DNA of 64,000 bases, from NCBI GenBank assembly GCA_963702425.1, contig CAVPCQ010000012.1, forward strand, positions 1 through 64,000, given 5' to 3'. Under the pieces are notes generated by a model. That model was given only the letters and a program-made list of their open reading frames with translations, was not told the origin of the DNA and ran no database searches. Of this stretch, positions 1 to 64,000 are shown one piece after another (position 1 is the first letter of the stretch; every line of letters starts with the position of its first letter). The position numbers were made by a program, and so were the translations under genes. This DNA comes from an uncultured Acidobacteriota bacterium. GTDB taxonomy: Bacteria; Acidobacteriota; Polarisedimenticolia; J045.

Positions 1-11
1 GCCTAGGCGCC

Positions 12-3000
12 ATGCGCCATACGTCCGCGCGAGACATCGTCGCGGGCCTCGCGCTCGCCGCCGCGGGCTGGACCGCGCTCGCGCCGGCGTTCGCGCAGCC
101 GACGGTCCGACCCCGCCGCTCGAGCGCCACGGCGCACGCGAGGGGCTGTTCGCCGAGACGATCAACGCGCTGTACTTCGACCGCAACGGCCTCCTCTGGG
201 TTGGCACGCGCGAAGGGCTGTTCTCGTTCGACGGCTACTCCTTCACGCTCCACCAGCACGTCGTCGGCGACCCGGCGTCGCTCGCCGACAACTGGGTCCG
301 CGCGATCTTCGAGGACCGCGCCGGGAACCTCTGGGTCGGAACCAATGCCGGGGGACTCAACCGCCTCGATCGCGCCACGGGCCGCGTGACCGCCTTCCGG
401 CACGACGCAGGCAACCCCGGGACCCTCAGCCACGACAGCGTTTACGCGCTCGCCGGGGCCGGGGACGGCACGCTTTGGGTCGGTACCCAGTCCGGGCTGA
501 ACCGCTTCGACCCGGCGACCGGCGTCGTACGGCGCGTTCCGGTGCTGGCGAAGCCCCATCCGCGGTCGGGGTCCGAGTACGTCGGCGCGCTGCTCCCCGA
601 CCGCGACGGCTCGCTCTGGGTCGCGACGATCGGCAACTGGGTCTTGCGCTTCGATCCGGCGAGCGGCGTCGCCACGCCGCTCCCTGTCCCGCCGGGCAGC
701 GCCCGGGCGGTCGCGTCGGCCGACGCTTTCTCGCTGGCCGTCGACGCGGCGGGCCGGCTCTGGATCGGCACCCGGCACGGAGCCGTGTTGCACGACCCGA
801 GCGACGGCTCGACGCGGCGGATCATCGCCCGGCCAGGCGACGAGGCGACTTTCGTGGAGAACGTCGTCCCGGCCCTCGCGCCCGATCCCGGCGGGCCGGT
901 CTGGATCGGTTCCTTCGTGGGGCTGCTGCGGGTCGAGGAGCCGCCTTTCGTCGCCTTCCGAATGAGCGTATCCGAGGAAGGCGGAACGGAGGGAACCGAG
1001 GAGCGGATCACCGCCCTTGCGCTCGACGCGGGCGGCTCGCTCTGGCTCGGAACGACCGGGGGGGGGCTGTCGCGTCTGCCGTTGCCCGTCGGTCCGTTCC
1101 GGACGATCGGCGCCAAGCTCGGTCCAGGCTCGCTCAGCTTCGGCGACGTGACCGCGCTGCTCGAGGACCGGCAGCGGCGCCTCTGGGTCGGCACCTTCGG
1201 CGGAGGGATCGAGGTCCGTGAACCGGGCAGCGACGAGTTCCGGATCGTGCCCCTGCTGGAGGGCGGGCGGAAGTTCGCGGATGGCGTCCTGCGGCTCCGC
1301 GAGGACGGCAGGGGAGCGCTCTGGATCGCCGCCACCGACGGCGTCACGCGGTACGACCCGGAGTCGGGCTCGGTCACCCACTTCGGGCACGCTCCCGACG
1401 ACCCGTCGTCCCTTCCGCGCGGCTACGGCTACTCGCTCCTGATCGACCGCGACGACCGGGTCTGGGTCGGCACCGGAGGCGGCGGCCTGGCGCGGTTGCG
1501 GGAGGACGGCCGCGGCTTCGAGCGCTTCGTACACGACGCGGACGACCCGGCGACGCCGAGCGATGACTTCGTCACCGTCCTGCACGAGGACCGCGAGGGC
1601 CGGATCTGGATGGGGACGCGCTCGGGCGGCGTGAACCTGGTCGACCGCGCCACGGGCCGGACCCAGCGGCTCCCGGTCGACCCCCAGGACCCCGAGGCGC
1701 TGGCCCACCAGTACGTGACCTCGATGCTCGAGGACCGCGCCGGGAACCTCTGGATCGGCAGCGCGGGTGGCGGCCTCGCCCGGCTCCTGCGCCTCGACCC
1801 GGAGCGCGGCCCGCGCTTCGAGCGGATCACGACCCGGGACGGGCTCGTCAACGACAACGTGATGTCGATCGTCGAGGACGACGACGGCAGCCTCTGGCTC
1901 TCGACGCGGCGCGGCCTGACCCGCTTCGACCCCGACCGTCGGGCCTTCGTCAGCTACGACGTCGCCGACGGGCTCCCCTCGTCGGAGGGGAACCTCTCGG
2001 CCGCGGTGCGGGCCCACGACGCGCTCTATGTCGGCACGCTGAACGGCGTGGTCGTGATCCCGCGCGGCACGCCGTTCTCTACCCCGCCTCCCGCACAGCT
2101 CGCGCTGACCGCCGTGCGCACGCTCGAGGGGCCCGCCGCGGCGCCCGGCTCGCCGTGGCCGCCGCGGTCGGTCGCCATCCGGCACGGACAGCCGCTGACC
2201 GTTTCGTTCGCCGTCGTCGACTACGACCCGCACCGCCGCCACCGGTACGCCTATCGGCTCGGCGGCGAGGCGTGGATCGATCTCGGGGCGCAGCGCGAGC
2301 TGACCTTCACCGACCTCGCGCCGGGGGAGCACCTGATCGAGCTGCGCGCCCGCGGGGCGCGCGGCGGGTGGAGCGACCCGCCGCTCGCGATGACGGTGCA
2401 GGTGATCCCTCCCTTCTACCGGACGGCCTGGTTCCGGATCGTCAGCACCCTGGCCCTGGCGGCCGCGGCCGTCGCCTGGCACCAGGTCCGCACGCGGAGC
2501 CTCGCGCGGCGCAACCGCGAGCTGACCGACCTGCACGCCCAGCGCGAGGCGGCGCTGCGCGTCGCGCGCTCCAAGGAAGAAGAGCTGCAGGCCGCCTTCG
2601 AGCGCTTGCAGGCCCTGACCCGGCGGCTGGAGGCCGCGAAGGAAGAGGAGCGCAAGGCGATCGCGCGCGAGCTGCACGACGAGATGGGGCAGTTGCTGAC
2701 CGCCGCCAAGATCAACATCCAGTTGCTGCAGAAGCTCGGCATCGAAGAGTCTGCGCCGCGCCGGCTCGCGGACACGGTCGCGCTGCTCGACCGGATGATC
2801 AAGCTGGTCCGCGCGCTGTCGTTCGAGTTGCGGCCGCCGCTGATGGACGAGCTGGGGCTGGTCGCGGCCCTGCAGGGGCACCTCGCTTCGCAGGCCGAGC
2901 GGACGGGGCTGGCCGTGAGCTTCTCGGACGAAGGCCTGCCGGAGCGGCTGCCGCCGGAACTGGAGATCGCGGCCTTTCGGATCGTGCAGGAGGCGATGAC

Positions 3001-3262
3001 GAACGTCGTGCGCCACGCCGGCGCGAAGCGGGTCGCCGTCCGGCTGCGGGCCGGGGACGGGCACCTGCGGATCGAGGTCGAGGACGACGGGCAGGGCTTC
3101 GATCCGGACGGCCGGGCCGGGCCCGGTACGGGGGCGGCCGAGGAGCACTACGGCATCACGGGGATGAAGGAGCGGGCCGAGGCCCTGGGGGGGCGGGTCA
3201 CCGTCCGCTCGGCGAAAGGGCGCGGTACGGCGATCCGCGCCGATCTACCATGGCTCGCGTGA
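12..3262 (+). CDS. Sensor histidine kinase with extracellular Reg_prop beta-propellers, Y_Y_Y domain, TM helix, HisKA_3 and HATPase; apparent frameshift near 110-119
   Basis: Many LWVGT/LWIGT propeller repeats; H-box IARELHDEMGQ; N-box RIVQEAMTNVVRHA; G-boxes DDGQGF and YGITGMKER. The signal peptide (MRHTSARDIVAGLALAAAGWTALAPAFAQ) starts at 12 in a different frame from the propeller sequence, which reads LERHGAREGLFAETINALYFDRNGLLWVGT from 119 in the 386..3262 frame. Confidence 0.88.
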
Positions 3263-3272
3263 GGGGCCCTCG

Positions 3273-3917
3273 ATGAAGGTGATCCTCGCCGACGACCACC
3301 ACCTGGTCCGCAGCGGCATCCGCGCGCTGCTGGAGTCGATCGGGGGCGTGTCCGTGGTCGCCGAGACGGGCGACGGCCGCGAGGCGCTCGAGTTGATCCA
3401 GCAGCACCGCCCCGACGTCGCGCTGCTCGACATCACGATGCCGGGCCTCAACGGGCTCGAGGTCGCGGCCCGGGTCCGCGAGAGCTCCCCCCGCACCCGG
3501 GTGATCGTGCTCTCGATGCATGCCGGGGAGACTTACGTCGCGCAGGCGCTGAGCGTGGGCGTGGCCGGCTATCTGCTCAAGGACTCGGCCGTCTCGGACC
3601 TTCAGGCGGCGCTCGAGGCGGTCGGACGAGGCGGGACCTTCCTCAGCCCGGCGATCTCGCAGCAGGTCGCGGCCTCTCACCTGCGCGGGGGGAGCCGCTC
3701 GGCCGACCCGCTGCAGGGGCTGAGCCCGCGCCAGCGCGAGGTCCTGCAGCTCATCGCCGAGGGTCGCTCGACGAAGGAGATCGCGTTCGACCTTTCGCTC
3801 TCGATCAAGACGGTAGAAACCCACCGGGCCCAGATCATGGAGCGGCTCCAGATCCACGACGTCGCGGGCCTGGTCCGCTTCGCGATCCGGGCCGGCCTGA
3901 TCACCCCCGAGCCATAA
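3273..3917 (+). CDS. NarL/LuxR-family DNA-binding response regulator
   Basis: REC (ILADDH, LLDITMP, YLLK) plus LuxR HTH (LSPRQREVLQLIAEGRSTKEIAFDLSLSIKTVETHR); 10 bp after the HisKA_3 kinase. Confidence 0.95.
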   Translation: MKVILADDHHLVRSGIRALLESIGGVSVVAETGDGREALELIQQHRPDVALLDITMPGLNGLEVAARVRESSPRTRVIVLSMHAGETYVAQALSVGVAGYLLKDSAVSDLQAALEAVGRGGTFLSPAISQQVAASHLRGGSRSADPLQGLSPRQREVLQLIAEGRSTKEIAFDLSLSIKTVETHRAQIMERLQIHDVAGLVRFAIRAGLITPEP

Positions 3918-3950
3918 CACCGACATCCCGGGGTGTTTTTCGCCGCGTCC

Positions 3951-3965
3951 TCGGGGATTCCCCGA
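3951..3965. promoter_or_regulatory. Palindrome TCGGGGA-T-TCCCCGA, candidate operator for the NarL-type regulator
   Basis: Perfect 7-1-7 inverted repeat in the intergenic region between the regulator and the receiver gene; function is inferred. Confidence 0.3.
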
Positions 3966-4226
3966 TGGTCCCGCTTCCCATTCCAGCGGACCCTGCTCCT
4001 GGTTCCGGATGGAGCGAGGCTTGGTCACCGGCAGCGCACCCGATCGAGGTCGGCCATTCCGGGGGTTCGGGCAGCCAACCGGCCAGCGGCGGCAGGTTCG
4101 GCGTCCGAGAGCAGGGCGGGGTACGAGGCCGTTTCCTCTGCGCCTTCTGGAAGGGGCGGTGGAGAACCTCCCCTCCGCTGCTCCTGCGTTGCTTGCTCCG
4201 CTCACGCCGCCGTGAGGGAAGGACCG

Positions 4227-4604
4227 ATGTCCGAGCTCCGGTCTCCGCTGCGGATCTTCGTGGTCGACGACAACGAGGAGTTCCTCGCGCTGTCCGGCGA
4301 CTGGATCGCCTCGGAGCTCTCGCTGTCGCTGGTCGGCTGCGCGAAGACGGGGCTTGAAGCGCTCGAGGCGGTCGCCCGGACGGAGCCCGACGTCGTGCTG
4401 GTGGACGTCGTCATGCCCGGGATCGACGGCTTCGAGACGACCCGGCGGCTGAAGCTCTCTGCCTCCGCACCGCGAGTGATCGTCATGTCCTTCCTCGACT
4501 CGGACTCGGTACGGCGAGCAGCGGCGGACGCCGGGGCGGACGGCTTCCTGTCGAAGGCCGAGCTGACGGATCGGCTCAGCGCGGTGCTCGAGCCGCCGGC
4601 CTGA
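4227..4604 (+). CDS. Stand-alone response regulator receiver protein
   Basis: ATG 4227 preceded by GGGAAGGA; IFVVDDN, VLVDVVMPGIDG, GFLSK receiver motifs; no output domain. Confidence 0.88.
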   Translation: MSELRSPLRIFVVDDNEEFLALSGDWIASELSLSLVGCAKTGLEALEAVARTEPDVVLVDVVMPGIDGFETTRRLKLSASAPRVIVMSFLDSDSVRRAAADAGADGFLSKAELTDRLSAVLEPPA

Positions 4605-4619
4605 GCGGGCCTGACCCGG

Positions 4620-5333
4620 TCAGAGGGGCGCGACCCCGAGCGCGTAGAGCGCCGCTGCGAAGTCAGCCGGCAGCGGCGCGGTGATCACCGGGCCCAGTTC
4701 CTCCGGAAGCTCGAGCCGCCACGCGTGCAGCAAGGTGTGATCCGGCGCGAGCAAGGCGCGGAGCACGGCGTCCTTCACGCCGTGGTGCCGCGGGCCGCCG
4801 TAGAAGTCGTCGCCCACGATCGGGTGCCCGGCCTGCGCGAGGTGGACGCGGATCTGGTGCGTGCGCCCGGTCTCGGGACGCAGCTCGACCAGCGCCGCGT
4901 GCGACGGTGCCGCCAGCACGCGGTAGCGCGTCAGCGCCGGGCGGCCCGCGGGATCGACGCGCATCCGCCTCCGGTCGTCGCGATCGGGCCCCAGCAGCGC
5001 GTCGTACCGCCCTTCGCGCGGCCGCGGGTGGCCCCAGCAGAGCGCGAGGTAGACCTTCCCGATCTGCCGGGCGCCGAGCGCTTCGGCCAGCGCGCGGTGC
5101 GTCTCCGGGTCGCGGGCGAGCAGGACGACGCCGGTGGTGCCGAGGTCGAGCCGATGGACCAGGAGCAGCGCGTCCGGGTCGAGGTACTCCTCCCGGCGCA
5201 CCGCGTCGGGGAGCGCCTCGACCAGCCGCCGCACCGCCGCGCCCGGCTCGCTGGCGGGCGTCGCGAGCGACAACCCGGCCGGCTTGTCGATCGCGACCAG
5301 CCGCTCGTCCGAGAAGAGCAGCCGCGCGGTCAT
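4620..5333 (-). CDS. RluA-family RNA pseudouridine synthase
   Basis: IDKPAGL, catalytic HRLDLGTTG, TGRTHQIRVHL, PIVGDDFYG, LLHAWRL motifs. Confidence 0.93.
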   Translation of the reverse strand: MTARLLFSDERLVAIDKPAGLSLATPASEPGAAVRRLVEALPDAVRREEYLDPDALLLVHRLDLGTTGVVLLARDPETHRALAEALGARQIGKVYLALCWGHPRPREGRYDALLGPDRDDRRRMRVDPAGRPALTRYRVLAAPSHAALVELRPETGRTHQIRVHLAQAGHPIVGDDFYGGPRHHGVKDAVLRALLAPDHTLLHAWRLELPEELGPVITAPLPADFAAALYALGVAPL

Positions 5334-5436
5334 CGGGCCGCCGGGAGGGGACGTGCGGGGCGGAAGGGCACCATCCGTGCAAGCATCTCAGCACCCGCGG
5401 CGACCCGGCAACGGCGGGCCGCGGACGGAGGCATGG

Positions 5437-6975
5437 ATGAGGCGTGGTCGGGGTGCGGTCGCTTCGCGGGCCGTCCTGGTGTTGCTGGCCGGCGTCGCGG
5501 CGACCCTCGGGGCGGCGGGCCCGGCCTCCGCGGCGGCGAAGGGCGACCCGGCCGCCATCCCCGGGATCGCCGCCGCGAGCCTGATGAAGGACGTCGGCAC
5601 CCTCGCCTCGCCCAAGTTCGCGGGGCGCCTGGCGGGAAGTCCGGGCTACGACGAGGCCGTGAAGTGGGCGGCGCGCCGCCTCGAGAAGCTCGGCCTTCGT
5701 CCCGGCGGCGACGCCGGCGGGTATCTCCAGCGCTTCCCGCTCGAGTACAACGCGATCGAGACCTGCCGGCTCGCGATCGCGTCCGGCGGCGGGGCGCCCC
5801 GCGCGCTCGCGATCCCGACCGACTTCACCTGCCGCGGCTTCACCGGCGCCGGGAGCGTTGCGGCCCCGGTCGTGTTCGCCGGCTTCGGCCTGACGCTGCC
5901 CGACCAGGGCTGGGACGACTACGCCGGGCTCGACGTCGCCGGGAAGATCGTGCTGGTCTTCAAGGACCCGCCGCCCTTCGATCCGCCGCGCGCCGCGGAG
6001 GGAGTCAAGGGCTGGGGCGACGCGCCGCTGCCGCGGCCGAAGGCGCTCAACGCGCAGGCCCACGGCGCGGCTGGGCTGCTGATGGTCTCGCTGCCGAAGG
6101 ACGGCAAGGTCGCGCCGCCGATCGCCAGCGTGCTGCACGGGCCAGGCGTGCAGCCGGCCGGATTTCCGCAGCAGCACGTCAGCGGTGCGGTGGCGGAATC
6201 GCTCCTCGCAGGGAGCGGCGTGACGCTCGAGACGCTCGTGCGGGAACTCGTCGAGGGCAAGGCGCCGCGCTCGCGGGCGCTCGCATCGTCGGCGACGATC
6301 ACCGTCGCGGCGCGCTATCGCGCGGACCAGCCGGCCGCGAACGTCGTCGCGATCCTGCCCGGGGGCGACCCGGAGCTGCGCGGCGAGGTCGTCGTCATCG
6401 GCGCGCACCTCGATCACGTCGGGACCCAGGAAGGGGTCGTCTGGCCGGGCGCGAACGACAATGCGTCGGGCTCGGCGGCGCTCCTCGCGGTCGCCGAGGC
6501 CTTCGCGAAGAGCCACCGGCCGCCGCGGCGCACGCTGGTCTTCGTGCTGTTCGCGGCCGAGGAGCAGGGGCTGAACGGAGCGCGCTGGTTCGTCGACCAC
6601 CCGCCCTATCCGGCCGACCGGATCGTCGCCATGCTCAACCTCGACTGCATCGGGCACGGCGAGGGGTTGCAGCTCGGGAGCGGGAAGAGCGCACCGCAGC
6701 TTTGGGAGCTGGCGCGCGCGCTCGACGCCGACGGGGACCGGATCACGATCGAGGATACCTGGGCCGGCGGCGGTGCCGACGCGACGCCGTTCCACGAGAA
6801 GGGGATCCCGACGCTCTACTTCGCGACGACGAAGAGCTACACCCACCTGCACCTGACGAGCGATCGGCCGGAGACGCTCAACCCGGCGCTGCTGGAGAAG
6901 GTCGCCCGGCTGGCATTCCGGACCGCCCGCTCGGTCTCCGACGGTGGCTACGACCGCGAGACGGTGAAGCCGTAG
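5437..6975 (+). CDS. Secreted M28-family metallopeptidase with PA domain
   Basis: Signal peptide; GAHLDH, GANDNASG, AAEEQGL, LNLDCIG and the C-terminal His motif; PA insert (DYAGLDVAGKIVLV). Confidence 0.92.
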   Translation: MRRGRGAVASRAVLVLLAGVAATLGAAGPASAAAKGDPAAIPGIAAASLMKDVGTLASPKFAGRLAGSPGYDEAVKWAARRLEKLGLRPGGDAGGYLQRFPLEYNAIETCRLAIASGGGAPRALAIPTDFTCRGFTGAGSVAAPVVFAGFGLTLPDQGWDDYAGLDVAGKIVLVFKDPPPFDPPRAAEGVKGWGDAPLPRPKALNAQAHGAAGLLMVSLPKDGKVAPPIASVLHGPGVQPAGFPQQHVSGAVAESLLAGSGVTLETLVRELVEGKAPRSRALASSATITVAARYRADQPAANVVAILPGGDPELRGEVVVIGAHLDHVGTQEGVVWPGANDNASGSAALLAVAEAFAKSHRPPRRTLVFVLFAAEEQGLNGARWFVDHPPYPADRIVAMLNLDCIGHGEGLQLGSGKSAPQLWELARALDADGDRITIEDTWAGGGADATPFHEKGIPTLYFATTKSYTHLHLTSDRPETLNPALLEKVARLAFRTARSVSDGGYDRETVKP

Positions 6976-6998
6976 CTCAGCGCGCCGGTGGGACGGAT

Positions 6999-7097
6999 GC
7001 AGGGGCCGCCCGCGCGTGCTGCAGGGGCCGCCCTCTGCGGCGGCCCGCGACGCGCGTCCTGTAGCGGCCGCCCTCCGTGGCGGCCCGCGACGCGCGT
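6999..7097. repeat. REP-like tandem palindromic repeats (one partial and two ~40-bp units)
   Basis: GCAGGGGCCGCCC (6999), GCAGGGGCCGCCCTCTGCGGCGGCCCGCGACGCGCGT (7021) and GTAGCGGCCGCCCTCCGTGGCGGCCCGCGACGCGCGT (7061): G(T/C)AG head plus GC-rich hairpin, between convergent genes. Confidence 0.65.
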
Positions 7098-8939
7098 TCA
7101 CGGTGCGGGCGGCGTCTCCGCGGCCTGGGCGGCACGGACCTTGTCGAGCAGTGCCCGCGCGTCGGGGGTTTCGCGGGCATTCGGCGCCTCGCGCACGAAG
7201 GCCTCGAGCATCGCGACCCCCTCGTCCACGCGGCCCGCGGCCACCAGCGCGCGTCCGAGCCGGAAGCGCGCCGCGGTGTTGCCCGGCTCGAGCTCGAGCA
7301 CGCGGGTCAGGCGCGCGATCCCTTCCTCGAACAGCGCGGCGCGGGCGGCGGCGTCGGGCGCGTCCTTCGTCATCGTCAGCGCCGCGAGGGCGACGTTGTA
7401 GTGCGCGGTGCCGCTCTCCGGGTTGGCCTTCGCCGCCTCTCGGAACAGCCCGATCGCGGCCGCCGCCCCGTCGCGCTTCAGCCGCACCAGCCCGGCCTCG
7501 ACGAGCGTCGCCGAGCGGTTCGCCGGGTGTGCAGGGAGCGCCAGCGCCCGGTCGAGCAGCGCCTGGGCGGCGTCCAGACGCCCGGACTCCAGCTCGAGGC
7601 GCGCCAGGAAGACCAGCGGCTCGACCGCGTCGGGCGAGGTGCGGTGCGCGGCGCGCCAGAAGCTCGCCTCGTCGCGGAACGCAGCTTGCCCCGCGACGGT
7701 CGCGAAGCCCGCGAGGGGCGCCAGCAGGGCGGCGACCGCGAACACCCAGGCCGGCCGCGCGAGCGCCCGTCCGAGCAGGAAGGCCGCGAGCATCACCGCG
7801 CCGGCACTCGACAGGTAGAGGTAACGCTCGGCGACCGGGTTGGTCGGGACGCGAAGCAGCAGCGGGATCGCCAGGGCCGGCAGCAACGGAAGCAGCCAGA
7901 GTGCGAGAGCGAACCGCTCGGGCCGCCAGCCCCGCCGCCCGAACCACCACCAGGCCGCGGTGAAGGCGGCCGCGCCCACGATGCCGAGCCCGATCCACGG
8001 GCCGTCAGGGAGGTAGCGGACATAGGTGCTCGTCGGCACCGGCCAGAGGGTCTTCGCCACGTACCAGCCGAGCGGACCGAAGAGGGTGTCGAGGCGCAGC
8101 ATCAGCGGGTTGGAATCACCGGCCGGAAGTGACGCCATCCCCGTGACGCGCAGCACCAGCCACAGGGCCACGACCAGCGCGTAGACGAGCCACGCCGGCA
8201 GCGCGGCCGCGCGCAGCCAGGCCAGCAAGCCGGCGACGGGCGGGGCCAGCTCGGCGCGTGGCTTCCCGCGCCGAGCCGGCGGCGGCACCGCCGCCGCCGC
8301 CGGAAGGCCGAGGATCCAGTCCGCCAGCGGCAGGAGCAGCACCAGCCCGGCGGCGGCCTCCTTCGACAGGAGGGCCCCGAGCAGCGCGACCGCCGCGGCG
8401 CCGAGCGCCGTGAGCGAGCCCCCGCGCCGGTACCGGAGGTGAAGCGTCAGGGCCAGCAGCCCGAACAACGCGGCCAGGCTGTCCGAGCGTCCGACGATCC
8501 AGGCCGCGGTCTCGACGTGCACCGGATGAACGGCGAAGAGCAGCCCCGCCGCGCCGGCCAGCCACGCCGCACCCGCCGTCGCCGGGGGCAGCACGGCGAG
8601 GGCGAGCAGCACGACCAGCGCCGACGCGATCGCGTGCAGCGCGACCGACGTCGCGTGCATGACGCGCTCCCGACCGTCCCCGAGCCCGGGGAAGACCCGC
8701 TCCGCGAGCGCGGCGTCGTTTCGGTAGGTGACGACCACCAGCGGGCGGTAGTAGCCGGGAGCGAGACCGGGCACGCCGGCCGGAATCACGAAGCAGTCGG
8801 CCGTGCTGCTGAAGTGCGGCAGCTGCTCGTCGAGCAGGACGTGGTCGTCCCACACCCGCCCCGCGTCGAGCGACGGGACGAAGACCGCCGCTGCGACGAC
8901 CGCGGCGAGGACCGCCAGGGCCGCGCCGGGCCGCGTCAC
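7098..8939 (-). CDS. TMTC-like membrane glycosyltransferase (GT-C fold) with C-terminal TPR repeats
   Basis: GTG 8939 overlaps the upstream stop; VWDDH, YYRPL, HPVHVETAAWIVGRSD, LLSKE and AERYLYL motifs; many TM helices, then TPRs. Confidence 0.8.
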   Translation of the reverse strand: MTRPGAALAVLAAVVAAAVFVPSLDAGRVWDDHVLLDEQLPHFSSTADCFVIPAGVPGLAPGYYRPLVVVTYRNDAALAERVFPGLGDGRERVMHATSVALHAIASALVVLLALAVLPPATAGAAWLAGAAGLLFAVHPVHVETAAWIVGRSDSLAALFGLLALTLHLRYRRGGSLTALGAAAVALLGALLSKEAAAGLVLLLPLADWILGLPAAAAVPPPARRGKPRAELAPPVAGLLAWLRAAALPAWLVYALVVALWLVLRVTGMASLPAGDSNPLMLRLDTLFGPLGWYVAKTLWPVPTSTYVRYLPDGPWIGLGIVGAAAFTAAWWWFGRRGWRPERFALALWLLPLLPALAIPLLLRVPTNPVAERYLYLSSAGAVMLAAFLLGRALARPAWVFAVAALLAPLAGFATVAGQAAFRDEASFWRAAHRTSPDAVEPLVFLARLELESGRLDAAQALLDRALALPAHPANRSATLVEAGLVRLKRDGAAAAIGLFREAAKANPESGTAHYNVALAALTMTKDAPDAAARAALFEEGIARLTRVLELEPGNTAARFRLGRALVAAGRVDEGVAMLEAFVREAPNARETPDARALLDKVRAAQAAETPPAP

Positions 8940-10085
8940 GGCGCCAACCTGGCGAGCGCCTCGTCCAGCGTCGCGTCCTGCTTGCAGAACGCGAAGCGAA
9001 CGAGGTGCCGGACCCGCGCCGGCTCCTCGCAGAAGGCCGAGACCGGGATCGCCGCGACCCCTTTCGTCGCCGGGAGCGCGCGGCAGAAGGCCAGGTCGTC
9101 GTCGAAGCCCAGCGGCCGGATGTCGGCAACGACGAAGTAGGTCCCCTGCGGGACCAGCACGCCGTAGCCGGCTGCGACGAGCCCGGAGCACAGCCGGTCG
9201 CGCCGCGCCCGGTAGTCGGCGACGAAGCGCGCGAAGAAGGCGTCGTCCGCCGCCAGCCCCGCGGCCGACCGCGAGCTGGAACGGCCCCGGGGTGCAGAAG
9301 GTGACGAACTGGTGCGCGGCGCGCAGCGCGCGCGTCAACGGCTCCGGCGCGCAGGCGTAGCCGATCTTCCAGCCGGTCAGGCTGAAGGTCTTCCCCGCCG
9401 ACGAGATCATCACGGTCCGCTCGCGCATCCCCGGCAGCGTCGCCAGCGGCAGGTGTTCCCCTTCGAAGACGAGGTGCTCGTAGACCTCGTCGGTGATCGC
9501 CAGCAGGTCGTGGTGCCGGCAGACCTCGGCCACCGCCTCCAGCTCGTCCCGCGCGAAGACCTTCCCGACCGGGTTGAGCGGCGAGTTGAGGACGATCGCG
9601 CGCGTGCGCGGGGTCACCGCACGCTCGAGCGCATCGGGATCCAGCCGGAAGTCGGGCGGCCGGAGGGGCACGACGACCGCGCGCGCCCCGGCGTTGGCCA
9701 GTCCGGGCCGGTAGGAGTCGTAGAACGGCTCGAAGAGGATCGCCTCGTCGCCGGCGTCGAACAGCGCCTGGAAGGTCGCGAACAGCGCTTCGGTCGCGCC
9801 CGAGAAGACGGTCACCTCCCGGTCGGGGTCGTAGACGAGGCCGTAGAAGCGACGCCGGTGCGCGGCCACCGCGCGGTTCAGCTCGGGGAGGCCGAACATC
9901 CGCACGTACTGGTTGCGGCCCTCCCGGATCGCCCGGAGCGCCGCGTCCTTGACGAACTCCGGCCCGTCGAAGTCGGGAAAGCCCTGCCCGAGGTTGACCG
10001 CGCCGTGCCGGACCGCCAGCTCGGTCATCTCGGTGAAGATCGTCGTGCCGAACGGCGCGAGGCGCGCTGTGAGCGGGGGGCGCAT
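8936..10085 (-). CDS. PLP-dependent class I/II aminotransferase (YbdL/DapC-like); apparent +1 frameshift near 9266
   Basis: NLGQGFPDF, LNSPLNPVG, ITDEVYEH and the PLP lysine motif SSAGKTFSLTGWKIG. Removing one G at GTC-G-GCC (~9266) restores AVAAGLAADDAFFARFVADYRARRDRL...GTYF...VRFAFCK to the stop at 8936. Confidence 0.88.
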
Positions 10086-10176
10086 GGTGGCGTAAGGATA
10101 CCCTGCCGCCGCTATCGTTTGTCTTGTCGCTGCCCTTGCGGCAATCTGGCGCATTCCCGCCCTCCGGAGGATTCCC

Positions 10177-13100
10177 GTGCGCACGCTCCGCCCGCTCTCC
10201 TCGCTCACCTCGACCCGCTTCTGCTTCGCCTGCGTGCTGGCGCTGATCGTGCTGCTGGCGCTGGTGGTCGTCCCGGCCCGTGCGGCCGAGGGGGCCGGAG
10301 GCGGCACCGAGGCGGCGGCCGGGGTCGCGCCCGAGGGGCGGCTGCTGCGCTTCCCCGACATCCACGGCGACGTCGTCGTCTTCGTCCACGGCGGCGACAT
10401 CTGGCGCGCCCCGGTCTCGGGCGGCCCGGCGATGCGGCTGACGGCGCACCCGGGCCAGGAGCTGTTCCCGAAGATCTCGCAGGATGGCCGGTGGATCGCC
10501 TACACGGCCGAATACACGGGCTCGCGGCAGGTCTACGTCATGCCGATCGCCGGGGGCGAGCCGAAGCAATTGACCTACTACACCGACGTCGGCGCGATGC
10601 CCCCGCGCGGCGGCTTCGACAACTGGATCCTCGACTGGACGAAGGACGGCCGGATCCTGGTCCGGATGAACCGGACGCCCTTCGGCGAGCGGATGGGGAC
10701 CTACTTCCTGGTCGATCCCAAGGGGGGCCTCGAGAAGCCGCTCCCCCTGCCCCACGGCGGCAGCGCGTCGTTCAGCCCGGACGGCACGAAGCTGGCATAC
10801 ACGCCGATCGACCGCGAGTTCCGGACCTGGAAGCGGACCCGCGGCGGCCGCGCGCAAGACATCTGGATCTACGACCTGGTGGCTGCGAAGTCCGAGCGCG
10901 TCACCGACAACCGCGTCACCGACAACTTCCCGATCTGGCTCGGCGACACGATCTACTTCACCTCGGATCGCGACGACACGCTCAACCTCTTCGCCTACGA
11001 CCTGAAGACGAAGGCCACGCGCAAGCTGACCGAGTTCACCGAGTACGACGTGCTCTGGCCGGCGGCGGGTCCTGGCGGGATCGTCTTCATGAACGGCGGC
11101 TTCCTCTACCGGTTCGACCCGGCGAGCGGCAAGACGCAGCGGCTCGCGATCACGCTCGGTGCCGAGCAGCCGTACGCGCTGCCGTCGTTCAAGAACGTCG
11201 CCGCCAACATCGGCGGCGCCGCGCTGTCTCCCTCGGGCGCGCGAGCCCTGTTCGAGGCCCGCGGCGACCTGTTCTCGGTCCCGGCCAAGGACGGCGCGAC
11301 GCGCGCGCTCTTCCCGAGCCAGGGGGTCCGGGACCGCGGCCCGGCCTGGTCGCCGGACGGCAAGACGATCGCCTACCTGTCCGACCAGACCGGCGAGTAC
11401 GAGATCTACCTCGGCAACCAGGACGGCAGCGGCACACCGCGCCGGCTGACGACCGGCGCGGTGAGCTGGTACTACGCGCCAGCCTTCAGCCCCGACGGCA
11501 GCAAGCTCGCGTTCGCCGACCGTCAGCAGCGGCTGCTGGTCGTCGACGTCGCCAGCGGCGCGGTGACGGTCGCCGACCACAGCGACCAGGAGGACCTGGT
11601 CAGCTACGGCTGGTCCCCCGACTCGCGCTGGCTGGCCTACGAGAAGAGTCACCCGAACCGGATGCCCGGCCTCGCGGTCTGGTCCCTCGAGCAGAAGAAG
11701 AGCTTCTTCCTCGGCGACGGGATGACGATGGATGGCGACCCCACCTTCTCGGCCGACGGCAAGTACCTCTTCTTCACCAGCCTGCGCGACTTCAACCTCG
11801 TCACCAGCGCCTTCGAGTTCGACTACCTCTACCGCAACGCGGGACGCATCTTCGCCGCCGCGCTCGATCCGTCCGCCGAGCCGCTCTTCCCGCTCAAGTC
11901 GGACGAGGAAAAGGGGACGCCCGTTCCGGAAAAACCAAACGCCCCGTCCGCCAGCACCGGCAAGGCGGCCCCCGTAGGGGCCGGCCTCCGTGCCGGTCCG
12001 AAGAAGGACGCGGACCCGAAGAAGGACGCGGACCCAAAGAAAGACGGTGACCCGAAGAAGGACACTCCCCCCGCCACGACGATCGTCCCCGACGGCTTCG
12101 TCGCCCGCACGATCGCGCTTCCGGGGCTCCCGGCCGGCGAGTACGGCAACCTCACTGCCGTCCCCGGCTTCGTCTACTACGTCCGCAACGGCGAGGGCGG
12201 GACGCGTGCGCTGTATCGCTTCGACCTCAAGGAACGCAAGGAGGAGAAGGTCCTCGACAACGCGGGCGGGTACCTGCTCACCGCCGACGGCAAGAAGCTC
12301 CTGTATCGGCAGGGTCCGGGCTGGGGCCTCACCGACGCCAAGGCCGGACTGACCGGCAGCGAAGGGAAGCTCGATTTCTCCGGCCTCCGCGTGAAGCTCG
12401 ACCCGCAGGCCGAGTGGCAGCAGATGTTCACCGACGGCTGGCGCATCACCCGCGACTGGTTCTACGACCCCGCCATGCACGGCTACGACTGGAAGGCGCT
12501 CTACGAGCGCTACAACGCGCTCATTCCGTTCGTCGCGCACCGCGCCGAAGTCGACTGGCTGCTGGGCGAGATGATGAGCGAGCTCGAGGCCGGTCACACC
12601 TACGTCGCTTCCGGCGACGAGCCCACGGTCGAGCGCGTGGAGGGCGGGATGCTCGGGGCCGAGCTGTTCGCCGACCCCTCCGGCCGCTACCGGATCGAGA
12701 AGATCTACGCCGGCGAGAACTGGGACGAAGCGTGGCGCGGCCCGCTCTCCGAACCGGGAGTCGACGTCAAGGAGGGGGAGTTCCTGATCGCGATCGACGG
12801 CGTCGACCTGACGACCGCCGACAACCCCTACCGCCTGCTCGAGGGGAAGGCCGGCAAGCCGGTCGTGCTGACCGTCAACGGCAAGCCGACGGCCGAGGGG
12901 GCGCGCCCGGTCACGATCCGGACGATCGACAGCGAGCTCAACCTGCGTTACCTCGACTGGGTCCGCTCACGGGTGGCGCTGGCCGACAAGCTGTCGGGCG
13001 GCAAGGTCGGGTACATCCACCTCCCCAACACTGCCGGCGAGGGGAACCGGATGCTGCAGAAGATGTTCTATGCGCAGGTCGACAAGCCGGCGCTGATCAT

Positions 13101-13626
13101 CGACGACCGCTACAACGGCGGCGGCTTCATCCCGGTGCGGATGATCGACTACCTCGAGCGCAACACGATGGCCTGGTGGGCCCGGCGCAACGTCGAGGCG
13201 ATGCGCTCGCCGGCCTTCGCCCACGACGGCCCGAAGGCGATGCTGATGAACGGCTACTCGTCGTCGGGCGGCGACGCGCTCCCCTACTGGTTCAAGGCCC
13301 GGGGCCTGGGGCCGTTGATCGGCACGCGGACCTGGGGCGGGCTGATCGGCCTCTCGGGAGGCCCGGCGCTGGTCGACGGCGGGGCGGTGCAGGTGCCGGC
13401 CTTCCGGATCTACGACGCCGCCGGCCAGTGGATCATCGAGAACGAAGGGGTCGAGCCCGACGTCGACGTCATCGACCTGCCCGAGGTGATGATGCAGGGG
13501 GGCGACCCGTCGGTGGAGAAGGCGGTCGAGCTGTTGATGAACGAGCTGGCGAAGAACCCGCCGCACGAGCCGAAGCAGCCGGTGCCGCCGAACCTCGCGC
13601 CGCCCGCGCTCGTGCGGCCGAAGTAG
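10177..13626 (+). CDS. Tricorn protease homolog (S41 family, PD40 propellers, PDZ)
   Basis: RFPDIHGD start, WSPDG propeller repeats, ELEAGHTY, GYIHLPN, DDRYNGGG, catalytic SSGGD, GTRTWGG. Confidence 0.95.
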   Translation: MRTLRPLSSLTSTRFCFACVLALIVLLALVVVPARAAEGAGGGTEAAAGVAPEGRLLRFPDIHGDVVVFVHGGDIWRAPVSGGPAMRLTAHPGQELFPKISQDGRWIAYTAEYTGSRQVYVMPIAGGEPKQLTYYTDVGAMPPRGGFDNWILDWTKDGRILVRMNRTPFGERMGTYFLVDPKGGLEKPLPLPHGGSASFSPDGTKLAYTPIDREFRTWKRTRGGRAQDIWIYDLVAAKSERVTDNRVTDNFPIWLGDTIYFTSDRDDTLNLFAYDLKTKATRKLTEFTEYDVLWPAAGPGGIVFMNGGFLYRFDPASGKTQRLAITLGAEQPYALPSFKNVAANIGGAALSPSGARALFEARGDLFSVPAKDGATRALFPSQGVRDRGPAWSPDGKTIAYLSDQTGEYEIYLGNQDGSGTPRRLTTGAVSWYYAPAFSPDGSKLAFADRQQRLLVVDVASGAVTVADHSDQEDLVSYGWSPDSRWLAYEKSHPNRMPGLAVWSLEQKKSFFLGDGMTMDGDPTFSADGKYLFFTSLRDFNLVTSAFEFDYLYRNAGRIFAAALDPSAEPLFPLKSDEEKGTPVPEKPNAPSASTGKAAPVGAGLRAGPKKDADPKKDADPKKDGDPKKDTPPATTIVPDGFVARTIALPGLPAGEYGNLTAVPGFVYYVRNGEGGTRALYRFDLKERKEEKVLDNAGGYLLTADGKKLLYRQGPGWGLTDAKAGLTGSEGKLDFSGLRVKLDPQAEWQQMFTDGWRITRDWFYDPAMHGYDWKALYERYNALIPFVAHRAEVDWLLGEMMSELEAGHTYVASGDEPTVERVEGGMLGAELFADPSGRYRIEKIYAGENWDEAWRGPLSEPGVDVKEGEFLIAIDGVDLTTADNPYRLLEGKAGKPVVLTVNGKPTAEGARPVTIRTIDSELNLRYLDWVRSRVALADKLSGGKVGYIHLPNTAGEGNRMLQKMFYAQVDKPALIIDDRYNGGGFIPVRMIDYLERNTMAWWARRNVEAMRSPAFAHDGPKAMLMNGYSSSGGDALPYWFKARGLGPLIGTRTWGGLIGLSGGPALVDGGAVQVPAFRIYDAAGQWIIENEGVEPDVDVIDLPEVMMQGGDPSVEKAVELLMNELAKNPPHEPKQPVPPNLAPPALVRPK
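11974..11999 (+). repeat. REP-like hairpin inside the tricorn CDS linker
   Basis: GTAG-GGGCCGGC-CTCCGT-GCCGGTCC: same GTAG head and CTCCGT loop as the intergenic unit at 7061. Confidence 0.5.
11998..12063 (+). repeat. 18-bp coding tandem repeat (PKKDAD x ~3.7)
   Basis: CCGAAGAAGGACGCGGAC twice, CCAAAGAAAGACGGTGAC, then CCGAAGAAGGAC. Confidence 0.85.
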
Positions 13627-13639
13627 GGCGGGGACGATC

Positions 13640-15370
13640 GTGCGCCGCGCCGCGCTGAGCGTGCGCCTCCCGCTCCAGGCGCCGCTCGTGCTCGCCGTCG
13701 CCTTGGCCGCCGGGGCGGCGGTGCAGGCCGCGGACCGGACCGAGGGGAAGATGTTCGCGACCCGCTCGGTCGTCTACGCCCGCCACGGGATGGTCGCCTC
13801 GGCGCACCCGCTCGCCTCGCAGGTCGGGATCGACATCCTTCAGAAGGGCGGCAGCGCGGCCGACGCCGCGATCGCCGTCAACGCCGCGCTGGCGCTGCTG
13901 GAGCCGGTCTCCTGCGGTCCGGGGGGCGACCTGTTCGCGCTCGCCTGGGACGCGAAGCAGGGGAAGCTGCTCGGGCTCAACGCGTCCGGCCCGGCACCGA
14001 AAGGGCTGACTCGCGACAAGGTTCCGCCCGAGAAGGACGGGACGATCCCGCTCCACGGCCCGTACGCCTGGACCGTGCCGGGGGCGATGGACGGTTGGTT
14101 CGAGCTGCACGCGAAGCTGGGCCGACTGCCGCTGACCGAGGTCCTCGCTCCCGCGATCCGGCTGGCGCGCGAGGGGGCGCCGGTCCCGCAGGCGATCGCG
14201 GCAGCCTGGGAGCGCGGCGCGCGCGCCTTCAAGGACAAGCCGGGCTTCGCCGCGGTCTTCCTCCCGAACGGTCGAGCACCGAAGGAAGGAGAGCTCTTCG
14301 CGAACCCGGCGCTGGCGCGGACGCTGGAGGTGCTGGCGAAGGAGGGCCGCGCGGCGATCCAGGGCGGCCCGGTGGCCGAGGCGATCGTGCGCTTCTCGGC
14401 CGCGAACGGCGGCTTCTTCACTCTCGATGATCTCAAGTCGTACCGCGCGAGCTGGGTCGAGCCGATCGCCACGGCGTATCGCGGCGTGACGCTGTACGAG
14501 CTGCCCCCCAACGGGCAGGGGCTGGCCGCGCTCGAGATGCTGAACATCCTCGAGACCTTCGACCTCGCCGCGCTGGGGCGCGAGTCCCCCGACTTCTGGC
14601 ACCTGATGGTCGAGGCCAAGAAGCTGGCCTTCGCCGACCGCGCGCGCTGGTACGCCGACCCGGCGTTCGAGACGGTCCCCGTCGCGGGCCTGCTCGACAA
14701 GGGGTACGCGGCCGCACGCGGGAAGCAGATCGATCGGACCCGCGCGGCGCGCGCCGTCGCGCCCGGCGACCCGCCGGAGCTGCAGCGCGGCGACACGACC
14801 TACCTCGCCGTCGCCGATGCCGACGGCAACATGGTTTCGCTGATCCAGAGCAACTACACCGGCTTCGGTTCCGGCTACGCGATCCCCGAGCTGGGCTTCG
14901 GCCTGCACAGCCGCGGCGCGCAGTTCTCGCTTGACCCGAACCACCCCAATCGGCTCGAACCCGGCAAGCGGCCGTTCCACACGATCATCCCGGCGTTCCT
15001 GGCGAAGGACGGCAGGCCCTGGTGCGCTTTCGGCGTGATGGGGGGCGCGACGCAGCCGCAGGGTCACGTCCAGATCGTCGTCAACCTCGTCGACTTCGGG
15101 ATGAACCTCCAGGAAGCCGGCGATGCGCCGCGCTTCGTGCACGACGGCTCGCAGGAGCCGACCGGGACACCGATGCTGGACGGCGGGCAGCTCGCGCTCG
15201 AGAGCGGCATTCCCCCCGAGGTGCTGCGCGAGCTGGCGCGGCGCGGCCACCGGCTGGTCGCGCTGCCGGGCCAGTACGGCGGCTACCAGGCGGTCTGCAT
15301 CGACCCCGCGACGGGCGTACGCGCGGGCGCCTCGGAGTCGCGCAAGGATGGCGCGGCGATCGGCTACTGA
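13640..15370 (+). CDS. ggt: Gamma-glutamyltransferase
   Basis: GMVASAHPLAS, TVPGA, ELPPNGQG, nucleophile DTTYL, PGKRPFHTIIP, GVMGGATQPQGH, RKDG. Confidence 0.93.
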   Translation: MRRAALSVRLPLQAPLVLAVALAAGAAVQAADRTEGKMFATRSVVYARHGMVASAHPLASQVGIDILQKGGSAADAAIAVNAALALLEPVSCGPGGDLFALAWDAKQGKLLGLNASGPAPKGLTRDKVPPEKDGTIPLHGPYAWTVPGAMDGWFELHAKLGRLPLTEVLAPAIRLAREGAPVPQAIAAAWERGARAFKDKPGFAAVFLPNGRAPKEGELFANPALARTLEVLAKEGRAAIQGGPVAEAIVRFSAANGGFFTLDDLKSYRASWVEPIATAYRGVTLYELPPNGQGLAALEMLNILETFDLAALGRESPDFWHLMVEAKKLAFADRARWYADPAFETVPVAGLLDKGYAAARGKQIDRTRAARAVAPGDPPELQRGDTTYLAVADADGNMVSLIQSNYTGFGSGYAIPELGFGLHSRGAQFSLDPNHPNRLEPGKRPFHTIIPAFLAKDGRPWCAFGVMGGATQPQGHVQIVVNLVDFGMNLQEAGDAPRFVHDGSQEPTGTPMLDGGQLALESGIPPEVLRELARRGHRLVALPGQYGGYQAVCIDPATGVRAGASESRKDGAAIGY

Positions 15371-16572
15371 TGAACCCCTGGCGCGGCGTCGCCGGCCTGC
15401 CGCGCGAGGTCTGGGCGCTGACGGCGACGACCTTCGTCAACCGCGTCGGGACGATGGTCATCCCGTTCCTGGTGCTCTACCTGACGGGGCCACTCGGCTT
15501 CTCGACCGCCTTCGCCGGCGCGGTGGTCGGGATCTTCGGAGCCACCTCGATCGTCGCGGCGCCGATCTCGGGCCGGCTGGCCGACCGCTACGGCGCGAGG
15601 CGGGTAATGACGGTTTCGCTCGTGCTGTCGGCGGCAGTGCTGGCTTTCTACCCGCTCGTGCGCGGCGTCGCCCCGGTCGTCGCCGCGACCGTGCTGTTCG
15701 CCGCGGTCTCGGAGGCCTATCGTCCCGCGAGTCTGTCGGCCGTCTCGCTCGCCGCGGGAGCCGAACAGCGCAAGGCGGCCTTCGCGCTCAACCGGCTGGC
15801 GATCAACCTCGGGATGAGCGTCGGCCCGGCGTTGGGGGGCTTCCTCGCCGCGTGGTCCTACAACGCGCTCTTCTGGGTCGACGGCGCGTCATCGCTGGCG
15901 GCGGCGGCGGTGCTGGCCTGGGTCCCGGCGGGAGCGCTGAGGAGCACGATGGGCGCTTCGGCAGCGGCCCTGGCCGGAGGCGCCGACGGGGCGGACGGGG
16001 CGCCGAGGCCTTCCCTGCTCGGCGAGGCGTGGCGCGATCGGCGCCTGCTCTACTTCCTCGCCGCGTCCCTGCCAGCGCTGGTCGTCTTCTTGCAGCTCAC
16101 CGCCGCGCTGCCGCTCTTCCTGGTGCGCGACCTCGGCTTCTCGGCCGCGTTCTACGGCGCGCTCTTCACGCTCAACACGCTGATCATCGTCGCGGTCGAG
16201 GTGCCGCTCAACGTGGCCATGGCGCGCTGGCCGGCCGGCCGCACGCTGGCGCTCGGCGCGGCTCTGGTCGGCGCCGGTTTCGGTGCGATGGCGCTGACCG
16301 GCAGCCGCATCGGGATCGCGGGCACGGTGGTGATCTGGACCTTCGGCGAGATGATCCTGCTGCCGGGGATGGCGGCCTACGTCGGGGACATCGCCCCCGA
16401 GTCGCGCAGCGGCGAGTACATGGGCCTGTTCACGATGACCTTCGGCTTCGCCCTGGTCCTGGCCCCGCCGCTCGGGACCTTTCTGCTCGAGCGCTTCGGC
16501 GGCGGGGTGCTGTGGCCGGCGATGGCCGGGCTGGGGTTCGTCTCGACGGCCCTGCTCGCGCGGTTGCGGTGA
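15370..16572 (+). CDS. MFS transporter
   Basis: ATG overlaps the ggt stop; motif A (GRLADRYGARR), AINLGMSVGP; about 12 hydrophobic segments. Confidence 0.92.
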   Translation: MNPWRGVAGLPREVWALTATTFVNRVGTMVIPFLVLYLTGPLGFSTAFAGAVVGIFGATSIVAAPISGRLADRYGARRVMTVSLVLSAAVLAFYPLVRGVAPVVAATVLFAAVSEAYRPASLSAVSLAAGAEQRKAAFALNRLAINLGMSVGPALGGFLAAWSYNALFWVDGASSLAAAAVLAWVPAGALRSTMGASAAALAGGADGADGAPRPSLLGEAWRDRRLLYFLAASLPALVVFLQLTAALPLFLVRDLGFSAAFYGALFTLNTLIIVAVEVPLNVAMARWPAGRTLALGAALVGAGFGAMALTGSRIGIAGTVVIWTFGEMILLPGMAAYVGDIAPESRSGEYMGLFTMTFGFALVLAPPLGTFLLERFGGGVLWPAMAGLGFVSTALLARLR

Positions 16573-16573
16573 A

Positions 16574-17128
16574 CTACTCCTGCTTCTTGACGGGCTCCGC
16601 AGCGGCCTCGGCCGCCTCTTTCTGGGCCCGCGCCCAGGATTCTCTGGCGTCCTCCTCGCCGCGTTCGCGCTGCTTGTCCGTCAGCTCCGAGTGCTTCTGG
16701 CAGTCGTCGATCAGCGCATCTCCCTGGGCCGAATCGACGAGCTCGACGGCCGTGCGCGCCTTGATCCACCCGGGGACCGTCTTCTGCCGGAAGTAGTAGG
16801 TCTTGCCGGCCTCCACTTCCATTTCCGGGAGGGCGTTCACGTTCTCTGCCTTCGACCAGAAGACGTACTTGCCCGGCGGCAGGTAGGCCCAGAAGTAGCC
16901 GTTCCCGTGGTTCATGCCGAGGAACTGCTCGTTCGCGAAGAAGTACATCGGGACTGCGAACCCCATCCCTGCTGGCCGGGCGACGTAGATCAGCGCAGCG
17001 TCGGGCTTGACCTCGGCCCGGGGCAGCTTCTCCTCTTTCTCCGCGGCGGAGGCCGGCGGAATCGCCGGCGCCGCGAGCAGCATGAGACCCAGGATCGCAG
17101 ACGAGACCAGGAGCGATTGTCGTGTCAT
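16574..17128 (-). CDS. Exported DUF2846-like protein
   Basis: Signal peptide; ALIYVARP...GYFWAYLPPGKY...EVEAGKTYYFRQ pattern typical of DUF2846. Confidence 0.7.
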   Translation of the reverse strand: MTRQSLLVSSAILGLMLLAAPAIPPASAAEKEEKLPRAEVKPDAALIYVARPAGMGFAVPMYFFANEQFLGMNHGNGYFWAYLPPGKYVFWSKAENVNALPEMEVEAGKTYYFRQKTVPGWIKARTAVELVDSAQGDALIDDCQKHSELTDKQRERGEEDARESWARAQKEAAEAAAEPVKKQE

Positions 17129-17141
17129 CGCCAAGCCCTCC

Positions 17142-17570
17142 TCACTCGCGATAGTACCACCCCGCCACCACCGTCGCGGCGATCGCGCCGACCCACAACT
17201 CCAGCATCCACCAGAGCGGGAAGAGGCGCGGCGCGGGCGACCAGCTCGCCATCGCGAACGCGATCGGGAATCCCGCCGCAAAGCCGACCATCAGGCCCAG
17301 CCGGAGCGCGGTCCCGAACCCGGGTCCCCAACCCTCGCGCACCGCGGCGTAGAGCGCGGCGCAGATCAGCGCCAGCACCAGCTCGATCACGATCCAGGCG
17401 ACGGGAAAGAAGCCGTAGCGCGGCTGCTGAAGGAAGTAGCCGGCCTGCTGCGCCTCGGGATACTTGCTGCCGAGCACCGCGAGGTTGATCACGAGGCCCC
17501 ACAGGAACCAGACGATCCCGCCAAGCACACCGCCGACAACGACCCGCTGCGTGTTGATCTGCTTCATCAT
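17142..17570 (-). CDS. Small four-TM membrane protein, function unknown
   Basis: MMKQINTQRVVVGGVLGGIVW..., four hydrophobic helices, GAGGGAGGG upstream, overlaps the stop of the upstream hydrolase. Confidence 0.75.
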   Translation of the reverse strand: MMKQINTQRVVVGGVLGGIVWFLWGLVINLAVLGSKYPEAQQAGYFLQQPRYGFFPVAWIVIELVLALICAALYAAVREGWGPGFGTALRLGLMVGFAAGFPIAFAMASWSPAPRLFPLWWMLELWVGAIAATVVAGWYYRE

Positions 17571-18430
17571 GCCCTCCCTCTCCTCGTGATCCGGTCCAGG
17601 AAACCCGCGAGGCGCCCGTGCAGCGCCTCGCCCCCCACCTCCCACAGATCGATGTGCCCCCCGCCCGGGACCACGACGAACTCCTTGTCCTGCGATCCCG
17701 CCGCGGCGAAGACCTTCCGTCCGCACGTCATCGGCACCGAGAGGTCAGCGTCGCCGTGCAGCACCAGCAGCGGCGCCCGGACCCGCGGCGCGAGCAGCAC
17801 GGGCTGATCGTCGCGCGCGGCGACCTCCGGCGCCGGCGCGAGGCGCGCGATCCGCCGCAGGTACCACGGCAGCAGGCTGGTCAGGTGCGGGACGACCTCG
17901 GCCGCGGCGTCGGGCGGGCTCTGCAGGACGATTCCCGCCACCTCGCGCGTGCCGGCGACCATCAGCGCGGGGCACGACCCGAGCGAGAAACCGTAGACCA
18001 GGATCGGCCTTCCCGCGAGCTCGGGCCGCGCGGCGACCGCGTCGAAGATCGCGACGCCGTCGCCGATCACCGCATCCAGCGAGGCCTCACCGTCGCTCGG
18101 CCCGAAGCCGCGATAGTTCACCGCGTAGACGTCGAATGGGTGCGAGCGCGCCAGCCCGACGATCCCGGCATCCGGTCCGACGATTTCGCCGTTGCCGCCG
18201 AAATAGAGCACCGCGAGCCGGGCATCCGGGCGCCGGACGGTGACGCCGCGCAGCGCGACGCCGGGAGCCACCGGAACCTCGAGGCGCACGCCGTCGGGCG
18301 CCGGCCCCGCCTTGATCCGCGAGCCGGGCATGAGGTGCTCCTCGCGCAGCACGATGACCGGTGTTGCCGCCCGCAGGGCGGCCCCGACGCGGCCTCCGTT
18401 CCTCTCCTGCGCCTTCGCACCCTGTCGCAC
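17567..18430 (-). CDS. Alpha/beta hydrolase (ABHD13/17-like); start uncertain
   Basis: LYFGGNGE, NYRGFGPSDG, nucleophile GFSLG, LHGDAD, GGGH. Confidence 0.85.
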   Translation of the reverse strand: MRQGAKAQERNGGRVGAALRAATPVIVLREEHLMPGSRIKAGPAPDGVRLEVPVAPGVALRGVTVRRPDARLAVLYFGGNGEIVGPDAGIVGLARSHPFDVYAVNYRGFGPSDGEASLDAVIGDGVAIFDAVAARPELAGRPILVYGFSLGSCPALMVAGTREVAGIVLQSPPDAAAEVVPHLTSLLPWYLRRIARLAPAPEVAARDDQPVLLAPRVRAPLLVLHGDADLSVPMTCGRKVFAAAGSQDKEFVVVPGGGHIDLWEVGGEALHGRLAGFLDRITRRGRA

Positions 18431-18526
18431 CGGCTGGCCTCCCCCGCGTCCCCCCGGGAGCGGGAGGCGATCCTACACCGGCGCGCGTCGTTTGCGGGAA
18501 CGCCGCGCGGCCCCTACCCTCCGCTG

Positions 18527-19090
18527 ATGATCTTCGCCCGCCCGGCACTCCGTTCGATCCTCGTCCTCGCCGTGTCGTTCCTGACCGCGGGAGCCCTCGC
18601 CATGGCCACCGAGTCCAACTACGCGCCGACCGAGGTCGACGTCATCGAGGTCAAGGAGCTTCCAGCGGCCCGGGTCATGGAAGCGGTGGGCGGCCCCGAC
18701 TACTTCGAGGGTCGGAACGGGCCGTTCATGACGCTGTTCGACTACATCCGCACCAATGACCTGGCGATGACCGTCCCGGTCGAAGCCGACCCGCGCCCGG
18801 CACGGATGCGCTTCTTCGTCGAGCGCGACCGTACCGGCGAGCTCCCGACCGGGGAGGGCGGCGTGAAGGTGTACGAGCGACCCGCGCAGCAGGTCGTCTC
18901 AATCGGCCAGCGCGGCTCCTACTCGCGCGAAAACTACGACGAGGGGCTGGCGAAGCTGCGGGCCTGGCTGGCCGCACACCCCGAGTTTCAGGCTTCCGGC
19001 GAGCCCTACGCCGTCTACTGGGACGGACCGTTCAAGCCGTGGTTCCTCAAGCGCGCCGAGGTGCACATTCCGGTGGAGAGGGCGAGATAG
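18527..19090 (+). CDS. SOUL heme-binding family protein
   Basis: Signal peptide; FMTLFDYI, AMTVPV, MRFFV and YWDGPFKPWFLKRAEVHIPV are typical of SOUL proteins. Confidence 0.8.
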   Translation: MIFARPALRSILVLAVSFLTAGALAMATESNYAPTEVDVIEVKELPAARVMEAVGGPDYFEGRNGPFMTLFDYIRTNDLAMTVPVEADPRPARMRFFVERDRTGELPTGEGGVKVYERPAQQVVSIGQRGSYSRENYDEGLAKLRAWLAAHPEFQASGEPYAVYWDGPFKPWFLKRAEVHIPVERAR

Positions 19091-19135
19091 GACCGTCCTC
19101 GACGGCTCGCTTCCGCGGGCAGTCGTTTGCGCAGG

Positions 19136-19325
19136 CGAGATGATCGTCCCGGCCCGCAGTTCCTCGAGGAACTTCCGGATCGGCAAAGATCGGATCGGGC
19201 CGTTCCCGTCCGCGATCTCGCGGGCCTGGCGCCCGAGGCGGGCCACGATTCTCTGCCGGACGCGGCCGTCGTCGGCCAGCGCGGCCATCGGTTTGATCGG
19301 TCCTCCGCGACGCGCGAGTCGTCCG
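19136..19325 (-). pseudogene. Remnant C-terminus of an AAA/DUF4143-type ATPase
   Basis: Reads AALADDGRVRQRIVARLGRQAREIADGNGPIRSLPIRKFLEELRAGTII, resembling the DUF4143 ATPase tail (recalled similarity); no N-terminal part is present. Confidence 0.4.
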
Positions 19326-19391
19326 GAACGTGCGGATCAGATTCTGGCGAACTACAGTTTGCGACGTTCGGCGCTGAGGGACCGATCTCGC

Positions 19392-21035
19392 TCATCCGGG
19401 TGGCGTAGCTCTCCCGGAGCGTCGCGGTCGTTGCATCTCAACCTGCCGCTTTAGCCGTAACTCAAGTCGAAGCACCTCGCGCTTGTCGAGCTGCAGCGTG
19501 ATCACGTTCCCCGTAACCCGAGCCGGCACCATCCGTACGTCATCTTTGATGCCAATGGCCTCGATGATCTCGATCTCGTCCGTTCCAGCAATCTCCAGCC
19601 CTGCAAGGCGCGTCCGGGTCGGGTAGGTCTCGTACACCTTGCGCGCAGCACCGAACAGCTCACGGTCGTTGGGGTCCTTTGACAGACCGGTCTGGATCGC
19701 TCGCTCGACCGCGAGCAATGACCCGTAGTCCTGGAATCGGGTCTCGGGAAAGCCGTTCTCGACGAGATTGGCTATTGCAGCGGCGGTCGGCGGATCAAAG
19801 CCGTTCTCCCACATCAGGATGAGATACTCGTCGTCCGCCTTCTTTGAAATGACCAGCTTGCGCTCTCCCTCCCTGGGAGCAGCCTCCTTCTCTCGAAGTA
19901 CCACGATGCCTTTGCTGTCTTGGGCTGCGGCGGCGAACGCGCCAAGCAGGTGATAGGCAGGCTTTCGCTCCCCTCCGTAGCGGACCATTCCGTAACCTTC
20001 GGAATCGGGATCGGGATGGAAGTTCTCCCAGGCGGCCACCGTCTGCAAGTCGACACCTGCCTCGCGGAACGAAACGAGCAGATCGGCCATTGCCGACGCC
20101 TGGTCCGCGGTGTTCCTGAGCAGATGGGGAACGTTCCACTCCGAGATCACGAGCTCGGGATTCTTGGTGTAGCCGTTGTCCCGGAACGCCGCTCTGAAGG
20201 CGGACGCCGCCTCGTGTACCACACGCGGGGAGGCGCTGAACGTGTGCCATGAGACAAAGTCGAGTGGGAGGTTTCGTTCTTTCGCGAAGCGGATCAGCGC
20301 GATATTGAACGAATCGCGATCCGACGGGTCGGCCTTGCCTTTCCAGCTATTTGTCGATGACCCGCCGACCTTCGCATCCGGATCGGCCTCCTTGACCGCC
20401 AAGGCTGTCTCCGCATAGATACGCAGATAGGCGTCGAGGTCGTCCTGCCAGTACTCCAGATCGGGCTCGTTCCAGACCTCATAGTACCTTTGCGCACCCT
20501 CGAACTGGCGATAGAACTCAACAAGTTCTCGCACCGCCAGCCTCCATTGGTCATAGTCGCGCGGCACGTGTGTATTCCGGCGCTTGTAGAAGCCCTCGAC
20601 TTGCCGGTTGTCGTTGGAACTGCTGAGCCAGTCGGGCATGAAGTCGATCGTGATGAGAAGCTTCTCATGCGTCTGGCTGGCCCACCGGGCGTAGGGAATC
20701 CGATTCCTCTCTCGGAGCCGTTCGCGAAAAGAACTCTGGCTCGTGGATCTCGACATCGGCCAGGAGAAAGCCGCGAACAGTCGGGCGGTGTAGTGGTCTC
20801 CGAGCTCGGTGTAGGCGCGCAGGCCTGCCGTTGTACGGGGGTTCAGGAAGACCGAGGGACGAAACAACTCGACATGATCGAGATCGTAGTCGATATTCTT
20901 CAGGTCCAATTTCGTGCGGATGCTGACGACCGCCGGCTTCGGAGTGTCGGGAGTGACGCGATCGGGGCGAGGGCGGGACGGTCCGAGAGCGCCCACCGCA
21001 GCGACTGCCACGAGAAGAAGCATGATCTGCCGCAT
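19392..21035 (-). CDS. Exported GH39-family (clan GH-A) glycoside hydrolase
   Basis: Signal/anchor MRQIMLLLVAVAAVGALG; acid/base YEVWNEPD, AKVGG, LDFVSWH, nucleophile region LVISEWN, RKPAY. Confidence 0.82.
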   Translation of the reverse strand: MRQIMLLLVAVAAVGALGPSRPRPDRVTPDTPKPAVVSIRTKLDLKNIDYDLDHVELFRPSVFLNPRTTAGLRAYTELGDHYTARLFAAFSWPMSRSTSQSSFRERLRERNRIPYARWASQTHEKLLITIDFMPDWLSSSNDNRQVEGFYKRRNTHVPRDYDQWRLAVRELVEFYRQFEGAQRYYEVWNEPDLEYWQDDLDAYLRIYAETALAVKEADPDAKVGGSSTNSWKGKADPSDRDSFNIALIRFAKERNLPLDFVSWHTFSASPRVVHEAASAFRAAFRDNGYTKNPELVISEWNVPHLLRNTADQASAMADLLVSFREAGVDLQTVAAWENFHPDPDSEGYGMVRYGGERKPAYHLLGAFAAAAQDSKGIVVLREKEAAPREGERKLVISKKADDEYLILMWENGFDPPTAAAIANLVENGFPETRFQDYGSLLAVERAIQTGLSKDPNDRELFGAARKVYETYPTRTRLAGLEIAGTDEIEIIEAIGIKDDVRMVPARVTGNVITLQLDKREVLRLELRLKRQVEMQRPRRSGRATPPG

Positions 21036-21196
21036 AGTCGGCCTCGTTCTATCGAACTCGAGCCGTGGCACCGCTCGATGGTGAGAGGAGCCGCTGACGT
21101 TCGCAGCTCCGGCAGCGAGCTTCTCTGAAAGAGAGTCGGAAGTTCATGTCGAAACTCACTCCTGCCCAAGGTCGGCTTTGAGGCTTGACGCCGAAC

Positions 21197-21445
21197 GATC
21201 GGCTCTCACGACCTCTTGAGCCTCGTTTCTCACGGGGATTCCCCCCTGGGATCCGGAGCTCGTGACGGAATGATCTTGCCTCAGCTTTGGTTCTTTCGCC
21301 TACCGGGTGGCCGATGCTGCAGGCGTTGCTGGTGAAGCGATCGATCGTGCTCCGGGCGCGGATGGGGTCGCCGAAGGTGGCGAGCCGCTCTTCGGGCCGC
21401 GGTTGCTCGTAACGAAGCCCGAGCCGGCGCGGGCGGCACGGCCTC
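21197..21445 (-). mobile_element. Degenerate IS21-family remnant (istB fragment plus right end)
   Basis: Minus strand reads RAGSGFVTSNRGP / EERLATFGDPIRARSTIDRFTSNA across one frameshift (IstB C-terminal motif), followed by the end-type repeats GTGAGAAACGAGG...CGTGAGAGCCGA. Confidence 0.6.
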
Positions 21446-21767
21446 GCTCGGTCCTTCCGACTGAACGCCGGGAGAAGACCGCTTTCGGCCCCCCTTCGCC
21501 TGCCGAAAGGTCGTTTGAGCGCCCGTCTTTTCGACAGGGTCGAGGTGCTCGGACCCGGCAATCGACAGCCGTCGGGCGAGGCACGGGCGTCGTTGAACCG
21601 CACGTCGTGAGGTTGGGCGCTCGCATTCGTAGTATGGCGCTCTCTCGAAGGTCCGGCGGCAAGCCGCAACGCCCCCCACTCCCGCGCACTCCGGAATGCG
21701 AGTAGACGCTACCAAACAATTCCCGGGACCACTCTCAGCCGCACCACGCAGTATCCGGGGCTCACCC

Positions 21768-22706
21768 CTAGAAAAACGAAGTCGGCACGAACACGACGTC
21801 GTCACCCTTCAGCAGCTCGTCGCGGATTTCACCCGATATGACGTCGTGCAAGTTGATTTCATGGTCGATACGCACAGCGTCCTCACCGAGTCTGATCACC
21901 TTGATTCTCGTCACCAAGGCCCGCTCGGTCGTTCCGCCGGCCATCGTAATCGCCTTGAGCAGCGTAATGGGCTCGTCTTCACGGACCTCGTACAGGTTGG
22001 GATTCCGAACGGAACCGCCGACGAAGATCCGCATCCGCCCGACAGTCGGCACGTGAACCAGGTCGCCGGGGAGAAGAGCGAGGTTGGCTCCCATCTCGAC
22101 TGCCCGCAGCAGGCGCTCGGAGTTGATAGACACTCGGATGCGTGAACCGTCATCCTGCTTGCGGAAGATGACGATCTCCGTGCCGAAGTCGTCGAGTAGT
22201 CCGCCAGCCGCGGAGAGAACCTCGAGCAAAGTCCGCGACCTGGGCATGTCATAGCTGCCCGGCGCTCGGACGGCACCGCTCACCGAGATCCGTTTCGACA
22301 CCGCCTCTCTGACAAACACAGTCGCTTGAGCACCCTTGAGGTAATTCTCATCCAGGATCCGCGAGAGCTCTGCCTCGAGCGCGGACTTCGCCATGCCGTC
22401 AACATGGAGTCGGCCGACGAGCGGCAAGGAGATGTTCCCATCCTCTTCGACGCGGACCACCTGGTTCAGCTCGGCAAGGTCGAAGACGCGAACCTCGAGC
22501 AAGTCCTGCTGGCCGATGACGTAATCCGGAAGACTGCCCGTAACTACGGTGGGTTCGCCTTTGTCGGCGGCGACTCGCCCGACTGCCACCTCGGGCTTTG
22601 TTGCCGAATGGACTCCCTGCTCCATGGCAGCGGTCGTGGAGAGCGTAAGGACTCCGACCACCAAGGCGGATGCGACGAGTGACCACGAGAAGCTACGAAG
22701 GTGCAT
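21768..22706 (-). CDS. Polysaccharide export protein (Wza/Poly_export with SLBB domains)
   Basis: DYVIGQQDLLEVRVF, VEEDGNISLPLVG, SGAVRAPG, AAGG, GDLVHVP, GDDVVFVP; signal peptide. Confidence 0.92.
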   Translation of the reverse strand: MHLRSFSWSLVASALVVGVLTLSTTAAMEQGVHSATKPEVAVGRVAADKGEPTVVTGSLPDYVIGQQDLLEVRVFDLAELNQVVRVEEDGNISLPLVGRLHVDGMAKSALEAELSRILDENYLKGAQATVFVREAVSKRISVSGAVRAPGSYDMPRSRTLLEVLSAAGGLLDDFGTEIVIFRKQDDGSRIRVSINSERLLRAVEMGANLALLPGDLVHVPTVGRMRIFVGGSVRNPNLYEVREDEPITLLKAITMAGGTTERALVTRIKVIRLGEDAVRIDHEINLHDVISGEIRDELLKGDDVVFVPTSFF

Positions 22707-23010
22707 GTTGTCGTCCAGTTCGTTGCGTTCCGTTCTCCCGGGAGTTCACCACGAGACTCGCCGGGGGCGCAGCAGAGGATACACCCCTTCTCGCGAGAGG
22801 GGGAACGGCTGGTCGCAGACCCTCAGCAGGCGCAAGTTGTAAGGCTACTCCGGAGTCTTCGGTGGACCGCTCCCGCCGCGCCAGTCGGACCCGACGGCAG
22901 CGGCAGTCCTTGATTCGGTGCACTGACTTCGAGGACTCGCGGACGGCCTGACCCGCCTCCCGAGCGGTCTGCGGATTCGCGCGCTCGGCGGCTCGGCGAC
23001 CCGAAACCGC

Positions 23011-23140
23011 TCAGGCAACCGCGTCCGGGGTGCCGCGTTCGATCGCCGGACACAGGGGCGCGCCGGCGAGGTGCTCCTTCCATGGCCGCGACGTGAGCCG
23101 CGCCACCTCGCGCAGCTGCTGGTGACGGCCAGGTACGGTC
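23011..23140 (-). mobile_element. Degenerate IS66 transposase C-terminal remnant
   Basis: REVARLTSRPWKEHLAGAPL resembles the IS66 TnpC tail (VAxLTPRLWKxHFAxxPL; recalled similarity); short and decayed. Confidence 0.4.
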
Positions 23141-23590
23141 TGGGCGCCGCCGAAACCGCCAGCCTCCGGCGCTAAACTTGGATTGGCGCGACGAATCGAG
23201 CCGCTGAACTGTGCCGCGTCCTGCAAGCCCGCGATGCGATCCTGCCGCTGTGAGGCGACAGTCCGACCCTGATCGTACCGGGCCGCTTCGATTCGCATCG
23301 GTCACCTCGGGAGGCATTGTTGCCTGATTGAGGTCGTCCAGGAGCCAAGTAGGCCCAGGGACGCCGGATGACACCCGCTGAGAAGCGACGCATCTCCACC
23401 AGTGGCCCAGCAGCGGGCGAATCGGCACCCATGAGAGCGGGGAGCTCTGCCTGTTCGTGATGGCGGGGGCGGCGAAGGTCTATGATTGCGAGCGCTCTCG
23501 AATCAGAGTCTGCGAGAAACTCGACGCTGAGAGGTAGAGCAGCTTACGGGATGTTGAAGAACAGTAGACTCGGCGAAAGGACCCTATTCC

Positions 23591-23905
23591 ATGGCCTCGA
23601 TCGTCAACATCGACACCCAAGTAGTCGCGGCCCAGCGTCTCGTCTCATCCGATGTCGGTGGCCAAACTGTCGTTCTTGGGATCGAAACCGGTAAGTACTA
23701 CAGTCTCAATGAGATAGGCAGCAGGATCTGGGGTTTCCTTCAGCAGCCGCGGACAATCGGGGAGGTCCGAGATCTGACAGTCTCGGAGTATGCGGTCGAC
23801 GCTGCCCAGTGCGAAGCAGACCTGCTGGCGCTCTTTGAGCGGTTGGCGGACGAGAAGCTGATCGAGGTAATCGAAGGCCGCGATATGGCGGATAGTCCCC
23901 GGTGA
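23591..23905 (+). CDS. PqqD-family RiPP recognition element (lasso B1-like)
   Basis: SSDVGGQTVVLGIETGKYYSLNEIGSRIWGFLQQPRTIGEV...EYAVD...DLLALFERLADEKLI is a classic PqqD/RRE pattern. Confidence 0.92.
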   Translation: MASIVNIDTQVVAAQRLVSSDVGGQTVVLGIETGKYYSLNEIGSRIWGFLQQPRTIGEVRDLTVSEYAVDAAQCEADLLALFERLADEKLIEVIEGRDMADSPR

Positions 23906-24039
23906 CCAGCCGGGGAACTTGGCGCTCATCATCAAGTTGGCGAGGCGACGGTTGATTCCCCTGGCGGGATGAGAGTATGCTCATGCCGATTCATGGCGGT
24001 TCGCGGCTTTGGGCTGCCGGTGCAACCTTGGAGGTGGCG

Positions 24040-24222
24040 ATGTCTGATCGGGTGAGGTTCGGCCCTGCGGATCTGAAGACTTACTCCACCCCGAGCCTAG
24101 TTTGTCACGGCTTGGTGGCAGACTTGACCAAGTTCCCGACGCGCGGGAGTGTTACGGTGATCGGGAACACCGGTGGCCCGTGGGTTCTCCCGGACGGCAC
24201 CATTATTACTAACCCTTCTTGA
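24040..24222 (+). CDS. Lasso-type RiPP precursor peptide (60 aa), non-canonical core ending in Ser
   Basis: GGAGG RBS at 24030; leader motif YSTPSLVCHGLVADLT (YxxPxLxxxGxxxxLT); located between the RRE and the kinase; predicted core FPTRGSVTVIGNTGGPWVLPDGTIITNPS. Confidence 0.8.
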   Translation: MSDRVRFGPADLKTYSTPSLVCHGLVADLTKFPTRGSVTVIGNTGGPWVLPDGTIITNPS

Positions 24223-24244
24223 ACGGGACCGAGATACGGCGTGC

Positions 24245-25183
24245 ATGCCCGAACGGTGCTATCGCGCGTTCGGGTTGAATATTTGCAGTGAGTTGACGCT
24301 TTCGGAGTTACCGTCAAGTTCGTCGGAGTGCCGCGATCTCGTTGTCGTTCGCGGGCGATTGTCTCCTCCGGCCGGATCACCTGACCGACCTTCCTGCTGG
24401 ACTGAGGAGTCGGCGGTGCGGCTTTATTGGCCTACTGTCGGCTCGTTCGCTATCCGGGACGGACGGGAAGTGATTTTGGATCCCCTTCCCGGCGCGGATC
24501 CGGAATGGGTTCGCCTGTTCCTGTTGGGGGCGGTAATAGGAGTTGCGCTTCATCAGCGCCGGCTGGCCGTGCTCCACGCGAGTGCTGTAAGCGTAGATGG
24601 GTCGGCCGTGGCATTCGTCGCCTTCAAGGGCTGGGGCAAGTCGACGACTGCCGCCGCCCTGGAGGCAAGGGGGCACCGGCTACTGACCGACGACGTTCTG
24701 GCGTTGCAACTCGCCGGCAGGGGTCGCCCACCGTTGGCTTGGCCGTCGTTCCCGCAGATGAAACTCCCGCCCGATGCCGTGGAGGCTCTCGGCGAAGACC
24801 CGAGCGCGCTCGAGAAGATCCTGCCCGGTTTCGAAAAGCTACGTCGACCCCCGCTCGGCGCGTTCAACGAAGACGCGGTTCCACTGCGGTGCCTCTACCT
24901 GCTCCAGCCGGGGGACGAACCGAGCATCAATCCGCTCTCGAAGGTCGAGGCCGTCCTCGAACTGTTGTGCCACTCGCATTTCCGGCGGTTTGGGCCGGAT
25001 GTCGCCGGGCCGGAGGAGCCCGCGATGTTCGAGCGCTGCGCAGAAATCGCGAACCAGGTTCCAATGTTCAGCTTCCGGCGCCCCCGGGAGGTGGAGCGGA
25101 TCGACGAGCTTGCCCGCCAGCTCGAGGACCACGTGCGTTCTGTCGTTGCGCAGCCGGAGGCCCAGGCGACGGAGCGTTCGTGA
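24245..25183 (+). CDS. HPr kinase-like peptide kinase (PadeK/ThcoK-type)
   Basis: YRAFGLNICSEL start, LHASAV, Walker A GWGKSTT, LLTDDV, PSFPQMKL; directly follows the precursor. Confidence 0.88.
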   Translation: MPERCYRAFGLNICSELTLSELPSSSSECRDLVVVRGRLSPPAGSPDRPSCWTEESAVRLYWPTVGSFAIRDGREVILDPLPGADPEWVRLFLLGAVIGVALHQRRLAVLHASAVSVDGSAVAFVAFKGWGKSTTAAALEARGHRLLTDDVLALQLAGRGRPPLAWPSFPQMKLPPDAVEALGEDPSALEKILPGFEKLRRPPLGAFNEDAVPLRCLYLLQPGDEPSINPLSKVEAVLELLCHSHFRRFGPDVAGPEEPAMFERCAEIANQVPMFSFRRPREVERIDELARQLEDHVRSVVAQPEAQATERS

Positions 25184-26372
25184 AACGGTGCGTTCCCCCT
25201 GTTTGACGCCCACTCCGCATCAACAGCACTCGGCCGGCCAGTCGACTGGCCTCACACGCGAGCGCGGTGGCACGACCGAATGCGAGCCGTGCCCGGCGCT
25301 TTCGGCTCGGGAGATGTCCCGGCTGATGCCCCATCTCGAGTAACTCCGCTTCGTTCACGCTGAGATAGCGGCGCAGACTCTTGAGCGCCGCGCCGGGTCG
25401 AGGAGCGCACAGCGAGCGGATCAACTCCCTGTGGAACCTCCTCGGATCGCTGACGAAGCCCACCAGCGACTCCGCCGGGCCCAGTGCTTCCAGAGACCGG
25501 CGGACGAGCGGTCTCGGCCGCAGCGACGCTTCCAGCTCGTCCGGTACGACCGTGCCGGTCAGCTCTCGCTGCAGGCGGAGCATCATCCATAGCGCCGTAG
25601 CCAGACCCTGCAGGTGTGCGAGCTGCTCCAACTGACTCACCAAGATCCCACGCCTCAGCAGAAGGGCGGCATCGACCAGCCGCCGGGGATCGCCGAAGCG
25701 CTCGGACATCGCCTGGTGCGACGCATGCAATAGCTGATCCTCTGGCGCGAAAGCGAGGACCGGATGGCCGGCAAGCTCGAGTCTGATCGAGCGATCGACG
25801 CAGCCATCGAGGTCAAAGCGCACGAAGTCGTCCACCCGCGCCACGTCCCAGTGAAGTTCTAGTCGGACTCCCGACGGACTGAGCAAGACGAGGTGGTAGT
25901 GATAACGCTGGTAAAAGAGGTCAGGGATTCTGCCGTCCTGATGCGTGTAGCCAAGGGACTCGAGCAGCGAGCGCGTCCGAGCGAGATCCTCTCGTCGAAC
26001 GAGAATGTCGAGATCGACGCTGAACCTCTCGTCAGCTGAAGGATAGACAGTCAGCGCCAGCGCTGGGCCTTTGAGCAAGATCCAACGAACGCCATCGGTT
26101 CCGCCGAGACGAACTGCGATGCGGCTGAGTTCCAGCCATGAGGCCAGCGTATGGCGCCGCGCTTCCTGATCCGCCTCGCAGATCATCCGCTTGGCGTCGT
26201 CAGGCGCGTCACTCTTCGACAGCAGACCGGCCAGCGTGCTGGTCAACTTTCGTTCGCGCATCAGCGCGGCTAGCCGGTACCAGTCCAACGGAGTCGCGAC
26301 CGGGGGCGCGGCATTCGCTTGCGCGACGTAGGCGTGAAGCAGCCGGATGAGGTAAGATGACTCAGCCGACAT
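25068..26372 (-). CDS. Nucleotidyltransferase family protein (NTP_transf_5)
   Basis: LLKGPALA..YP...RFSVDLDILV, LELHW, EDQLLH, LVD motifs. Confidence 0.88.
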   Translation of the reverse strand: MSAESSYLIRLLHAYVAQANAAPPVATPLDWYRLAALMRERKLTSTLAGLLSKSDAPDDAKRMICEADQEARRHTLASWLELSRIAVRLGGTDGVRWILLKGPALALTVYPSADERFSVDLDILVRREDLARTRSLLESLGYTHQDGRIPDLFYQRYHYHLVLLSPSGVRLELHWDVARVDDFVRFDLDGCVDRSIRLELAGHPVLAFAPEDQLLHASHQAMSERFGDPRRLVDAALLLRRGILVSQLEQLAHLQGLATALWMMLRLQRELTGTVVPDELEASLRPRPLVRRSLEALGPAESLVGFVSDPRRFHRELIRSLCAPRPGAALKSLRRYLSVNEAELLEMGHQPGHLPSRKRRARLAFGRATALACEASRLAGRVLLMRSGRQTGGTHRFTNAPSPGPPAAQRQNARGPRAGGQARRSAPPPGGAGS

Positions 26373-26435
26373 GACGACCCTTCACAACGCAGCGGACGCT
26401 GAACGCCGCGCGCCGCTCGCAAGTCGACGCCCACG

Positions 26436-26927
26436 ATGTCTGCATTGACCCGCTTCCTGTGCATGAGCAGGCCGGAGCGCCTGCTCATACTGAGGGTTGC
26501 TGCTCTTCAGTGTGCCATCCGCCTTGCGCTGCGTCTGATCCCCTTCCGACGTGTCATCGCGGCGGTGAACCGACAGTCGAACAGTCGTATCCGCGGCCGG
26601 GCCCGGACGCGCTTCACACCCGAGCAACTCGCCCGGGCCGTCTCGATGACCAGCGGCCGGCTGTTCCGCGACGCACCCTGCTTGACGCAGGCCTTCGCGG
26701 TCAAGGTGTTGTACTGCCGGCGAGGACTTCCCGCAAGCGTCCGCATCGGGGTTCGTCGCCTGCCGGAATCCGGATTCGAGGCTCACGCTTGGGTGGAAAG
26801 CGGTGGATGCGTCGTCATCGGCTTCCTCGAGGACCTTTCCACGTTCGAGGTGCTACCTGAACTCGAAAGCTGGGACCCGCGCCCAGGAAGCCGAAACAAA
26901 AGAAAAAGTGGCGTACCGTCCTGCTAG
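26436..26927 (+). CDS. Lasso peptide B2 protein (transglutaminase-like leader peptidase)
   Basis: PCLTQAFA (catalytic Cys), VRIGV, FEAHAWVE (catalytic His). Confidence 0.9.
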   Translation: MSALTRFLCMSRPERLLILRVAALQCAIRLALRLIPFRRVIAAVNRQSNSRIRGRARTRFTPEQLARAVSMTSGRLFRDAPCLTQAFAVKVLYCRRGLPASVRIGVRRLPESGFEAHAWVESGGCVVIGFLEDLSTFEVLPELESWDPRPGSRNKRKSGVPSC

Positions 26928-26958
26928 ACAGTATCCGCGCCGAACCCCGGATGCGCCC

Positions 26959-28119
26959 CTATGGACGTCGTGCCGGCTGCTGTTCATCAAGCACGCGCCT
27001 GTAGACGCTCAGCGTTTCCTCCGCGCAGCGCCTCCAGGAGAACGCCTCTACGCGGCGAAACCCTCTCGCGATCAATCTCGATCGGAGTACCGGGTCGCCG
27101 GCGAGGCGGTGGCAGGCCTCGGCGATGTCGGTAACCGAGCGTGGATCCACGAGCAGCGCCGCGTCCCCAGCGATTTCCGGCAGCGCCGACGTGTCGGAGG
27201 TGACGACAGGCGTACCGCAGGCAAACGCTTCCAGCAGCGGAAATCCGAAGCTCTCGTGTAAGGAGGGAAACACGAGCGCCGTGGCGCCGGCATACAACCC
27301 CGGCAGCTCCGGCGCCTCCACGTAGTCAAGCAGGCGGACCCAGTCGCGGCTGCCATAGCTGTCCCAATAGCGGTAGAAGTCGCGATAGCGCGCGTCGGTG
27401 CGGGCGACCGCCACGAGGTGGTGCGACCAGCCGGGCTGCCGGCGCAGCATGTCGAAGGCCTCGAGCACGCGCATGAGGTTCTTGCCGGGATTGACGGTAC
27501 CCACGTAGAGGAAGTACGGGTATGCAAGGGCGAAGGCAGCGCACGCGCGCTGGCGATCGGCGTCGGGCACGGGGCCGAACGGCGCGCCCACGCCGTGGTA
27601 GATCACCGTGACCTTCTCGAGCGGAGTGCGCGGGTGGAAACGCAAGATGTCCCGCCGCCCCGCCTCCGAGACCGCGATGACTCGACGGGCGTACCGCACC
27701 GCATAGGCGTTCATGAGCCTGTAGTACAGGGGCGCGATTCGGCCGCGCAGACCGCGCTGGTATGGCAGCCGGCGCGGATCGACACGGGGCGCCTGGTCGT
27801 GGATAGTGACCACGAACGGGCACACGCGCCACACCGGTGACGGAAAGGAGGTGGCGTGCCAGAGATCGACCCGGTGGCGGTGCGCGGCGCGCGGGATACT
27901 GACCTGCGCGGACGGGCTGTGCAACGATCCGGACAGGCGCACCTGCCGCACGCGATCCGACCACAGGTCCGCGAAGGGGTCGGTGCCATGCCGCTCGTCT
28001 TCACCCGTGAAGACGTAGTAGGTCGACTCGCGATCCACCGTCGCGAGCTGACGCACCAGCTCCACCGTGTAGCGACCTATGCCATGTACCAGAAAACGGG
28101 CATCTATTCCGATTCTCAT
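26959..28119 (-). CDS. GT4-family glycosyltransferase
   Basis: MRIGIDAR, GIGRY, VVTIHD, YVGTVNPGKN, FPSLHESFGFPLLEAFACGTP, FSWRRCAEETL. Confidence 0.93.
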   Translation of the reverse strand: MRIGIDARFLVHGIGRYTVELVRQLATVDRESTYYVFTGEDERHGTDPFADLWSDRVRQVRLSGSLHSPSAQVSIPRAAHRHRVDLWHATSFPSPVWRVCPFVVTIHDQAPRVDPRRLPYQRGLRGRIAPLYYRLMNAYAVRYARRVIAVSEAGRRDILRFHPRTPLEKVTVIYHGVGAPFGPVPDADRQRACAAFALAYPYFLYVGTVNPGKNLMRVLEAFDMLRRQPGWSHHLVAVARTDARYRDFYRYWDSYGSRDWVRLLDYVEAPELPGLYAGATALVFPSLHESFGFPLLEAFACGTPVVTSDTSALPEIAGDAALLVDPRSVTDIAEACHRLAGDPVLRSRLIARGFRRVEAFSWRRCAEETLSVYRRVLDEQQPARRP

Positions 28120-28659
28120 GTTGTGGGCTGATTCTCGCACAGACGGGCGGGCATCGCCACGGTCGCACGCGCTGCCGTGATGGTCTACCCCACCGGAATC
28201 CTCTCCACGCGGCCGACGATCTGCGGTCCGCGGCAGAGAGACCCTGCTTGATGCCGATAGCGGGGCCGGCACGGTGAGTCCTGCCCAGCAGCAATTGCGT
28301 AGCATCCATGCGCGGGGATGAGTCGCGGCATTCACCTTCAGCGTGGTGAGTGAGCCGTGCCGCTCGGAGATCGCCAATTGCGTCGCGGTAGGGCTGACCA
28401 ACAGACACGGCACCAGGCAACGGCGGCTCACTCAGGGCGCCCGGGAGCGGTCTTGATCCGGGCTTGGCAGCACGGTATCCATGTGTCACACTATCTTCCT
28501 ACCGCTGCAGCCGCAGGCTGGCCGACCTAGCGCCCACCCGGTGTCGGAGACGCACATGGCATTCCGCCTCTGCCGAGAACGCGGCGCTGTACGCCTTGGC
28601 CGGAAGCGACGCGCTTCCTGTGTTGCGCCGTACCGTCGGAAACTCGAACCGGCATCAGC

Positions 28660-29751
28660 ATGACTTTCTCATCGGAGCGCCTGGCTCGCATTGTGCCGCG
28701 CGCCGCGCGGCCGGCGCTCAGACTCACCGTTCGGCGATTGCGCTTGCGCACGCGCCTGCTGCTGTATCGCCTGGTGGAGGCCCTGCGCCTGGCGGAAGCG
28801 GCTCGGCCGAACCGCCACGGCATCGGCGTCGTGCTCTGCCTGCATAACGTGGTGCAGCGGCACGGCGCGCTGGGCGTCAACCGAGGCTTGGACGTAACTA
28901 CGGCCGAGCTCGAGGCCATCTTCGCTTGCATGACGGCGCGCGGCTACACGCCGATCTCCCTGGACGCGATCAGCGCGTGCCTGCGCTCCGCGCGCCGCCC
29001 CCAGCCGCGCTTCGTTGCCTACACGTTCGATGACGGCTACGCCGATAACCTGCACCTCGCTTTGCCGCTTTTCCGGCGCCACGGCATTCCCTTCACCGTA
29101 TTCGTCACCACCGGGTTCATGGACAGAGACGTGCCCGTGTGGTGGTATCCGCTGGAGCGGAAGCTGGCCGCCACCGGGCGCGTGACAATCCCAGACGCGG
29201 GGGTTACGCACGAGTGGCGCACCGAAACGATCCGCGAGAAGGTTCGCGCCTATCGCGACCTGCAGGCATGGCTGGTCGCGGCAGACGCGGCGCAAACACG
29301 CCGCCTGCTGGAGGCCCTCTTCGGGACGACACCGGAGGGGGGCGCCGTGGGCGCCGGGGACGTGTTGTCGCCCGCACAAGTGCGCACGCTGGCCGAGGAC
29401 CCGCTCGTAACCGTCGGCGCGCACACGCGCACGCACCCGGTCCTGCGCGGTCTGCCGGAAGCCGAGGCATTGCGGGAAATCGCAGAAAGCCGGGAGCGGC
29501 TGACGACTCTGGTCGGCCGCCCCGTGGACCATTTTGCCTACCCGTTCGGCAACCCGACCGCCTGTGGGCCGCGCGAAGAGGGACTCGTACGGCAGGCTGG
29601 CTTCGAGACCGCTGTCACCACAGCGGCACGGCACGTGACGCCAGCGGACCGCGCGACGGCGTTGCCCCGCATCGTGCTGTCCGGCGAATTCGACCCTGCG
29701 CGAGCGTTGCCCGTTCTGTTGACGGACTGGTTCGGCAGGCGTAGAGGCTGA
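28660..29751 (+). CDS. Polysaccharide deacetylase (CE4)
   Basis: YTFDDGYAD, GAHTRTHP, FAYPFG and LPRI motifs. Confidence 0.92.
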   Translation: MTFSSERLARIVPRAARPALRLTVRRLRLRTRLLLYRLVEALRLAEAARPNRHGIGVVLCLHNVVQRHGALGVNRGLDVTTAELEAIFACMTARGYTPISLDAISACLRSARRPQPRFVAYTFDDGYADNLHLALPLFRRHGIPFTVFVTTGFMDRDVPVWWYPLERKLAATGRVTIPDAGVTHEWRTETIREKVRAYRDLQAWLVAADAAQTRRLLEALFGTTPEGGAVGAGDVLSPAQVRTLAEDPLVTVGAHTRTHPVLRGLPEAEALREIAESRERLTTLVGRPVDHFAYPFGNPTACGPREEGLVRQAGFETAVTTAARHVTPADRATALPRIVLSGEFDPARALPVLLTDWFGRRRG

Positions 29752-29799
29752 ACCGCCATCATGGTTTGACATGAATCGTGCGGCCGCTTTCCGGCTGCC

Positions 29800-29918
29800 G
29801 GGCCTGCATCGAGCGCGAGATGGGGGCGATCGGCCCAGTTGCCCGGCCGCCCAAGACGTTCCGGGTGACGACCGATTCGGCCCACGACAGGCCGATCGCC
29901 GAGAACATCCTTGACAGC
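29800..29918 (+). mobile_element. IS3-family transposase OrfB fragment
   Basis: REMG...VARPPKTFRVTTDSAHDRPIAENILD matches the IS3 OrfB TTDSxHxxPxAxNxL motif; truncated. Confidence 0.6.
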
Positions 29919-30251
29919 CGTCATCGACGGCGAGACCCACCGCAGCCGTCTCAAGCCGCGTCTCGGCAAGTCTGCCAACACATGAACGCCCACGGGCGAC
30001 CTGCGGCGCCGAGCATGGCCGGCCTAGGGATCCTGCCGAAGCCGTGGAAAATGCCAGACGCCGCGTTTCCCACCGCTTCTTGGATGGCGCATGAAGCCGC
30101 GCCGCCCAAAGGCTCCACAGGCCCTCCTGCATTCATCGGGACCGCTGGACAGATGACCATGCGCTGAGGCAATCTCGTCACGTCACGATGGGCCCGACCC
30201 GGTGGGGAATGCCTCTGAGAAGCCGGTGTCCCTTGCTCCTGAGAACCCACA
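29919..30251 (+). mobile_element. IS21-family right-end remnant (istB tail, hairpin region, terminal repeats)
   Basis: VIDGETHRSRLKPRLGK (IstB tail); structured GTGGAAAA...TTTCCCAC region; paired repeats GGTGGGGAATGCCTCTGAGAA / GGTGTCCCTTGCTCCTGAGAA ending in CCCACA. Confidence 0.6.
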
Positions 30252-30484
30252 CTCTGCCCGACCGTGCCACAATGGCCGGCGTCTCCAACGCGGCTGCCAT
30301 CAGGGTCCAATGCGACCGGGTGACTCACTCGAGTTGCTGGAAACTCATCTCCCGACTTCCAGCGGTGGTTGTTCTTGGAGAGGTGAACCTCTCTGCACAC
30401 TCAGCTCGGCGTCAGGTATTCTGGGGCCCGGATCTTGACTAGCTTCGGTTTGCGGGGCGACCCAGGAGAACAGAGGGCGTAGGC

Positions 30485-31738
30485 ATGTCAACGGATAGCT
30501 CGAGACCGCCGGGTCGCTCACGGGCCCCCGCACCGATGGACGACTCCGAGGCCGACTCACGATCGAAGGAGTCTCGCCTGGGATATCAGGGACCTCGAGA
30601 TGCGTTTGCGGAATCCGACAGAGCCACCGCACTCGTCGCGAGCGCTCTGACGACCGATTGGATCACGGACGGCGCCCTCCTGCGTTTTCCTGACACGCCG
30701 GAATGGACGGAGCGCGCCGACCGCTTCGTCCGAGAGTTCGGTCGCCGCTATCCGTCATGGGAAACGGTCCGGCTCGGTGGAAGGGTTGAAGGAAGCCAGC
30801 CGAGTGTGAACCACCTCACACTGCGCATAGTCGGACCAGGGGCCGAGCAGTGGTTACGCGAGTCGGTCGTTCGCTCCCGACCTCAGCCTTTGCTCGCGAG
30901 GATCCAACAACGGGCTCGACTTCGTGAGCGCTTTCGGACCCTTACTCCCGGTCTCCGGGTGCTTCCGACCTTTTTCATTATCGGAGCCCCACGATGCGGA
31001 ACGTCTACGCTTCACCAGGCGCTCTGCCAGCACCCATGCATCGTCCGACCTACTCGCAAGGAACTGGCGTTCTTCAACGTGCTCTATGCGAAGGGGCTTC
31101 CCTGGTACCGAAGCCAGTTCCCGACTCGATGGGAGCGGTTCGCGACTCGCCGACGCACCGGAGGCTTCGCGACGTGCGATGCTACTCCAACCTACCTCCT
31201 CAGTCCTCATGTCGCCCGGCGCATCTGCGAGATAACTCCCGACGCACGCCTGATCGTCTGCGTGCGGGACCCCGTCGTTCGAGCCTACTCGCACTATCAG
31301 TGGGCGGTACACTGGGGCTACGAGCTCCTCTCATTCGAAGACGCCTTGGACCGTGAGGAGGACCGAGTACAAGGTGAGCTCGAACGCATGATGTCGGACG
31401 AACACTACGTGAGCCTCACCCGCAGATACTTTTCCTACCTCTTGACGGGTACTTATGCCGATCAACTCTTGGCTTGGAGGAGGTTCTTCCCCAAGGAGCA
31501 GTTTCACGTGGTGTCGACCACTGACCTGAAGCAACGGCCGCAGGAGACTCTCTCCGAGACGCTCGGGTTCTTGGGTCTGCCCCGCATCCCACTGCCGGTC
31601 AACGCGCGTGGAAACTCCCTCATCTACCCTCCCATGCAGGACAAGACCAGGGCGCGACTCAGGGAGTATTTCCGACCGCACGACGAGCGACTCCGGGATC
31701 TTCTCGGACGCGACCCAGGATGGATCGGCGCCCTCTAA
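30485..31738 (+). CDS. PAPS-dependent sulfotransferase (Sulfotransfer_1); start uncertain
   Basis: 5'-PSB loop FIIGAPRCGTSTL, KELAFF, DATPTY, 3'-PB VRDPVVRAYSHY, LREYFRPH. Confidence 0.9.
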   Translation: MSTDSSRPPGRSRAPAPMDDSEADSRSKESRLGYQGPRDAFAESDRATALVASALTTDWITDGALLRFPDTPEWTERADRFVREFGRRYPSWETVRLGGRVEGSQPSVNHLTLRIVGPGAEQWLRESVVRSRPQPLLARIQQRARLRERFRTLTPGLRVLPTFFIIGAPRCGTSTLHQALCQHPCIVRPTRKELAFFNVLYAKGLPWYRSQFPTRWERFATRRRTGGFATCDATPTYLLSPHVARRICEITPDARLIVCVRDPVVRAYSHYQWAVHWGYELLSFEDALDREEDRVQGELERMMSDEHYVSLTRRYFSYLLTGTYADQLLAWRRFFPKEQFHVVSTTDLKQRPQETLSETLGFLGLPRIPLPVNARGNSLIYPPMQDKTRARLREYFRPHDERLRDLLGRDPGWIGAL

Positions 31739-31849
31739 CGGCCGGCTTCGCTTCGCCAGAATACCCCTGCGGCGTCGCTCGCTGACCGGTTGTCGACCAC
31801 CGGCGAACATGCCGGGTGCTCAGACGGATATCCTCGCTAGAGCCGCACT

Positions 31850-33415
31850 TCACCCACCCAGCCGTCGTCGCAAGCCAGGGAGGACCTCTGGGTGAGCCAG
31901 CGGCGCGGCCAATCCGAACATGAGACAGAGTATGAGCTTCACGAGAAGTAGCGTCGCGTCCATTGACCGTGTTTCGACCGCCTGCACGATCTGGCCCGAT
32001 TTCCACTCCGCCACCGGTGTCGACTTGAGGAACTCGACGACGTGCACCGACACGAGGCGCTCGAGCGATTCGAAACCGGGTAGCGACTGGAGCGATCCGT
32101 GCCCGATCAGCAGGTACATCGTTACGGCGATGAAGACCAACGCGGCGACTCGTCGGTACTCAATGCGCTGTCGGAAGAACTTCTGCGAGCGATGGGTCCC
32201 GAATACCAGCAGGAGCGCAGCCGAGATGCAGCCCGCCAGCGCCACGCCATCCATACCCCACATCCCGACGAACAGCAGGCTGAGCAGCGTCTTGCCACAT
32301 GCGGAGAAGCCTCGTTGCAGTGCGAGAATCTTCGTCGCCTTGGCGTACATCAGCCCGAAGTTCATGTAGGAATAGCAAGCCCCCAGGATCACCGTGACGA
32401 CCTGGATACGGGCGATACGCGCCGACCACCAGAATTCGCTCGGCGTGAACACTCGCAACACGGAATCTACACACACTGCGACCACCAAACCGGCGAAGAG
32501 CAGGAAGAAGATGTAGGTTGTGAACATCCGACCGCTCTGGGCTTTCGCCCCATCCGGATCAGCCTCCGCCAGTTCGAACTGCTTGGTCACCCAGGAACGC
32601 ATGAAGGGCTCAGCGACGAGAAGAGTGATCAAGGTCGGGAACTTCATTCCCATCTGCATCTTGCCGACCCCGCCCAGGCTGATCGAGAAGCGAACGATGA
32701 GGCTCTCGATTTGCCCCGCCACCCACGCCACGACTGCCCCCGGAATCAGGGGCCACTGGTAGCGGAGGAGCTCGCGCGCAACGTCCCTCCGGAAGGCGAA
32801 CCCGCACTCGCGAGCACAAAGCCAACCGAAAGTCAGAGCCGCACAGATCGCGACGACGAAGTTCGTGAGGAAGTACCCGAGCAGGCCGAGTTTCAAGACG
32901 AGCAGCAGCCAGACGTTGAGCCCGATGCTGACCAGTAGCTGCATCAGACCGATCAGGGAATAGGCTACGGACCGGCGCTGGATGAGGAGAATGGATGCGG
33001 CCGTGTTCGCGGTGAGGTCAAACACGAAGGTGCCGAAGCCGAGGCAGATCAGAGGGTAAGACGCCGCGTCCCCGAGGAGGAGTTGGCTCATTGGCTTGCT
33101 GAAGATCATGGCCAGCGTGGCGATCGCCACCGCCGGCACGGCGACGAGGACGATTCCGGTAGGCACGACCGAATTCCGGCGGTCACCGGTCTCGGCATGG
33201 TAGTACCTCATCATCGCGCCACCCACCCCGTTCGCGAGCAGGCTCAGCACGAGTGACAGGCTGGTGTCCACCATCGCGATCTGACCGTAACCCGAATCGC
33301 GAAACAGATGGGCGTAGACTGGGAGCATCAGGAATCCGACGGCCTTGCTGGCGACAACGGCGGAGCCGTACACGCCGGCGTGCTTCAGCGTCGCCCGGGT
33401 GAGTCCGCTCGCCAT
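31850..33415 (-). CDS. Wzx/MOP-family oligosaccharide flippase
   Basis: LKHAGVYGSAVVASKAVGFLMLPVY...YGQI, ELLRYQWPLIP, WGMDGVALA; 12-14 TM segments. Confidence 0.85.
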   Translation of the reverse strand: MASGLTRATLKHAGVYGSAVVASKAVGFLMLPVYAHLFRDSGYGQIAMVDTSLSLVLSLLANGVGGAMMRYYHAETGDRRNSVVPTGIVLVAVPAVAIATLAMIFSKPMSQLLLGDAASYPLICLGFGTFVFDLTANTAASILLIQRRSVAYSLIGLMQLLVSIGLNVWLLLVLKLGLLGYFLTNFVVAICAALTFGWLCARECGFAFRRDVARELLRYQWPLIPGAVVAWVAGQIESLIVRFSISLGGVGKMQMGMKFPTLITLLVAEPFMRSWVTKQFELAEADPDGAKAQSGRMFTTYIFFLLFAGLVVAVCVDSVLRVFTPSEFWWSARIARIQVVTVILGACYSYMNFGLMYAKATKILALQRGFSACGKTLLSLLFVGMWGMDGVALAGCISAALLLVFGTHRSQKFFRQRIEYRRVAALVFIAVTMYLLIGHGSLQSLPGFESLERLVSVHVVEFLKSTPVAEWKSGQIVQAVETRSMDATLLLVKLILCLMFGLAAPLAHPEVLPGLRRRLGG

Positions 33416-33417
33416 GG

Positions 33418-34191
33418 TTACGGAATCGCCTGTTGCCCGTCGAAACGAGAGACTGTCGCGATGTTACCCTCGACGACTACGGCCCCGGCATACCCCGGCG
33501 CCGGGTTCAGGGCGAGCATGGACCAGCCGAGCGCTTCCGATGCGTCCCCGTCCACTCGCAGGATCCGCGCCGGCTCGTACGGCCCCACGCTGACCTCGAA
33601 CTGCTCGAGGGGGAAGGACAGACCTTCACCACGAGCCTTGATGAAAGCCTCCTTGCGCGCCCAGCACCGGAAGAAGGCCTCGATCCATTCGTGGCCGTCG
33701 AATCGGTCCAGCTCGGCAATCTCACCGCGGGCGAAGAACCGGCGGGCAACGCCGTCATCGGCCTGCTGGGCCTCGACGAGCTCGACATCGACTCCGACCT
33801 CGCGGTCCTGCGTGATGGCGATCAGGACCAGGCCCGCCGAGTGCGAGAGGTTGAACCTCAGATCGATCGGCAGCGGGCCGGCGAGTTCCGGCTTGCCGTA
33901 GGACGCCAGCCGATACTGGAGCGCCGCCGCCGGCAGGCCGAGATAGCGTGCCAGCACTTCCCGCAGCACACCCCGTCGCGAAATGAACCTCCGGCGGTCG
34001 GTCTCGAACCGGAAACGTCGCGCCCGCGCACGCTCGTTCTCTGCGAGAGTCCCTTCGAGACGACCCTGGTCGCTCCCGAACCGATCGACGTCGACCCGCC
34101 AGACGTGAAGTTCATCAGGCCGCAATGCGAGTGACGCCGGCGGACCGCACCAGGCATCGATGGTCGTCGGGAATCGAAGGGGCGCCGGCAT
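33418..34191 (-). CDS. sfp: Sfp-type 4'-phosphopantetheinyl transferase
   Basis: YGKP, FNLSHS, VGVDVE and WARKEAFIKARGEG motifs. Confidence 0.93.
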   Translation of the reverse strand: MPAPLRFPTTIDAWCGPPASLALRPDELHVWRVDVDRFGSDQGRLEGTLAENERARARRFRFETDRRRFISRRGVLREVLARYLGLPAAALQYRLASYGKPELAGPLPIDLRFNLSHSAGLVLIAITQDREVGVDVELVEAQQADDGVARRFFARGEIAELDRFDGHEWIEAFFRCWARKEAFIKARGEGLSFPLEQFEVSVGPYEPARILRVDGDASEALGWSMLALNPAPGYAGAVVVEGNIATVSRFDGQQAIP

Positions 34192-34195
34192 GGCG

Positions 34196-34957
34196 CTATG
34201 CCTGGCCGGCTAGGTGGCGCTGAAGATCGCGCGACAGCATCTGGAAGAACAACGCCCGGCAGGATTGGTGGTAGAAATGCCCACCCTGGAACATCCGAAC
34301 GACTACGTCCGCTCTGGTGTGTCGGGCCCACGCCTCCAGATCGGTGCGAGCGACATCCGGATCGCGAAGGCCGCCGTAGGCAGCGATCGGACAGTCGAGC
34401 GGATCGTCCTCGACATGCTCATACGTCTCGCACACCGAGAAATCGGCCCGCAAGGCGGGCAGCAGGAGCTCCATCAGCTCTGCCGACTCTAGGGCCTCCG
34501 GTGGCGTTCCGTCGTAGCGCCGCAGCTCCTCCACGAAGCGTTCGGGACCCAGGTCTCGGATCGGAGCCACTGGATAGGGCAGGTGTGGACCGCGGTGCCC
34601 GGAGACCACCAGCTGAACGGGCTGTGTGCCCGGGTCCCGTCGCAGCAGCCGAGCGAGCTCGAAGGCCAGGAGCGCGCCCATGCTGTGTCCGAACAGGGCA
34701 AAGGGCACGTCGAGGTAGTGGCGAAGGCCGTCCCGCATCGCCTCGGCCAGCCTTCGCGCGTCTCGAAGCGGCGGCTCCTCGATGCGCGCCTCACGGCCCG
34801 GCAGACACACCGCAAGGACCTCCACGCTCTTCGGAAGCTCGCGGCTCCAGTCGCGATACGCCACCGTGCCCCCGCCGGCGTACGGCAGGCAGAACAGCCT
34901 CAGACGAATCCCCGTGCCCGGCCGATGGCGCGCAATCCACGGGTTCTCAGGCTTCAT
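34196..34957 (-). CDS. Type II thioesterase
   Basis: LFCLPYAGG, LPGRE, GHSMG, LRADF, GGHFY. Confidence 0.93.
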   Translation of the reverse strand: MKPENPWIARHRPGTGIRLRLFCLPYAGGGTVAYRDWSRELPKSVEVLAVCLPGREARIEEPPLRDARRLAEAMRDGLRHYLDVPFALFGHSMGALLAFELARLLRRDPGTQPVQLVVSGHRGPHLPYPVAPIRDLGPERFVEELRRYDGTPPEALESAELMELLLPALRADFSVCETYEHVEDDPLDCPIAAYGGLRDPDVARTDLEAWARHTRADVVVRMFQGGHFYHQSCRALFFQMLSRDLQRHLAGQA

Positions 34958-35876
34958 GGGGACTCCTGCTGGACAGCGCGGGATCGAGCTGTCCCGGAAG
35001 CGCGACGCTCTGCCGCCTCCACGTTCCGAACCAGTCCGCAATCGCGTCCAAAAGCTCCTTCTGGTTCCCGAGCAGTGTGAAGGTGTGGTCCGTACGGTGC
35101 ACGATCTCATTGCGGTAGCCCGGTGCCGAACGAAGACGCGCCATGCAACTTTCCGCGAACACGTCGAAATAGTCCAGGGAGTGGTCCCCATGCGAGTGCA
35201 CGAACAGGAAGCGGACCTGCCGGTCCAGGAGGGCGTGAAGTTCCCGCGACAACTGGTCCGATATCTTCATCACCTGCTGAGGAGGCGCAACACGGTCTTT
35301 GAACTGGTCAACGAGAACTTTGACCAGCCGTTTGTACTGAATATTCCCCTTCAGCGCTCGCATCCATGCGCCGCGGTCCAGCAGTGACTTCCTCCAGTAC
35401 TGCCTCGCCCAGCTTCGGTTCTTCACATAGCGGTTCCACTCGGAATTCCGGTCCAGCCCCTGGCTGTTCAGCATCACAATTCCGACAACCCGCTCGTCGG
35501 CACATGCCGTCTTGAACGATGTGACCGCGCCCGAACACAGCCCGACCAGGATGAAGCGCGTCATCCCGAAGCGTCTTTCGAGATCGTTCATGACTTCCCG
35601 TGCTTCCACAACGGTGCTCTCCGACCACGTCAGGCGGTCTCGACGTATGCCGCTGTCGCCGATTCCGCTATGATCGAACCTGGCCACCACGAACCCGCAT
35701 GAGGCCAGTCGTCGCGCGATCCTGACCGACATCCGACTCGGGCCGACACGGTGGACGACCCCTGCGTTGAACAGAATCACTGCTGGCAAAGCCTCCTCTT
35801 GGTCAGGGCCCGGCTGTTTCGCAATGATCCCAACCAGAGACGGGGCGGTGCCGAACGTCGTTGCGATCTCAAGCAC
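34947..35876 (-). CDS. Alpha/beta hydrolase, exosortase-associated 'hydrolase 1'-like (GLCSG elbow)
   Basis: GTG start with GAGG RBS; NAGVVHRVGPSR, RFDHSGIGDS, GLCSGA, DHTFT. Confidence 0.8.
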   Translation of the reverse strand: MLEIATTFGTAPSLVGIIAKQPGPDQEEALPAVILFNAGVVHRVGPSRMSVRIARRLASCGFVVARFDHSGIGDSGIRRDRLTWSESTVVEAREVMNDLERRFGMTRFILVGLCSGAVTSFKTACADERVVGIVMLNSQGLDRNSEWNRYVKNRSWARQYWRKSLLDRGAWMRALKGNIQYKRLVKVLVDQFKDRVAPPQQVMKISDQLSRELHALLDRQVRFLFVHSHGDHSLDYFDVFAESCMARLRSAPGYRNEIVHRTDHTFTLLGNQKELLDAIADWFGTWRRQSVALPGQLDPALSSRSPHEA

Positions 35877-36720
35877 GATGCACCTCGGAAACCCACTGCG
35901 CGATCCGCTGAATGCTCTGAGTCGGTAGCACCATCTCGTACGGCTCGGCAAACCACATCATCGGTTCATGGATCGGTGCCTCGTCCACCTTGGCGCCGAG
36001 CTGGTCCAGGCGCAAGCGAAGATCTCGAAACTCGCCACTATCGCCGTTGTCCACGAGCAGGATGCTCCGTGCTGGCGATCGGCCGATCTGATCCAGGTCG
36101 AACTGCTCGAGCTGGCGCACGGCCTTGTCGGAGAACAGGAAGCCGAGCACCTCGAGCCCACTCTCACGCCCTGCCAGGCGACGGGACTCCTGCTCCCGCC
36201 ATCCGTGCTTGCGCTCGTGCGACGTCTGCTGGGCGCGGATCTCGTCCAAGTAGCGTCGTCCGTCGACCACGGGCTGCCAGAGAGCCAGGGAATCGAGCGA
36301 CCCCGTCCTTTCGCCGACCTTCACCGCCAGGCTCGCCCCCAGGCGCAGCCCGACGACGCCGACCCGGCGGCAGCGGTTTCCCATGTACTCGATGGCCGCG
36401 TTGAGGTCCTCGGTCCAGCGATCGAGATCACCTTCGTCCTCCTCCCCGAGAGAGTCACCGCTGCCGAAGAAGTCGAATCGGAGCACTGGAAAGCCGGCCA
36501 GGTTGAGCTGCCGGGCCAACTGCCGGCATCCTCTGTGACTTCGGCCGTATTCGTGCCCTGGCGGGTACGCGATGACGATACCGTCCTCGCGCGTGTTGCT
36601 GCCGAAGGGCGATTCATGCAGACCAAAAAGACGATCGTTCGGACCAAAGAAGAAGGGAGTCAGGGCCTCGCGCCTCGAGGCTCCGGCACTCTCGTTCCCT
36701 CCGGGCACCTGGGTTGTCAA
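35869..36720 (-). CDS. Alpha/beta hydrolase, exosortase-associated 'hydrolase 2'-like (GLRLG, no Ser nucleophile)
   Basis: TTG start with GGAGG RBS; PPGHEYGRSHR, LRFDFFGSGDS, GLRLGA, LWQPVVDGRRYL, EVLGF. Confidence 0.8.
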   Translation of the reverse strand: MTTQVPGGNESAGASRREALTPFFFGPNDRLFGLHESPFGSNTREDGIVIAYPPGHEYGRSHRGCRQLARQLNLAGFPVLRFDFFGSGDSLGEEDEGDLDRWTEDLNAAIEYMGNRCRRVGVVGLRLGASLAVKVGERTGSLDSLALWQPVVDGRRYLDEIRAQQTSHERKHGWREQESRRLAGRESGLEVLGFLFSDKAVRQLEQFDLDQIGRSPARSILLVDNGDSGEFRDLRLRLDQLGAKVDEAPIHEPMMWFAEPYEMVLPTQSIQRIAQWVSEVHRA

Positions 36721-36733
36721 CGTGACCTCCTGC

Positions 36734-39700
36734 TCAATTCCGCGGGCGGCCACGGCGGTCGCGGGGCGCGACCAACCGCCCCAGCGCGGACAGCACGCTC
36801 CGCCCGGTCCGGCCTGCCGGCGCCGGTTCCACTTCCGCGACCTTCGCATCGCAGGTGGACGCGATCTGCCCAAGCGTCTGATGGAACAGCGCACGCAGAT
36901 TCACCTTCATTCCCGCCCTGGTCTCGAGGGCCTCCATCACTTTCACCATCACCAGTGAGTTTCCACCGAGTTCCAGGAAGCTGTCGTTGACGCCCACGCG
37001 GTCGATCCCGAGCACCTCGGACCAGATCTCCGCGAGGATAATCTCAGTCGGCGTCTCCGGTGGAACGTAGTCCGTCGGAAGATCGGGGCGCGGGTGACGG
37101 TGCCGCCCAGCCGGAGCCTCGACCATCTCGCTCTCTTCGAGGTCGGGCGACTCGACCGCCGTAGGGAGTCGGTACCGCTGCGGGCGAGCGGACTGAAGGA
37201 GGAGCGAGAGGTCCGTCTCGGAGACCAGGACATTCGGCTCTTCCGCCCCGGCGAGGATCCGACGGAACACTTCGCCACCCTCCCTGTTGGAAATGCCCTG
37301 CGCTTCCGGAAGGGGGACCCCTGCGGCCTCCACAGCCATGCCGACCTCGCGCCAGCGATTCCAGTTCACGGAAACGCAGAAGCGACCGGTGCTCGCCGCG
37401 TGGCTGCGTGCAAAAGCATCGAGGTAGGCGTTCGCCGCGGAGTAGTCCGCCACGCCGGGTACGCCCTTGACCGCGTTGAGGGACGAGCAGAGCACGAAGA
37501 AGTCCAGCTGTTCCTGGCTCAGCAGGCTTTCCAGCACGCGAGTTCCCAGCAGCTTCGGCCCGAAACTGAGCCACGGTCTGTCGGGCGACTGGATCGCCAG
37601 TAGGCCGCCGGCCGTGACACCCGCCGCATGGACCACCCCGTGAATGGAGCCGAAACGGGACCTTGCCTCCCGCAGCACGTTCCGCATTTGAACCGGATCG
37701 GAAACGTCGGCGGCTACCGCCATGACCTGCGCGCCGTTCGCCTCCAGGGTCTGCACGGTCCGAATCCGGCGGCTCACGGGATCCGTCTTGTCGCCGTTGA
37801 GGTGTTGCTCCCACTCCGACCTGTCCGGCAACGGTGTTCGGCCTACGAGGACGAGATTCGCGTGGCACCACTCGGCCAAGCAGTTCGCCAGGACGTACCC
37901 GACGCCGGTCAGACCACCGCTGATGAGATACGTCCCGCGCTCCCGCAGGCGGGGCGTCAAGTCGCCATCCGGTTTGCTCAGGTGTACCGGGGAGAAGGAC
38001 TCCAGCCAACGTCGTCCGCTGCGGTAGGCGACGACAGGGTCGGAGTCGGCGTCGGCCGCGGCGCCGTCGATCTCGCGAATCAGCGCGTCCACTGCCTCCG
38101 GTACCTGCAGCCGCAGGTCCTCTGCCGAGAAGTCAACGTTCCGGCAGGACACCTTGGCGAACTCGTGGCCGATCACTCGAACCGGGCCGAGGATCGTCGC
38201 CTTCTCGGCGCAGATGGACTCTGCGCCCGTCACGTCGTGCACGCCCTCCGTGACCGCGAAGATGCGCAGGCCGCTCGAGGCTTCCGCGTCCGCCAACGCC
38301 CGTACCAGGAAGAACAGGCTGAAGTAGCCAAGATACTGCAACTCCTCGGCGAGTGCGTCATCGTTGCGTATCGCGTCTGAAGCGGGCGTGGTGCCCCACA
38401 GATGAACGGCGAGTCCGGGGAAGCCACCGTCTCGTGCCAGGTCGCCGACGAGGCGATGGTAGTCGTCCTGCGACCGCGGATCGAGAGTGATCCTGTCGCC
38501 CGTTCGCTCGTATCGCGGGCCGGTCGTTACCTCGAACACCCGCCGGCCGTCGGCCTGGAGCCGCTCGAGGCACCGCCGAGCGAAGTCCGAGCCGTCGGCA
38601 AAGACCACGCAGCGGGTTTCGGCGGGACGATCCGACGCAGTCAGGGGCCGCTCTCCGGACAGGCTCGTCCGCCGCCAGGTCCTCGCGTAGTACCAATCGG
38701 CGATGTTCCTTCTCAGGCCCGGGGAACCCTCGCCACGTTCGACCGACTTGTCGAGCCGGTCGATCCAGAAGCGCTGCCGCTGGAACGGGTACGTGGGCAG
38801 GGTCACGCGGCGGCGAGACTCGGCCCGGTAGAAGCCGCACCAGTCAACGCTGACTCCCACCGTCCAGAGACGTGCCAGGGCGCCCATGAGCACCGCCGCA
38901 TCCGAGACCTCCGCCTTCGGATGACGCATCGACGAGATCAGGACCTTGTTCGGATCGCACGCGTCGTGCATGCGCGCTAGTGAGGTCATGATCTGGCCGG
39001 GGCCGACCTCGAGGAGGACCTGGTCCGGCATGCGCAGGATCCGTTCCATCCCCTCGGCGAATCGAACCGGTTCGCGAAGGTGGAGACCCCAGTACTCGGG
39101 GCTCCGGGCCTCCGACTCGGTGATCCAGTCGCCCGTCAGGTTGGACACGAACGGGATTCTCAACGAGCCGAGTTTAGCCTTCCCGACGGCCTCGACGAGC
39201 GGCCCTACGCCGCTCTCCATCAGCCCCGAGTGATACGCGTGGGTGGCGGCCACGCGGCTGCACTCCACACCGTCCCGCGTCAGCCGCTCCTCGAACGCCT
39301 CGATCCGCTTCGGGTCGCCGGAAACGAGGCACAGCGACGGGGCATTGACCGCGGACAGCCAGATCCCCTCCTCCCGTTGCAGCAGTGCGCGAACACGGTC
39401 TTCCGGCAAGGGGATCGATAGCATGGCGCCGTCGGGAGACTTCTCCATCAGACGACCGCGAAGCGCAACGACCCTCAGGGCGTCCTGGTAGCTCAGCACA
39501 CCGGAGACGCACGCGGCCACGTATTCCCCCAGGCTGTGGCCGATGCAGGCAGCGGGCTCGATGCCCCACGACTGCCAGAGTCTCGCCATCGCGTAGTCGA
39601 CGAGGAACACCGCCGGCTGGAAGATCGTGGGGCGGTCCAGCAGGACCGCCGCATCGGCGGGGTCGGCCTCCGCCGGATAGAGGCAACTCCGCAGGTCGAA

Positions 39701-42700
39701 GTCGATTTCGTCCCGAAGGTAATGGAGCCCCTCGTCGACCGTCTCGCGGAAGACCGTTTCGGTCTCGTACAACTCACGGCCCATGTCCATGTGCTGGTGG
39801 CCGTGGCCTGGGAACATGAACACGACGGACGGTGCACGCTCCGGTGCGTGCCTGGTCCAGACTCGATCCGCTGCACCGCCGCGCAGCGCCTGAACGGCAT
39901 CGGCGCCGTCCCGGCAGAGCACTGCCCGCCGGTGCCGGAACTCCCTGCGCCCGACTTGCAGTGTGTACGCCGCGTCGGCCAGGTTCACGTCGCTGTTCCG
40001 TTCGAGATGATCGGAAAGCCGCACTCCGGCCTCGTCGAGGGCCTCGCGACTCTTGGCCGACAGCATCAGCAGCTGGCACGGCCGGGACGGCCCCGATGCG
40101 TCCAACGCCGGCGCCTCTTCCAGGATCGCGTGGGCGTTGGTACCGCCCAGGCCGAAGGCACTGACGCCCGCCCGGCGTGGCACGCCGGCCGGCGTCGTCC
40201 AGTCCCGAAGTTCCGAAACCACATAAAACGGGCTGTCGTCGAAGTCGATGTTCGGATTCGGGCTTTCGAAGTGCAGGCTCGGCGGGAGCTGGCCGTGTTC
40301 CATCGCAAGGACCGTCTTGATCAGCCCGGCCACGCCGGCGGCCTCGTTGAGGTGCCCCATGTTGGACTTCAGCGAGCCCAGGCCGCAGAACGCACGCTTC
40401 GCGGTCCGCTCGCGGAAGACCTTCGTCAGTGCGGCAACCTCGATCGGATCGCCGAGCGCAGTCGCCGTCCCGTGCGCCTCGACATACGAGATGCTCTCCG
40501 GATCGACCCCGGCGGACGCCTGGGCCAACGCGATCGCCGCGGCCTGGCCTTCTACACTGGGGGCGGTGAAGCCGACCTTGCTCGAGCCGTCGTTGTTGAC
40601 GGCGGTCCCGCGAATGACGGCATGGACCTGGTCGCCGTCCGCCAGCGCGTCCTCCAGCCGTTTGAGCGCGATCACCGCAGAACCGCTGCCGCTCACGGTG
40701 CCGTCCGCGCGAGCGTCGAACGTCCGGTTGTGTCCGTCGGCGGCTCGAATCCCGCCGGACTCGTACATGTAACCGTTTACGACGGGTATCTGGATGCACA
40801 CGCCACCGGCCAGCGCGATATCGCACTGATGATCCAGCAGCGAGCGGCACGCTTCGTGAACTGCTACGAGGCCGGTGGAACACGCGGTCTGAACCGTCAT
40901 GCTCGGCCCGCGCAGGTTGAGATCGTACGACACGCGCGTCGCGATGAAGTCCTTGTCGACGGACAGCGTCCACTGCATGCCGCCGACCGACGACAGTAGA
41001 CCGGGCTGTGACTGCAGGTTCATTGCGTACGAGCTGGTAGTCATCCCGGCATAGACCGCAATCATGCCCGCGTACCGTTCCGGGTCATAGCCGGCCCGCT
41101 CGAGGACCTCCCACGCGCATTCCAGGAACACCCGTTGCTGGGGATCCAGCAGCTCGGCTTCGCGCGGAGAATAGCCGAAGAACCGGGCATCGAAAAACTC
41201 GACATCGTCCAGGATGGCTCGCGCCTTGACGAATTTCGGATGCGCCAGGAGATGCTCCGGTATTCCAGCCGTCCTCAACTCCTCGTCCGTGAAAAACCGA
41301 ACCGACTCCACTCCGTCCCTGAGGTTGTCCCAGAACGTCTCGACGTCCCGGGCGCCGGGGAATCGGCCTGCCATCGCGATGACCGCAATCGCGTTGCCAC
41401 GATCCGCTCCGCGGCGGGCGAGCCGGGTCTCGGCGCTCGCGTGGAGTCCGGGAACCGGGTCCTCGTCCCCGCTCAGGTGGCTGGCCAGCCCCTCCACCGT
41501 GGGGTACTGGAACAGATCGGTGACCGGAACGTCTCTCCCGAGCTCGTCGATCAGGCGCCGGTGGACCTGCAGCAGACGCAGCGAATGCCCCCCCAGGTCG
41601 AAGAAGTTGTCCCGGACCCCGACCGTCTCGACCCCGAGCACGCCGCGCCAGATCGCCGCAATCCTCTCCTCGATCTCGCTCCGCGGGGCGACATAGGCTT
41701 CCTCTGACACTCGGTCCGTCGCGGGTGCGGGAAGCGCGCGGCGGTCGACCTTCCCATTCGGCGTAAGCGGCAGCGCGTCGAGAAACACGAACACCGACGG
41801 AACCATGTACTCAGGCATGGTTTCGCACAGGGCGGCTCGCAGATCGGCCCGGGAAGGCTCCCGCCCGGTGCTGCTGACAACGTAGGCCGCCAGGTACTTG
41901 TCTCCCTGCCCATCGTCCAGGCACATCACCACCGCGTCGCGCACTTCGGGGCGCTGGACGAGTGCGGCTTCGACTTCTCCCAGCTCGATTCGGAACCCCC
42001 GCAGCTTGACCTGGTTGTCACTCCGACCAATGAACTCGATGTCGCCGCTCGCGAGCCGGCGGACGAGATCCCCGGTCCGGTAAAGGCGCACCGGTCGCGG
42101 GCCCCCGGTGTCCACATCCACGAACCGCTGTGCCGTGAGTTCGGGCCGGCTCAGGTACCCGCGTGCAAGCCCGTCGCCACCGACAAATAGCTCGCCAAGC
42201 ACTCCTGGCGGACACGGTTCGAACGCCTGGTCCAGAATGAAACAGGTCGAGTTCGCGATGGGGAGACCGATCGGTACCGTGACCGCGTCTTCTGGAACTT
42301 CGCGAACCGGATACCACGTCGAGAACGTCGTATTCTCGGTCGGCCCGTAGACGTGGAGCAGGTTCTCCGGAGGACCGTCTTCGAGCACCGCGCGCACGCG
42401 AGCGGGATCGACCGCCTCGCCACCGAAGAGCAGGTACCGCAACGCGCGGCAACTTCCCGGCGCCTCCACCGTCAGCTGGTTGAACAAGGCGGTCGTCAGG
42501 AACAGCACCGTGATACCCCGTTCCCGCAGCTCTGCGGAAAACCGGCGTGGCGATAGAACGATGTCCGGACCCAGCCCGATCAGCTGCGCCCCGTTCAGCA
42601 GCGCACCCCAGATCTCGAAGGTGGCCGCGTCGAATGACGCGTTGGATGCCTGCGCGATCCGGTCGGACGGTCCCAGCTGTATGTAGTCGGTGTTCCGGAC

Positions 42701-45700
42701 CAATCGGACGATGGAACGATGGCACACCGAGACACCCTTGGGCTTCCCGGTGGAACCGGACGTGTAGATGACGTAGGCCAGGCTGTCCGCGGTCGCAGCG
42801 GCTCGTGGGCGCGCGTCGCTCTCCGAGGCGATCCCCGGCCAGTCTGTGTCGAGGCAGATCATCACGCCGTGATAGGCAGGCAACTGCTCCGTCAGGTGCG
42901 ATTGGGTCAGCAGCACCGGAGCGGCCGTGTCCTCCAGCATGAACTCGAGACGCTGCTTCGGGTATCCCGTATCGAGCGGAACGTACGCTCCGCCCGCTTT
43001 CAGGACCGCCAGGATCGCGACGATCATGTCGACCCCGCGCTCCGCGAAAACGGCGACCATGATCTCGGGACCGACGCCGCGGCCGATCAGCCGGTTAGCC
43101 AGGCGATTCGACAGGCGATCCAGTTCGCCATAGGTCACGCTCCGCCCTTCGTAGAGGACCGCCACGGCATCTGGCGAATCTTCCGCGCAACGTTCGAACA
43201 ACGTGTGGACGCACACTCCCGAAGGGTACTCCCGGGTCGTATCGTTCCACTCGACGGCCCGTCGTTGCTTTTCGGCCGGCGCGATCATCGAGATCTGGTC
43301 GAGCCTCCGAATCGCGGGTTCCGCGATCTGCTCCAGCAACCGCCCGAAGTGCCTGAGCAACTGCTCGGGCGCATCCGCTGCGAAACGCCGCGCATCGTAT
43401 CGAAGCTCCGCCGACAACCGTCTCCCCGGGTGGACGACCAATGCCAACGGGTAGTTCGCGTACGATACGTCCCGCCCCTCCGTGATCCGCAGGCTGCTCG
43501 CGGCCAGTGAAGACTGAACGTCCATCGGGTAATTCTCGTAGACGAGAAGGCTGTCGAACAGCTGCGTCGCGCCCCGGACGTTGCTCCAGCTCCGAATCTC
43601 GTACAACGGAGTGTATTCGTGCTGCTGCATCTCGGTCTGTTGTGCCTGGATGCCCTCGAGCCACTCCAGGATCGGCTGATCGTTCGTTTGCACCCGCATG
43701 GGCAGGGTGTTGATGAACAAGCCCATGATCCGTTCGACGCCGGGCAGCTCGGAAGCCCGGCCGGAAACCGTCACTCCGAAGAGGACATCATCCGTGCCGC
43801 TGTACCGAGACAACAGGAGCGACCAAGCGCCCTGGACCAGCGTGTTCACTGTCAGGCGGTGTCGTCGCGCGAACTCGGCGACTTTCGCGCTCGCCTCCTC
43901 TGACAGCAGAGTGGAAGCGCGCGCGGGGCGCACCGACACATCCGGGGGAAGCCCTTGGCAAACCGTCGGCAGGGGCGTCGGCTCATACCAGCCCGCCAGG
44001 CGATCGCGCCAGTACGCCTCGGCAGTGGAGCGATCCTGACGCTGCAGCCATCGGACGTAATCGGAGAACGGCCGTCCGGGATCCAGGTCCGTCGAGCGGC
44101 CGGCACGCCGGCTCGAGTACGCTCCCAGGACGCCGTTCAACAGAAGCGGCAGCGACCAGCCATCCAGGATGACATGGTGGTGGGTCCAGATCAGCCGGAA
44201 GGTGTCCACTCCGATCCGGATCAGGCGCACGCGCATCAGGGGGGGGGTTCCGAGGTCGAAGCCACGCCTCCGATCCAGGTCCGCCACGCTGTCGAGACGT
44301 TCCTCGAGTGTGTCTGGCTCGAGTGCGCTCCAGTCGTCCTCGGACCATTCCAGCTCGACATCGCGACACACCACCTGGTGGAACGTCTCCACGTTTTCGA
44401 CGACGAAGGCCGTACGGAGCACCGGTTGCCACCGGAGCACGTCCTGCCAGGCCGCTCTCATGTGATCCGGAACGAGATCGCCGACCAGCGTCAACGCCAG
44501 TTGGCTCGTATAGGTCGCGGAGTCCGGCTCCACGAGCGTGTGATACAGCATGCCCTCCTGGAGGGGCGACAGTACGTAGATGTCCTCGATGCCCAGGGGC
44601 CGGTACCGAGCCTGGATCCGGTCGAGTTCCGTTTGACTGAGCCGGGCGAGAGGAAAATCCGAAGGGGTGTAAGTGGTGAACTCGCGTGTCGCACAGTGCT
44701 CGATGATCTCCTGCAGCACGGAGTTGAAACGATCCGCGAGTGCCTGTACGGTGGCGCGGTCGTGGATGCGCTCGTCGAATATCCAGTTCACCTGCAACCG
44801 TCCGTCTTCCACTACCGCCGTGACATCCAACAGGTGGTGGCGACGGTTCCGGGGACTGACCTGGCTGCCCGCCGGCTCGCTGGCCCTCGCGAAGAGGGAG
44901 TCGTTCGCGAACGTCCGGTCGTCTTGTCCCAGGTAGTTGAAGCCGATCTGTCCGACCGGAAGCGATCGCAGCGTTCCCTTGATCCGCTCGTCCCCGGACA
45001 GGTACCGCAGAATGCCCCAGCCGACACCGTTCGACGGGAGGCTGCGAAGCTGTTCCTTGACAGCCGTCAGGACGGCGGCGATTCCCCGGGCGCCACCGAG
45101 ATCGATGAGCACCGGATAGACCGACGTGAACCAACCGACCGTGCGTGAGGTGTCAACGTCCTCGAACAGATCCTCCCGGCCGTGGCCCTCCAGGTTCACG
45201 AGGACCTTCTGCGAGCCCGCCCACTCGGAGAGCGATTGCGCCAGGGCAGCCATCAAGACGTCGTTGATCCGAGTCCGGTACGCGGCGGGGACGGCTTGGA
45301 GCAGGGCTGTGGTCTGGTGCCGCTCCAACTGGGCGCGAACGACGCCGCCGTCGGCCAACCGTCCGGCGGTCTCGTCCGGCGCACGATCCACGGGCAGGGG
45401 CGCTGGAGCGGCGTCGGCGAGCCGCAGCCAATACTCGCGCTGCGCGAGCGCGGCGTCGGAGTCCGCGTACGACGCGAGGCGGTGGGACCAGTCCCTGAGC
45501 GACGTGGTCTTCTGCGGCAGGCGAATCTCCTCCCCCGCCCGCAATTGCCTGCAGGCAGTCTGGAGGTCCTCGATCAAGATCATCAAGGAGACGGTGTCCA
45601 CGGCGACATGATGGATGGCGATCAGCAGATGGTCCGGACGCCCCCGTCCCAGGCGGAACTGGCCGACGTTGATCACGGGACCGCGCTCGAGGCTCAGACC

Positions 45701-48700
45701 GGTTTGCAGACGATCCGCGTGGGCCCGGAGAGTCGCCCGCAGTTCGGAATCCGGGACCCCGGACAGATCCACGTACGAGAACGGCGTCGGCCCGGCGTCC
45801 GCCACGATCTCCTGGGCCCACGCGTCTCCAGCGCGACGGAAGCGGAGCCGGAGCACATCGTGGTGCTCGATCAGAGCCTCGCACGCCCTGCGCAGGATCT
45901 CCGGGGCAACCTGCTCCCGGATTTCGAGCATGCGTCCGTAGTTGTAATGGTCCGGCTCATCCGGTCTCGATTCGAACCAGCGGTGCTGGATCGGCGTCAG
46001 CGGGAGCTCCCCGGTCACCGTGCCCTGTTCAGCGAGCACTGTCGGCACCGAACCGGCCACCGCCGCGAGAGCGGCAATGGTCGGGTTCTCGAAGAGGTCC
46101 CGCGGCTTCAGGCGCAAGCCCGCCTGGTTTGCGCGAGAGACGATCTGGATGCTGAGAATGGACTCGCCGCCGAGCTCGAAAAAATCGTCGTGCACTCCGA
46201 TCTTGTCGACCCGCAGGACCTCCGACCAGATCCGCGCGAGTGTCTGTTCTGCCGCGTTTCGGGGCGCAGCGTAGCCCTTGTCGGCATCATCGCGACCAAA
46301 CTCCGGACCGGGCAACGCAGCCCGGTCGAGCTTGCCGTTGGGCGTGAGCGGCAGGCGCTCGAGCACGAGGAAGGCGGCCGGGACCATGTAGTCCGGCAGA
46401 CGCTTCCGCAGGTACTCCCGCAGGTCCGACGGTGTCGGTGGCGGCGAAGCGGAACAGGCGACGTACGCGACGAGTCGCTTGGGACCGTCGCCGTCCCGGT
46501 GCACCACGACGGCACTCGCATCGACCTCGGCATGAAGATCGAGATGGGACTCGATCTCGCCCAGTTCGATCCGGAAGCCCCTCACCTTGACCTGGTCGTC
46601 TTTCCGCCCGAGGAAGTGCAGCACACCGTCGGCGCTGTACCGCGCCAGGTCGCCGGTCTTGTAGAGGCGACCATCCGCAACCGGATGGCGGACGAACTTC
46701 TCCTCGGTCTCCTCCGGGCGGTTGAGGTACCCGCGCGCGACGCTCGCACCGCCGACGTGAAGTTCGCCGGCCACGCCGACAGCGACCGGTTCTCCGTCCG
46801 AGCCGAGGAGATACACCTTGGTGTTGGCGATCGGCCTGCCGACGGGGGGCCCCCAGGGATAGCGCTCGCGGTCGCCGGGACTCACTCGATGGGTCAGGAC
46901 CCCGACGGTGGTCTCAGTTGGCCCATAGTGATTGAGGATCGCGCACCATGGAGCGAGGGATTGCACCCGCTCCACCAATCCCCACGAACAGACCTCCCCA
47001 CCGACCACGAGCAGTCGCCGGGGCAGAACATGCGCGGGGCTGGCCGCCGCCGTAAGCAGGGCTTCCAGGTGCGACGGCACGATCTTCACGCAGTCGACCG
47101 CGTTCGCCCTCATGTAGTCGGCGAACGCGTCTCCGTTTCCGATCCGTTCCTCGGACATCACGTGGAGACAGCCGCCGCTGCACAGGGCGCCGAAGATCGA
47201 CGTGTTCCCGAGATCTGCGGCCAGGGTGGAGACCGTCGCGAAGTGCGAGCCCGGAGGAACGTCCAACCGCTCGAGGACGGCCTCGGCGTAATTCAGCAAC
47301 TGCCGGTGCTCGATCTGCACGCCCTTGGGACGACCCGTAGTCCCGGAGGTGTACATGACGTACGCCAGGTTCTCGGGCTCGGCGTCTGGGAGCGATTGTC
47401 GGCCGTGCCCTGCAGCTTCTGGTTCCGGGTCCCCGTCGAGGCAGATCACGTGCGGGATTCCCGCGGGGAGATCGCTGGCCCTGGACGAATGGGTCAGCAC
47501 GACCTTGGCGCCGGAGTCCTCGAGCATGAACCGGATGCGCTCGCCCGGATAGACCGGGTCCAGCGGTACATACGCTGCCCCGGATGCCAGAACGCCCATC
47601 AGGCCTTCGATCATCTCCAGGGATCGATCGAAATACAGCGCGACGCGATCGTTGGAACCGACCCCGAGTGCGCGCAGCCGGCAAGCCAGCGTCCTCGCTC
47701 TGGTATCGAGTTCGGCGTAGCTCAGCGCGCATCCCTCGAACACGACAGCCGGCGCGTCGGGACGCGTCCGGGCCCAGTCCTGAAACAGTTGCGGTACGCA
47801 GCGATCAGAAGGCAGGTCGCGTTCCGTGCGATTCCAATCCACGAGAAGCTGTTGGCGCTCGCTCTCGTCCATCAGCTGGAGTTGAGAGATCGGCCGATCC
47901 TCATTCTGTCCGATCTGCAGCAGCAGGTACCTGTAGTGCTTCAGCAGCCGCTGAACGGTCTCTGCATCGAACAGATCGCGCGCATACTCGATCCGAATCA
48001 CGACGCGCTCGCGGGACTCGATGCAGTGGATCGAAAGGTCGAATCGTGCGAAATCGAGATCGGACCCGAGCATCTGCACCTGCACGGGGCCGAGGCGGCC
48101 CTCACTCCCCTTCTGGTCCAGTTCGAGGTGGTTGAACAGGATCTGGAACAGTGGATTGCGGCCGAGGTCCCGCTCGGGCCGCAGCTCCTCGACCAGCTTC
48201 TCGAAGGGCACGTCCGGCCGCGCAAACGCGCCGAGTACGACCTGCCGGACACGCCCCAGCAGCTCCGGGAAGGTCGGATCGCCGGCGAGGTTCGTCCGCA
48301 GGACGAGGTTGTTTACGAAGAAGCCGATCAGTCCCTCGACTTTCCGATGACTCCTTCCGGAGATCGGTGTGCCGATTACCAGATCGGTCTGTCCACTGGA
48401 CCGCCACAGCAGAACCTTGAACGCAGCCAGCAGCATCATGAACGAAGTGACGCCCCGACGCTGGCAGAGCTCCCTGAGTGAGGCGGTTTCGTCGACGGAC
48501 AGCGTCACCATTTCGGTGCCGCCTCGATGGCTCTGGCTCGTCGGCCTGGGCCGGTCCATCGGCAAGTCGACGGACGGCAAGTCTACGCCGAGAAGCGTTC
48601 GCCAGTACTTCAGATCCCGCTCGAGATACGGCCCTTGCAGCATCTCCCGCTGCCACTGGGCGTAGTCCGCGTACTGAAGCTCGAGCTCCGGCAACGGCGA

Positions 48701-49399
48701 CGGCCGGCCATCAAGGAAGGCCTCGTACAGCGCAGCAAGCTCGCTGAAGAACAAGTGGAGCGACATGCCGTCGGAGACAATGTGGTGCATGGACACGTGA
48801 AAGATGTGGTCGTCGTCGTCGAGCCGGAGGAGTGCGGCTCGGATCATCGGGCCCTTGCCCAGGTCGAACGAACGCGCGCTCTGCTCGAGGGCAAGGCGCC
48901 TGCCCTCTTCCAGGCGCGTCTCCGCCGGCAGCGAACCGAGATCCTCGAACTGAAGTTCCATCGCTGGTCGTCCGTCGATGACCAGGCGCGGCCTGCCATC
49001 GACCGTCGGGAATCTCGATCGCAGGGTTTCGTGCCGGGTCACGATCGCATCCAGGCTCCGCTGCAGCAGGTCTACACGAAGAGGGCCCCTCAATCGGAGG
49101 TTCCTGGTGATGTTGTAGGTGTGGCTCGCCCCTTCCAGCTGGTCGATGAACCACAGCCTCTGCTGGCCGAACGCCAGCTCAAGCTGCTGGTCTCGCGGAA
49201 TGGGAACCAGGGGGACAGTCTCCCCTGGAGCGTCCGAATCACGTAGAAGCTCGACCAGTTCCCCGCGTTTGGAAGCGATCTCGGCGCGAAGCTCGGCCGT
49301 AAGCGCGCCGGTCGGTGCGCTGTACTTGAGTTGATCGCCCTCGAGCCACAGGCGGATGTCCCTCTTTCGTAGCTCGGCGAGCAGTTGGTGCGTGATCAT
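36734..49399 (-). CDS. Hybrid NRPS-PKS: TubC-type docking, C-A(Asp)-T-E, C-A(Ile/Val/Leu)-T, KS-AT-KR-ACP; no TE
   Basis: N-terminal DIRLWLEGDQLKYSAP docking domain; C HHIVSDG; A code read as DLTKVGHVGK; T GGES; E HHVAVDTVS/EGHGRE; C HHVILDG; A code DAFFLGVTFK; T GGHS; KS TACS/EAHGT/KSNMGH; AT GHSLG; KR GGLTGVG/YSAAN; ACP GGNS. Confidence 0.95.
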   Translation of the reverse strand: MITHQLLAELRKRDIRLWLEGDQLKYSAPTGALTAELRAEIASKRGELVELLRDSDAPGETVPLVPIPRDQQLELAFGQQRLWFIDQLEGASHTYNITRNLRLRGPLRVDLLQRSLDAIVTRHETLRSRFPTVDGRPRLVIDGRPAMELQFEDLGSLPAETRLEEGRRLALEQSARSFDLGKGPMIRAALLRLDDDDHIFHVSMHHIVSDGMSLHLFFSELAALYEAFLDGRPSPLPELELQYADYAQWQREMLQGPYLERDLKYWRTLLGVDLPSVDLPMDRPRPTSQSHRGGTEMVTLSVDETASLRELCQRRGVTSFMMLLAAFKVLLWRSSGQTDLVIGTPISGRSHRKVEGLIGFFVNNLVLRTNLAGDPTFPELLGRVRQVVLGAFARPDVPFEKLVEELRPERDLGRNPLFQILFNHLELDQKGSEGRLGPVQVQMLGSDLDFARFDLSIHCIESRERVVIRIEYARDLFDAETVQRLLKHYRYLLLQIGQNEDRPISQLQLMDESERQQLLVDWNRTERDLPSDRCVPQLFQDWARTRPDAPAVVFEGCALSYAELDTRARTLACRLRALGVGSNDRVALYFDRSLEMIEGLMGVLASGAAYVPLDPVYPGERIRFMLEDSGAKVVLTHSSRASDLPAGIPHVICLDGDPEPEAAGHGRQSLPDAEPENLAYVMYTSGTTGRPKGVQIEHRQLLNYAEAVLERLDVPPGSHFATVSTLAADLGNTSIFGALCSGGCLHVMSEERIGNGDAFADYMRANAVDCVKIVPSHLEALLTAAASPAHVLPRRLLVVGGEVCSWGLVERVQSLAPWCAILNHYGPTETTVGVLTHRVSPGDRERYPWGPPVGRPIANTKVYLLGSDGEPVAVGVAGELHVGGASVARGYLNRPEETEEKFVRHPVADGRLYKTGDLARYSADGVLHFLGRKDDQVKVRGFRIELGEIESHLDLHAEVDASAVVVHRDGDGPKRLVAYVACSASPPPTPSDLREYLRKRLPDYMVPAAFLVLERLPLTPNGKLDRAALPGPEFGRDDADKGYAAPRNAAEQTLARIWSEVLRVDKIGVHDDFFELGGESILSIQIVSRANQAGLRLKPRDLFENPTIAALAAVAGSVPTVLAEQGTVTGELPLTPIQHRWFESRPDEPDHYNYGRMLEIREQVAPEILRRACEALIEHHDVLRLRFRRAGDAWAQEIVADAGPTPFSYVDLSGVPDSELRATLRAHADRLQTGLSLERGPVINVGQFRLGRGRPDHLLIAIHHVAVDTVSLMILIEDLQTACRQLRAGEEIRLPQKTTSLRDWSHRLASYADSDAALAQREYWLRLADAAPAPLPVDRAPDETAGRLADGGVVRAQLERHQTTALLQAVPAAYRTRINDVLMAALAQSLSEWAGSQKVLVNLEGHGREDLFEDVDTSRTVGWFTSVYPVLIDLGGARGIAAVLTAVKEQLRSLPSNGVGWGILRYLSGDERIKGTLRSLPVGQIGFNYLGQDDRTFANDSLFARASEPAGSQVSPRNRRHHLLDVTAVVEDGRLQVNWIFDERIHDRATVQALADRFNSVLQEIIEHCATREFTTYTPSDFPLARLSQTELDRIQARYRPLGIEDIYVLSPLQEGMLYHTLVEPDSATYTSQLALTLVGDLVPDHMRAAWQDVLRWQPVLRTAFVVENVETFHQVVCRDVELEWSEDDWSALEPDTLEERLDSVADLDRRRGFDLGTPPLMRVRLIRIGVDTFRLIWTHHHVILDGWSLPLLLNGVLGAYSSRRAGRSTDLDPGRPFSDYVRWLQRQDRSTAEAYWRDRLAGWYEPTPLPTVCQGLPPDVSVRPARASTLLSEEASAKVAEFARRHRLTVNTLVQGAWSLLLSRYSGTDDVLFGVTVSGRASELPGVERIMGLFINTLPMRVQTNDQPILEWLEGIQAQQTEMQQHEYTPLYEIRSWSNVRGATQLFDSLLVYENYPMDVQSSLAASSLRITEGRDVSYANYPLALVVHPGRRLSAELRYDARRFAADAPEQLLRHFGRLLEQIAEPAIRRLDQISMIAPAEKQRRAVEWNDTTREYPSGVCVHTLFERCAEDSPDAVAVLYEGRSVTYGELDRLSNRLANRLIGRGVGPEIMVAVFAERGVDMIVAILAVLKAGGAYVPLDTGYPKQRLEFMLEDTAAPVLLTQSHLTEQLPAYHGVMICLDTDWPGIASESDARPRAAATADSLAYVIYTSGSTGKPKGVSVCHRSIVRLVRNTDYIQLGPSDRIAQASNASFDAATFEIWGALLNGAQLIGLGPDIVLSPRRFSAELRERGITVLFLTTALFNQLTVEAPGSCRALRYLLFGGEAVDPARVRAVLEDGPPENLLHVYGPTENTTFSTWYPVREVPEDAVTVPIGLPIANSTCFILDQAFEPCPPGVLGELFVGGDGLARGYLSRPELTAQRFVDVDTGGPRPVRLYRTGDLVRRLASGDIEFIGRSDNQVKLRGFRIELGEVEAALVQRPEVRDAVVMCLDDGQGDKYLAAYVVSSTGREPSRADLRAALCETMPEYMVPSVFVFLDALPLTPNGKVDRRALPAPATDRVSEEAYVAPRSEIEERIAAIWRGVLGVETVGVRDNFFDLGGHSLRLLQVHRRLIDELGRDVPVTDLFQYPTVEGLASHLSGDEDPVPGLHASAETRLARRGADRGNAIAVIAMAGRFPGARDVETFWDNLRDGVESVRFFTDEELRTAGIPEHLLAHPKFVKARAILDDVEFFDARFFGYSPREAELLDPQQRVFLECAWEVLERAGYDPERYAGMIAVYAGMTTSSYAMNLQSQPGLLSSVGGMQWTLSVDKDFIATRVSYDLNLRGPSMTVQTACSTGLVAVHEACRSLLDHQCDIALAGGVCIQIPVVNGYMYESGGIRAADGHNRTFDARADGTVSGSGSAVIALKRLEDALADGDQVHAVIRGTAVNNDGSSKVGFTAPSVEGQAAAIALAQASAGVDPESISYVEAHGTATALGDPIEVAALTKVFRERTAKRAFCGLGSLKSNMGHLNEAAGVAGLIKTVLAMEHGQLPPSLHFESPNPNIDFDDSPFYVVSELRDWTTPAGVPRRAGVSAFGLGGTNAHAILEEAPALDASGPSRPCQLLMLSAKSREALDEAGVRLSDHLERNSDVNLADAAYTLQVGRREFRHRRAVLCRDGADAVQALRGGAADRVWTRHAPERAPSVVFMFPGHGHQHMDMGRELYETETVFRETVDEGLHYLRDEIDFDLRSCLYPAEADPADAAVLLDRPTIFQPAVFLVDYAMARLWQSWGIEPAACIGHSLGEYVAACVSGVLSYQDALRVVALRGRLMEKSPDGAMLSIPLPEDRVRALLQREEGIWLSAVNAPSLCLVSGDPKRIEAFEERLTRDGVECSRVAATHAYHSGLMESGVGPLVEAVGKAKLGSLRIPFVSNLTGDWITESEARSPEYWGLHLREPVRFAEGMERILRMPDQVLLEVGPGQIMTSLARMHDACDPNKVLISSMRHPKAEVSDAAVLMGALARLWTVGVSVDWCGFYRAESRRRVTLPTYPFQRQRFWIDRLDKSVERGEGSPGLRRNIADWYYARTWRRTSLSGERPLTASDRPAETRCVVFADGSDFARRCLERLQADGRRVFEVTTGPRYERTGDRITLDPRSQDDYHRLVGDLARDGGFPGLAVHLWGTTPASDAIRNDDALAEELQYLGYFSLFFLVRALADAEASSGLRIFAVTEGVHDVTGAESICAEKATILGPVRVIGHEFAKVSCRNVDFSAEDLRLQVPEAVDALIREIDGAAADADSDPVVAYRSGRRWLESFSPVHLSKPDGDLTPRLRERGTYLISGGLTGVGYVLANCLAEWCHANLVLVGRTPLPDRSEWEQHLNGDKTDPVSRRIRTVQTLEANGAQVMAVAADVSDPVQMRNVLREARSRFGSIHGVVHAAGVTAGGLLAIQSPDRPWLSFGPKLLGTRVLESLLSQEQLDFFVLCSSLNAVKGVPGVADYSAANAYLDAFARSHAASTGRFCVSVNWNRWREVGMAVEAAGVPLPEAQGISNREGGEVFRRILAGAEEPNVLVSETDLSLLLQSARPQRYRLPTAVESPDLEESEMVEAPAGRHRHPRPDLPTDYVPPETPTEIILAEIWSEVLGIDRVGVNDSFLELGGNSLVMVKVMEALETRAGMKVNLRALFHQTLGQIASTCDAKVAEVEPAPAGRTGRSVLSALGRLVAPRDRRGRPRN
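36960..41820 (-). repeat. Copy 1 of a ~4.9-kb duplicated A10-T-KS-AT-KR-ACP segment
   Basis: Near-identical DNA and protein to 49590-54450 at an offset of about 12.63 kb. Confidence 0.9.
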
Positions 49400-52300
49400 A
49401 GGGTTCCCTCTTCACGACTTTCGCTCTCACCGACCGTGGCGCAGGACTGCCCTTCCTTCGCCCACATGAGACCATCGATGTGTTTGGCAAGCTCCCCGAT
49501 AGTGAGCATGAGGAACAACTTGTGGAGCTGGAGCTCGACCTTGAGGGTCTCGCGAACCCGCGACAGGACCTTGATCGCCACCAGTGAGCTGCCGCCGAGT
49601 TCGAGGAAGTTGTCGTTGACTCCGATGCCGTCGATCCCGAGAACCGCGGACCAGATCTCCGCGAGCGCCAGCTCGGTCTGTGTCTCCGGTGGAACGAAGT
49701 CCGTCGGAAGCTCGGGGCGCGGGTAGAGATGGCGCCCGCTCGGTGCCTCGGCCGTCTCGCGCTCCTGCTTGTCGGTGGACTCAGACCCGGCGGGGAGTTG
49801 GTAGCGCTGGGACCGAGCGGACCGAAGCAGGAGCGGAAGGTCGGTCTCGGACACCAGGACGTTCGGCTCTTCCGCGCCGCGCAGGATCCGGCGGAACACC
49901 TCTCCACCTTCCTGGTTGGAGATGCCCTGACCCTCCGGAAGCGGTGCTCCTGCGGCCTCCACCGCCATACCGACTTCACGCCAGCGACTCCAGTTCACGG
50001 AGACGCAGAAGCGACCGGTACTCGCCGCGTGGCACCGGGCGAATGCATCGAGGTAGGCGTTCGCCGCCGAGTAGTCCGCCACGCCGGGTACGCCGATGAC
50101 GGTATTGAGGGACGAGCAGACTACGAAGAAGTCCAGGCGTTCCTGGCTCAGCGAGCGTTCCAGGACGCGAGCTCCCATCAGCTTCGGCCCGAAACTGAAC
50201 CACGGTCTGTCCGGAGACTGGATTGCCATGAGGCCGCCCGCCGTAACGCCGGCCGCATGGACCACCCCGTGAATCGGACCGAAATGGGTCCTTGCGTCCT
50301 TCAGCACCTTCTGCATCTCAACCGGATCGGACACGTCCGCAGCGCATGCCATGACCTGCGCACCGCTCGCCTCCAGAGACTGCACCGCGCGTATCCGGCG
50401 GCTCACGGACTCGTCGTTTCCGTCTCCACGGAGGTATTCCGCCCACTCCGATCTGTCCGGCAACGGAGTTCGGCCCACGAGCACGAGGTTCGCGTGGCAC
50501 CATTCGGCCAGGCAGTTCGCCAGAACGAGTCCGACGCCGGTCAAGCCACCGGTGACGAGATATGTTCCACGCTCCCGCAGGCGGGCCGTCGAGTCGCCTT
50601 TTGGCTCGACCAGGCGCACGGGCGAAAACGACTCGACCCAACGGCGTCCGTTGCGATAGGCGACCACGGCGTCGGAGTCGGTGTCGGCCGCGGCGCCGTC
50701 GATCTCGCGAATCAGCGCGTCCACCGCATCCGGCGCGCGCCGTTGCAGGTCGTCTGCCGAGAAGTCGACGTTCCGGCAGGACACCTTCGTGAACTCGTGG
50801 TCGATCACTCGAACCGCGCCGAGGACCGTCGCCTTTTCGGCGCAGATGGACTCGGCGCCCGTCACGTCGTGCACGCCCTCCGTGACGGCGAAGATGCGCA
50901 GTCCGTTCGAGGCTTCCGCGTCCGCCAACGCCCGCACCAGGAAGAACAGGCTGAAGTAGCCGCGGTACTGCACCTCGTCAACCAGCGCATCCTCCTGGCG
51001 CAGGGAGGCCGGAGCGGGCGTGGTGCCCCAGAGGTGAACGGCGAGTCCGGGGCAACCGTCGTCCCGCGCCAGGTCGCCGACGAGCCGCTGATAGTCGGCC
51101 TGCGACCTCGGATCGAGGGTGATCCTGTCGCCCGTCCGCTCGTAGCGCGCGCCGGTCGTCACCTCGAACACCTGTCGGCCGTCGGCCTTGAGTCTCTCCA
51201 CGCACCGCCGCGCGAAGTCCGAGCCGTCTCCAAAGACCACGCAGCGGGCCTCAGCGCCTCGGTCCGAGGCCGTCGAGGGACCGCCTTCGGAGAGACTCGT
51301 CCGCCGCCAGAACCTCGTGTAGTACCAATCGGCGATGTTCCTTCTCGGACCCAGGGAACCCGCGACTCGTTCGACCGGCTTCCTGACCCGGTCGATCCAG
51401 AAGCGCTGCCGCTGGAACGGGTACGTGGGCAGCGTCACGCGGCGGCGAGACTCATCCCGGTAGAAGCCCGGCCAGGACAACCGGCCTCCCGCCGTCCAGA
51501 GGCGAGCGACGGCACCCATGACCACCGCCGCATCCGAGACCTCCGCCTTCGGATGACGCATCGACGAGATCAGAACCCTGCCGGGATCGCACGCGTCATG
51601 CATGCGCGCCAGTGAGGTCATGATCTGGCCGGGACCGATCTCGAGGAGGATCTGATCTGGCATCTTCAGGATCCGCTCCATCCCCTCGGCGAAGCGAACC
51701 GGCTCCCGGAGGTGGAGTCCCCAGTATTCGGGACTCCGGGCCTCCGACTCCGTGATCCAGTCGCCCGTCAGGTTGGACATGAACGGAATGCCCAACGAGC
51801 CGAGTGCCGCCTTCCCGACGGCGTCTACGAGCGGTCGCACACCCCCCTCCATCAGCCCGGAGTGGTACGCGTGCGTGGCGGCCACGCGGCTGCACTCCAC
51901 ACCGTCCCGCGTCAGACGCTCCTCGAACACTGCGATCCGCGTCGGGTCGCCGGAAACGAGACACAGCGACGGAGCATTGACCGCGGACAGCCAGATCCCC
52001 TCCTCGTTCTCCAGCAAGGCACGGACATGGTCTTCGTCGAACGGGATCGACAGCATCGCGCCGTCGGGAGACTTCTCCATCAGGCGGCCACGAAGCGACA
52101 CGATCCGCAGCGCATCCCGGTAACTCAGCACACCGGACACGCACGCGGCCACGTACTCCCCCAGGCTGTGGCCGATGCAGGCGACCGGCTCGACACCCCA
52201 CGACTGCCAGAGTTTCGCCATCGCGTAGTCGACGAGAAACAGCGCGGGCTGGAAGATCGTCGGACGGTCCAGCACGGCCGCCGGATCGGCGCTGTCGGCC

Positions 52301-55300
52301 TCGGCCGGATAGAGGAAGCCCTGCAGGTCGAAGTCGAGCTCGTCCCGAAGGTACTCGAGCCCCTCGTCGACCACGTCGCGGAATACCGCTTCGGTCTCGT
52401 ACAGCTCGCGGCCCATGTCCATGTGTTGATGGCCGTGGCCCGGGAACATGAACACGACGGACGGTGCGCGCTCCGGCGCGTGCCTGGTCCAGACCCGCTC
52501 GGCGGCACCGCCGCGCAGCGCTTGAACGGCTTCGCTCGCGTCGCGGCAGAGCACCGCCCGCCGATGCCGGAACTCCCCGCGCCCGACCTGCAGCGTATAC
52601 GCCACGTCGGCCAGGTTCAGGTCGCTATGTCCTTCGAGATGGCTGGCGAGGCTCGTCGCGGCCACGTCGAGAGCCTCTCGGCTCTTGGCCGACAGCATCA
52701 ACAGTTGGCACGGCCTCGACGGCCCCGTCGCGTCCAGCGCCGGCGCCTCTTCCAGGATCGCGTGGGCGTTCGTGCCGCCCAAGCCGAACGCACTGACGCC
52801 CGCCCGACGCGGCACGCCGGAGGGCGTCGTCCAGTCCCGAAGCTCTGACACCACGTAGAACGGGCTGTCGTCGAAGTCGATATTCGGATTCGGGTTATCG
52901 AAGTGCAGGCTCGGCGGCAGCTGGCCATGTTCCATCGCAAGGACCGTCTTGATCAGCCCCGCCACGCCCGCGGCTTCGCTGAGGTGTCCCATGTTCGACT
53001 TCAGGGAACCCAGGCCGCAGAACGCGCGTTTCGCGGTCCGCTCGCGGAAGACCTTCGTCAGAGCGGCGACCTCAATCGGGTCCCCCAGGGCTGTCGCCGT
53101 GCCGTGAGCCTCGACATAGGAGATGGACTCCGGATCGACTCCTGCGGACGCCTGGGCCAGCGCGATCACCGCGGCCTGGCCTTCGACGCTGGGGGCGGTG
53201 AAACCGACCTTGGCCGAACCGTCGTTGTTGACCGCGGTCCCGCGAATGACGGCGTGGATCTGGTCACCGTCGGCCAGCGCGTCCTCCAGCCGTTTGAGCG
53301 CGACGACGGCAGAGCCGCTGCTGGCCACAGTCCCGTCAGCGCGGGCGTCGAACGTCCGATTGTGTCCGTCGGCGGACAGAATCCCGCCGGGTTCGTACAC
53401 GACACCGTTCACAACGGGAACCCCGATGCAGACGCCGCCGGCCAAGGCGATGTCGCAGCCATGATCCAGAAGTGATCGGCACGCTTCGTGAACCGCTACC
53501 AGGCTGGTTGAGCATGCGGTCTGAACGGTCATGCTCGGCCCGCGCAGGTTGAGATCGTACGACACGCGCGTCGCGAGATAGTCCTTGTCGACGGATAACG
53601 AGGACTGCATGCCCCCGGCCGACGACATGAGTTCGGGCTGGGACTGCAGGTTCATCACGTACGAGCTCGTGTTCATCCCTGCATAGACCGCGATCATCCC
53701 CTCGTACCGACCCGGATCGTAGCCGGCGCGCTCGAGGACCTCCCAAGAGCATTCCAGGAAGACCCGCTGCTGGGGGTCCATCAGCTCGGCCTCCCGGGGG
53801 GAGTACCCGAAGAACCGGGCGTCGAAGAGATCGATGTCGTCCAGGACGGCCCGCGTCCTGACGAATCTCGGGTGCGTCACGAGGTGCTCCGGTAGTCCGG
53901 CCGCCCTCAACTCCTCGTCCGTGAATGACCGTACGCACTCCACTCCGTCCCTGAGATTCTCCCAGAACCTCTCGACGTCCGCGGCACCGGGAAAGCGGCC
54001 CGCCATCGCGATCACCGCGACCGCGTTGCCGTGAGCCGCTCCGCGCCGGGCGAGCCGGGACTTGGCGCTCGTGTGTAGTCCGGGAGCCGTGTCCCGCTTC
54101 CCGCTCAGGTGGTTCGCGAGCCCCTCCACGGTGGGATACTCGAAGAGGTCGGTGACCGGCAGATCCCTCCCCAACTCCTCGACCAGCCGCCGGTGGACCT
54201 GCAGCAGACGCAGCGAATGCCCCCCCAGGTCGAAGAAGTTGTCCCGGGCCCCAACGGATTCGACGCCGAGCACGCTACGCCAGATCGCTGCAATCTTCTC
54301 TTCGATCTCGCTCCGCGGGGCGACGTACGCTTGCTCCGACGGTCGGCCCACGACGGGTGCGGGAAGCGCGCGGCGGTCGACCTTCCCATTCGGGGTGAGC
54401 GGCAGCGCGTCGAGAATCACGAACGCCGACGGCACCATGTACTCGGGAAGCCGACGCCGCAGGAACTCCCGAAGCCGCGCCGGAGTTGCTTCTCCGCGGG
54501 CACGCTCCACCACGTACGCGACCAGGTGGCGCCCGTCTCCTTCACCGCACACCATCGCGGCGGCTTGCTCGATGTCCGGTTGCTCGACGAGCACCGACTC
54601 GATTTCGCCGAGTTCGATCCGGAAGCCGCGCAACTTGACCTGATGGTCGATCCGGCCCATGAACTCGATGTTGCCGTCGGCTCGGTAGCGAGCGAGGTCC
54701 CCTGTTCTGTACAGCCGCGCATCCGGCTCGCTACGGAAGGGATCGGGCACGAACTTCTCGGCTGTCTGCTCGGGGCGGCTCAGATATCCCCGCGCGACGC
54801 CCTCTCCTCCGATGTAGAGCTCCCCCGGAATGCCGATGGGGACGGGTTGTTGTTGCGGGTCCAGAATGTAGACCTGGGTGTTGGCGTTCGGCCTCCCGAC
54901 CGGAGGCCCCCAGGGAAAGCGCTCGCGCTCGCTCAGACGCACTCGATGGCTCACGACCCCGACGGTCGTCTCGGTCGGGCCGTATTCATTCACGATCGCG
55001 CACGATCGCGAAAGGTGCTGCACCCGCTCCACCAGTGCCCACGAGCAGATTTCCCCACCGACAACGAGCATTCGCCTCGGCAGGACGTCCGCGGGGTTGG
55101 CCGCAGCAGCAAGCAGGGCTTCGAGATGCGACGGCACGATCTTCACGCAGTCGACTGCCTTTGCCTTCATGTATTCCGCAAACGCGCCGCCGTTCCTTAT
55201 GCGTTCCTCGGACATCACGTGGAGACACCCGCCGCTGCAGAGCGCGCCGAAGATCGGCGTATTGCCAAGATCTGCCGCCAGGGTGGAGACCGTCGCGAAG

Positions 55301-58300
55301 TGGGCACCCTGCGGGAGCTTCAACAGATCGAGGACGCCCAGGGTGTAGTTCAGGAGCTGCCGGTGCTCGATCTGCACACCCTTGGGCCGTCCCGTCGAGC
55401 CGGAGGTGTAGATGACGTAGGCCAGATTGTCTGGGTCGACGCCGCTTCCGGGATTGGCCTCGCTCTCCTTATCGATGTCACTGCCGTCTCGGTCCAGGCA
55501 GATGACCTCGGCCGCGTGCTCCGGGAGATTGTCGAGGTGATCGCGCCCGGTGATCAGCACCCTCACTGCGGTGTCTTCCAGCACGAATGCGATCCGGTCG
55601 GCGGGCTCCGTCAGATCAAGGGGCACGTAAGCGCCGCCAGCCTTGAGGACACCAAGGAGCCCCACCACCATGTCCAAGGAGCGCTCCACGAAGATGCCCA
55701 CGAGTACCTCGGGGCCTACCCCGCGTTTCCTCAGGTAGTGGGCGAGCTGGTTGGCCCGCGCGTTGAGCTCCTGGTAGGAGAGCGTCTGGTCTTCGAACGC
55801 CACCGCCGCCGCCGCCGGCGTTCGCTCGACATGCTCCTCGAACAAGCGGTCGACCGTCTTGTCGCGGGGGTACGCCGTCCTCGTTTCGTTCCACTCGACG
55901 ATGGCCCGATCACGGTGGCCCGGGTCGAGGAGCGGAAGCTCGGAAAGCCGCGTTTCCGGGTTGCTGACGGCACCCTCGAGCAGCGTCGTCAGATGCGCCG
56001 CCATACGCTCCACGGTGGAGGCGTCGAACAGGTCAACGTTGTAGGAGAAGACCCCCCTGATTCCGGTGGGATGCTCGTGGAGATACAGTTCCAGGTCGAA
56101 ACGCGCGGTATGGGCCTCCACCGGGTAGTCCCCGATCACGACGCCCGGCAGCTGCAGCTCGATCCGAGGTACGTTCTGCATCGCGAACACCGTCTGGTAG
56201 AGCGGCGTCCGCGCCAGGTCGCGCTCCGGGTTCAACTCGTGAACCAGCCGCTCGAACGGCAGGTCCTGGTGGTCGTAGGCATCCAGCGACAGCTGCTGGA
56301 CCCGTCGCAATACTTCGGAGAACGTCGGGTTGCCTGAGAGGTCCGCACGCAACACCACGCTATTGACAAAGAAGCCGATCAGGTCTTCGATCTCCGATCT
56401 CGTACGGTTCGCGATCGGAGAACCGACGACAATATCCTCCTGGCCCGTGTAGCGCGACAGCAGCGCCTGGTACGCCGCCAGCAGGACCATTGCGACGGTG
56501 ACGCCTTCCTTGCGCGCGAGGCGCGAAACCGCATCGGACAACTCACGTGATAGTGCCAGCCGATGGGACGCGCCACGGAAGGTCTGAACCGGGGGCCGGG
56601 GACGATCGGTGGGCAGGTTCAAGACCGGGAGACCTTTGCCCAGCTTGTCCTTCCAGTACGACAGCTGGCGGTCCGCCAACTCGCCCTGCAGGCGTTCGTT
56701 CTGCCACACCGCGAAGTCTGCGTACTGCACGGTCAGTTCCGGCAGCCGGGGCGGCTCACCGGTCCGTCGCGCGCCGTACAGCGCAGCGAGGTCCCGCGCC
56801 AGCAACCCCATCGACCACCCGTCGCACACGATGTGGTGCATGCTCAACAAGAGCACGTATTCGTCGCTGCCCAGTTCGATCAGCCTCGCCCGAATCAGCG
56901 GGCCGACAGTGAGATCGAAGGCCTTGCCCGCATCCCGATCGATCAAGGCCTGGATCGCAAGGTCACGTTCGGACCGCCTGACGCTGGAAAGGTCGCTGAC
57001 CTCGAGCGTCAAGTCCACATTCTCGTCGATGACCTGGCAGGGCTGCCCATCCCGTACAACGAAGCGGGTGCGCAACGCTTCGTGCCTTCGGGTGAGGTCT
57101 CGCAGGCTTCCCTCGAGCGAATCGCGATCGAGCGTGCCGCTCAGGCGGTAGGCGCGGTGAATGTTGTACGCCCCGGCGGACCCCATCTGGTCGAGCACCC
57201 AGAGACGCTGCTGCCCGGGCGACAGCTCGAGAGTGGCGCCACGCGGCCGCGGGACGAGATCGGGAACCGATGCGCCCTCGCGGCGCAGGCGCTCGATCTC
57301 AGCGGCCAGCTTCGCGACCGTCGGCCGATCGAACAGCGCGCGCAGCGGGAGCTCGACTTTCAGAGCATCGCGTACTCGGGACACCAGCTGGGTAGCCATC
57401 AGCGAGTGACCGCCCAACTGGAAGAAATCGTCGTGGATCCCCGGGTCGTGCACTCCGAGGATTTCGGACCAGATGCCGACCAGGGCCTCCTCCAGCGGGC
57501 CGCGCGGCGCGACGTAGTGATCCCGCATTTCGAGCGGCGCGTACTCGGCCGCCTCGAGGGCCTTGCGATGGACCTTGCCGCTGGGCGTCAGCGGAACCTC
57601 GGACACCACGGAGAACGCCGCGGGAATCATGTATTCGGGAACGCGCTCGGCCAGGAACTGCCGGAGCTCCCCGGCAGTAATGACCCGGCTCGGCTGCGGC
57701 AGAATGTACGCGACCAGGCGGCGATCTCCGGGGCGGTCCTCGCGGATGACCGCAACGGCCTGCCGCACGTCCGGATGTTCGGAGAGCCGCGACTCTACCT
57801 CGCCCAGTTCGACGCGGAAGCCACGCAGCTTGACTTGGTCGTCGATCCGTCCGAGGAACCGGATCTCTCCGTCCGACTCGAAGCTCGTCAGATCACCCGT
57901 GCGGTACATGCGCGCATCTTCGTCGTCGGCGAACGGGTCGCGCACGAACCTCCTGGCCGTCAGGTCATCGTCGTACAGGTAGCCGCGCGCCAGGGCCTTG
58001 CCGCCGATGTAGAGTTCCCCCGGAACTCCCACCGGTACCGGCTGAAGCCGATTGTCGAGGATGTAGAGCCGTACGTTCGAGATCGGCCGTCCGATCCCGG
58101 GGAGGAGGGGCCACTCGCGCGGGTTGCCCGACAATCTCAGCGCCGACACCACGTGGCACTCCGTAGGCCCGTACTGGTTGTCGAGAGTGCTGCCGGGAAT
58201 CCGCTCAAAGAACGCCGCTACGGCAGGCGTGATCTGCAACTGCTCGCCCGCCGTGATCACCTCGGACAGCTGCTCCGGAACGCGACCGGCCTTGATCGCG

Positions 58301-60459
58301 ACCTCGCAGAGGTGCTGGAGTGCGACATACGGCATGAACGCGCGCTCCACGCACTCGGATCGGATCAACTCGAGCAGGGCCTCCGGATCGAGCCGTTCGT
58401 CCTCGGTTGCCAGCACCAGCGTGCCGCCGGAGCCCAGCGTGGCGAACACCTCCTGGCAGGAGACGTCGAAGCTGAACGGCGCGAAGTGAAGCGTCCGGCT
58501 TCCCCGACCGACGGCGGAACGCTGGAACTGCCAGTGCATGAGATTGACCAGCGGGGCGTGCGGCATGGCGACCCCTTTCGGTCGCCCGGTCGAACCCGAT
58601 GTGTACAACAGGTAGGCGAGGTGCTCCGGACGCACGCCTGACGCGGGGCGTTCCGACGAGCACGACGCGATCGCGCCGGCGTCGAGGTCGAGTCGCACCA
58701 CCGTCGGCGTACCGTCGTCCCCCTCCGGGAATTGCAAGCCGCCGCCCGGACCTTCGCGAGTGATGACCACTGCGGCTCTCGCGTTCTGCAGCAGGTACGC
58801 CAGGCGGTCGGCCGGGTAGGCGGGATCGAGCGGAAGGTAGGCGCCGCCGGCCTTCAGGACTGCCAGGATGGCCGTCACCATCTCCGGGGAACGAGCGAGG
58901 CATAGCGCCACCGGTACGTCCGGACCGACACCAAGTCCCCGAAGGTGTGCTGCGAGCCGGTTGGCTTCGACGTCCAGTTGGCGGTAGGTGAGTCGGGCGT
59001 CGCCGGCGATCAGGGCCAGATCGTCGGGATGCTCGTCCACGCAACGTTCGAAGAGCTGGTGAAGGCAGGCGTCGGTCGGATAGTCCTTCTCCGTCCGGTT
59101 CCACTCGACGACGACGCGCCCGCGCTCTTCGCCATCGAGCAGGTTGATGTCGGAGAGCCGCGCGTTGGGATCAGCTGCCATTTGCACGAGGACGCGGCGC
59201 AGGTGTCCGAGCAGACGCCGTACCGTGTCGCCCTCGAACCGCGCGGCGTCGTACGTTACCGCCAACCGCAGTTCGTCCGTGGGGACCACCAACAGCATCA
59301 GCGGATACCCGATGCGCGACGGCATCGGCCTCATCCGCATGGTAAGGCTCGACCCCGCTCGCACGTCGGCACCGGTAACCGGCTGGTTCTCGAACACGTA
59401 CACGCTCTCGAACAGCGGCGTGCCGGGGGCCACCGCGGCCCAGCGCTGCACCTCCCACAACGGGCTGTACTCGTACTGTCTCTGCTCGGCGAGATCACCC
59501 TGTATCGACTTCAACCAGGTCCCGATGGTCGCCTCGGGCGGAAGGGACGCCCGGAACGGCAGCGTGTTGACGAACATCCCGACCATCGTGTCGGCCCCGG
59601 GGATGTCGTCGGGCCTGCACGACACCACCACGCCGAAGACAACATCGTCTTCTCCGCTGTATCGCCCCAACAGGAGCGACCATGCGGCCTGGACGACGAT
59701 ATTCGGCGTCACCCGGCTTTCCGACGCGAGGCGCCTGATGGCCGCGGTCTGCTCGACAGTCAGGTTGAGGTGATCCTCGCGGTAGTCCACGACCGCGGGC
59801 CCGGTCGAGCCGCCACGGTCCGCGGCGAGCACCGTGGGTTGCGTGAATCCGGCCAGCCGTGCGCGCCAGTACGCCTCGGCCCGCGACAGATCCTGGCCTT
59901 GCAACCACTGGATGTAGTCGCGGAACGGGCGCACGGGGACCAGTTCAGGCTCGACGCCGTTGCGAAGCGCGTCGTAGGTTCTCACGACATCGCGCAGCAC
60001 CAGCGGGCCGCTCCAGCCATCCAGCGCGATGTGGTGCAGCGTCCACACCAACTCCCCCGCACTTTCGCCGGTGCGCAGGAACGTCAGGCGGATCAGCGTC
60101 GGCTCGTCCAGCCGGAAACTCCGTTCCCGATCCTGTCGCAGAAACTCCGCGATCCACGACTCCTGCTGGTCCGCCGACATCGACCGGCCGTCGTACTCGG
60201 TCCAGGGCAGGTCGACATGCTTCCGGACCACCTGCACCGGCTCCTTGCGCCCGGTGCCTACCACGGACGTACGCAGCGCGGCGTGTCGGGCCACGATTCG
60301 TTCCCACGCCTGCCGGAACGTGTCGACGTCGACGCCCGAGATCTGGATCCGCGTCTGCTCGACGTACACACCCAGGCCCGGTTCGGCCAGGCTGTGGAAC
60401 ATCATGCCCTTCTGCATCGGGGACAGCGGGTAGATATCCTCGATGTTCCTTGGCGCCAT
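49396..60459 (-). CDS. Hybrid NRPS-PKS: C-A(Pro)-T, C-A(Asn)-T, KS-AT-KR-ACP
   Basis: DCL-type start IEDIYPLSPMQKGM; C HHIALDG; A code DVQFIAQVVK (Pro-like); T GGHS; C HHIVCDG; A code DLTKVGEVGK; T GGHS; KS, AT GHSLG, KR YSAAN, ACP GGSS. Confidence 0.95.
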   Translation of the reverse strand: MAPRNIEDIYPLSPMQKGMMFHSLAEPGLGVYVEQTRIQISGVDVDTFRQAWERIVARHAALRTSVVGTGRKEPVQVVRKHVDLPWTEYDGRSMSADQQESWIAEFLRQDRERSFRLDEPTLIRLTFLRTGESAGELVWTLHHIALDGWSGPLVLRDVVRTYDALRNGVEPELVPVRPFRDYIQWLQGQDLSRAEAYWRARLAGFTQPTVLAADRGGSTGPAVVDYREDHLNLTVEQTAAIRRLASESRVTPNIVVQAAWSLLLGRYSGEDDVVFGVVVSCRPDDIPGADTMVGMFVNTLPFRASLPPEATIGTWLKSIQGDLAEQRQYEYSPLWEVQRWAAVAPGTPLFESVYVFENQPVTGADVRAGSSLTMRMRPMPSRIGYPLMLLVVPTDELRLAVTYDAARFEGDTVRRLLGHLRRVLVQMAADPNARLSDINLLDGEERGRVVVEWNRTEKDYPTDACLHQLFERCVDEHPDDLALIAGDARLTYRQLDVEANRLAAHLRGLGVGPDVPVALCLARSPEMVTAILAVLKAGGAYLPLDPAYPADRLAYLLQNARAAVVITREGPGGGLQFPEGDDGTPTVVRLDLDAGAIASCSSERPASGVRPEHLAYLLYTSGSTGRPKGVAMPHAPLVNLMHWQFQRSAVGRGSRTLHFAPFSFDVSCQEVFATLGSGGTLVLATEDERLDPEALLELIRSECVERAFMPYVALQHLCEVAIKAGRVPEQLSEVITAGEQLQITPAVAAFFERIPGSTLDNQYGPTECHVVSALRLSGNPREWPLLPGIGRPISNVRLYILDNRLQPVPVGVPGELYIGGKALARGYLYDDDLTARRFVRDPFADDEDARMYRTGDLTSFESDGEIRFLGRIDDQVKLRGFRVELGEVESRLSEHPDVRQAVAVIREDRPGDRRLVAYILPQPSRVITAGELRQFLAERVPEYMIPAAFSVVSEVPLTPSGKVHRKALEAAEYAPLEMRDHYVAPRGPLEEALVGIWSEILGVHDPGIHDDFFQLGGHSLMATQLVSRVRDALKVELPLRALFDRPTVAKLAAEIERLRREGASVPDLVPRPRGATLELSPGQQRLWVLDQMGSAGAYNIHRAYRLSGTLDRDSLEGSLRDLTRRHEALRTRFVVRDGQPCQVIDENVDLTLEVSDLSSVRRSERDLAIQALIDRDAGKAFDLTVGPLIRARLIELGSDEYVLLLSMHHIVCDGWSMGLLARDLAALYGARRTGEPPRLPELTVQYADFAVWQNERLQGELADRQLSYWKDKLGKGLPVLNLPTDRPRPPVQTFRGASHRLALSRELSDAVSRLARKEGVTVAMVLLAAYQALLSRYTGQEDIVVGSPIANRTRSEIEDLIGFFVNSVVLRADLSGNPTFSEVLRRVQQLSLDAYDHQDLPFERLVHELNPERDLARTPLYQTVFAMQNVPRIELQLPGVVIGDYPVEAHTARFDLELYLHEHPTGIRGVFSYNVDLFDASTVERMAAHLTTLLEGAVSNPETRLSELPLLDPGHRDRAIVEWNETRTAYPRDKTVDRLFEEHVERTPAAAAVAFEDQTLSYQELNARANQLAHYLRKRGVGPEVLVGIFVERSLDMVVGLLGVLKAGGAYVPLDLTEPADRIAFVLEDTAVRVLITGRDHLDNLPEHAAEVICLDRDGSDIDKESEANPGSGVDPDNLAYVIYTSGSTGRPKGVQIEHRQLLNYTLGVLDLLKLPQGAHFATVSTLAADLGNTPIFGALCSGGCLHVMSEERIRNGGAFAEYMKAKAVDCVKIVPSHLEALLAAAANPADVLPRRMLVVGGEICSWALVERVQHLSRSCAIVNEYGPTETTVGVVSHRVRLSERERFPWGPPVGRPNANTQVYILDPQQQPVPIGIPGELYIGGEGVARGYLSRPEQTAEKFVPDPFRSEPDARLYRTGDLARYRADGNIEFMGRIDHQVKLRGFRIELGEIESVLVEQPDIEQAAAMVCGEGDGRHLVAYVVERARGEATPARLREFLRRRLPEYMVPSAFVILDALPLTPNGKVDRRALPAPVVGRPSEQAYVAPRSEIEEKIAAIWRSVLGVESVGARDNFFDLGGHSLRLLQVHRRLVEELGRDLPVTDLFEYPTVEGLANHLSGKRDTAPGLHTSAKSRLARRGAAHGNAVAVIAMAGRFPGAADVERFWENLRDGVECVRSFTDEELRAAGLPEHLVTHPRFVRTRAVLDDIDLFDARFFGYSPREAELMDPQQRVFLECSWEVLERAGYDPGRYEGMIAVYAGMNTSSYVMNLQSQPELMSSAGGMQSSLSVDKDYLATRVSYDLNLRGPSMTVQTACSTSLVAVHEACRSLLDHGCDIALAGGVCIGVPVVNGVVYEPGGILSADGHNRTFDARADGTVASSGSAVVALKRLEDALADGDQIHAVIRGTAVNNDGSAKVGFTAPSVEGQAAVIALAQASAGVDPESISYVEAHGTATALGDPIEVAALTKVFRERTAKRAFCGLGSLKSNMGHLSEAAGVAGLIKTVLAMEHGQLPPSLHFDNPNPNIDFDDSPFYVVSELRDWTTPSGVPRRAGVSAFGLGGTNAHAILEEAPALDATGPSRPCQLLMLSAKSREALDVAATSLASHLEGHSDLNLADVAYTLQVGRGEFRHRRAVLCRDASEAVQALRGGAAERVWTRHAPERAPSVVFMFPGHGHQHMDMGRELYETEAVFRDVVDEGLEYLRDELDFDLQGFLYPAEADSADPAAVLDRPTIFQPALFLVDYAMAKLWQSWGVEPVACIGHSLGEYVAACVSGVLSYRDALRIVSLRGRLMEKSPDGAMLSIPFDEDHVRALLENEEGIWLSAVNAPSLCLVSGDPTRIAVFEERLTRDGVECSRVAATHAYHSGLMEGGVRPLVDAVGKAALGSLGIPFMSNLTGDWITESEARSPEYWGLHLREPVRFAEGMERILKMPDQILLEIGPGQIMTSLARMHDACDPGRVLISSMRHPKAEVSDAAVVMGAVARLWTAGGRLSWPGFYRDESRRRVTLPTYPFQRQRFWIDRVRKPVERVAGSLGPRRNIADWYYTRFWRRTSLSEGGPSTASDRGAEARCVVFGDGSDFARRCVERLKADGRQVFEVTTGARYERTGDRITLDPRSQADYQRLVGDLARDDGCPGLAVHLWGTTPAPASLRQEDALVDEVQYRGYFSLFFLVRALADAEASNGLRIFAVTEGVHDVTGAESICAEKATVLGAVRVIDHEFTKVSCRNVDFSADDLQRRAPDAVDALIREIDGAAADTDSDAVVAYRNGRRWVESFSPVRLVEPKGDSTARLRERGTYLVTGGLTGVGLVLANCLAEWCHANLVLVGRTPLPDRSEWAEYLRGDGNDESVSRRIRAVQSLEASGAQVMACAADVSDPVEMQKVLKDARTHFGPIHGVVHAAGVTAGGLMAIQSPDRPWFSFGPKLMGARVLERSLSQERLDFFVVCSSLNTVIGVPGVADYSAANAYLDAFARCHAASTGRFCVSVNWSRWREVGMAVEAAGAPLPEGQGISNQEGGEVFRRILRGAEEPNVLVSETDLPLLLRSARSQRYQLPAGSESTDKQERETAEAPSGRHLYPRPELPTDFVPPETQTELALAEIWSAVLGIDGIGVNDNFLELGGSSLVAIKVLSRVRETLKVELQLHKLFLMLTIGELAKHIDGLMWAKEGQSCATVGESESREEGTL
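49590..54450 (-). repeat. Copy 2 of the ~4.9-kb duplicated PKS module segment
   Basis: Matches 36960-41820 from EYMVPS.FV.LDALPLTPNGKVDRRALPAP to the ACP. Confidence 0.9.
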
Positions 60460-60460
60460 G

Positions 60461-63400
60461 CTATTTTCCCTCTCCGGCTTCGCTCAGGATGTCGTCGAGA
60501 TCATCCTGGTCCCACCCGAACTTCCCGAAGTCCGAGGGTGTATACCCTCCCGCTTCCGGAGATTCGCAGTGTTCAATGAGTGAGGTGAGTTCGTCCAAGA
60601 ACGCGCCGGCAAGCTGCTTCACGGTTTCCTCGCGATGCACGGCCCGGCTGAACGCCCACGTCACCGCGAACCGCCCGCCCTGGACGACTGCGTTGATCTC
60701 CAGCAAGTGCGCCCGGCGCATTCGGGGGCTCCGCATCGGACCGCACGGCCAGTCGCTCGGCCGCAGCAGTCCGCCACCGGTGCCGTCGGTGCCGTCGAAC
60801 CGTCCCAGGTAGTTGAAGGCGATCTCCGCCGGCGGGATCCTGCGCAGCAGGTTCGACAGCGCGGCGTCCGGCGCGACCCAGCGGACGAGGCCGTGCGCGC
60901 GTCCGCCGTCCGGCAGGGAATGCAGCCGTTGCTTGGTCTCTTTGAGCGCATCACCAGGCGGTTGCCCCGCCGGGGCCGCGAGCAGCACGGGATAGATCGA
61001 TGTGAACCAACCGACCGTCCTCGACGGATCGAGTCCGTCCGCGAACGGATCGCGCCCGTGTCCCTCGACATCGACGATGTGGCATTCGCTTCCAGTCCAC
61101 CGTCCCAGGGTGCGGGCGAGCGCGGTGAGCAGGACGTCGTTGATGCGGGTGCCATAGGCTGCGGGCACTCTCTGAAGGAGCGCGGTCGTCGAACTCTCCG
61201 AGAGAGACACAGTCGCCGTGCCGACCGACGACACGGTGTTGTCCCCGTCGTCGTGATCCCTGGGGACTCGGCCGACGTCTTGAAGCGGAAGCTCGAGCCA
61301 GTAGGCCGCCTGGTCCAGCAGCTTCGGGGTCGCGGCGTGTTCGGCCAGCGCCTCGGCCCACCGCGTGACCGACGTGCTCTTCGGCGGGAACACCACCGGC
61401 TGGCCTCGCCGGAGCGAGTCCAGCGCGCTCTGAAGGTCCTGCACCAGGATCGGCCACGACACGGCATCCACGGCGAGGTGATGGATCACGAACAGCAGGT
61501 GATCCGCGATGCCTGGTGTCCGGAACAGCGCGAGCCGAAGCAGCGGCCCGTGCTCCAGATCGAGGCTCGCCTGGACCCTCGCCGCCTCGCGCTCCACGAA
61601 TGCACGCCGCGCCCGGGCGTCGAGCGCGGGAACCTCGACCGTCTCGAGCGGCACCTCGACTCCCGGCTCCACGATCTCCTTGATCCAGCCGCCGTGGTCC
61701 CTTCTCAGCCGGGAGCGCAGGGCGTCGTGGTGCTCGATCAGGTGCTGCAAGCCTTCGCGCACAACGTCCGAGTCGAGCACCTCGGTCGACTCGAGAAACA
61801 GCGCCTGGTTGAAGTGGTGAGCGTCCCGCGGATGTTGATTCAGGAACCAGAGCTCGATCGGGGTCAACGGCATGGGCCCCGTGACCGGGCCCTGATCGGC
61901 GTCGTCGTGGAGCAGGAGCTGCGCGGCCGCCGCCAACTCCGCAACGGTCTGGTGCTGGAACAGGTCGCGAGCGCCGAACCGGAGTCCCGCCTCCCGCGCC
62001 GCCGCCACGACCTGGATGCTCAATATGGAGTCGCCGCCGAGTTCGAAGAAGTTGTCGTGGATACCGATCCGTTCGATGCCCAGAACGCGCGCCCAGACGC
62101 TCGAGAGGATCTCCTCTGCCTTGTTCCTCGGCAACGCGAACGCGCCGGCCGACTCCGGCCGCACGGCATCGGGTGCGGGCAACGTCTTCCGGTCGACTTT
62201 GCCGCTCGGTGTCGTTGGGAACCGGTCGAGAACGACGAACGCCGACGGCACCATGAACTCCGGAAGGGTGGCCTGCAGGTGTCGACGGAGTTCCGGGACG
62301 AGCTGACGCACGCGGCGCCCGCGCAACGGATCATTCGTGTAGTTCGCCCAGGGCCGGGTCCGCGGCGTCGCCCGCGGGAACGCCACGGGCCGGGGAGGCC
62401 CGGAGGGACCGCCGTTCCTCCGGACGAACAGCACGTCGTAGGCACCATCGTGCCGGGGCGCTGCCCAGTCGACCAGGACGTCGTAGGGCAAGTGCTGGGA
62501 CATGGAGACGAATCGGTCCGGATCGACGCCGATCCCCGAAGCGGCCTTTCGTGCCTCCTCGATCAACGCACCGGCCGTGGATGGGCACCGGTCGTCGTCG
62601 AGCCGCTCCGCGGCGAAAACGTCGGCGAGGACCCGTGCGTTCGGCACGCCACGGATGCCCAGGACTTCGGGCTCCGATCCGGCCAATTCGTGCTCGAGCG
62701 CCTCCGGGTTCGACCGTCCCGGATCCCAGTCGAGCCAACGAACGGCGGGCGTCTCGACCGCAGGCTCGTCGAGATGAAGCGTCACGTCGTAGCGGAACCG
62801 GCTCAACTCGTTGTCGTAGCCACCGACCTTGGGCCTGATGCTGACCCTGGTGACCCGAGGGAACAACCTCTGGAGGCCGACGAACAGCTCGGGTTCCACG
62901 ACCAGTTCCTGGTCCTGGTTGAGGTGGTGATCGACGCGCTGGCGCAGCTGCACAGCGGAGAGCTCGGGCTCCGCCCGGAAGGCTTGCACGGACGTATGGA
63001 AGGCACGGAACAGCGGCAGGCTGCGCACGTCCCCGATGAAGATCCGCCCCCCGGGGCCAACGGCATCGATCGCTCCTTCCAGGACCCGGAGCAGGTAGTC
63101 CGCGGCGGGGAAGTACTGGACCACGGAGTTCAGGACGATGGTGTCGAACGCGCCCTTCCCGATGCCGGTGAAGTCGTCGGCGCGCTGCCTGCGGAGGGTC
63201 ACCGCCCCTGCCGCTTCCCCCAGCACGCCCAGGTTCCCTTCGATGTAGTCGAGGGCAGCCTGCGCGAAATCACAGCCGAGGTACTGCTCGCAGTGCGGTG
63301 CCACGCGGAAGAGCAGCAGGCCGTTGCCGCAACCGAGCTCCAGGACCCGCTGCGGGTGGTGCGCGAGAATAGCCTCCACGGTGCCGTCAACCCACTTTCG

Positions 63401-64000
63401 CATTTCTTCGGCCGGGATCGGGTCGTTCGTGTAGCTGCTGTTCCATCCGGAGATGTTGAACATGCCGGCGTCGAGCGCCCGCGTTGCGTCATACGACTGC
63501 TCGTAGAGCGTCTCCCAGTGCGAGACGTGGTCGTCCTGCCGCACCTTCTCGCCGAGATCGGAGCCCGATCGTTCCGCAGCTGGAGCCTCGGTAATGTAGG
63601 CGACCAGGCGACGATCGCCCGGGGCGTCCTCTCGGGCCAGTACGACGCTCTCACGCACCGACGGATGTCGGTCGATGGCGGCCTCGATCTCGCCCAATTC
63701 GATGCGATAGCCGCGCACTTTGACCTGGTGGTCGATGCGGCCCAGGAACTCGATGTTGCCGTCCGCACGGAAACGCGCCAGGTCCTGCGTGCGGTACAGC
63801 CGGGCGTCCGGCTCCTCGCAGAACGGGTCGGGCACGAATCGTTCGGCAGTCAGTTCCGCACGGTTGCGGTAGCCGCGGGCGACCCCGACTCCGCCGATAC
63901 ACAGCTCTCCCGGTACTCCGGCCGGCACGGGCTCGAGGTGCCTATCAAGGATGTACACCCGCGTGTTGGCGATCGGCCGGCCGATGTGGACCGGCTCCCC
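60461..64000 (-). CDS. NRPS, 5' part outside the window: ...A interrupted by N-methyltransferase, T, E, COM
   Basis: A7/A8 YRTQDL and GRIDHQVKVRGYRIELGEIE; nMT VLELGCGNG and IVLNSVVQYFP; A10 SGKVDR; T GGDSI; E HHLAVDAVS/EGHGRD/FNYLG; C-terminal TPSDF COM helix. Confidence 0.93.
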   Translation of the reverse strand, partial: GEPVHIGRPIANTRVYILDRHLEPVPAGVPGELCIGGVGVARGYRNRAELTAERFVPDPFCEEPDARLYRTQDLARFRADGNIEFLGRIDHQVKVRGYRIELGEIEAAIDRHPSVRESVVLAREDAPGDRRLVAYITEAPAAERSGSDLGEKVRQDDHVSHWETLYEQSYDATRALDAGMFNISGWNSSYTNDPIPAEEMRKWVDGTVEAILAHHPQRVLELGCGNGLLLFRVAPHCEQYLGCDFAQAALDYIEGNLGVLGEAAGAVTLRRQRADDFTGIGKGAFDTIVLNSVVQYFPAADYLLRVLEGAIDAVGPGGRIFIGDVRSLPLFRAFHTSVQAFRAEPELSAVQLRQRVDHHLNQDQELVVEPELFVGLQRLFPRVTRVSIRPKVGGYDNELSRFRYDVTLHLDEPAVETPAVRWLDWDPGRSNPEALEHELAGSEPEVLGIRGVPNARVLADVFAAERLDDDRCPSTAGALIEEARKAASGIGVDPDRFVSMSQHLPYDVLVDWAAPRHDGAYDVLFVRRNGGPSGPPRPVAFPRATPRTRPWANYTNDPLRGRRVRQLVPELRRHLQATLPEFMVPSAFVVLDRFPTTPSGKVDRKTLPAPDAVRPESAGAFALPRNKAEEILSSVWARVLGIERIGIHDNFFELGGDSILSIQVVAAAREAGLRFGARDLFQHQTVAELAAAAQLLLHDDADQGPVTGPMPLTPIELWFLNQHPRDAHHFNQALFLESTEVLDSDVVREGLQHLIEHHDALRSRLRRDHGGWIKEIVEPGVEVPLETVEVPALDARARRAFVEREAARVQASLDLEHGPLLRLALFRTPGIADHLLFVIHHLAVDAVSWPILVQDLQSALDSLRRGQPVVFPPKSTSVTRWAEALAEHAATPKLLDQAAYWLELPLQDVGRVPRDHDDGDNTVSSVGTATVSLSESSTTALLQRVPAAYGTRINDVLLTALARTLGRWTGSECHIVDVEGHGRDPFADGLDPSRTVGWFTSIYPVLLAAPAGQPPGDALKETKQRLHSLPDGGRAHGLVRWVAPDAALSNLLRRIPPAEIAFNYLGRFDGTDGTGGGLLRPSDWPCGPMRSPRMRRAHLLEINAVVQGGRFAVTWAFSRAVHREETVKQLAGAFLDELTSLIEHCESPEAGGYTPSDFGKFGWDQDDLDDILSEAGEGK

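Follow-up and report, generated by a model that had tools for sequence, protein, structure and literature searches.

The gene cassette and its surroundings

The stretch of DNA analysed here, called the window below, covers 64,000 nt of a 240,739-bp contig (C12) from the genome of a sediment bacterium (91% complete, GC 0.712). Positions 23591-26927 hold five genes, encoding a recognition protein (B1), a precursor peptide (A), a kinase (K), a nucleotidyltransferase (N) and a leader peptidase (B2), within the following arrangement:

21768..22706, minus strand: Wza-like polysaccharide export protein (Poly_export and SLBB domains; TIGR03027 117 bits, below cut-off)
23591..23905, plus strand: B1, PqqD-type RiPP recognition element, 104 aa (PF05402 64.9 bits; NF033536 lasso_PqqD_Bac 76.2 bits against a cut-off of 80)
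24040..24222, plus strand: precursor A, 60 aa (GGAGG 5 nt before the ATG; alternative ORF start 23977)
24245..25183, plus strand: K, HprK-like peptide kinase, 312 aa (PF07475 Hpr_kinase_C about 22.3-22.5 bits, weak and below cut-off; TIGR04352 41.6 bits against a cut-off of 200)
25068..26372, minus strand: N, NTP_transf_5 nucleotidyltransferase, 434 aa (PF14907 136.8 bits, profile positions 2-248 of 249)
26469..26927, plus strand: B2, transglutaminase-like Cys leader peptidase, 152 aa (NF033537 lasso_biosyn_B2 86.9 bits against a cut-off of 33; PF13471, Transglut_core3, 77.3 bits)
26959..28431, minus strand: GT4 glycosyltransferase (Pfam match)
28660..29751, plus strand: polysaccharide deacetylase (Pfam match)
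30485..31738, plus strand: sulfotransferase (Pfam match)
31850..33415, minus strand: Polysacc_synt flippase (Pfam match)

A preliminary description had listed the same five cassette genes as a lasso-type set with an intact B2. Matches to Pfam and NCBIfam profiles confirm each of them in its place, and for B1, K, N and B2 the family matches together with the catalytic motifs bear out an intact cassette of the lasso type: none of the five reading frames is interrupted, K has the P-loop GWGKST and N a DLD motif (both read from the sequence), and B2 retains the conserved CL and HAW motifs. What had been missed is that N lies on the minus strand. The cassette is thus split over both strands and is not a single operon: N and K converge and overlap by about 115 nt, and N and B2 diverge. 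Two starts required a choice. The precursor most likely begins at the ATG at 24040 because of the GGAGG 5 nt upstream, and although the B2 frame is open from 26436 we place its start at 26469, since close homologues (84-90% identity) are 152 aa long. This B2 is the only one in the genome.

The cassette island has a GC content of 0.65, compared with 0.712 genome-wide. The genes for the GT4 glycosyltransferase, deacetylase, sulfotransferase and flippase follow directly after B2 (26959..33415). Pfam domains among the ORFs scanned across the window include no ABC or MsbA-like exporter, and the Pfam matches of 37 window ORFs include no member of a signal-peptidase family, B2 being present instead. 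The window has no tRNA genes; its promoter-like sites (none) and terminator-like sites (one, inside N) do not exceed the shuffle expectation. A K-like gene at the edge of another contig, C10 (HprK_rel_A-like, 60.9 bits), was considered as a possible second cassette and rejected: its neighbours are TrkA, TerC and RNase E, with no RiPP genes among them.

The precursor and its family

The leader of precursor A (residues 1-31) carries YSTPSLVCHGLVADLTK, including both the YxxPxL motif and a Thr at position -2, and gives a weak match to NF033528 (lasso_cyano). B1 and such a leader are a textbook pair. By a published rule YxxPxL spans positions -17 to -12 relative to the cut (PMC10368454), and the cut site proposed in the preliminary description, with Thr at -2, agrees with it. 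The predicted core then comprises residues 32-60, FPTRGSVTVIGNTGGPWVLPDGTIITNPS, and had been read correctly as 29 aa with Asp21 as the sole acid and a C-terminal Ser.

Eight further metagenome sequences are homologous to the precursor (64-76% identity). In all nine sequences the leader (at its key positions), the block GGPWVLPDGT and the C-terminal Pro-Ser are invariant, and the only invariant Ser of the family is the C-terminal Ser60. Core position 3 is occupied by Thr or Gly; the most variable stretch of the peptide runs from the predicted cut to G45. An Asp or Glu at core positions 7-9 is absent from the window precursor and occurs in just two of the nine sequences (as Glu9), so that no ring acceptor is conserved there. 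G45-G46 and D52 are invariant, and the spacing from G45 to D52 (GGPWVLPD) followed by an eight-residue tail matches a small lasso core in its geometry.

The gene order wza-B1-A-K-N is found again on a second contig, L028, where the Wza-like protein is 81% and B1 87% identical to its counterpart, the linkage of wza to the cassette is kept and K and N overlap in the same way. Against this syntenic contig the dN/dS values range from 0.16 to 0.37 (B1 0.16, A 0.24, K 0.25). Homologues of K with 81-83% identity lie on contigs that also bear family precursors, and the cluster of K comprises 11 members, those of B2 17 altogether. The Logan contigs aligned to the window are short and leave parts of it uncovered in X1, X3 and X5. 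One contig of 3369 bp appears, from equal lengths, to hold a complete K and B2, which would leave no space for a cyclase between them. In a diverged strain contigs bridge N to B2 and B2 to GT4 with no insertion, one contig of run X2 spanning B2 into GT4. Because the precursor is kept at 64-76% identity in eight sequences and the gene order is repeated on L028, the finding goes beyond chance. The recurrence of the precursor with invariant blocks and the low dN/dS also mean that, judged from sequence, the cassette is not decayed.

When contigs of GTDB genomes and JGI metagenomes were scanned with the precursor alignment, L028 was the single true relative; in L027, L029, L030 and L031 the match was short and due to chance, and none of B1, K, N or B2 lies close by. 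A profile search of a library of 1.84 billion representatives gave 12 matches at E <= 0.001, with P0003 the only family member. Two large matches, P0025 and P0027, are repeat proteins that have merely the 'LPDGT' turn motif in common with the precursor, while P0033 has a duplicated leader and represents another lasso-type precursor. A search of the 22 genomes from the same taxonomic family turned up no homologue.

Search for a lasso cyclase

The preliminary description reported no cyclase in the 64-kb window and proposed a genome-wide profile search. The absence holds for the window and also for the entire 240,739-bp contig, which has no match to Asn_synthase (PF00733) and yields nothing in a six-frame search with the lasso-cyclase model NF033535 at E <= 1. 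The genome as a whole has five PF00733 matches, all off this contig. All five pass the asparagine-synthase model TIGR01536 (393-480 bits, cut-off 267), stay under the lasso-cyclase cut-off (164-258 bits against 525 for NF033535) and keep the Met-Cys-Gly glutaminase nucleophile, whereas in related loci the cyclase starts with MSAI or MSGI; the five are located in polysaccharide loci. By these marks the five are true glutamine amidotransferases (AsnB), and the 91%-complete genome has no recognisable cyclase. As a positive control, NF033535 gives 855, 708 and 662 bits for the cyclases that adjoin the nearest kinase relatives. The model is imperfect, as the cyclase of L032, a relative from the same class, scores 302 bits and falls under the cut-off, and at 91% completeness a cyclase could sit in the missing part of the genome.

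Loci with a cyclase show the contrast that the preliminary description had suggested looking for. In a sample of the phylum a cyclase-like gene lies no more than about 10 kb away in 36 of 40 kinase loci, and 16 of the 19 motif-defined precursors of cyclase-bearing loci have an Asp or Glu at positions 7-9. The -17 rule is itself imperfect, since the other three cyclase-linked precursors have none at these positions (two have Asp10). The cyclase-less loci are a minority (4/40), and their scatter on a quick kinase tree points to repeated losses. Two of them, L096 and L113, adjoin ATP sulfurylase/APS kinase genes, which serve to make the sulfate donor PAPS. The closest kinase to K in the GTDB sample has 38% identity and lies within a canonical lasso cluster; the quick tree places K weakly beside one cluster whose core has a C-terminal Ser (SH-aLRT 85).

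Comparison with known systems

HprK-related kinase A / PqqD systems (TIGR04352, TIGR04353) are tied to PEP-CTERM polysaccharide loci. They resemble the cassette in having an HprK-like kinase, a PqqD protein, a nucleotidyltransferase, a polysaccharide locus and no cyclase, and L096 and L113 look like members of this group. However, they are without B2 and a lasso-type precursor, and K falls far short of the TIGR04352 cut-off (41.6 bits against 200).

Clusters of the paeninodin/pseudomycoidin type and proteobacterial phosphorylated lasso clusters share with the cassette the split B1/B2, the HprK-like kinase, a PsmN-like NTP_transf_5 protein and a precursor ending in Ser (PMC8498205; PMC6993621). 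All these clusters have a lasso cyclase and a ring acceptor in the core, both missing here, and their genes are usually co-directional and accompanied by an ABC exporter. The Bsf cluster of Bradymonas is Gram-negative like the present one and has B1, B2, K, N and YxxPxL at -17 to -12, but differs in its cyclase, its Gly1-Asp8 ring, the Ile at -2 and phosphorylation on Ser3 (PMC10368454).

The closest precedent is a class that Popov et al. described from Bacillota (Nat Commun, May 2026; PMC13381572), the linear polyphosphorylated peptides (LPPs). Their clusters lie within capsule loci and combine an RRE, an HprK-like kinase and an NTP transferase with no cyclase. The cassette shares with them a discrete RRE, the two enzymes, the lack of a cyclase and a polysaccharide-locus setting, as well as a Y-type YxxP leader motif and an evolutionary link to phosphorylated lasso clusters. 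There are also differences. The LPP leader peptidase is SpI-like (SipW-type) whereas the cassette has B2; LPP clusters have an MsbA-like exporter whereas the window has none in 64 kb; LPPs are phosphorylated at core Ser3, where the window family has Thr or Gly and its sole invariant Ser is C-terminal; and the LPP leader motif YxxPxVLxHQxIxFETxxS is not found in the window precursor. Finally, LPPs are described as restricted to Bacillota, whereas the present host has a GC content of 71% and Wza-type export genes. A literature search outside subscription journals and preprint supplements gave no paper on cyclase-less cassettes that retain B2.

Interpretation

Because the ring-forming enzyme is missing, the peptide is most likely linear. 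The intact cassette without a cyclase, together with a core that lacks an acceptor throughout the family, makes a linear, leader-cleaved, C-terminally phosphorylated peptide the best reading, and we think that the product probably is such a peptide, cleaved by B2 and phosphorylated on its C-terminal Ser. We lean to the same degree towards a cassette that still functions and descends from a phosphorylated-lasso-peptide cluster by loss of the cyclase. The sequence itself establishes an intact, conserved set of genes that lacks both a recognisable cyclase and a conserved ring acceptor; the chemistry that follows is inferred. By analogy with its family, B1 would bind the YxxPxL leader. The HprK-like kinase would phosphorylate Ser60, once or several times, as paeninodin, pseudomycoidin and the LPPs suggest. 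B1 and B2 would then cut after Thr30-Lys31, as the -17 rule predicts, to give a 29-residue core starting Phe-Pro, and a macrolactam ring would not be formed. In the weakest step, the NTP_transf_5 enzyme may add a sugar or a nucleotide to the phosphate. Phosphorylation of a C-terminal Ser and a PsmN-dependent hexose on the resulting phosphoserine have been described (PMC8498205; PMC6993621), but in assigning nucleotidylation or glycosylation to N the preliminary description overstated its case: the role is extrapolated from one Bacillus system (PMC6993621), and LppN showed no activity in the heterologous host used for LPPs (PMC13381572).

The preliminary description went on to propose a linear, cyclase-independent RiPP class. 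The linear part of this is the best reading, as the acceptor-less core is conserved and no cyclase is recognisable; the idea of a wholly new class is overstated, since LPPs were published in 2026, and the cassette is better regarded as a relative of theirs (PMC13381572). The family amounts to a compact set of five genes whose peptide holds a sharply conserved block of 10 residues. Should the product be linear and phosphorylated, the B1/B2 machinery for recognising and cleaving lasso leaders would have been reused without the knot, and LPP-like chemistry would extend beyond Bacillota and beyond the signal-peptidase route. With the LPP and paeninodin clusters, the family provides a further case of such peptides in polysaccharide loci (PMC13381572).

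Two other readings give the neighbouring genes a larger part, and we hold both to be unlikely. In the first, the defining modification is neither ring nor phosphate but comes from the GT4, the deacetylase or the sulfotransferase; the product would be a linear RiPP bearing sugar or sulfate, at an attachment site that K and N only prepare. These genes and the flippase directly follow B2, putative sulfotransferase genes are reported from paeninodin-type clusters (PMC8498205), the cyclase-less L096 and L113 adjoin PAPS synthesis genes, and Popov et al. remark that modifications may come from the polysaccharide genes around a cluster (PMC13381572). Co-location is nevertheless the one line of support, such genes are ordinary in polysaccharide loci, and the comparison with L028 covers the wza side only. 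The second reading would make the cassette a separate Gram-negative RiPP family, in which a linear peptide of 28-29 residues, released by B1/B2 and bearing the invariant GGPWVLPDGT and a C-terminal phosphoserine extended by N, would act in the polysaccharide pathway encoded alongside (Wza, GT4, deacetylase, sulfotransferase, flippase), as a glycan primer, anchor or export signal for instance, and not as a free antibiotic-like product. The carrier or anchor role for the glycan machinery that had been proposed earlier likewise has co-location as its sole basis.

A little less probable still is that the peptide is cyclised after all, by a cyclase encoded in the 9% of the genome that is unassembled, or by one of the five AsnB-like enzymes acting in trans, perhaps on a cryptic core GGPWVLPD (Gly45-Asp52) exposed by a second cut, to give a small phosphorylated lasso or branched-cyclic peptide. 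The 91% completeness leaves room for such an enzyme, the nearest kinase relatives belong to cyclase-bearing clusters, the stretch from the predicted cut to G45 is the most variable, and the invariant G45-G46 and D52 are spaced as for an eight-membered ring before an eight-residue tail ending in Ser. However, the YxxPxL and Thr(-2) register sets the cut 13 residues upstream of G45, and at the alternative site position -2 varies (T, P or G), so that Thr is not conserved. The 240-kb contig also contains no cyclase fragment, the short family contigs have no space for one between K and B2, and the five AsnB homologues, with their glutaminase Cys, their scores above the AsnB equivalog cut-off and their places in polysaccharide loci, are poor candidates.

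Equally improbable is a relic, that is, a lasso cluster whose cyclase was lost and whose product is no longer made: the minority status of cyclase-less loci (4/40 in the phylum sample), their scatter on the kinase tree, the lower-GC island, the missing homologue among 22 same-family genomes and the absent exporter would all suit it, but the five frames are open with their catalytic motifs, dN/dS is 0.16-0.25 for B1, A and K, and the leader and core block are invariant across at least nine sequences and many contigs although the precursors are only 64-76% identical.

Cassette and precursor family

The five-gene lasso-type cassette of the preliminary description is borne out as real and intact, with the correction that N lies on the minus strand. 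It occupies 23.6–26.9 kb of the window, which is the first 64 kb of a 240,739-bp contig (C12) of a host assembly of 5.1 Mb in 42 contigs that is 91% complete:

23591–23905, plus strand: B1, PqqD-type RRE
24040–24222: A, precursor of 60 aa (best start ATG at 24040, GGAGG 5 nt upstream)
24245–25183: K, HprK-like kinase with P-loop GWGKST
25068–26372, minus strand: N, NTP_transf_5 nucleotidyltransferase
26436 or 26469 to 26927, divergent from N: B2, lasso-type leader peptidase

Because N is convergent with K, which it overlaps by ∼115 nt, and B2 diverges from N, the cassette must form at least three transcription units. B2, the only such gene in the genome, has the CL and HAW motifs conserved across 31 collected homologues.

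In the precursor, Tyr15-x-x-Pro18-x-Leu20 together with Thr30 matches the lasso leader motif. Applying the reported rule that YxxPxL occupies –17 to –12 (PMC10368454) predicts cleavage after Lys31 and the same core that had been proposed beforehand, FPTRGSVTVIGNTGGPWVLPDGTIITNPS, with 29 residues, a single acid (Asp21) and a C-terminal Ser. A word-based search yielded five other precursor clusters, cluster look-ups added more, and with the syntenic metagenome contig L028 the family comprises nine sequences, the others 64–76% identical to the window's. Invariant are Y15, P18, L20–A27, L29 and T30 in the leader and, in the core, Phe-Pro at 1–2, the ten-residue block GGPWVLPDGT and the C-terminal Pro-Ser. 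Core positions 3–13 vary, with Glu at position 9 in only two of the nine. The invariant Gly45-to-Asp52 spacing and short Ser-ended tail resemble those of a small lasso core.

The precursor profile also matches large repeat proteins (15 times in P0025, 1442 aa; 5 times in P0027, 469 aa), through the turn motif Y-T/V-L-P-D-G-T-V-V. The resemblance most likely reflects chance similarity of motifs, but gives a hint of a beta-turn at WVLPDGT. Another match, P0033 (72 aa), is a lasso-type precursor of a different family that carries two tandem copies of its leader, PYxEPQVIDYGTVAELTKKPG.

The gene order wza-B1-A-K-N recurs on L028 (3.8 kb) at 72–87% protein identity, with dN/dS relative to the window of 0.37 (wza), 0.16 (B1), 0.24 (A) and 0.25 (K). 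K and B2 belong to tight homologue groups (81–83% and 84–90% identity; one cluster of 11 members and four clusters with 17 members in all, respectively), the next matches reaching at most 45% and 46%. Contigs equated across clusters by equal lengths suggest that A, K and B2 share an 11-kb contig, and that complete K and B2 genes share one of 3369 bp. On the latter a cyclase would not fit between the two genes: in the window, the distance from the start of K to the end of B2 is 2683 bp. In sequencing run X2, contigs from a diverged strain span upstream-B1-A, N-B2 and B2-GT4 without insertions.

Search for a cyclase

The absence of a cyclase, for which the preliminary description had proposed a genome-wide check, withstood that search. 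Pfam Asn_synthase matches five genes, none of them on C12. All five are of the AsnB type: they exceed the NCBI asparagine-synthase equivalog cut-off of 267 bits (393–480 bits), all fall short of the 525 bits set for lasso cyclases (164–258 bits), and each retains the Met-Cys-Gly nucleophile of glutamine amidotransferases. Cyclases of related loci start with MSAI or MSGI. In a positive control, scores of 855, 708 and 662 bits were obtained for the cyclases adjoining the three closest kinase relatives, but the cyclase of L032, a locus from the same class, scores just 302, which makes the cut-off alone an imperfect test. A six-frame search of the genome with the cyclase model (E ≤ 1) returned only the five genes and two 9-bit noise matches, with zero on C12, and thus no cyclase remnant beside the cassette.

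In two other polysaccharide loci of this genome (C3:43319–47724 and C19:155880–159238), a true amidotransferase of the AsnB type occurs together with an NTP_transf_5 paralogue; neither locus contains a B2 or lasso-type precursor. PqqD genes lie ∼8 kb and ∼50 kb away, respectively. At C19:106941–108078 a weak HprK-like gene adjoins a PqqD gene beside IS701 fragments. An HprK_rel_A-like kinase gene (C10:1–933; 60.9 bits, below cut-off) is truncated by the end of its contig, its visible neighbours being TrkA-like, TerC and RNase E/G genes.

Related loci

The 22 genomes sampled from the same family yielded no B2 homologue; such homologues are present in three of 60 relatives, all of one other family in the class, and the two read further have a canonical cluster, N-B1-B2-C-K. 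Of 401 phylum-sample genomes, 65 encode kinase homologues (E ≤ 1e-10), the best being 38% identical. We annotated ∼20 kb around the best 40 kinase matches with iteratively built profiles, and 36 have a cyclase-like gene. The cyclase-less four are L096 (genome G211; interrupted by a contig end), L113 (G424), L104 (G327:C19) and L109 (G438). In L096 and L113 the arrangement is N-PqqD-K and B2 is missing; neighbouring genes encode a PEP-CTERM protein, GDP-mannose dehydratase and PAPS synthesis (ATP sulfurylase/APS kinase). L104 has K and a single fused reading frame that gives signals for B1, B2 and N, adjoining a PMT_2 GT-C glycosyltransferase, and L109 has K and B2 only, among housekeeping genes.

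The preliminary description had also called for comparing acceptor-less cores with cyclase absence, and the contrast came out in the predicted direction. An objective leader pattern found 19 precursors in 17 cyclase-bearing loci, 16 of them with Asp/Glu at core positions 7–9; the exceptions are L094 (no Asp/Glu) and, each with Asp10, L118 and L119. Asp/Glu is absent from these positions in the precursors of the window and L028. Three precursors in cyclase-bearing clusters (L093 9303–9416 and 13950–14078; L098 11402–11530) have predicted cores that begin not with Gly but with Phe, Met or Leu, and that contain Asp9, a common DAAF motif and a C-terminal Ser.

In a quick kinase tree the window and L028 pair with support 100 and group loosely (85) with two cyclase-bearing loci. 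Cyclase-less loci are scattered, which suggests that the cyclase was lost several times independently.

Proposed pathway and relation to linear polyphosphorylated peptides

The most economical reading is that the cassette product is linear. By analogy with homologues, B1 would dock the leader, K would phosphorylate the invariant C-terminal Ser, B1 and B2 would cleave after Lys31, and N may extend the phosphate. In paeninodin and pseudomycoidin, kinase homologues are reported to target the C-terminal Ser (PMC8498205, PMC6993621). The reported target is Ser3 in Bsf (PMC10368454) and in the linear polyphosphorylated peptides (LPP) of Bacillota, where a Ser-to-Thr variant was not phosphorylated (PMC13381572). 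The hexose on the phosphoserine of pseudomycoidin reportedly requires PsmN (PMC6993621), and LppN was described as inactive in a heterologous host (PMC13381572). Rival readings are still alive because 9% of the genome is missing and the cassette is without an exporter.

The preliminary description had proposed a linear, cyclase-independent RiPP class. Linearity remains the favoured reading; the class is not wholly new, since the LPP of Popov et al., made without a cyclase and often encoded in capsule loci (PMC13381572), share this logic and a polysaccharide-locus setting. The cassette differs in retaining B2, in lacking an exporter, in its leader tail, probably in its phosphosite, and in its host, a bacterium of 71% GC that carries Wza-type export genes. 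Other cyclase-less variants exist in the phylum sample (the four loci described here). Most likely, the cassette follows the LPP idea in a related, B2-dependent form.

Genomic setting

The cassette is flanked as follows:

Upstream: GH39-like hydrolase and Wza-like exporter
Downstream: GT4 glycosyltransferase, deacetylase, sulfotransferase and flippase
Beyond the downstream polysaccharide genes: phosphopantetheinyl transferase, thioesterases and large NRPS/PKS

The proposed link to glycan machinery holds as co-location, with the wza side conserved in two genomes; a role as carrier or anchor goes beyond it. The 885-bp gap between wza and B1 (22707–23590) has no confident gene and, by simple scan, no promoter-like site.

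From ∼20 to 100 kb of C12 (from 19.4 kb in the window) GC is ∼0.65, lower than the genome mean (0.712), which places the cassette in a compositional island. This ∼80-kb block, which also contains the polysaccharide genes and the NRPS/PKS, suggests an acquired island. The 64-kb window has no tRNA genes.

The hybrid NRPS/PKS (33418–63958, minus strand; ORFs of 4221, 3687 and >1165 aa) has C, A, PCP, KS, AT and KR domains and a TubC-type docking domain. It directly adjoins the polysaccharide genes, and with it, likewise on the minus strand, are genes for a phosphopantetheinyl transferase, a thioesterase and two alpha/beta hydrolases. Putative sulfotransferase genes have been reported in some paeninodin-type clusters (PMC8498205); the sulfotransferase here (30485–31738) has an N-terminal extension of ∼160 residues that matches no family.

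Follow-up and report, generated by a model that had tools for sequence, protein, structure and literature searches.

A hydrolase pair as candidate off-loading module between an NRPS-PKS assembly line and polysaccharide assembly in an uncultured Acidobacteriota bacterium

An NRPS-PKS operon ending in a flippase gene

We analysed a window of 64,000 nucleotides (positions 1 to 64,000 of contig CAVPCQ010000012.1) from an uncultured Acidobacteriota bacterium, together with the remainder of the contig and genome. An operon on the minus strand, which enters the window from upstream, runs from four synthetase genes (g0-g3) through two hydrolase genes, Hyd1 and Hyd2, a TEII and a PPTase to a MOP flippase as its last gene:

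74143-77418 (contig), minus strand: g0, NRPS, C-A-PCP, outside the window (Pfam)
60461..64000, minus strand: 3' part of g1; the window holds ...A(MT)-PCP-E, cut by the window end (Pfam)
49396..60459, minus strand: g2, NRPS-PKS, 3687 aa, C-A-PCP-C-A-PCP-KS-AT-KR-ACP (Pfam)
36734..49399, minus strand: g3, NRPS-PKS, 4221 aa, TubC-type dock-C-A-PCP-E-C-A-PCP-KS-AT-KR-ACP (Pfam)
36737..36856, minus strand: post-ACP tail of g3, 40 residues, basic, partly amphipathic (sequence)
35869..36720, minus strand: Hyd1, alpha/beta-hydrolase fold, Arg126 at the nucleophile elbow (GLRLG)
34947..35876, minus strand: Hyd2, alpha/beta-hydrolase fold, Cys114 (GLCSG), Asp263, His264
34196..34957, minus strand: TEII, PF00975 at 165 bits, GHSMG motif intact
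33418..34191, minus strand: PPTase of Sfp/HetI type, PF01648; NF042922 HetI at 188 bits, below the NF042922 cut-off
31850..33415, minus strand: MOP-superfamily (Wzx-type) flippase, PF01943 at 33-35.5 bits, cut-off 28.2

Junctions taken from ORF coordinates and sequence are tight throughout. ATGA overlaps join g0 to g1 and g2 to g3, 1 nt separates g1 from g2, and 13 nt that include AGGAGG lead from g3 to the TTG start of Hyd1 at 36720; Hyd1 and Hyd2 overlap by 8 nt and Hyd2 and TEII by 11 nt, followed by gaps of 4 nt before the PPTase and 2 nt before the flippase. Pfam and the coordinates thus bear out the first-pass annotation, which had placed a hydrolase pair, a TEII, a PPTase and a polysaccharide flippase in one NRPS-PKS operon with every junction from the NRPS genes to the flippase overlapping or at most 13 nt wide, and had noted the absence of ABC and MFS genes within 31850-64000. 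Scans of both operon ends (before g0 and after the flippase) for sigma-70 promoters and intrinsic terminators returned nothing, and are uninformative at the 65-70% GC of this genome.

Domain maps were obtained by running Pfam on whole proteins and then on 500-aa tiles. The whole of g1 reaches contig position 74146 and encodes 4561 aa (dock-C-A(MT)-PCP-C-A-PCP-C-A(MT)-PCP-E), the line begins at contig position 77418, and g0-g3 together carry eight NRPS and two PKS modules. Complete C-A-PCP and KS-AT-KR-ACP modules occur together with docking domains and gene coupling, making the system a hybrid NRPS / type I PKS; the reading frames (4561, 3687 and 4221 codons) run without a break, and all catalytic motifs inspected are intact. 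The E domain of g3 matches the epimerisation domains of GrsA, TycA and TycB at E<=1e-75. No loading module precedes the C domain with which g0 opens; among solved structures, its best relatives are elongation-type C domains (Txo1/2, TycC and PvdL, E 1e-62 to 1e-49), with lower scores for the starter C domains of CDA (6e-20) and surfactin (5e-27).

At the other end of the line, the last carrier domain of g3 occupies residues 4122-4181, and the 40 residues that remain match no Pfam family at E<=1e-6 and contain no thioesterase, NAD-reductase or condensation domain; the tiles agree with the original description of an ACP followed by a short basic tail. Full-length g0 and g1 also have no TE, leaving g0-g3 without any release domain by Pfam. 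A TE module encoded upstream would have spoken against the first-pass view of the locus, and none was found in g0 or g1; a search for a TE-bearing downstream module likewise gave none. The genome's other PF00975 matches both lie on other contigs: a C-less A-PCP-TE gene (C17), which is the only other TE-bearing NRPS-like gene, and a weak 27.5-bit match (C24). Tails resembling that of g3 follow 16 of 52 terminal carrier proteins and occur at 53 of 349 control C-termini, an enrichment of about twofold; these counts make it less likely that such tails serve everywhere as docking or membrane-targeting helices.

Hyd1 and Hyd2 as a Cys/Arg pair

The GLRLG of Hyd1 and the GLCSG of Hyd2, named in the first-pass annotation, are both present in the sequence. 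Pfam assigns the two proteins to PF12146 and PF00561 only, not to PF00975. The best NCBIfam match of Hyd1 is TIGR03101 (hydr2_PEP, E 2.6e-25, spanning 4-250 of 266 profile positions), and that of Hyd2 is TIGR03100 (hydr1_PEP, E 9.1e-28, spanning 11-272 of 274). By these alignments Hyd1 and Hyd2 are related, below threshold, to the exosortase-A-associated hydrolase 1/2 pair, whose families TIGR03101 and TIGR03100 (exosortase-A-system-associated hydrolase 2 and 1) are hypothetical equivalogs without tested function.

The putative active-site residues are strongly conserved. Hyd2 has 599 homologues at E<=1e-5, and an alignment of 29 sequences shows Cys114 and His264 without exception and Asp263 in at least 90%; the elbow Arg is found in our Hyd1 and in 71 of 71 properly extracted homologues (one of 72 extractions failed). 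Hyd2 is probably the catalytic subunit, and Hyd1 probably its non-catalytic partner. Neither sequence has a signal peptide. Predicted models reached pLDDT 90 for Hyd1 and 84 for Hyd2, and the predicted complex of the two scored 0.90, the best of three controls scoring 0.00; 116 of 157 solved complexes and 2 of 215 mismatched pairs reach this 0.90 mark, counts that hold roughly, as our own alignments were used. At least 90% of contacts agreed among the complex runs, with a partner pLDDT of at least 80, and the predicted interface takes in the conserved GDS loops and the D263-H264 loop. Fold searches with both models matched esterases and lipases (TM 0.55-0.69) and gave no hint of an acceptor site, and a profile search of solved structures returned the same generic picture. 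The fold searches gave generic esterases, lipases and PETase-like folds only, and none of the acyltransferase or thioesterase families came nearer.

The exosortase-A pair resembles Hyd1/Hyd2 in consisting of two adjacent alpha/beta-fold genes, the hydrolase-2-like gene first, beside carrier protein and polysaccharide genes. Canonical hydrolase 1 genes (320-384 bits) have a Cys aligned with that of Hyd2 in four of four cases, and a D-H-T motif corresponding to D263-H264 in the three whose alignment reached it; the hydrolase 2 neighbour has the elbow Arg in all three cases where a neighbour was found. Hyd1 and Hyd2, however, score far under the family cut-offs (89.5 bits versus 202.75 and 97.3 versus 168.45, respectively), and whereas the partner of the exosortase-A pair is a single acyl-CoA ligase with an ACP, theirs is an assembly line of 8+2 modules. 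Four genomes carry both a canonical and an NRPS-linked pair, so the two types form separate clades. Exosortase (TIGR02602) had no match at E<=1e-3 in the present genome, which at 91% completeness leaves its absence unproven.

The polysaccharide island and the pair in other genomes

The operon lies in a low-GC island of about 75 kb, from about 19 to 93 kb by GC profile, in which Pfam identifies a phosphoglycosyl transferase, five GT4 enzymes, Wzy, Wzz, Wza, two CE4 deacetylases and a sulfotransferase. Genes on the flippase side, out to the island edge, include:

30485..31738, plus strand: sulfotransferase, PF13469 and PF00685, no signal peptide
28660..29751, plus strand: CE4 polysaccharide deacetylase, PF01522, no signal peptide
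26959..28431, minus strand: GT4 glycosyltransferase (Pfam)
21768..22706, minus strand: Wza-type outer-membrane polysaccharide export protein, PF02563 and SLBB domains
19392..21071, minus strand: GH39-like glycoside hydrolase at the edge of the low-GC island, PF01229 (GC profile)

A complete Wzx/Wzy-dependent gene set (PF02397, PF04932 Wzy_C, PF02706 Wzz, PF02563 Poly_export) is thus gathered in one locus, and the phosphoglycosyl transferase, which is fused to a nucleotidyl transferase, shares its strand with two GT4 genes, the NRPS genes and Wzx. The operon flippase is the sole PF01943 flippase on the contig, and hence in the island; with PF01943 above cut-off and a full locus it classes as Wzx-type (PST), flipping itself being predicted. 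No exporter of any common type was found in the 75 kb. Both CE4 deacetylases are without a signal peptide, as is the sulfotransferase, and one of the two matches the NodB model weakly (E 9e-9). Among related genomes, the closest kin of the flippase, at 34% identity, belongs to an ordinary NRPS-free EPS cluster, and congeners have flippase matches at 24% identity only and no fused transferase. Because its kin serves an NRPS-free cluster, the flippase may handle just the sugar unit, and its position in the operon could be an accident of where a cassette inserted. A search of 40 related genomes at E<=1e-10 gave no Hyd2.

Among one-genome-per-species contigs, 601 pattern matches were obtained, of which 554 encode relatives, and we examined the best 80 of these 554. 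A separate Hyd1 gene lies immediately upstream of Hyd2 in 76 of the 80 (there was no Hyd1 match at L015, L021 and L056, and a cross-hit only at L070), and NRPS/PKS domains are present in 71. At 56 of 72 loci a carrier domain ends at most 900 nt upstream of Hyd1; in five of these (L016, L057, L065, L069, L085) carrier protein and Hyd1 form a single reading frame. Only 11 of the best 80 also have a TEII, which rules it out as the general release enzyme. The pair recurs in Planctomycetota, Acidobacteriota, Gemmatimonadota, Chloroflexota, Pseudomonadota and other phyla; two cultured Aliiglaciecola strains have NRPS-PKS genes, the pair, TEII, PPTase and GT4, with a phosphoglycosyl transferase in addition at L052.

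Within the 4-10 kb downstream flank, Pfam detects GT4, GT2 or flippase families at 20 of 61 loci, compared with 6.9% of random 10 kb windows in this genome: glycan genes downstream of the pair are enriched about fivefold, against a background of a single genome and with loci that are not independent. A broader hand count finds glycan genes downstream at 33 of 61 loci, including weak calls such as L009, L019, L039 and L084, and none at the other 28, with the upstream side occupied by synthetases. A flippase follows the pair at 8 of the 61 loci and a phosphoglycosyl transferase at 4. Classical ABC exporters at L036 and L081 and an MFS gene at L064 are what one would expect of a free product; at four loci, ABC-2 transporters come after the pair.

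Release and acceptor of the chain

We favour a two-step explanation, to which, taken as a whole, we assign a probability of roughly 0.45. The four co-translated synthetases would join eight amino acids and two malonate-derived units into a linear chain. On the assumption that general specificity anchors and code rules apply, residues 1-4 are putatively Thr, N-Me-Val/Ile, Gly and an N-methylated, perhaps aromatic-like D-residue; these are presumably followed by Pro and an Asn extended to a gamma-amino-beta-hydroxy acid, and, on the same assumption, lastly by D-Asp and a Val/Ile extended to a second statine-type unit. The finished chain would be bound to the last ACP as a beta-hydroxyacyl thioester. 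No release domain follows that ACP, and a Hyd1/Hyd2 heterodimer very likely takes the chain off there. Cys114 of Hyd2, with His264 and Asp263, would attack the thioester to give an acyl-S-enzyme; Hyd1 would complete the site, its elbow Arg probably binding an anionic group, either on the carrier arm or on the acceptor. TEII would only clear mis-primed carriers, and the PPTase would prime them.

In the second step, which we put forward tentatively, the acyl group would pass to a sugar of an undecaprenyl-phosphate-linked repeat unit rather than to water. Off-loading onto a lipid-linked glycan flipped by Wzx had been suggested in the first-pass annotation; the locus context strengthens that suggestion, and it is from gene context that the transfer is proposed. 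The co-oriented phosphoglycosyl transferase and GT4 enzymes would make the repeat unit on the cytoplasmic side of the membrane. The acyl group could plausibly be received by an amine that either of the two cytoplasmic CE4 deacetylases had exposed, following NodB/NodA logic, and the decorated unit would be flipped by the operon Wzx, polymerised by Wzy/Wzz and exported by Wza. An octapeptide per repeat unit would be an unusually bulky Wzx/Wzy cargo, which counts against this step. If the explanation is correct, the exopolysaccharide of this organism is decorated or capped with an octapeptide carrying two statine-type residues. It is also possible, although we would not wager on it, that a widespread Cys/Arg transacylase pair grafts NRPS/PKS products onto lipid-linked sugars and thereby connects carrier-protein assembly lines with the Wzx/Wzy pathway, a chemistry that would also explain exosortase A hydrolases 1 and 2.

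Instead, the pair may act as a two-subunit thioesterase/cyclase that frees a linear or cyclic peptide, while Wzx and the polysaccharide genes produce a polymer that is unrelated or just co-regulated (matrix plus surfactant, for example) and the peptide exits by another route. The exporters at homologous loci, ABC-2 transporters included, the 28 loci without a downstream glycan gene, the esterases and lipases that are the nearest structural relatives of the hydrolases, and the ordinary EPS cluster of the flippase's kin are all consistent with this. Plain hydrolysis, however, needs neither a Cys nucleophile nor a conserved Arg partner, the island has no exporter of common type, glycan genes are enriched beside the pair, and canonical relatives are, going by NCBIfam name, confined to exosortase polysaccharide loci; we consider a free peptide unlikely, if worth serious attention. 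Cys acyl-enzyme chemistry would serve transfer to any nucleophile, and the chain could go to a lipid, to a protein, or to a polyamine or another small amine, at the membrane or in the cytoplasm. The basic amphipathic tail, seen on about a third of terminal carriers, could put the end of the line at the membrane, and the invariant Arg suggests an anionic ligand that could be a phospholipid head group; but among 349 annotated downstream ORFs it is glycan genes that recur, and no lipid-synthesis or polyamine genes do, making such an acceptor improbable.

We give considerably less credence to release by TEII, with the two hydrolases acting on the polysaccharide as esterases or remodelling enzymes. 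TEII is intact and within the operon, and the only literature match to TIGR03100, a table entry with a guess in PMC3584217, proposes polysaccharide quality control as the role of a solitary TIGR03100-like gene within an EPS cluster of Burkholderia. Against this, TEII is absent beside most of the pairs examined, a release-less carrier domain precedes the pair at most loci and is fused to it at five, and the hydrolases would have to reach the polymer without a signal peptide. That the island is a decaying horizontal acquisition with an inactive line seems scarcely credible: its low GC, the transposase genes at about 103.9-106.3 kb of the contig and the lack of Hyd2 in the 40 relatives would agree with decay, but the very long frames are unbroken, the junctions coupled and the inspected motifs intact, and a 2.6 kb metagenome contig, 83% identical, retains the Hyd1-Hyd2-TEII-PPTase order up to its end in the PPTase.

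Chain release decides the product of an assembly line. In the literature searched, the pair is nowhere described as off-loading an NRPS, no NRPS is reported within a Wzx/Wzy locus, and no biochemical or chemical datum appears for any pair member; a release module that recurs across phyla yet is absent from the literature searched would represent a gap in cluster annotation and mining. Should the acceptor be a glycan, as in our preferred two-step explanation, the product would be a new class of peptide-polysaccharide conjugate and the exosortase-A-associated pair would gain its first testable function. The two cultured Aliiglaciecola carriers open the question to bench work.

Parts of the proposed logic have precedents. 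Nod factors are acylated by the NodA acyltransferase, after deacetylation by NodB, with NodF/NodE as acyl carrier, NodH as sulfotransferase and NodIJ as ABC-2 exporter. The likeness lies in a CE4 deacetylase freeing an oligosaccharide amine to which a carrier-bound acyl group is moved, here by proposal in the cytoplasm, in the sulfotransferase of the locus, and in the ABC-2 transporters after the pair at homologous loci. In contrast, NodA does not have an alpha/beta-hydrolase fold, its donor is a fatty acid rather than a peptide-polyketide, and the acceptor proposed here is lipid-linked and polymerised via Wzx/Wzy. In Dlt D-alanylation, too, an adenylating enzyme and a carrier protein supply the acyl group for a cell-envelope glycopolymer (teichoic acids), but a single amino acid is moved, via a membrane MBOAT protein and with chemistry outside the cell, and Dlt-type genes are missing here. 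Mycobacterial glycopeptidolipids combine an NRPS lipopeptide with sugars in the cell envelope; a reductase domain releases the peptide and sugars are then added singly, in contrast to the present locus, with no Wzx/Wzy polymer and no hydrolase pair. For the chemistry, PHA synthase has an alpha/beta-hydrolase fold and a Cys-His(-Asp) site, and moves acyl groups from a thioester to a nucleophile other than water, and the NRPS thioesterase domain SulM reportedly uses a Cys nucleophile; both are single domains or homodimers of other families, whereas Hyd1/Hyd2 is a Cys/Arg pair encoded by two genes.

Domain order and release end of the assembly line

The window covers the opening 64 kb of the 240.7 kb contig C12, in a 5.1 Mb genome (~71% GC, 42 contigs; 91% complete, 5.85% contaminated). 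Four consecutive minus-strand genes, g0 to g3, hold 8 NRPS and 2 PKS modules, with the first codon of the line at contig position 77418, and are followed by five smaller genes. Domains of three large minus-strand proteins were mapped with Pfam, on the entire proteins and as 500-residue tiles.

Assembly line and the operon genes that follow it, in order of transcription
g0; starts at contig position 77418; minus; 1091 aa; C-A-PCP
g1; from 60461, past the window end; minus; 4561 aa; dock-C-A(MT)-PCP-C-A-PCP-C-A(MT)-PCP-E, of which ...A(MT)-PCP-E lies in the window
g2; 49396-60459; minus; C-A-PCP-C-A-PCP-KS-AT-KR-ACP (Pfam)
g3; 36734-49399; minus; TubC-type dock-C-A-PCP-E-C-A-PCP-KS-AT-KR-ACP (Pfam)
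Hyd1; 35869-36720; minus; alpha/beta-hydrolase-fold protein with GLRLG and Arg126
Hyd2; 34947-35876; minus; alpha/beta-hydrolase-fold protein with GLCSG and Cys114
then PF00975 type II thioesterase (TEII)
then Sfp/HetI-type PPTase
then PF01943 flippase

The first-pass annotation had described the junctions from the NRPS genes to the flippase as overlapping or nearly so, and each of them was confirmed in coordinates and sequence. The g0/g1 junction is an ATGA overlap, and Hyd1 starts at a TTG 13 nt past the g3 stop, with AGGAGG ahead of it. A metagenome contig, 83% identical, keeps the order Hyd1-Hyd2-TEII-PPTase. The first C domain of g0, examined as a possible chain-acylating domain, has elongation-type C domains as its nearest solved relatives. 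The "condensation-like" domain that comes second in g3 proves to be one for epimerisation, matching the E domains of GrsA, TycA and TycB (E<=1e-75).

The last carrier domain of g3 stops at residue 4181, and the final 40 residues have no Pfam match at E<=1e-6, which bears out the earlier statement that the last synthetase lacks a TE, a reductase and a terminal C domain. The same annotation would have been refuted by a TE-bearing module upstream, and the upstream genes contain no TE. PF00975 matches in the genome comprise only the operon's TEII, an A-PCP-TE protein without a C domain on contig C17, and one weak match; tblastn with the window's own domains revealed no further multimodular synthetase anywhere in the genome. 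The basic amphipathic tail that trails the last ACP is possibly a membrane-targeting or docking element, but similar tails recur only modestly, at the end of 16 of 52 terminal carrier proteins versus 53 of 349 control C-termini, and we do not count it as evidence.

Signature residues of all eight A domains suggest Thr, N-methylated Val/Ile, Gly and a residue of unclear, aromatic-like type that is first N-methylated and afterwards epimerised, followed by Pro, Asn (ketide-extended and reduced), Asp (epimerised) and Val/Ile (ketide-extended and reduced). This order, which depends on the anchor positions and substrate table used, is only a lead; as such it agrees with the "statine-type and D-Asp" residues proposed earlier.

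The Cys/Arg hydrolase pair

The nearest NCBIfam models lie in exosortase-associated families: TIGR03101, "hydrolase 2, exosortase A system-associated", for Hyd1 (89.5 bits, cut-off 202.75) and TIGR03100, "hydrolase 1", for Hyd2 (97.3 bits, cut-off 168.45). Both matches are nearly full length and under the cut-offs, so that neither protein is a member by score. No exosortase was found in this 91% complete genome. On contig C37, outside the window, a short stretch (~213298-213540) of a 738-aa frame is weakly similar to each of the two exosortase-type hydrolase models (E 4e-10 and 7.5e-9).

For Hyd2, 599 homologues were found at E<=1e-5; in 29 of these, neither Cys114 (in G-x-C-S-G) nor His264 varies, and Asp263 hardly does. 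The nucleophile-elbow position of Hyd1 is Arg in the window's protein and in 71/71 homologues that were properly extracted, out of 72. Hyd1 lacks a conserved C-terminal His. Four genomes with an NRPS-linked pair also carry, elsewhere, a canonical hydrolase 1 (320-384 bits); Hyd2's Cys is present in all four and its His motif aligns in three, and the three hydrolase 2 genes found adjoining a canonical hydrolase 1 all have Hyd1's Arg. Since canonical pairs share the Cys, the His motif and the Arg yet coexist with NRPS-linked pairs, the Cys/Arg two-gene unit is a single superfamily, divided into at least two clades.

Structure models give confident alpha/beta hydrolases for both proteins (pLDDT 84 for Hyd2, 90 for Hyd1), with generic esterases and lipases as the nearest solved folds. 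The predicted Hyd1-Hyd2 complex scored 0.90 in three runs, against 0.00 for the best of three controls; that mark is reached by 116/157 solved complexes and 2/215 mismatched pairs, a benchmark that is only roughly valid here because we used our own alignments. At least 90% of contacts agree between runs, partner pLDDT is at least 80, and in the predicted interface lie the conserved GDS loops of the two proteins together with Hyd2's Asp263-His264 loop.

With each species represented by one genome, a pattern scan gave at least 554 relatives among at least 601 matches, of which we compared the best 80 loci by tblastn with the window's proteins. These come from Phycisphaerae and other Planctomycetota, Acidobacteriota, Gemmatimonadota, Anaerolineae, Rokubacteria, Accumulibacter, Aliiglaciecola, Myxococcota and others. 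A separate Hyd1 gene lies directly ahead of Hyd2 in 76/80; three of the remainder have no Hyd1 match (one at a contig edge) and one has a cross-hit only. Assembly-line domains occur in 71/80 and a TEII beside the pair in only 11/80. In 56/72 loci a carrier domain ends at most 900 nt upstream of Hyd1, and in five of those 56 (L016, L057, L065, L069, L085) carrier protein and Hyd1 form a single reading frame; these fusions, ~9-10 kb into the full-length loci, are a natural tie of Hyd1 to the carrier. Cultured carriers of the pair are Aliiglaciecola lipolytica E3 (L066) and A. litoralis JCM 15896 (L052); the flanks inspected at these two loci showed no flippase. We found no published description of the pair in the literature searched.

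These loci have some further features. In a Gemmatimonas MAG, the NRPS-PKS-linked pair is followed at a distance of 4 kb by another minimal cassette (L063:14073-19109) of an A-PCP protein, then Arg-type and Cys-type hydrolases, adjoining an XrtA-like exosortase. Asparagine-synthase homologues lie downstream of the pair in L009, L034 (three consecutive), L051 and L057, and BD-FAE-type alpha/beta hydrolases recur in the Anaerolineae loci L065, L069, L080 and L085.

A low-GC polysaccharide island around the synthetases

GC drops from 0.70-0.76 to 0.62-0.68 across ~19 kb to ~93 kb of contig C12, and inside this island a complete Wzx/Wzy-type polysaccharide locus flanks the synthetases on both sides.

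Polysaccharide genes around the assembly line
Upstream of the NRPS genes, same strand: phosphoglycosyl transferase fused to a nucleotidyl transferase; two GT4 genes
Also in the island: more GT4 genes, Wzy, Wzz, CE4 deacetylase, GHL15-like protein
In the window, downstream of the line: sulfotransferase, second CE4 deacetylase, GT4, Wza-type exporter, GH39-like protein

Of six PF01943 flippases in the genome, the only one on C12 closes the NRPS operon. The N-termini of both CE4 deacetylases and of the sulfotransferase are rich in Arg and lack a hydrophobic signal sequence, so these enzymes should act in the cytoplasm.

Hyd2 was not detected (E<=1e-10) in any of 40 relatives, 4 of them congeneric, 18 from the same family and 18 from the class; the four congeners have flippase matches only 24% identical, and none has the fused transferase. 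Acquisition of the island as a single unit is therefore probable. In a genome of the same family, an ordinary transferase-Wza-Wzx-GT4-GT4 cluster holds a flippase 34% identical to this one and lacks both NRPS and hydrolase pair.

Other genes lie in and around the island. Window positions 23591-26372, inside it, hold a PqqD-like small protein (plus), a PF14907 "uncharacterised nucleotidyltransferase" (minus) and two unassigned ORFs, lying between and beside these. A 1291-aa FG-GAP repeat protein borders the island; DDE_5 and DUF772 transposase genes lie ~10 kb past it (C12 ~103920-106350, outside the window); and the high-GC flank encodes a 1100-aa protein with a class I/II aminotransferase domain and C-terminal TPR repeats (7098-10400, minus).

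Probable release of the chain and its proposed acceptor

That the Cys/Arg heterodimer of Hyd1 and Hyd2 would take the finished chain off the last ACP is well supported. The pairing of the two proteins, their proximity or fusion to carriers, the rarity of TEII and the kept gene order together make the pair, not TEII, the likely release catalyst.

For the acceptor, we infer that the chain would be passed to a lipid-linked repeat unit before flipping. This fits an arrangement in which transferase, GT4s, synthetases, pair and Wzx all run in one direction, as well as the single flippase, the deacetylases' predicted cytoplasmic location, an island without any exporter, and the fact that canonical relatives reside in exosortase polysaccharide loci. 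The logic would be much like that of Nod factors, in which de-N-acetylation precedes acylation from a carrier protein.

A serious rival is that the product leaves as a free peptide, and the flanks of related loci bear on both readings. We annotated 349 ORFs in the downstream flanks of the 61 loci whose sequence continues for 4 kb or more past Hyd2. Pfam families for GT4, GT2 or flippases were present in 20/61, against 6.9% of random 10 kb windows with the island excluded, a baseline from this one genome set beside loci that are not independent of each other. A broader hand count, with a few weak calls, adds phosphoglycosyl transferases, Wza, CE4 and PIG-L deacetylases, lyases, pyruvyl transferase, exosortase and sugar epimerases and finds glycan genes in 33/61 flanks and none in 28/61. 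A flippase follows the pair in 8/61, directly in L022, L057 and L075. Among the best 80 loci, the closest relatives, L010 and L012 (Phycisphaeraceae), share the fused transferase, accompanied in L010 by Wza. Two observations speak against a glycan association: the 28/61 flanks that lack such genes, and the classical ABC exporters of L036 and L081.

The A-PCP-TE protein on C17 (~130742-133075, outside the window) is a stand-alone 951-aa open frame a few kb from another flippase (C17:124238-125035) and GT2 and GT4 genes, and may represent another and simpler bridge from carrier-protein chemistry to a polysaccharide locus.
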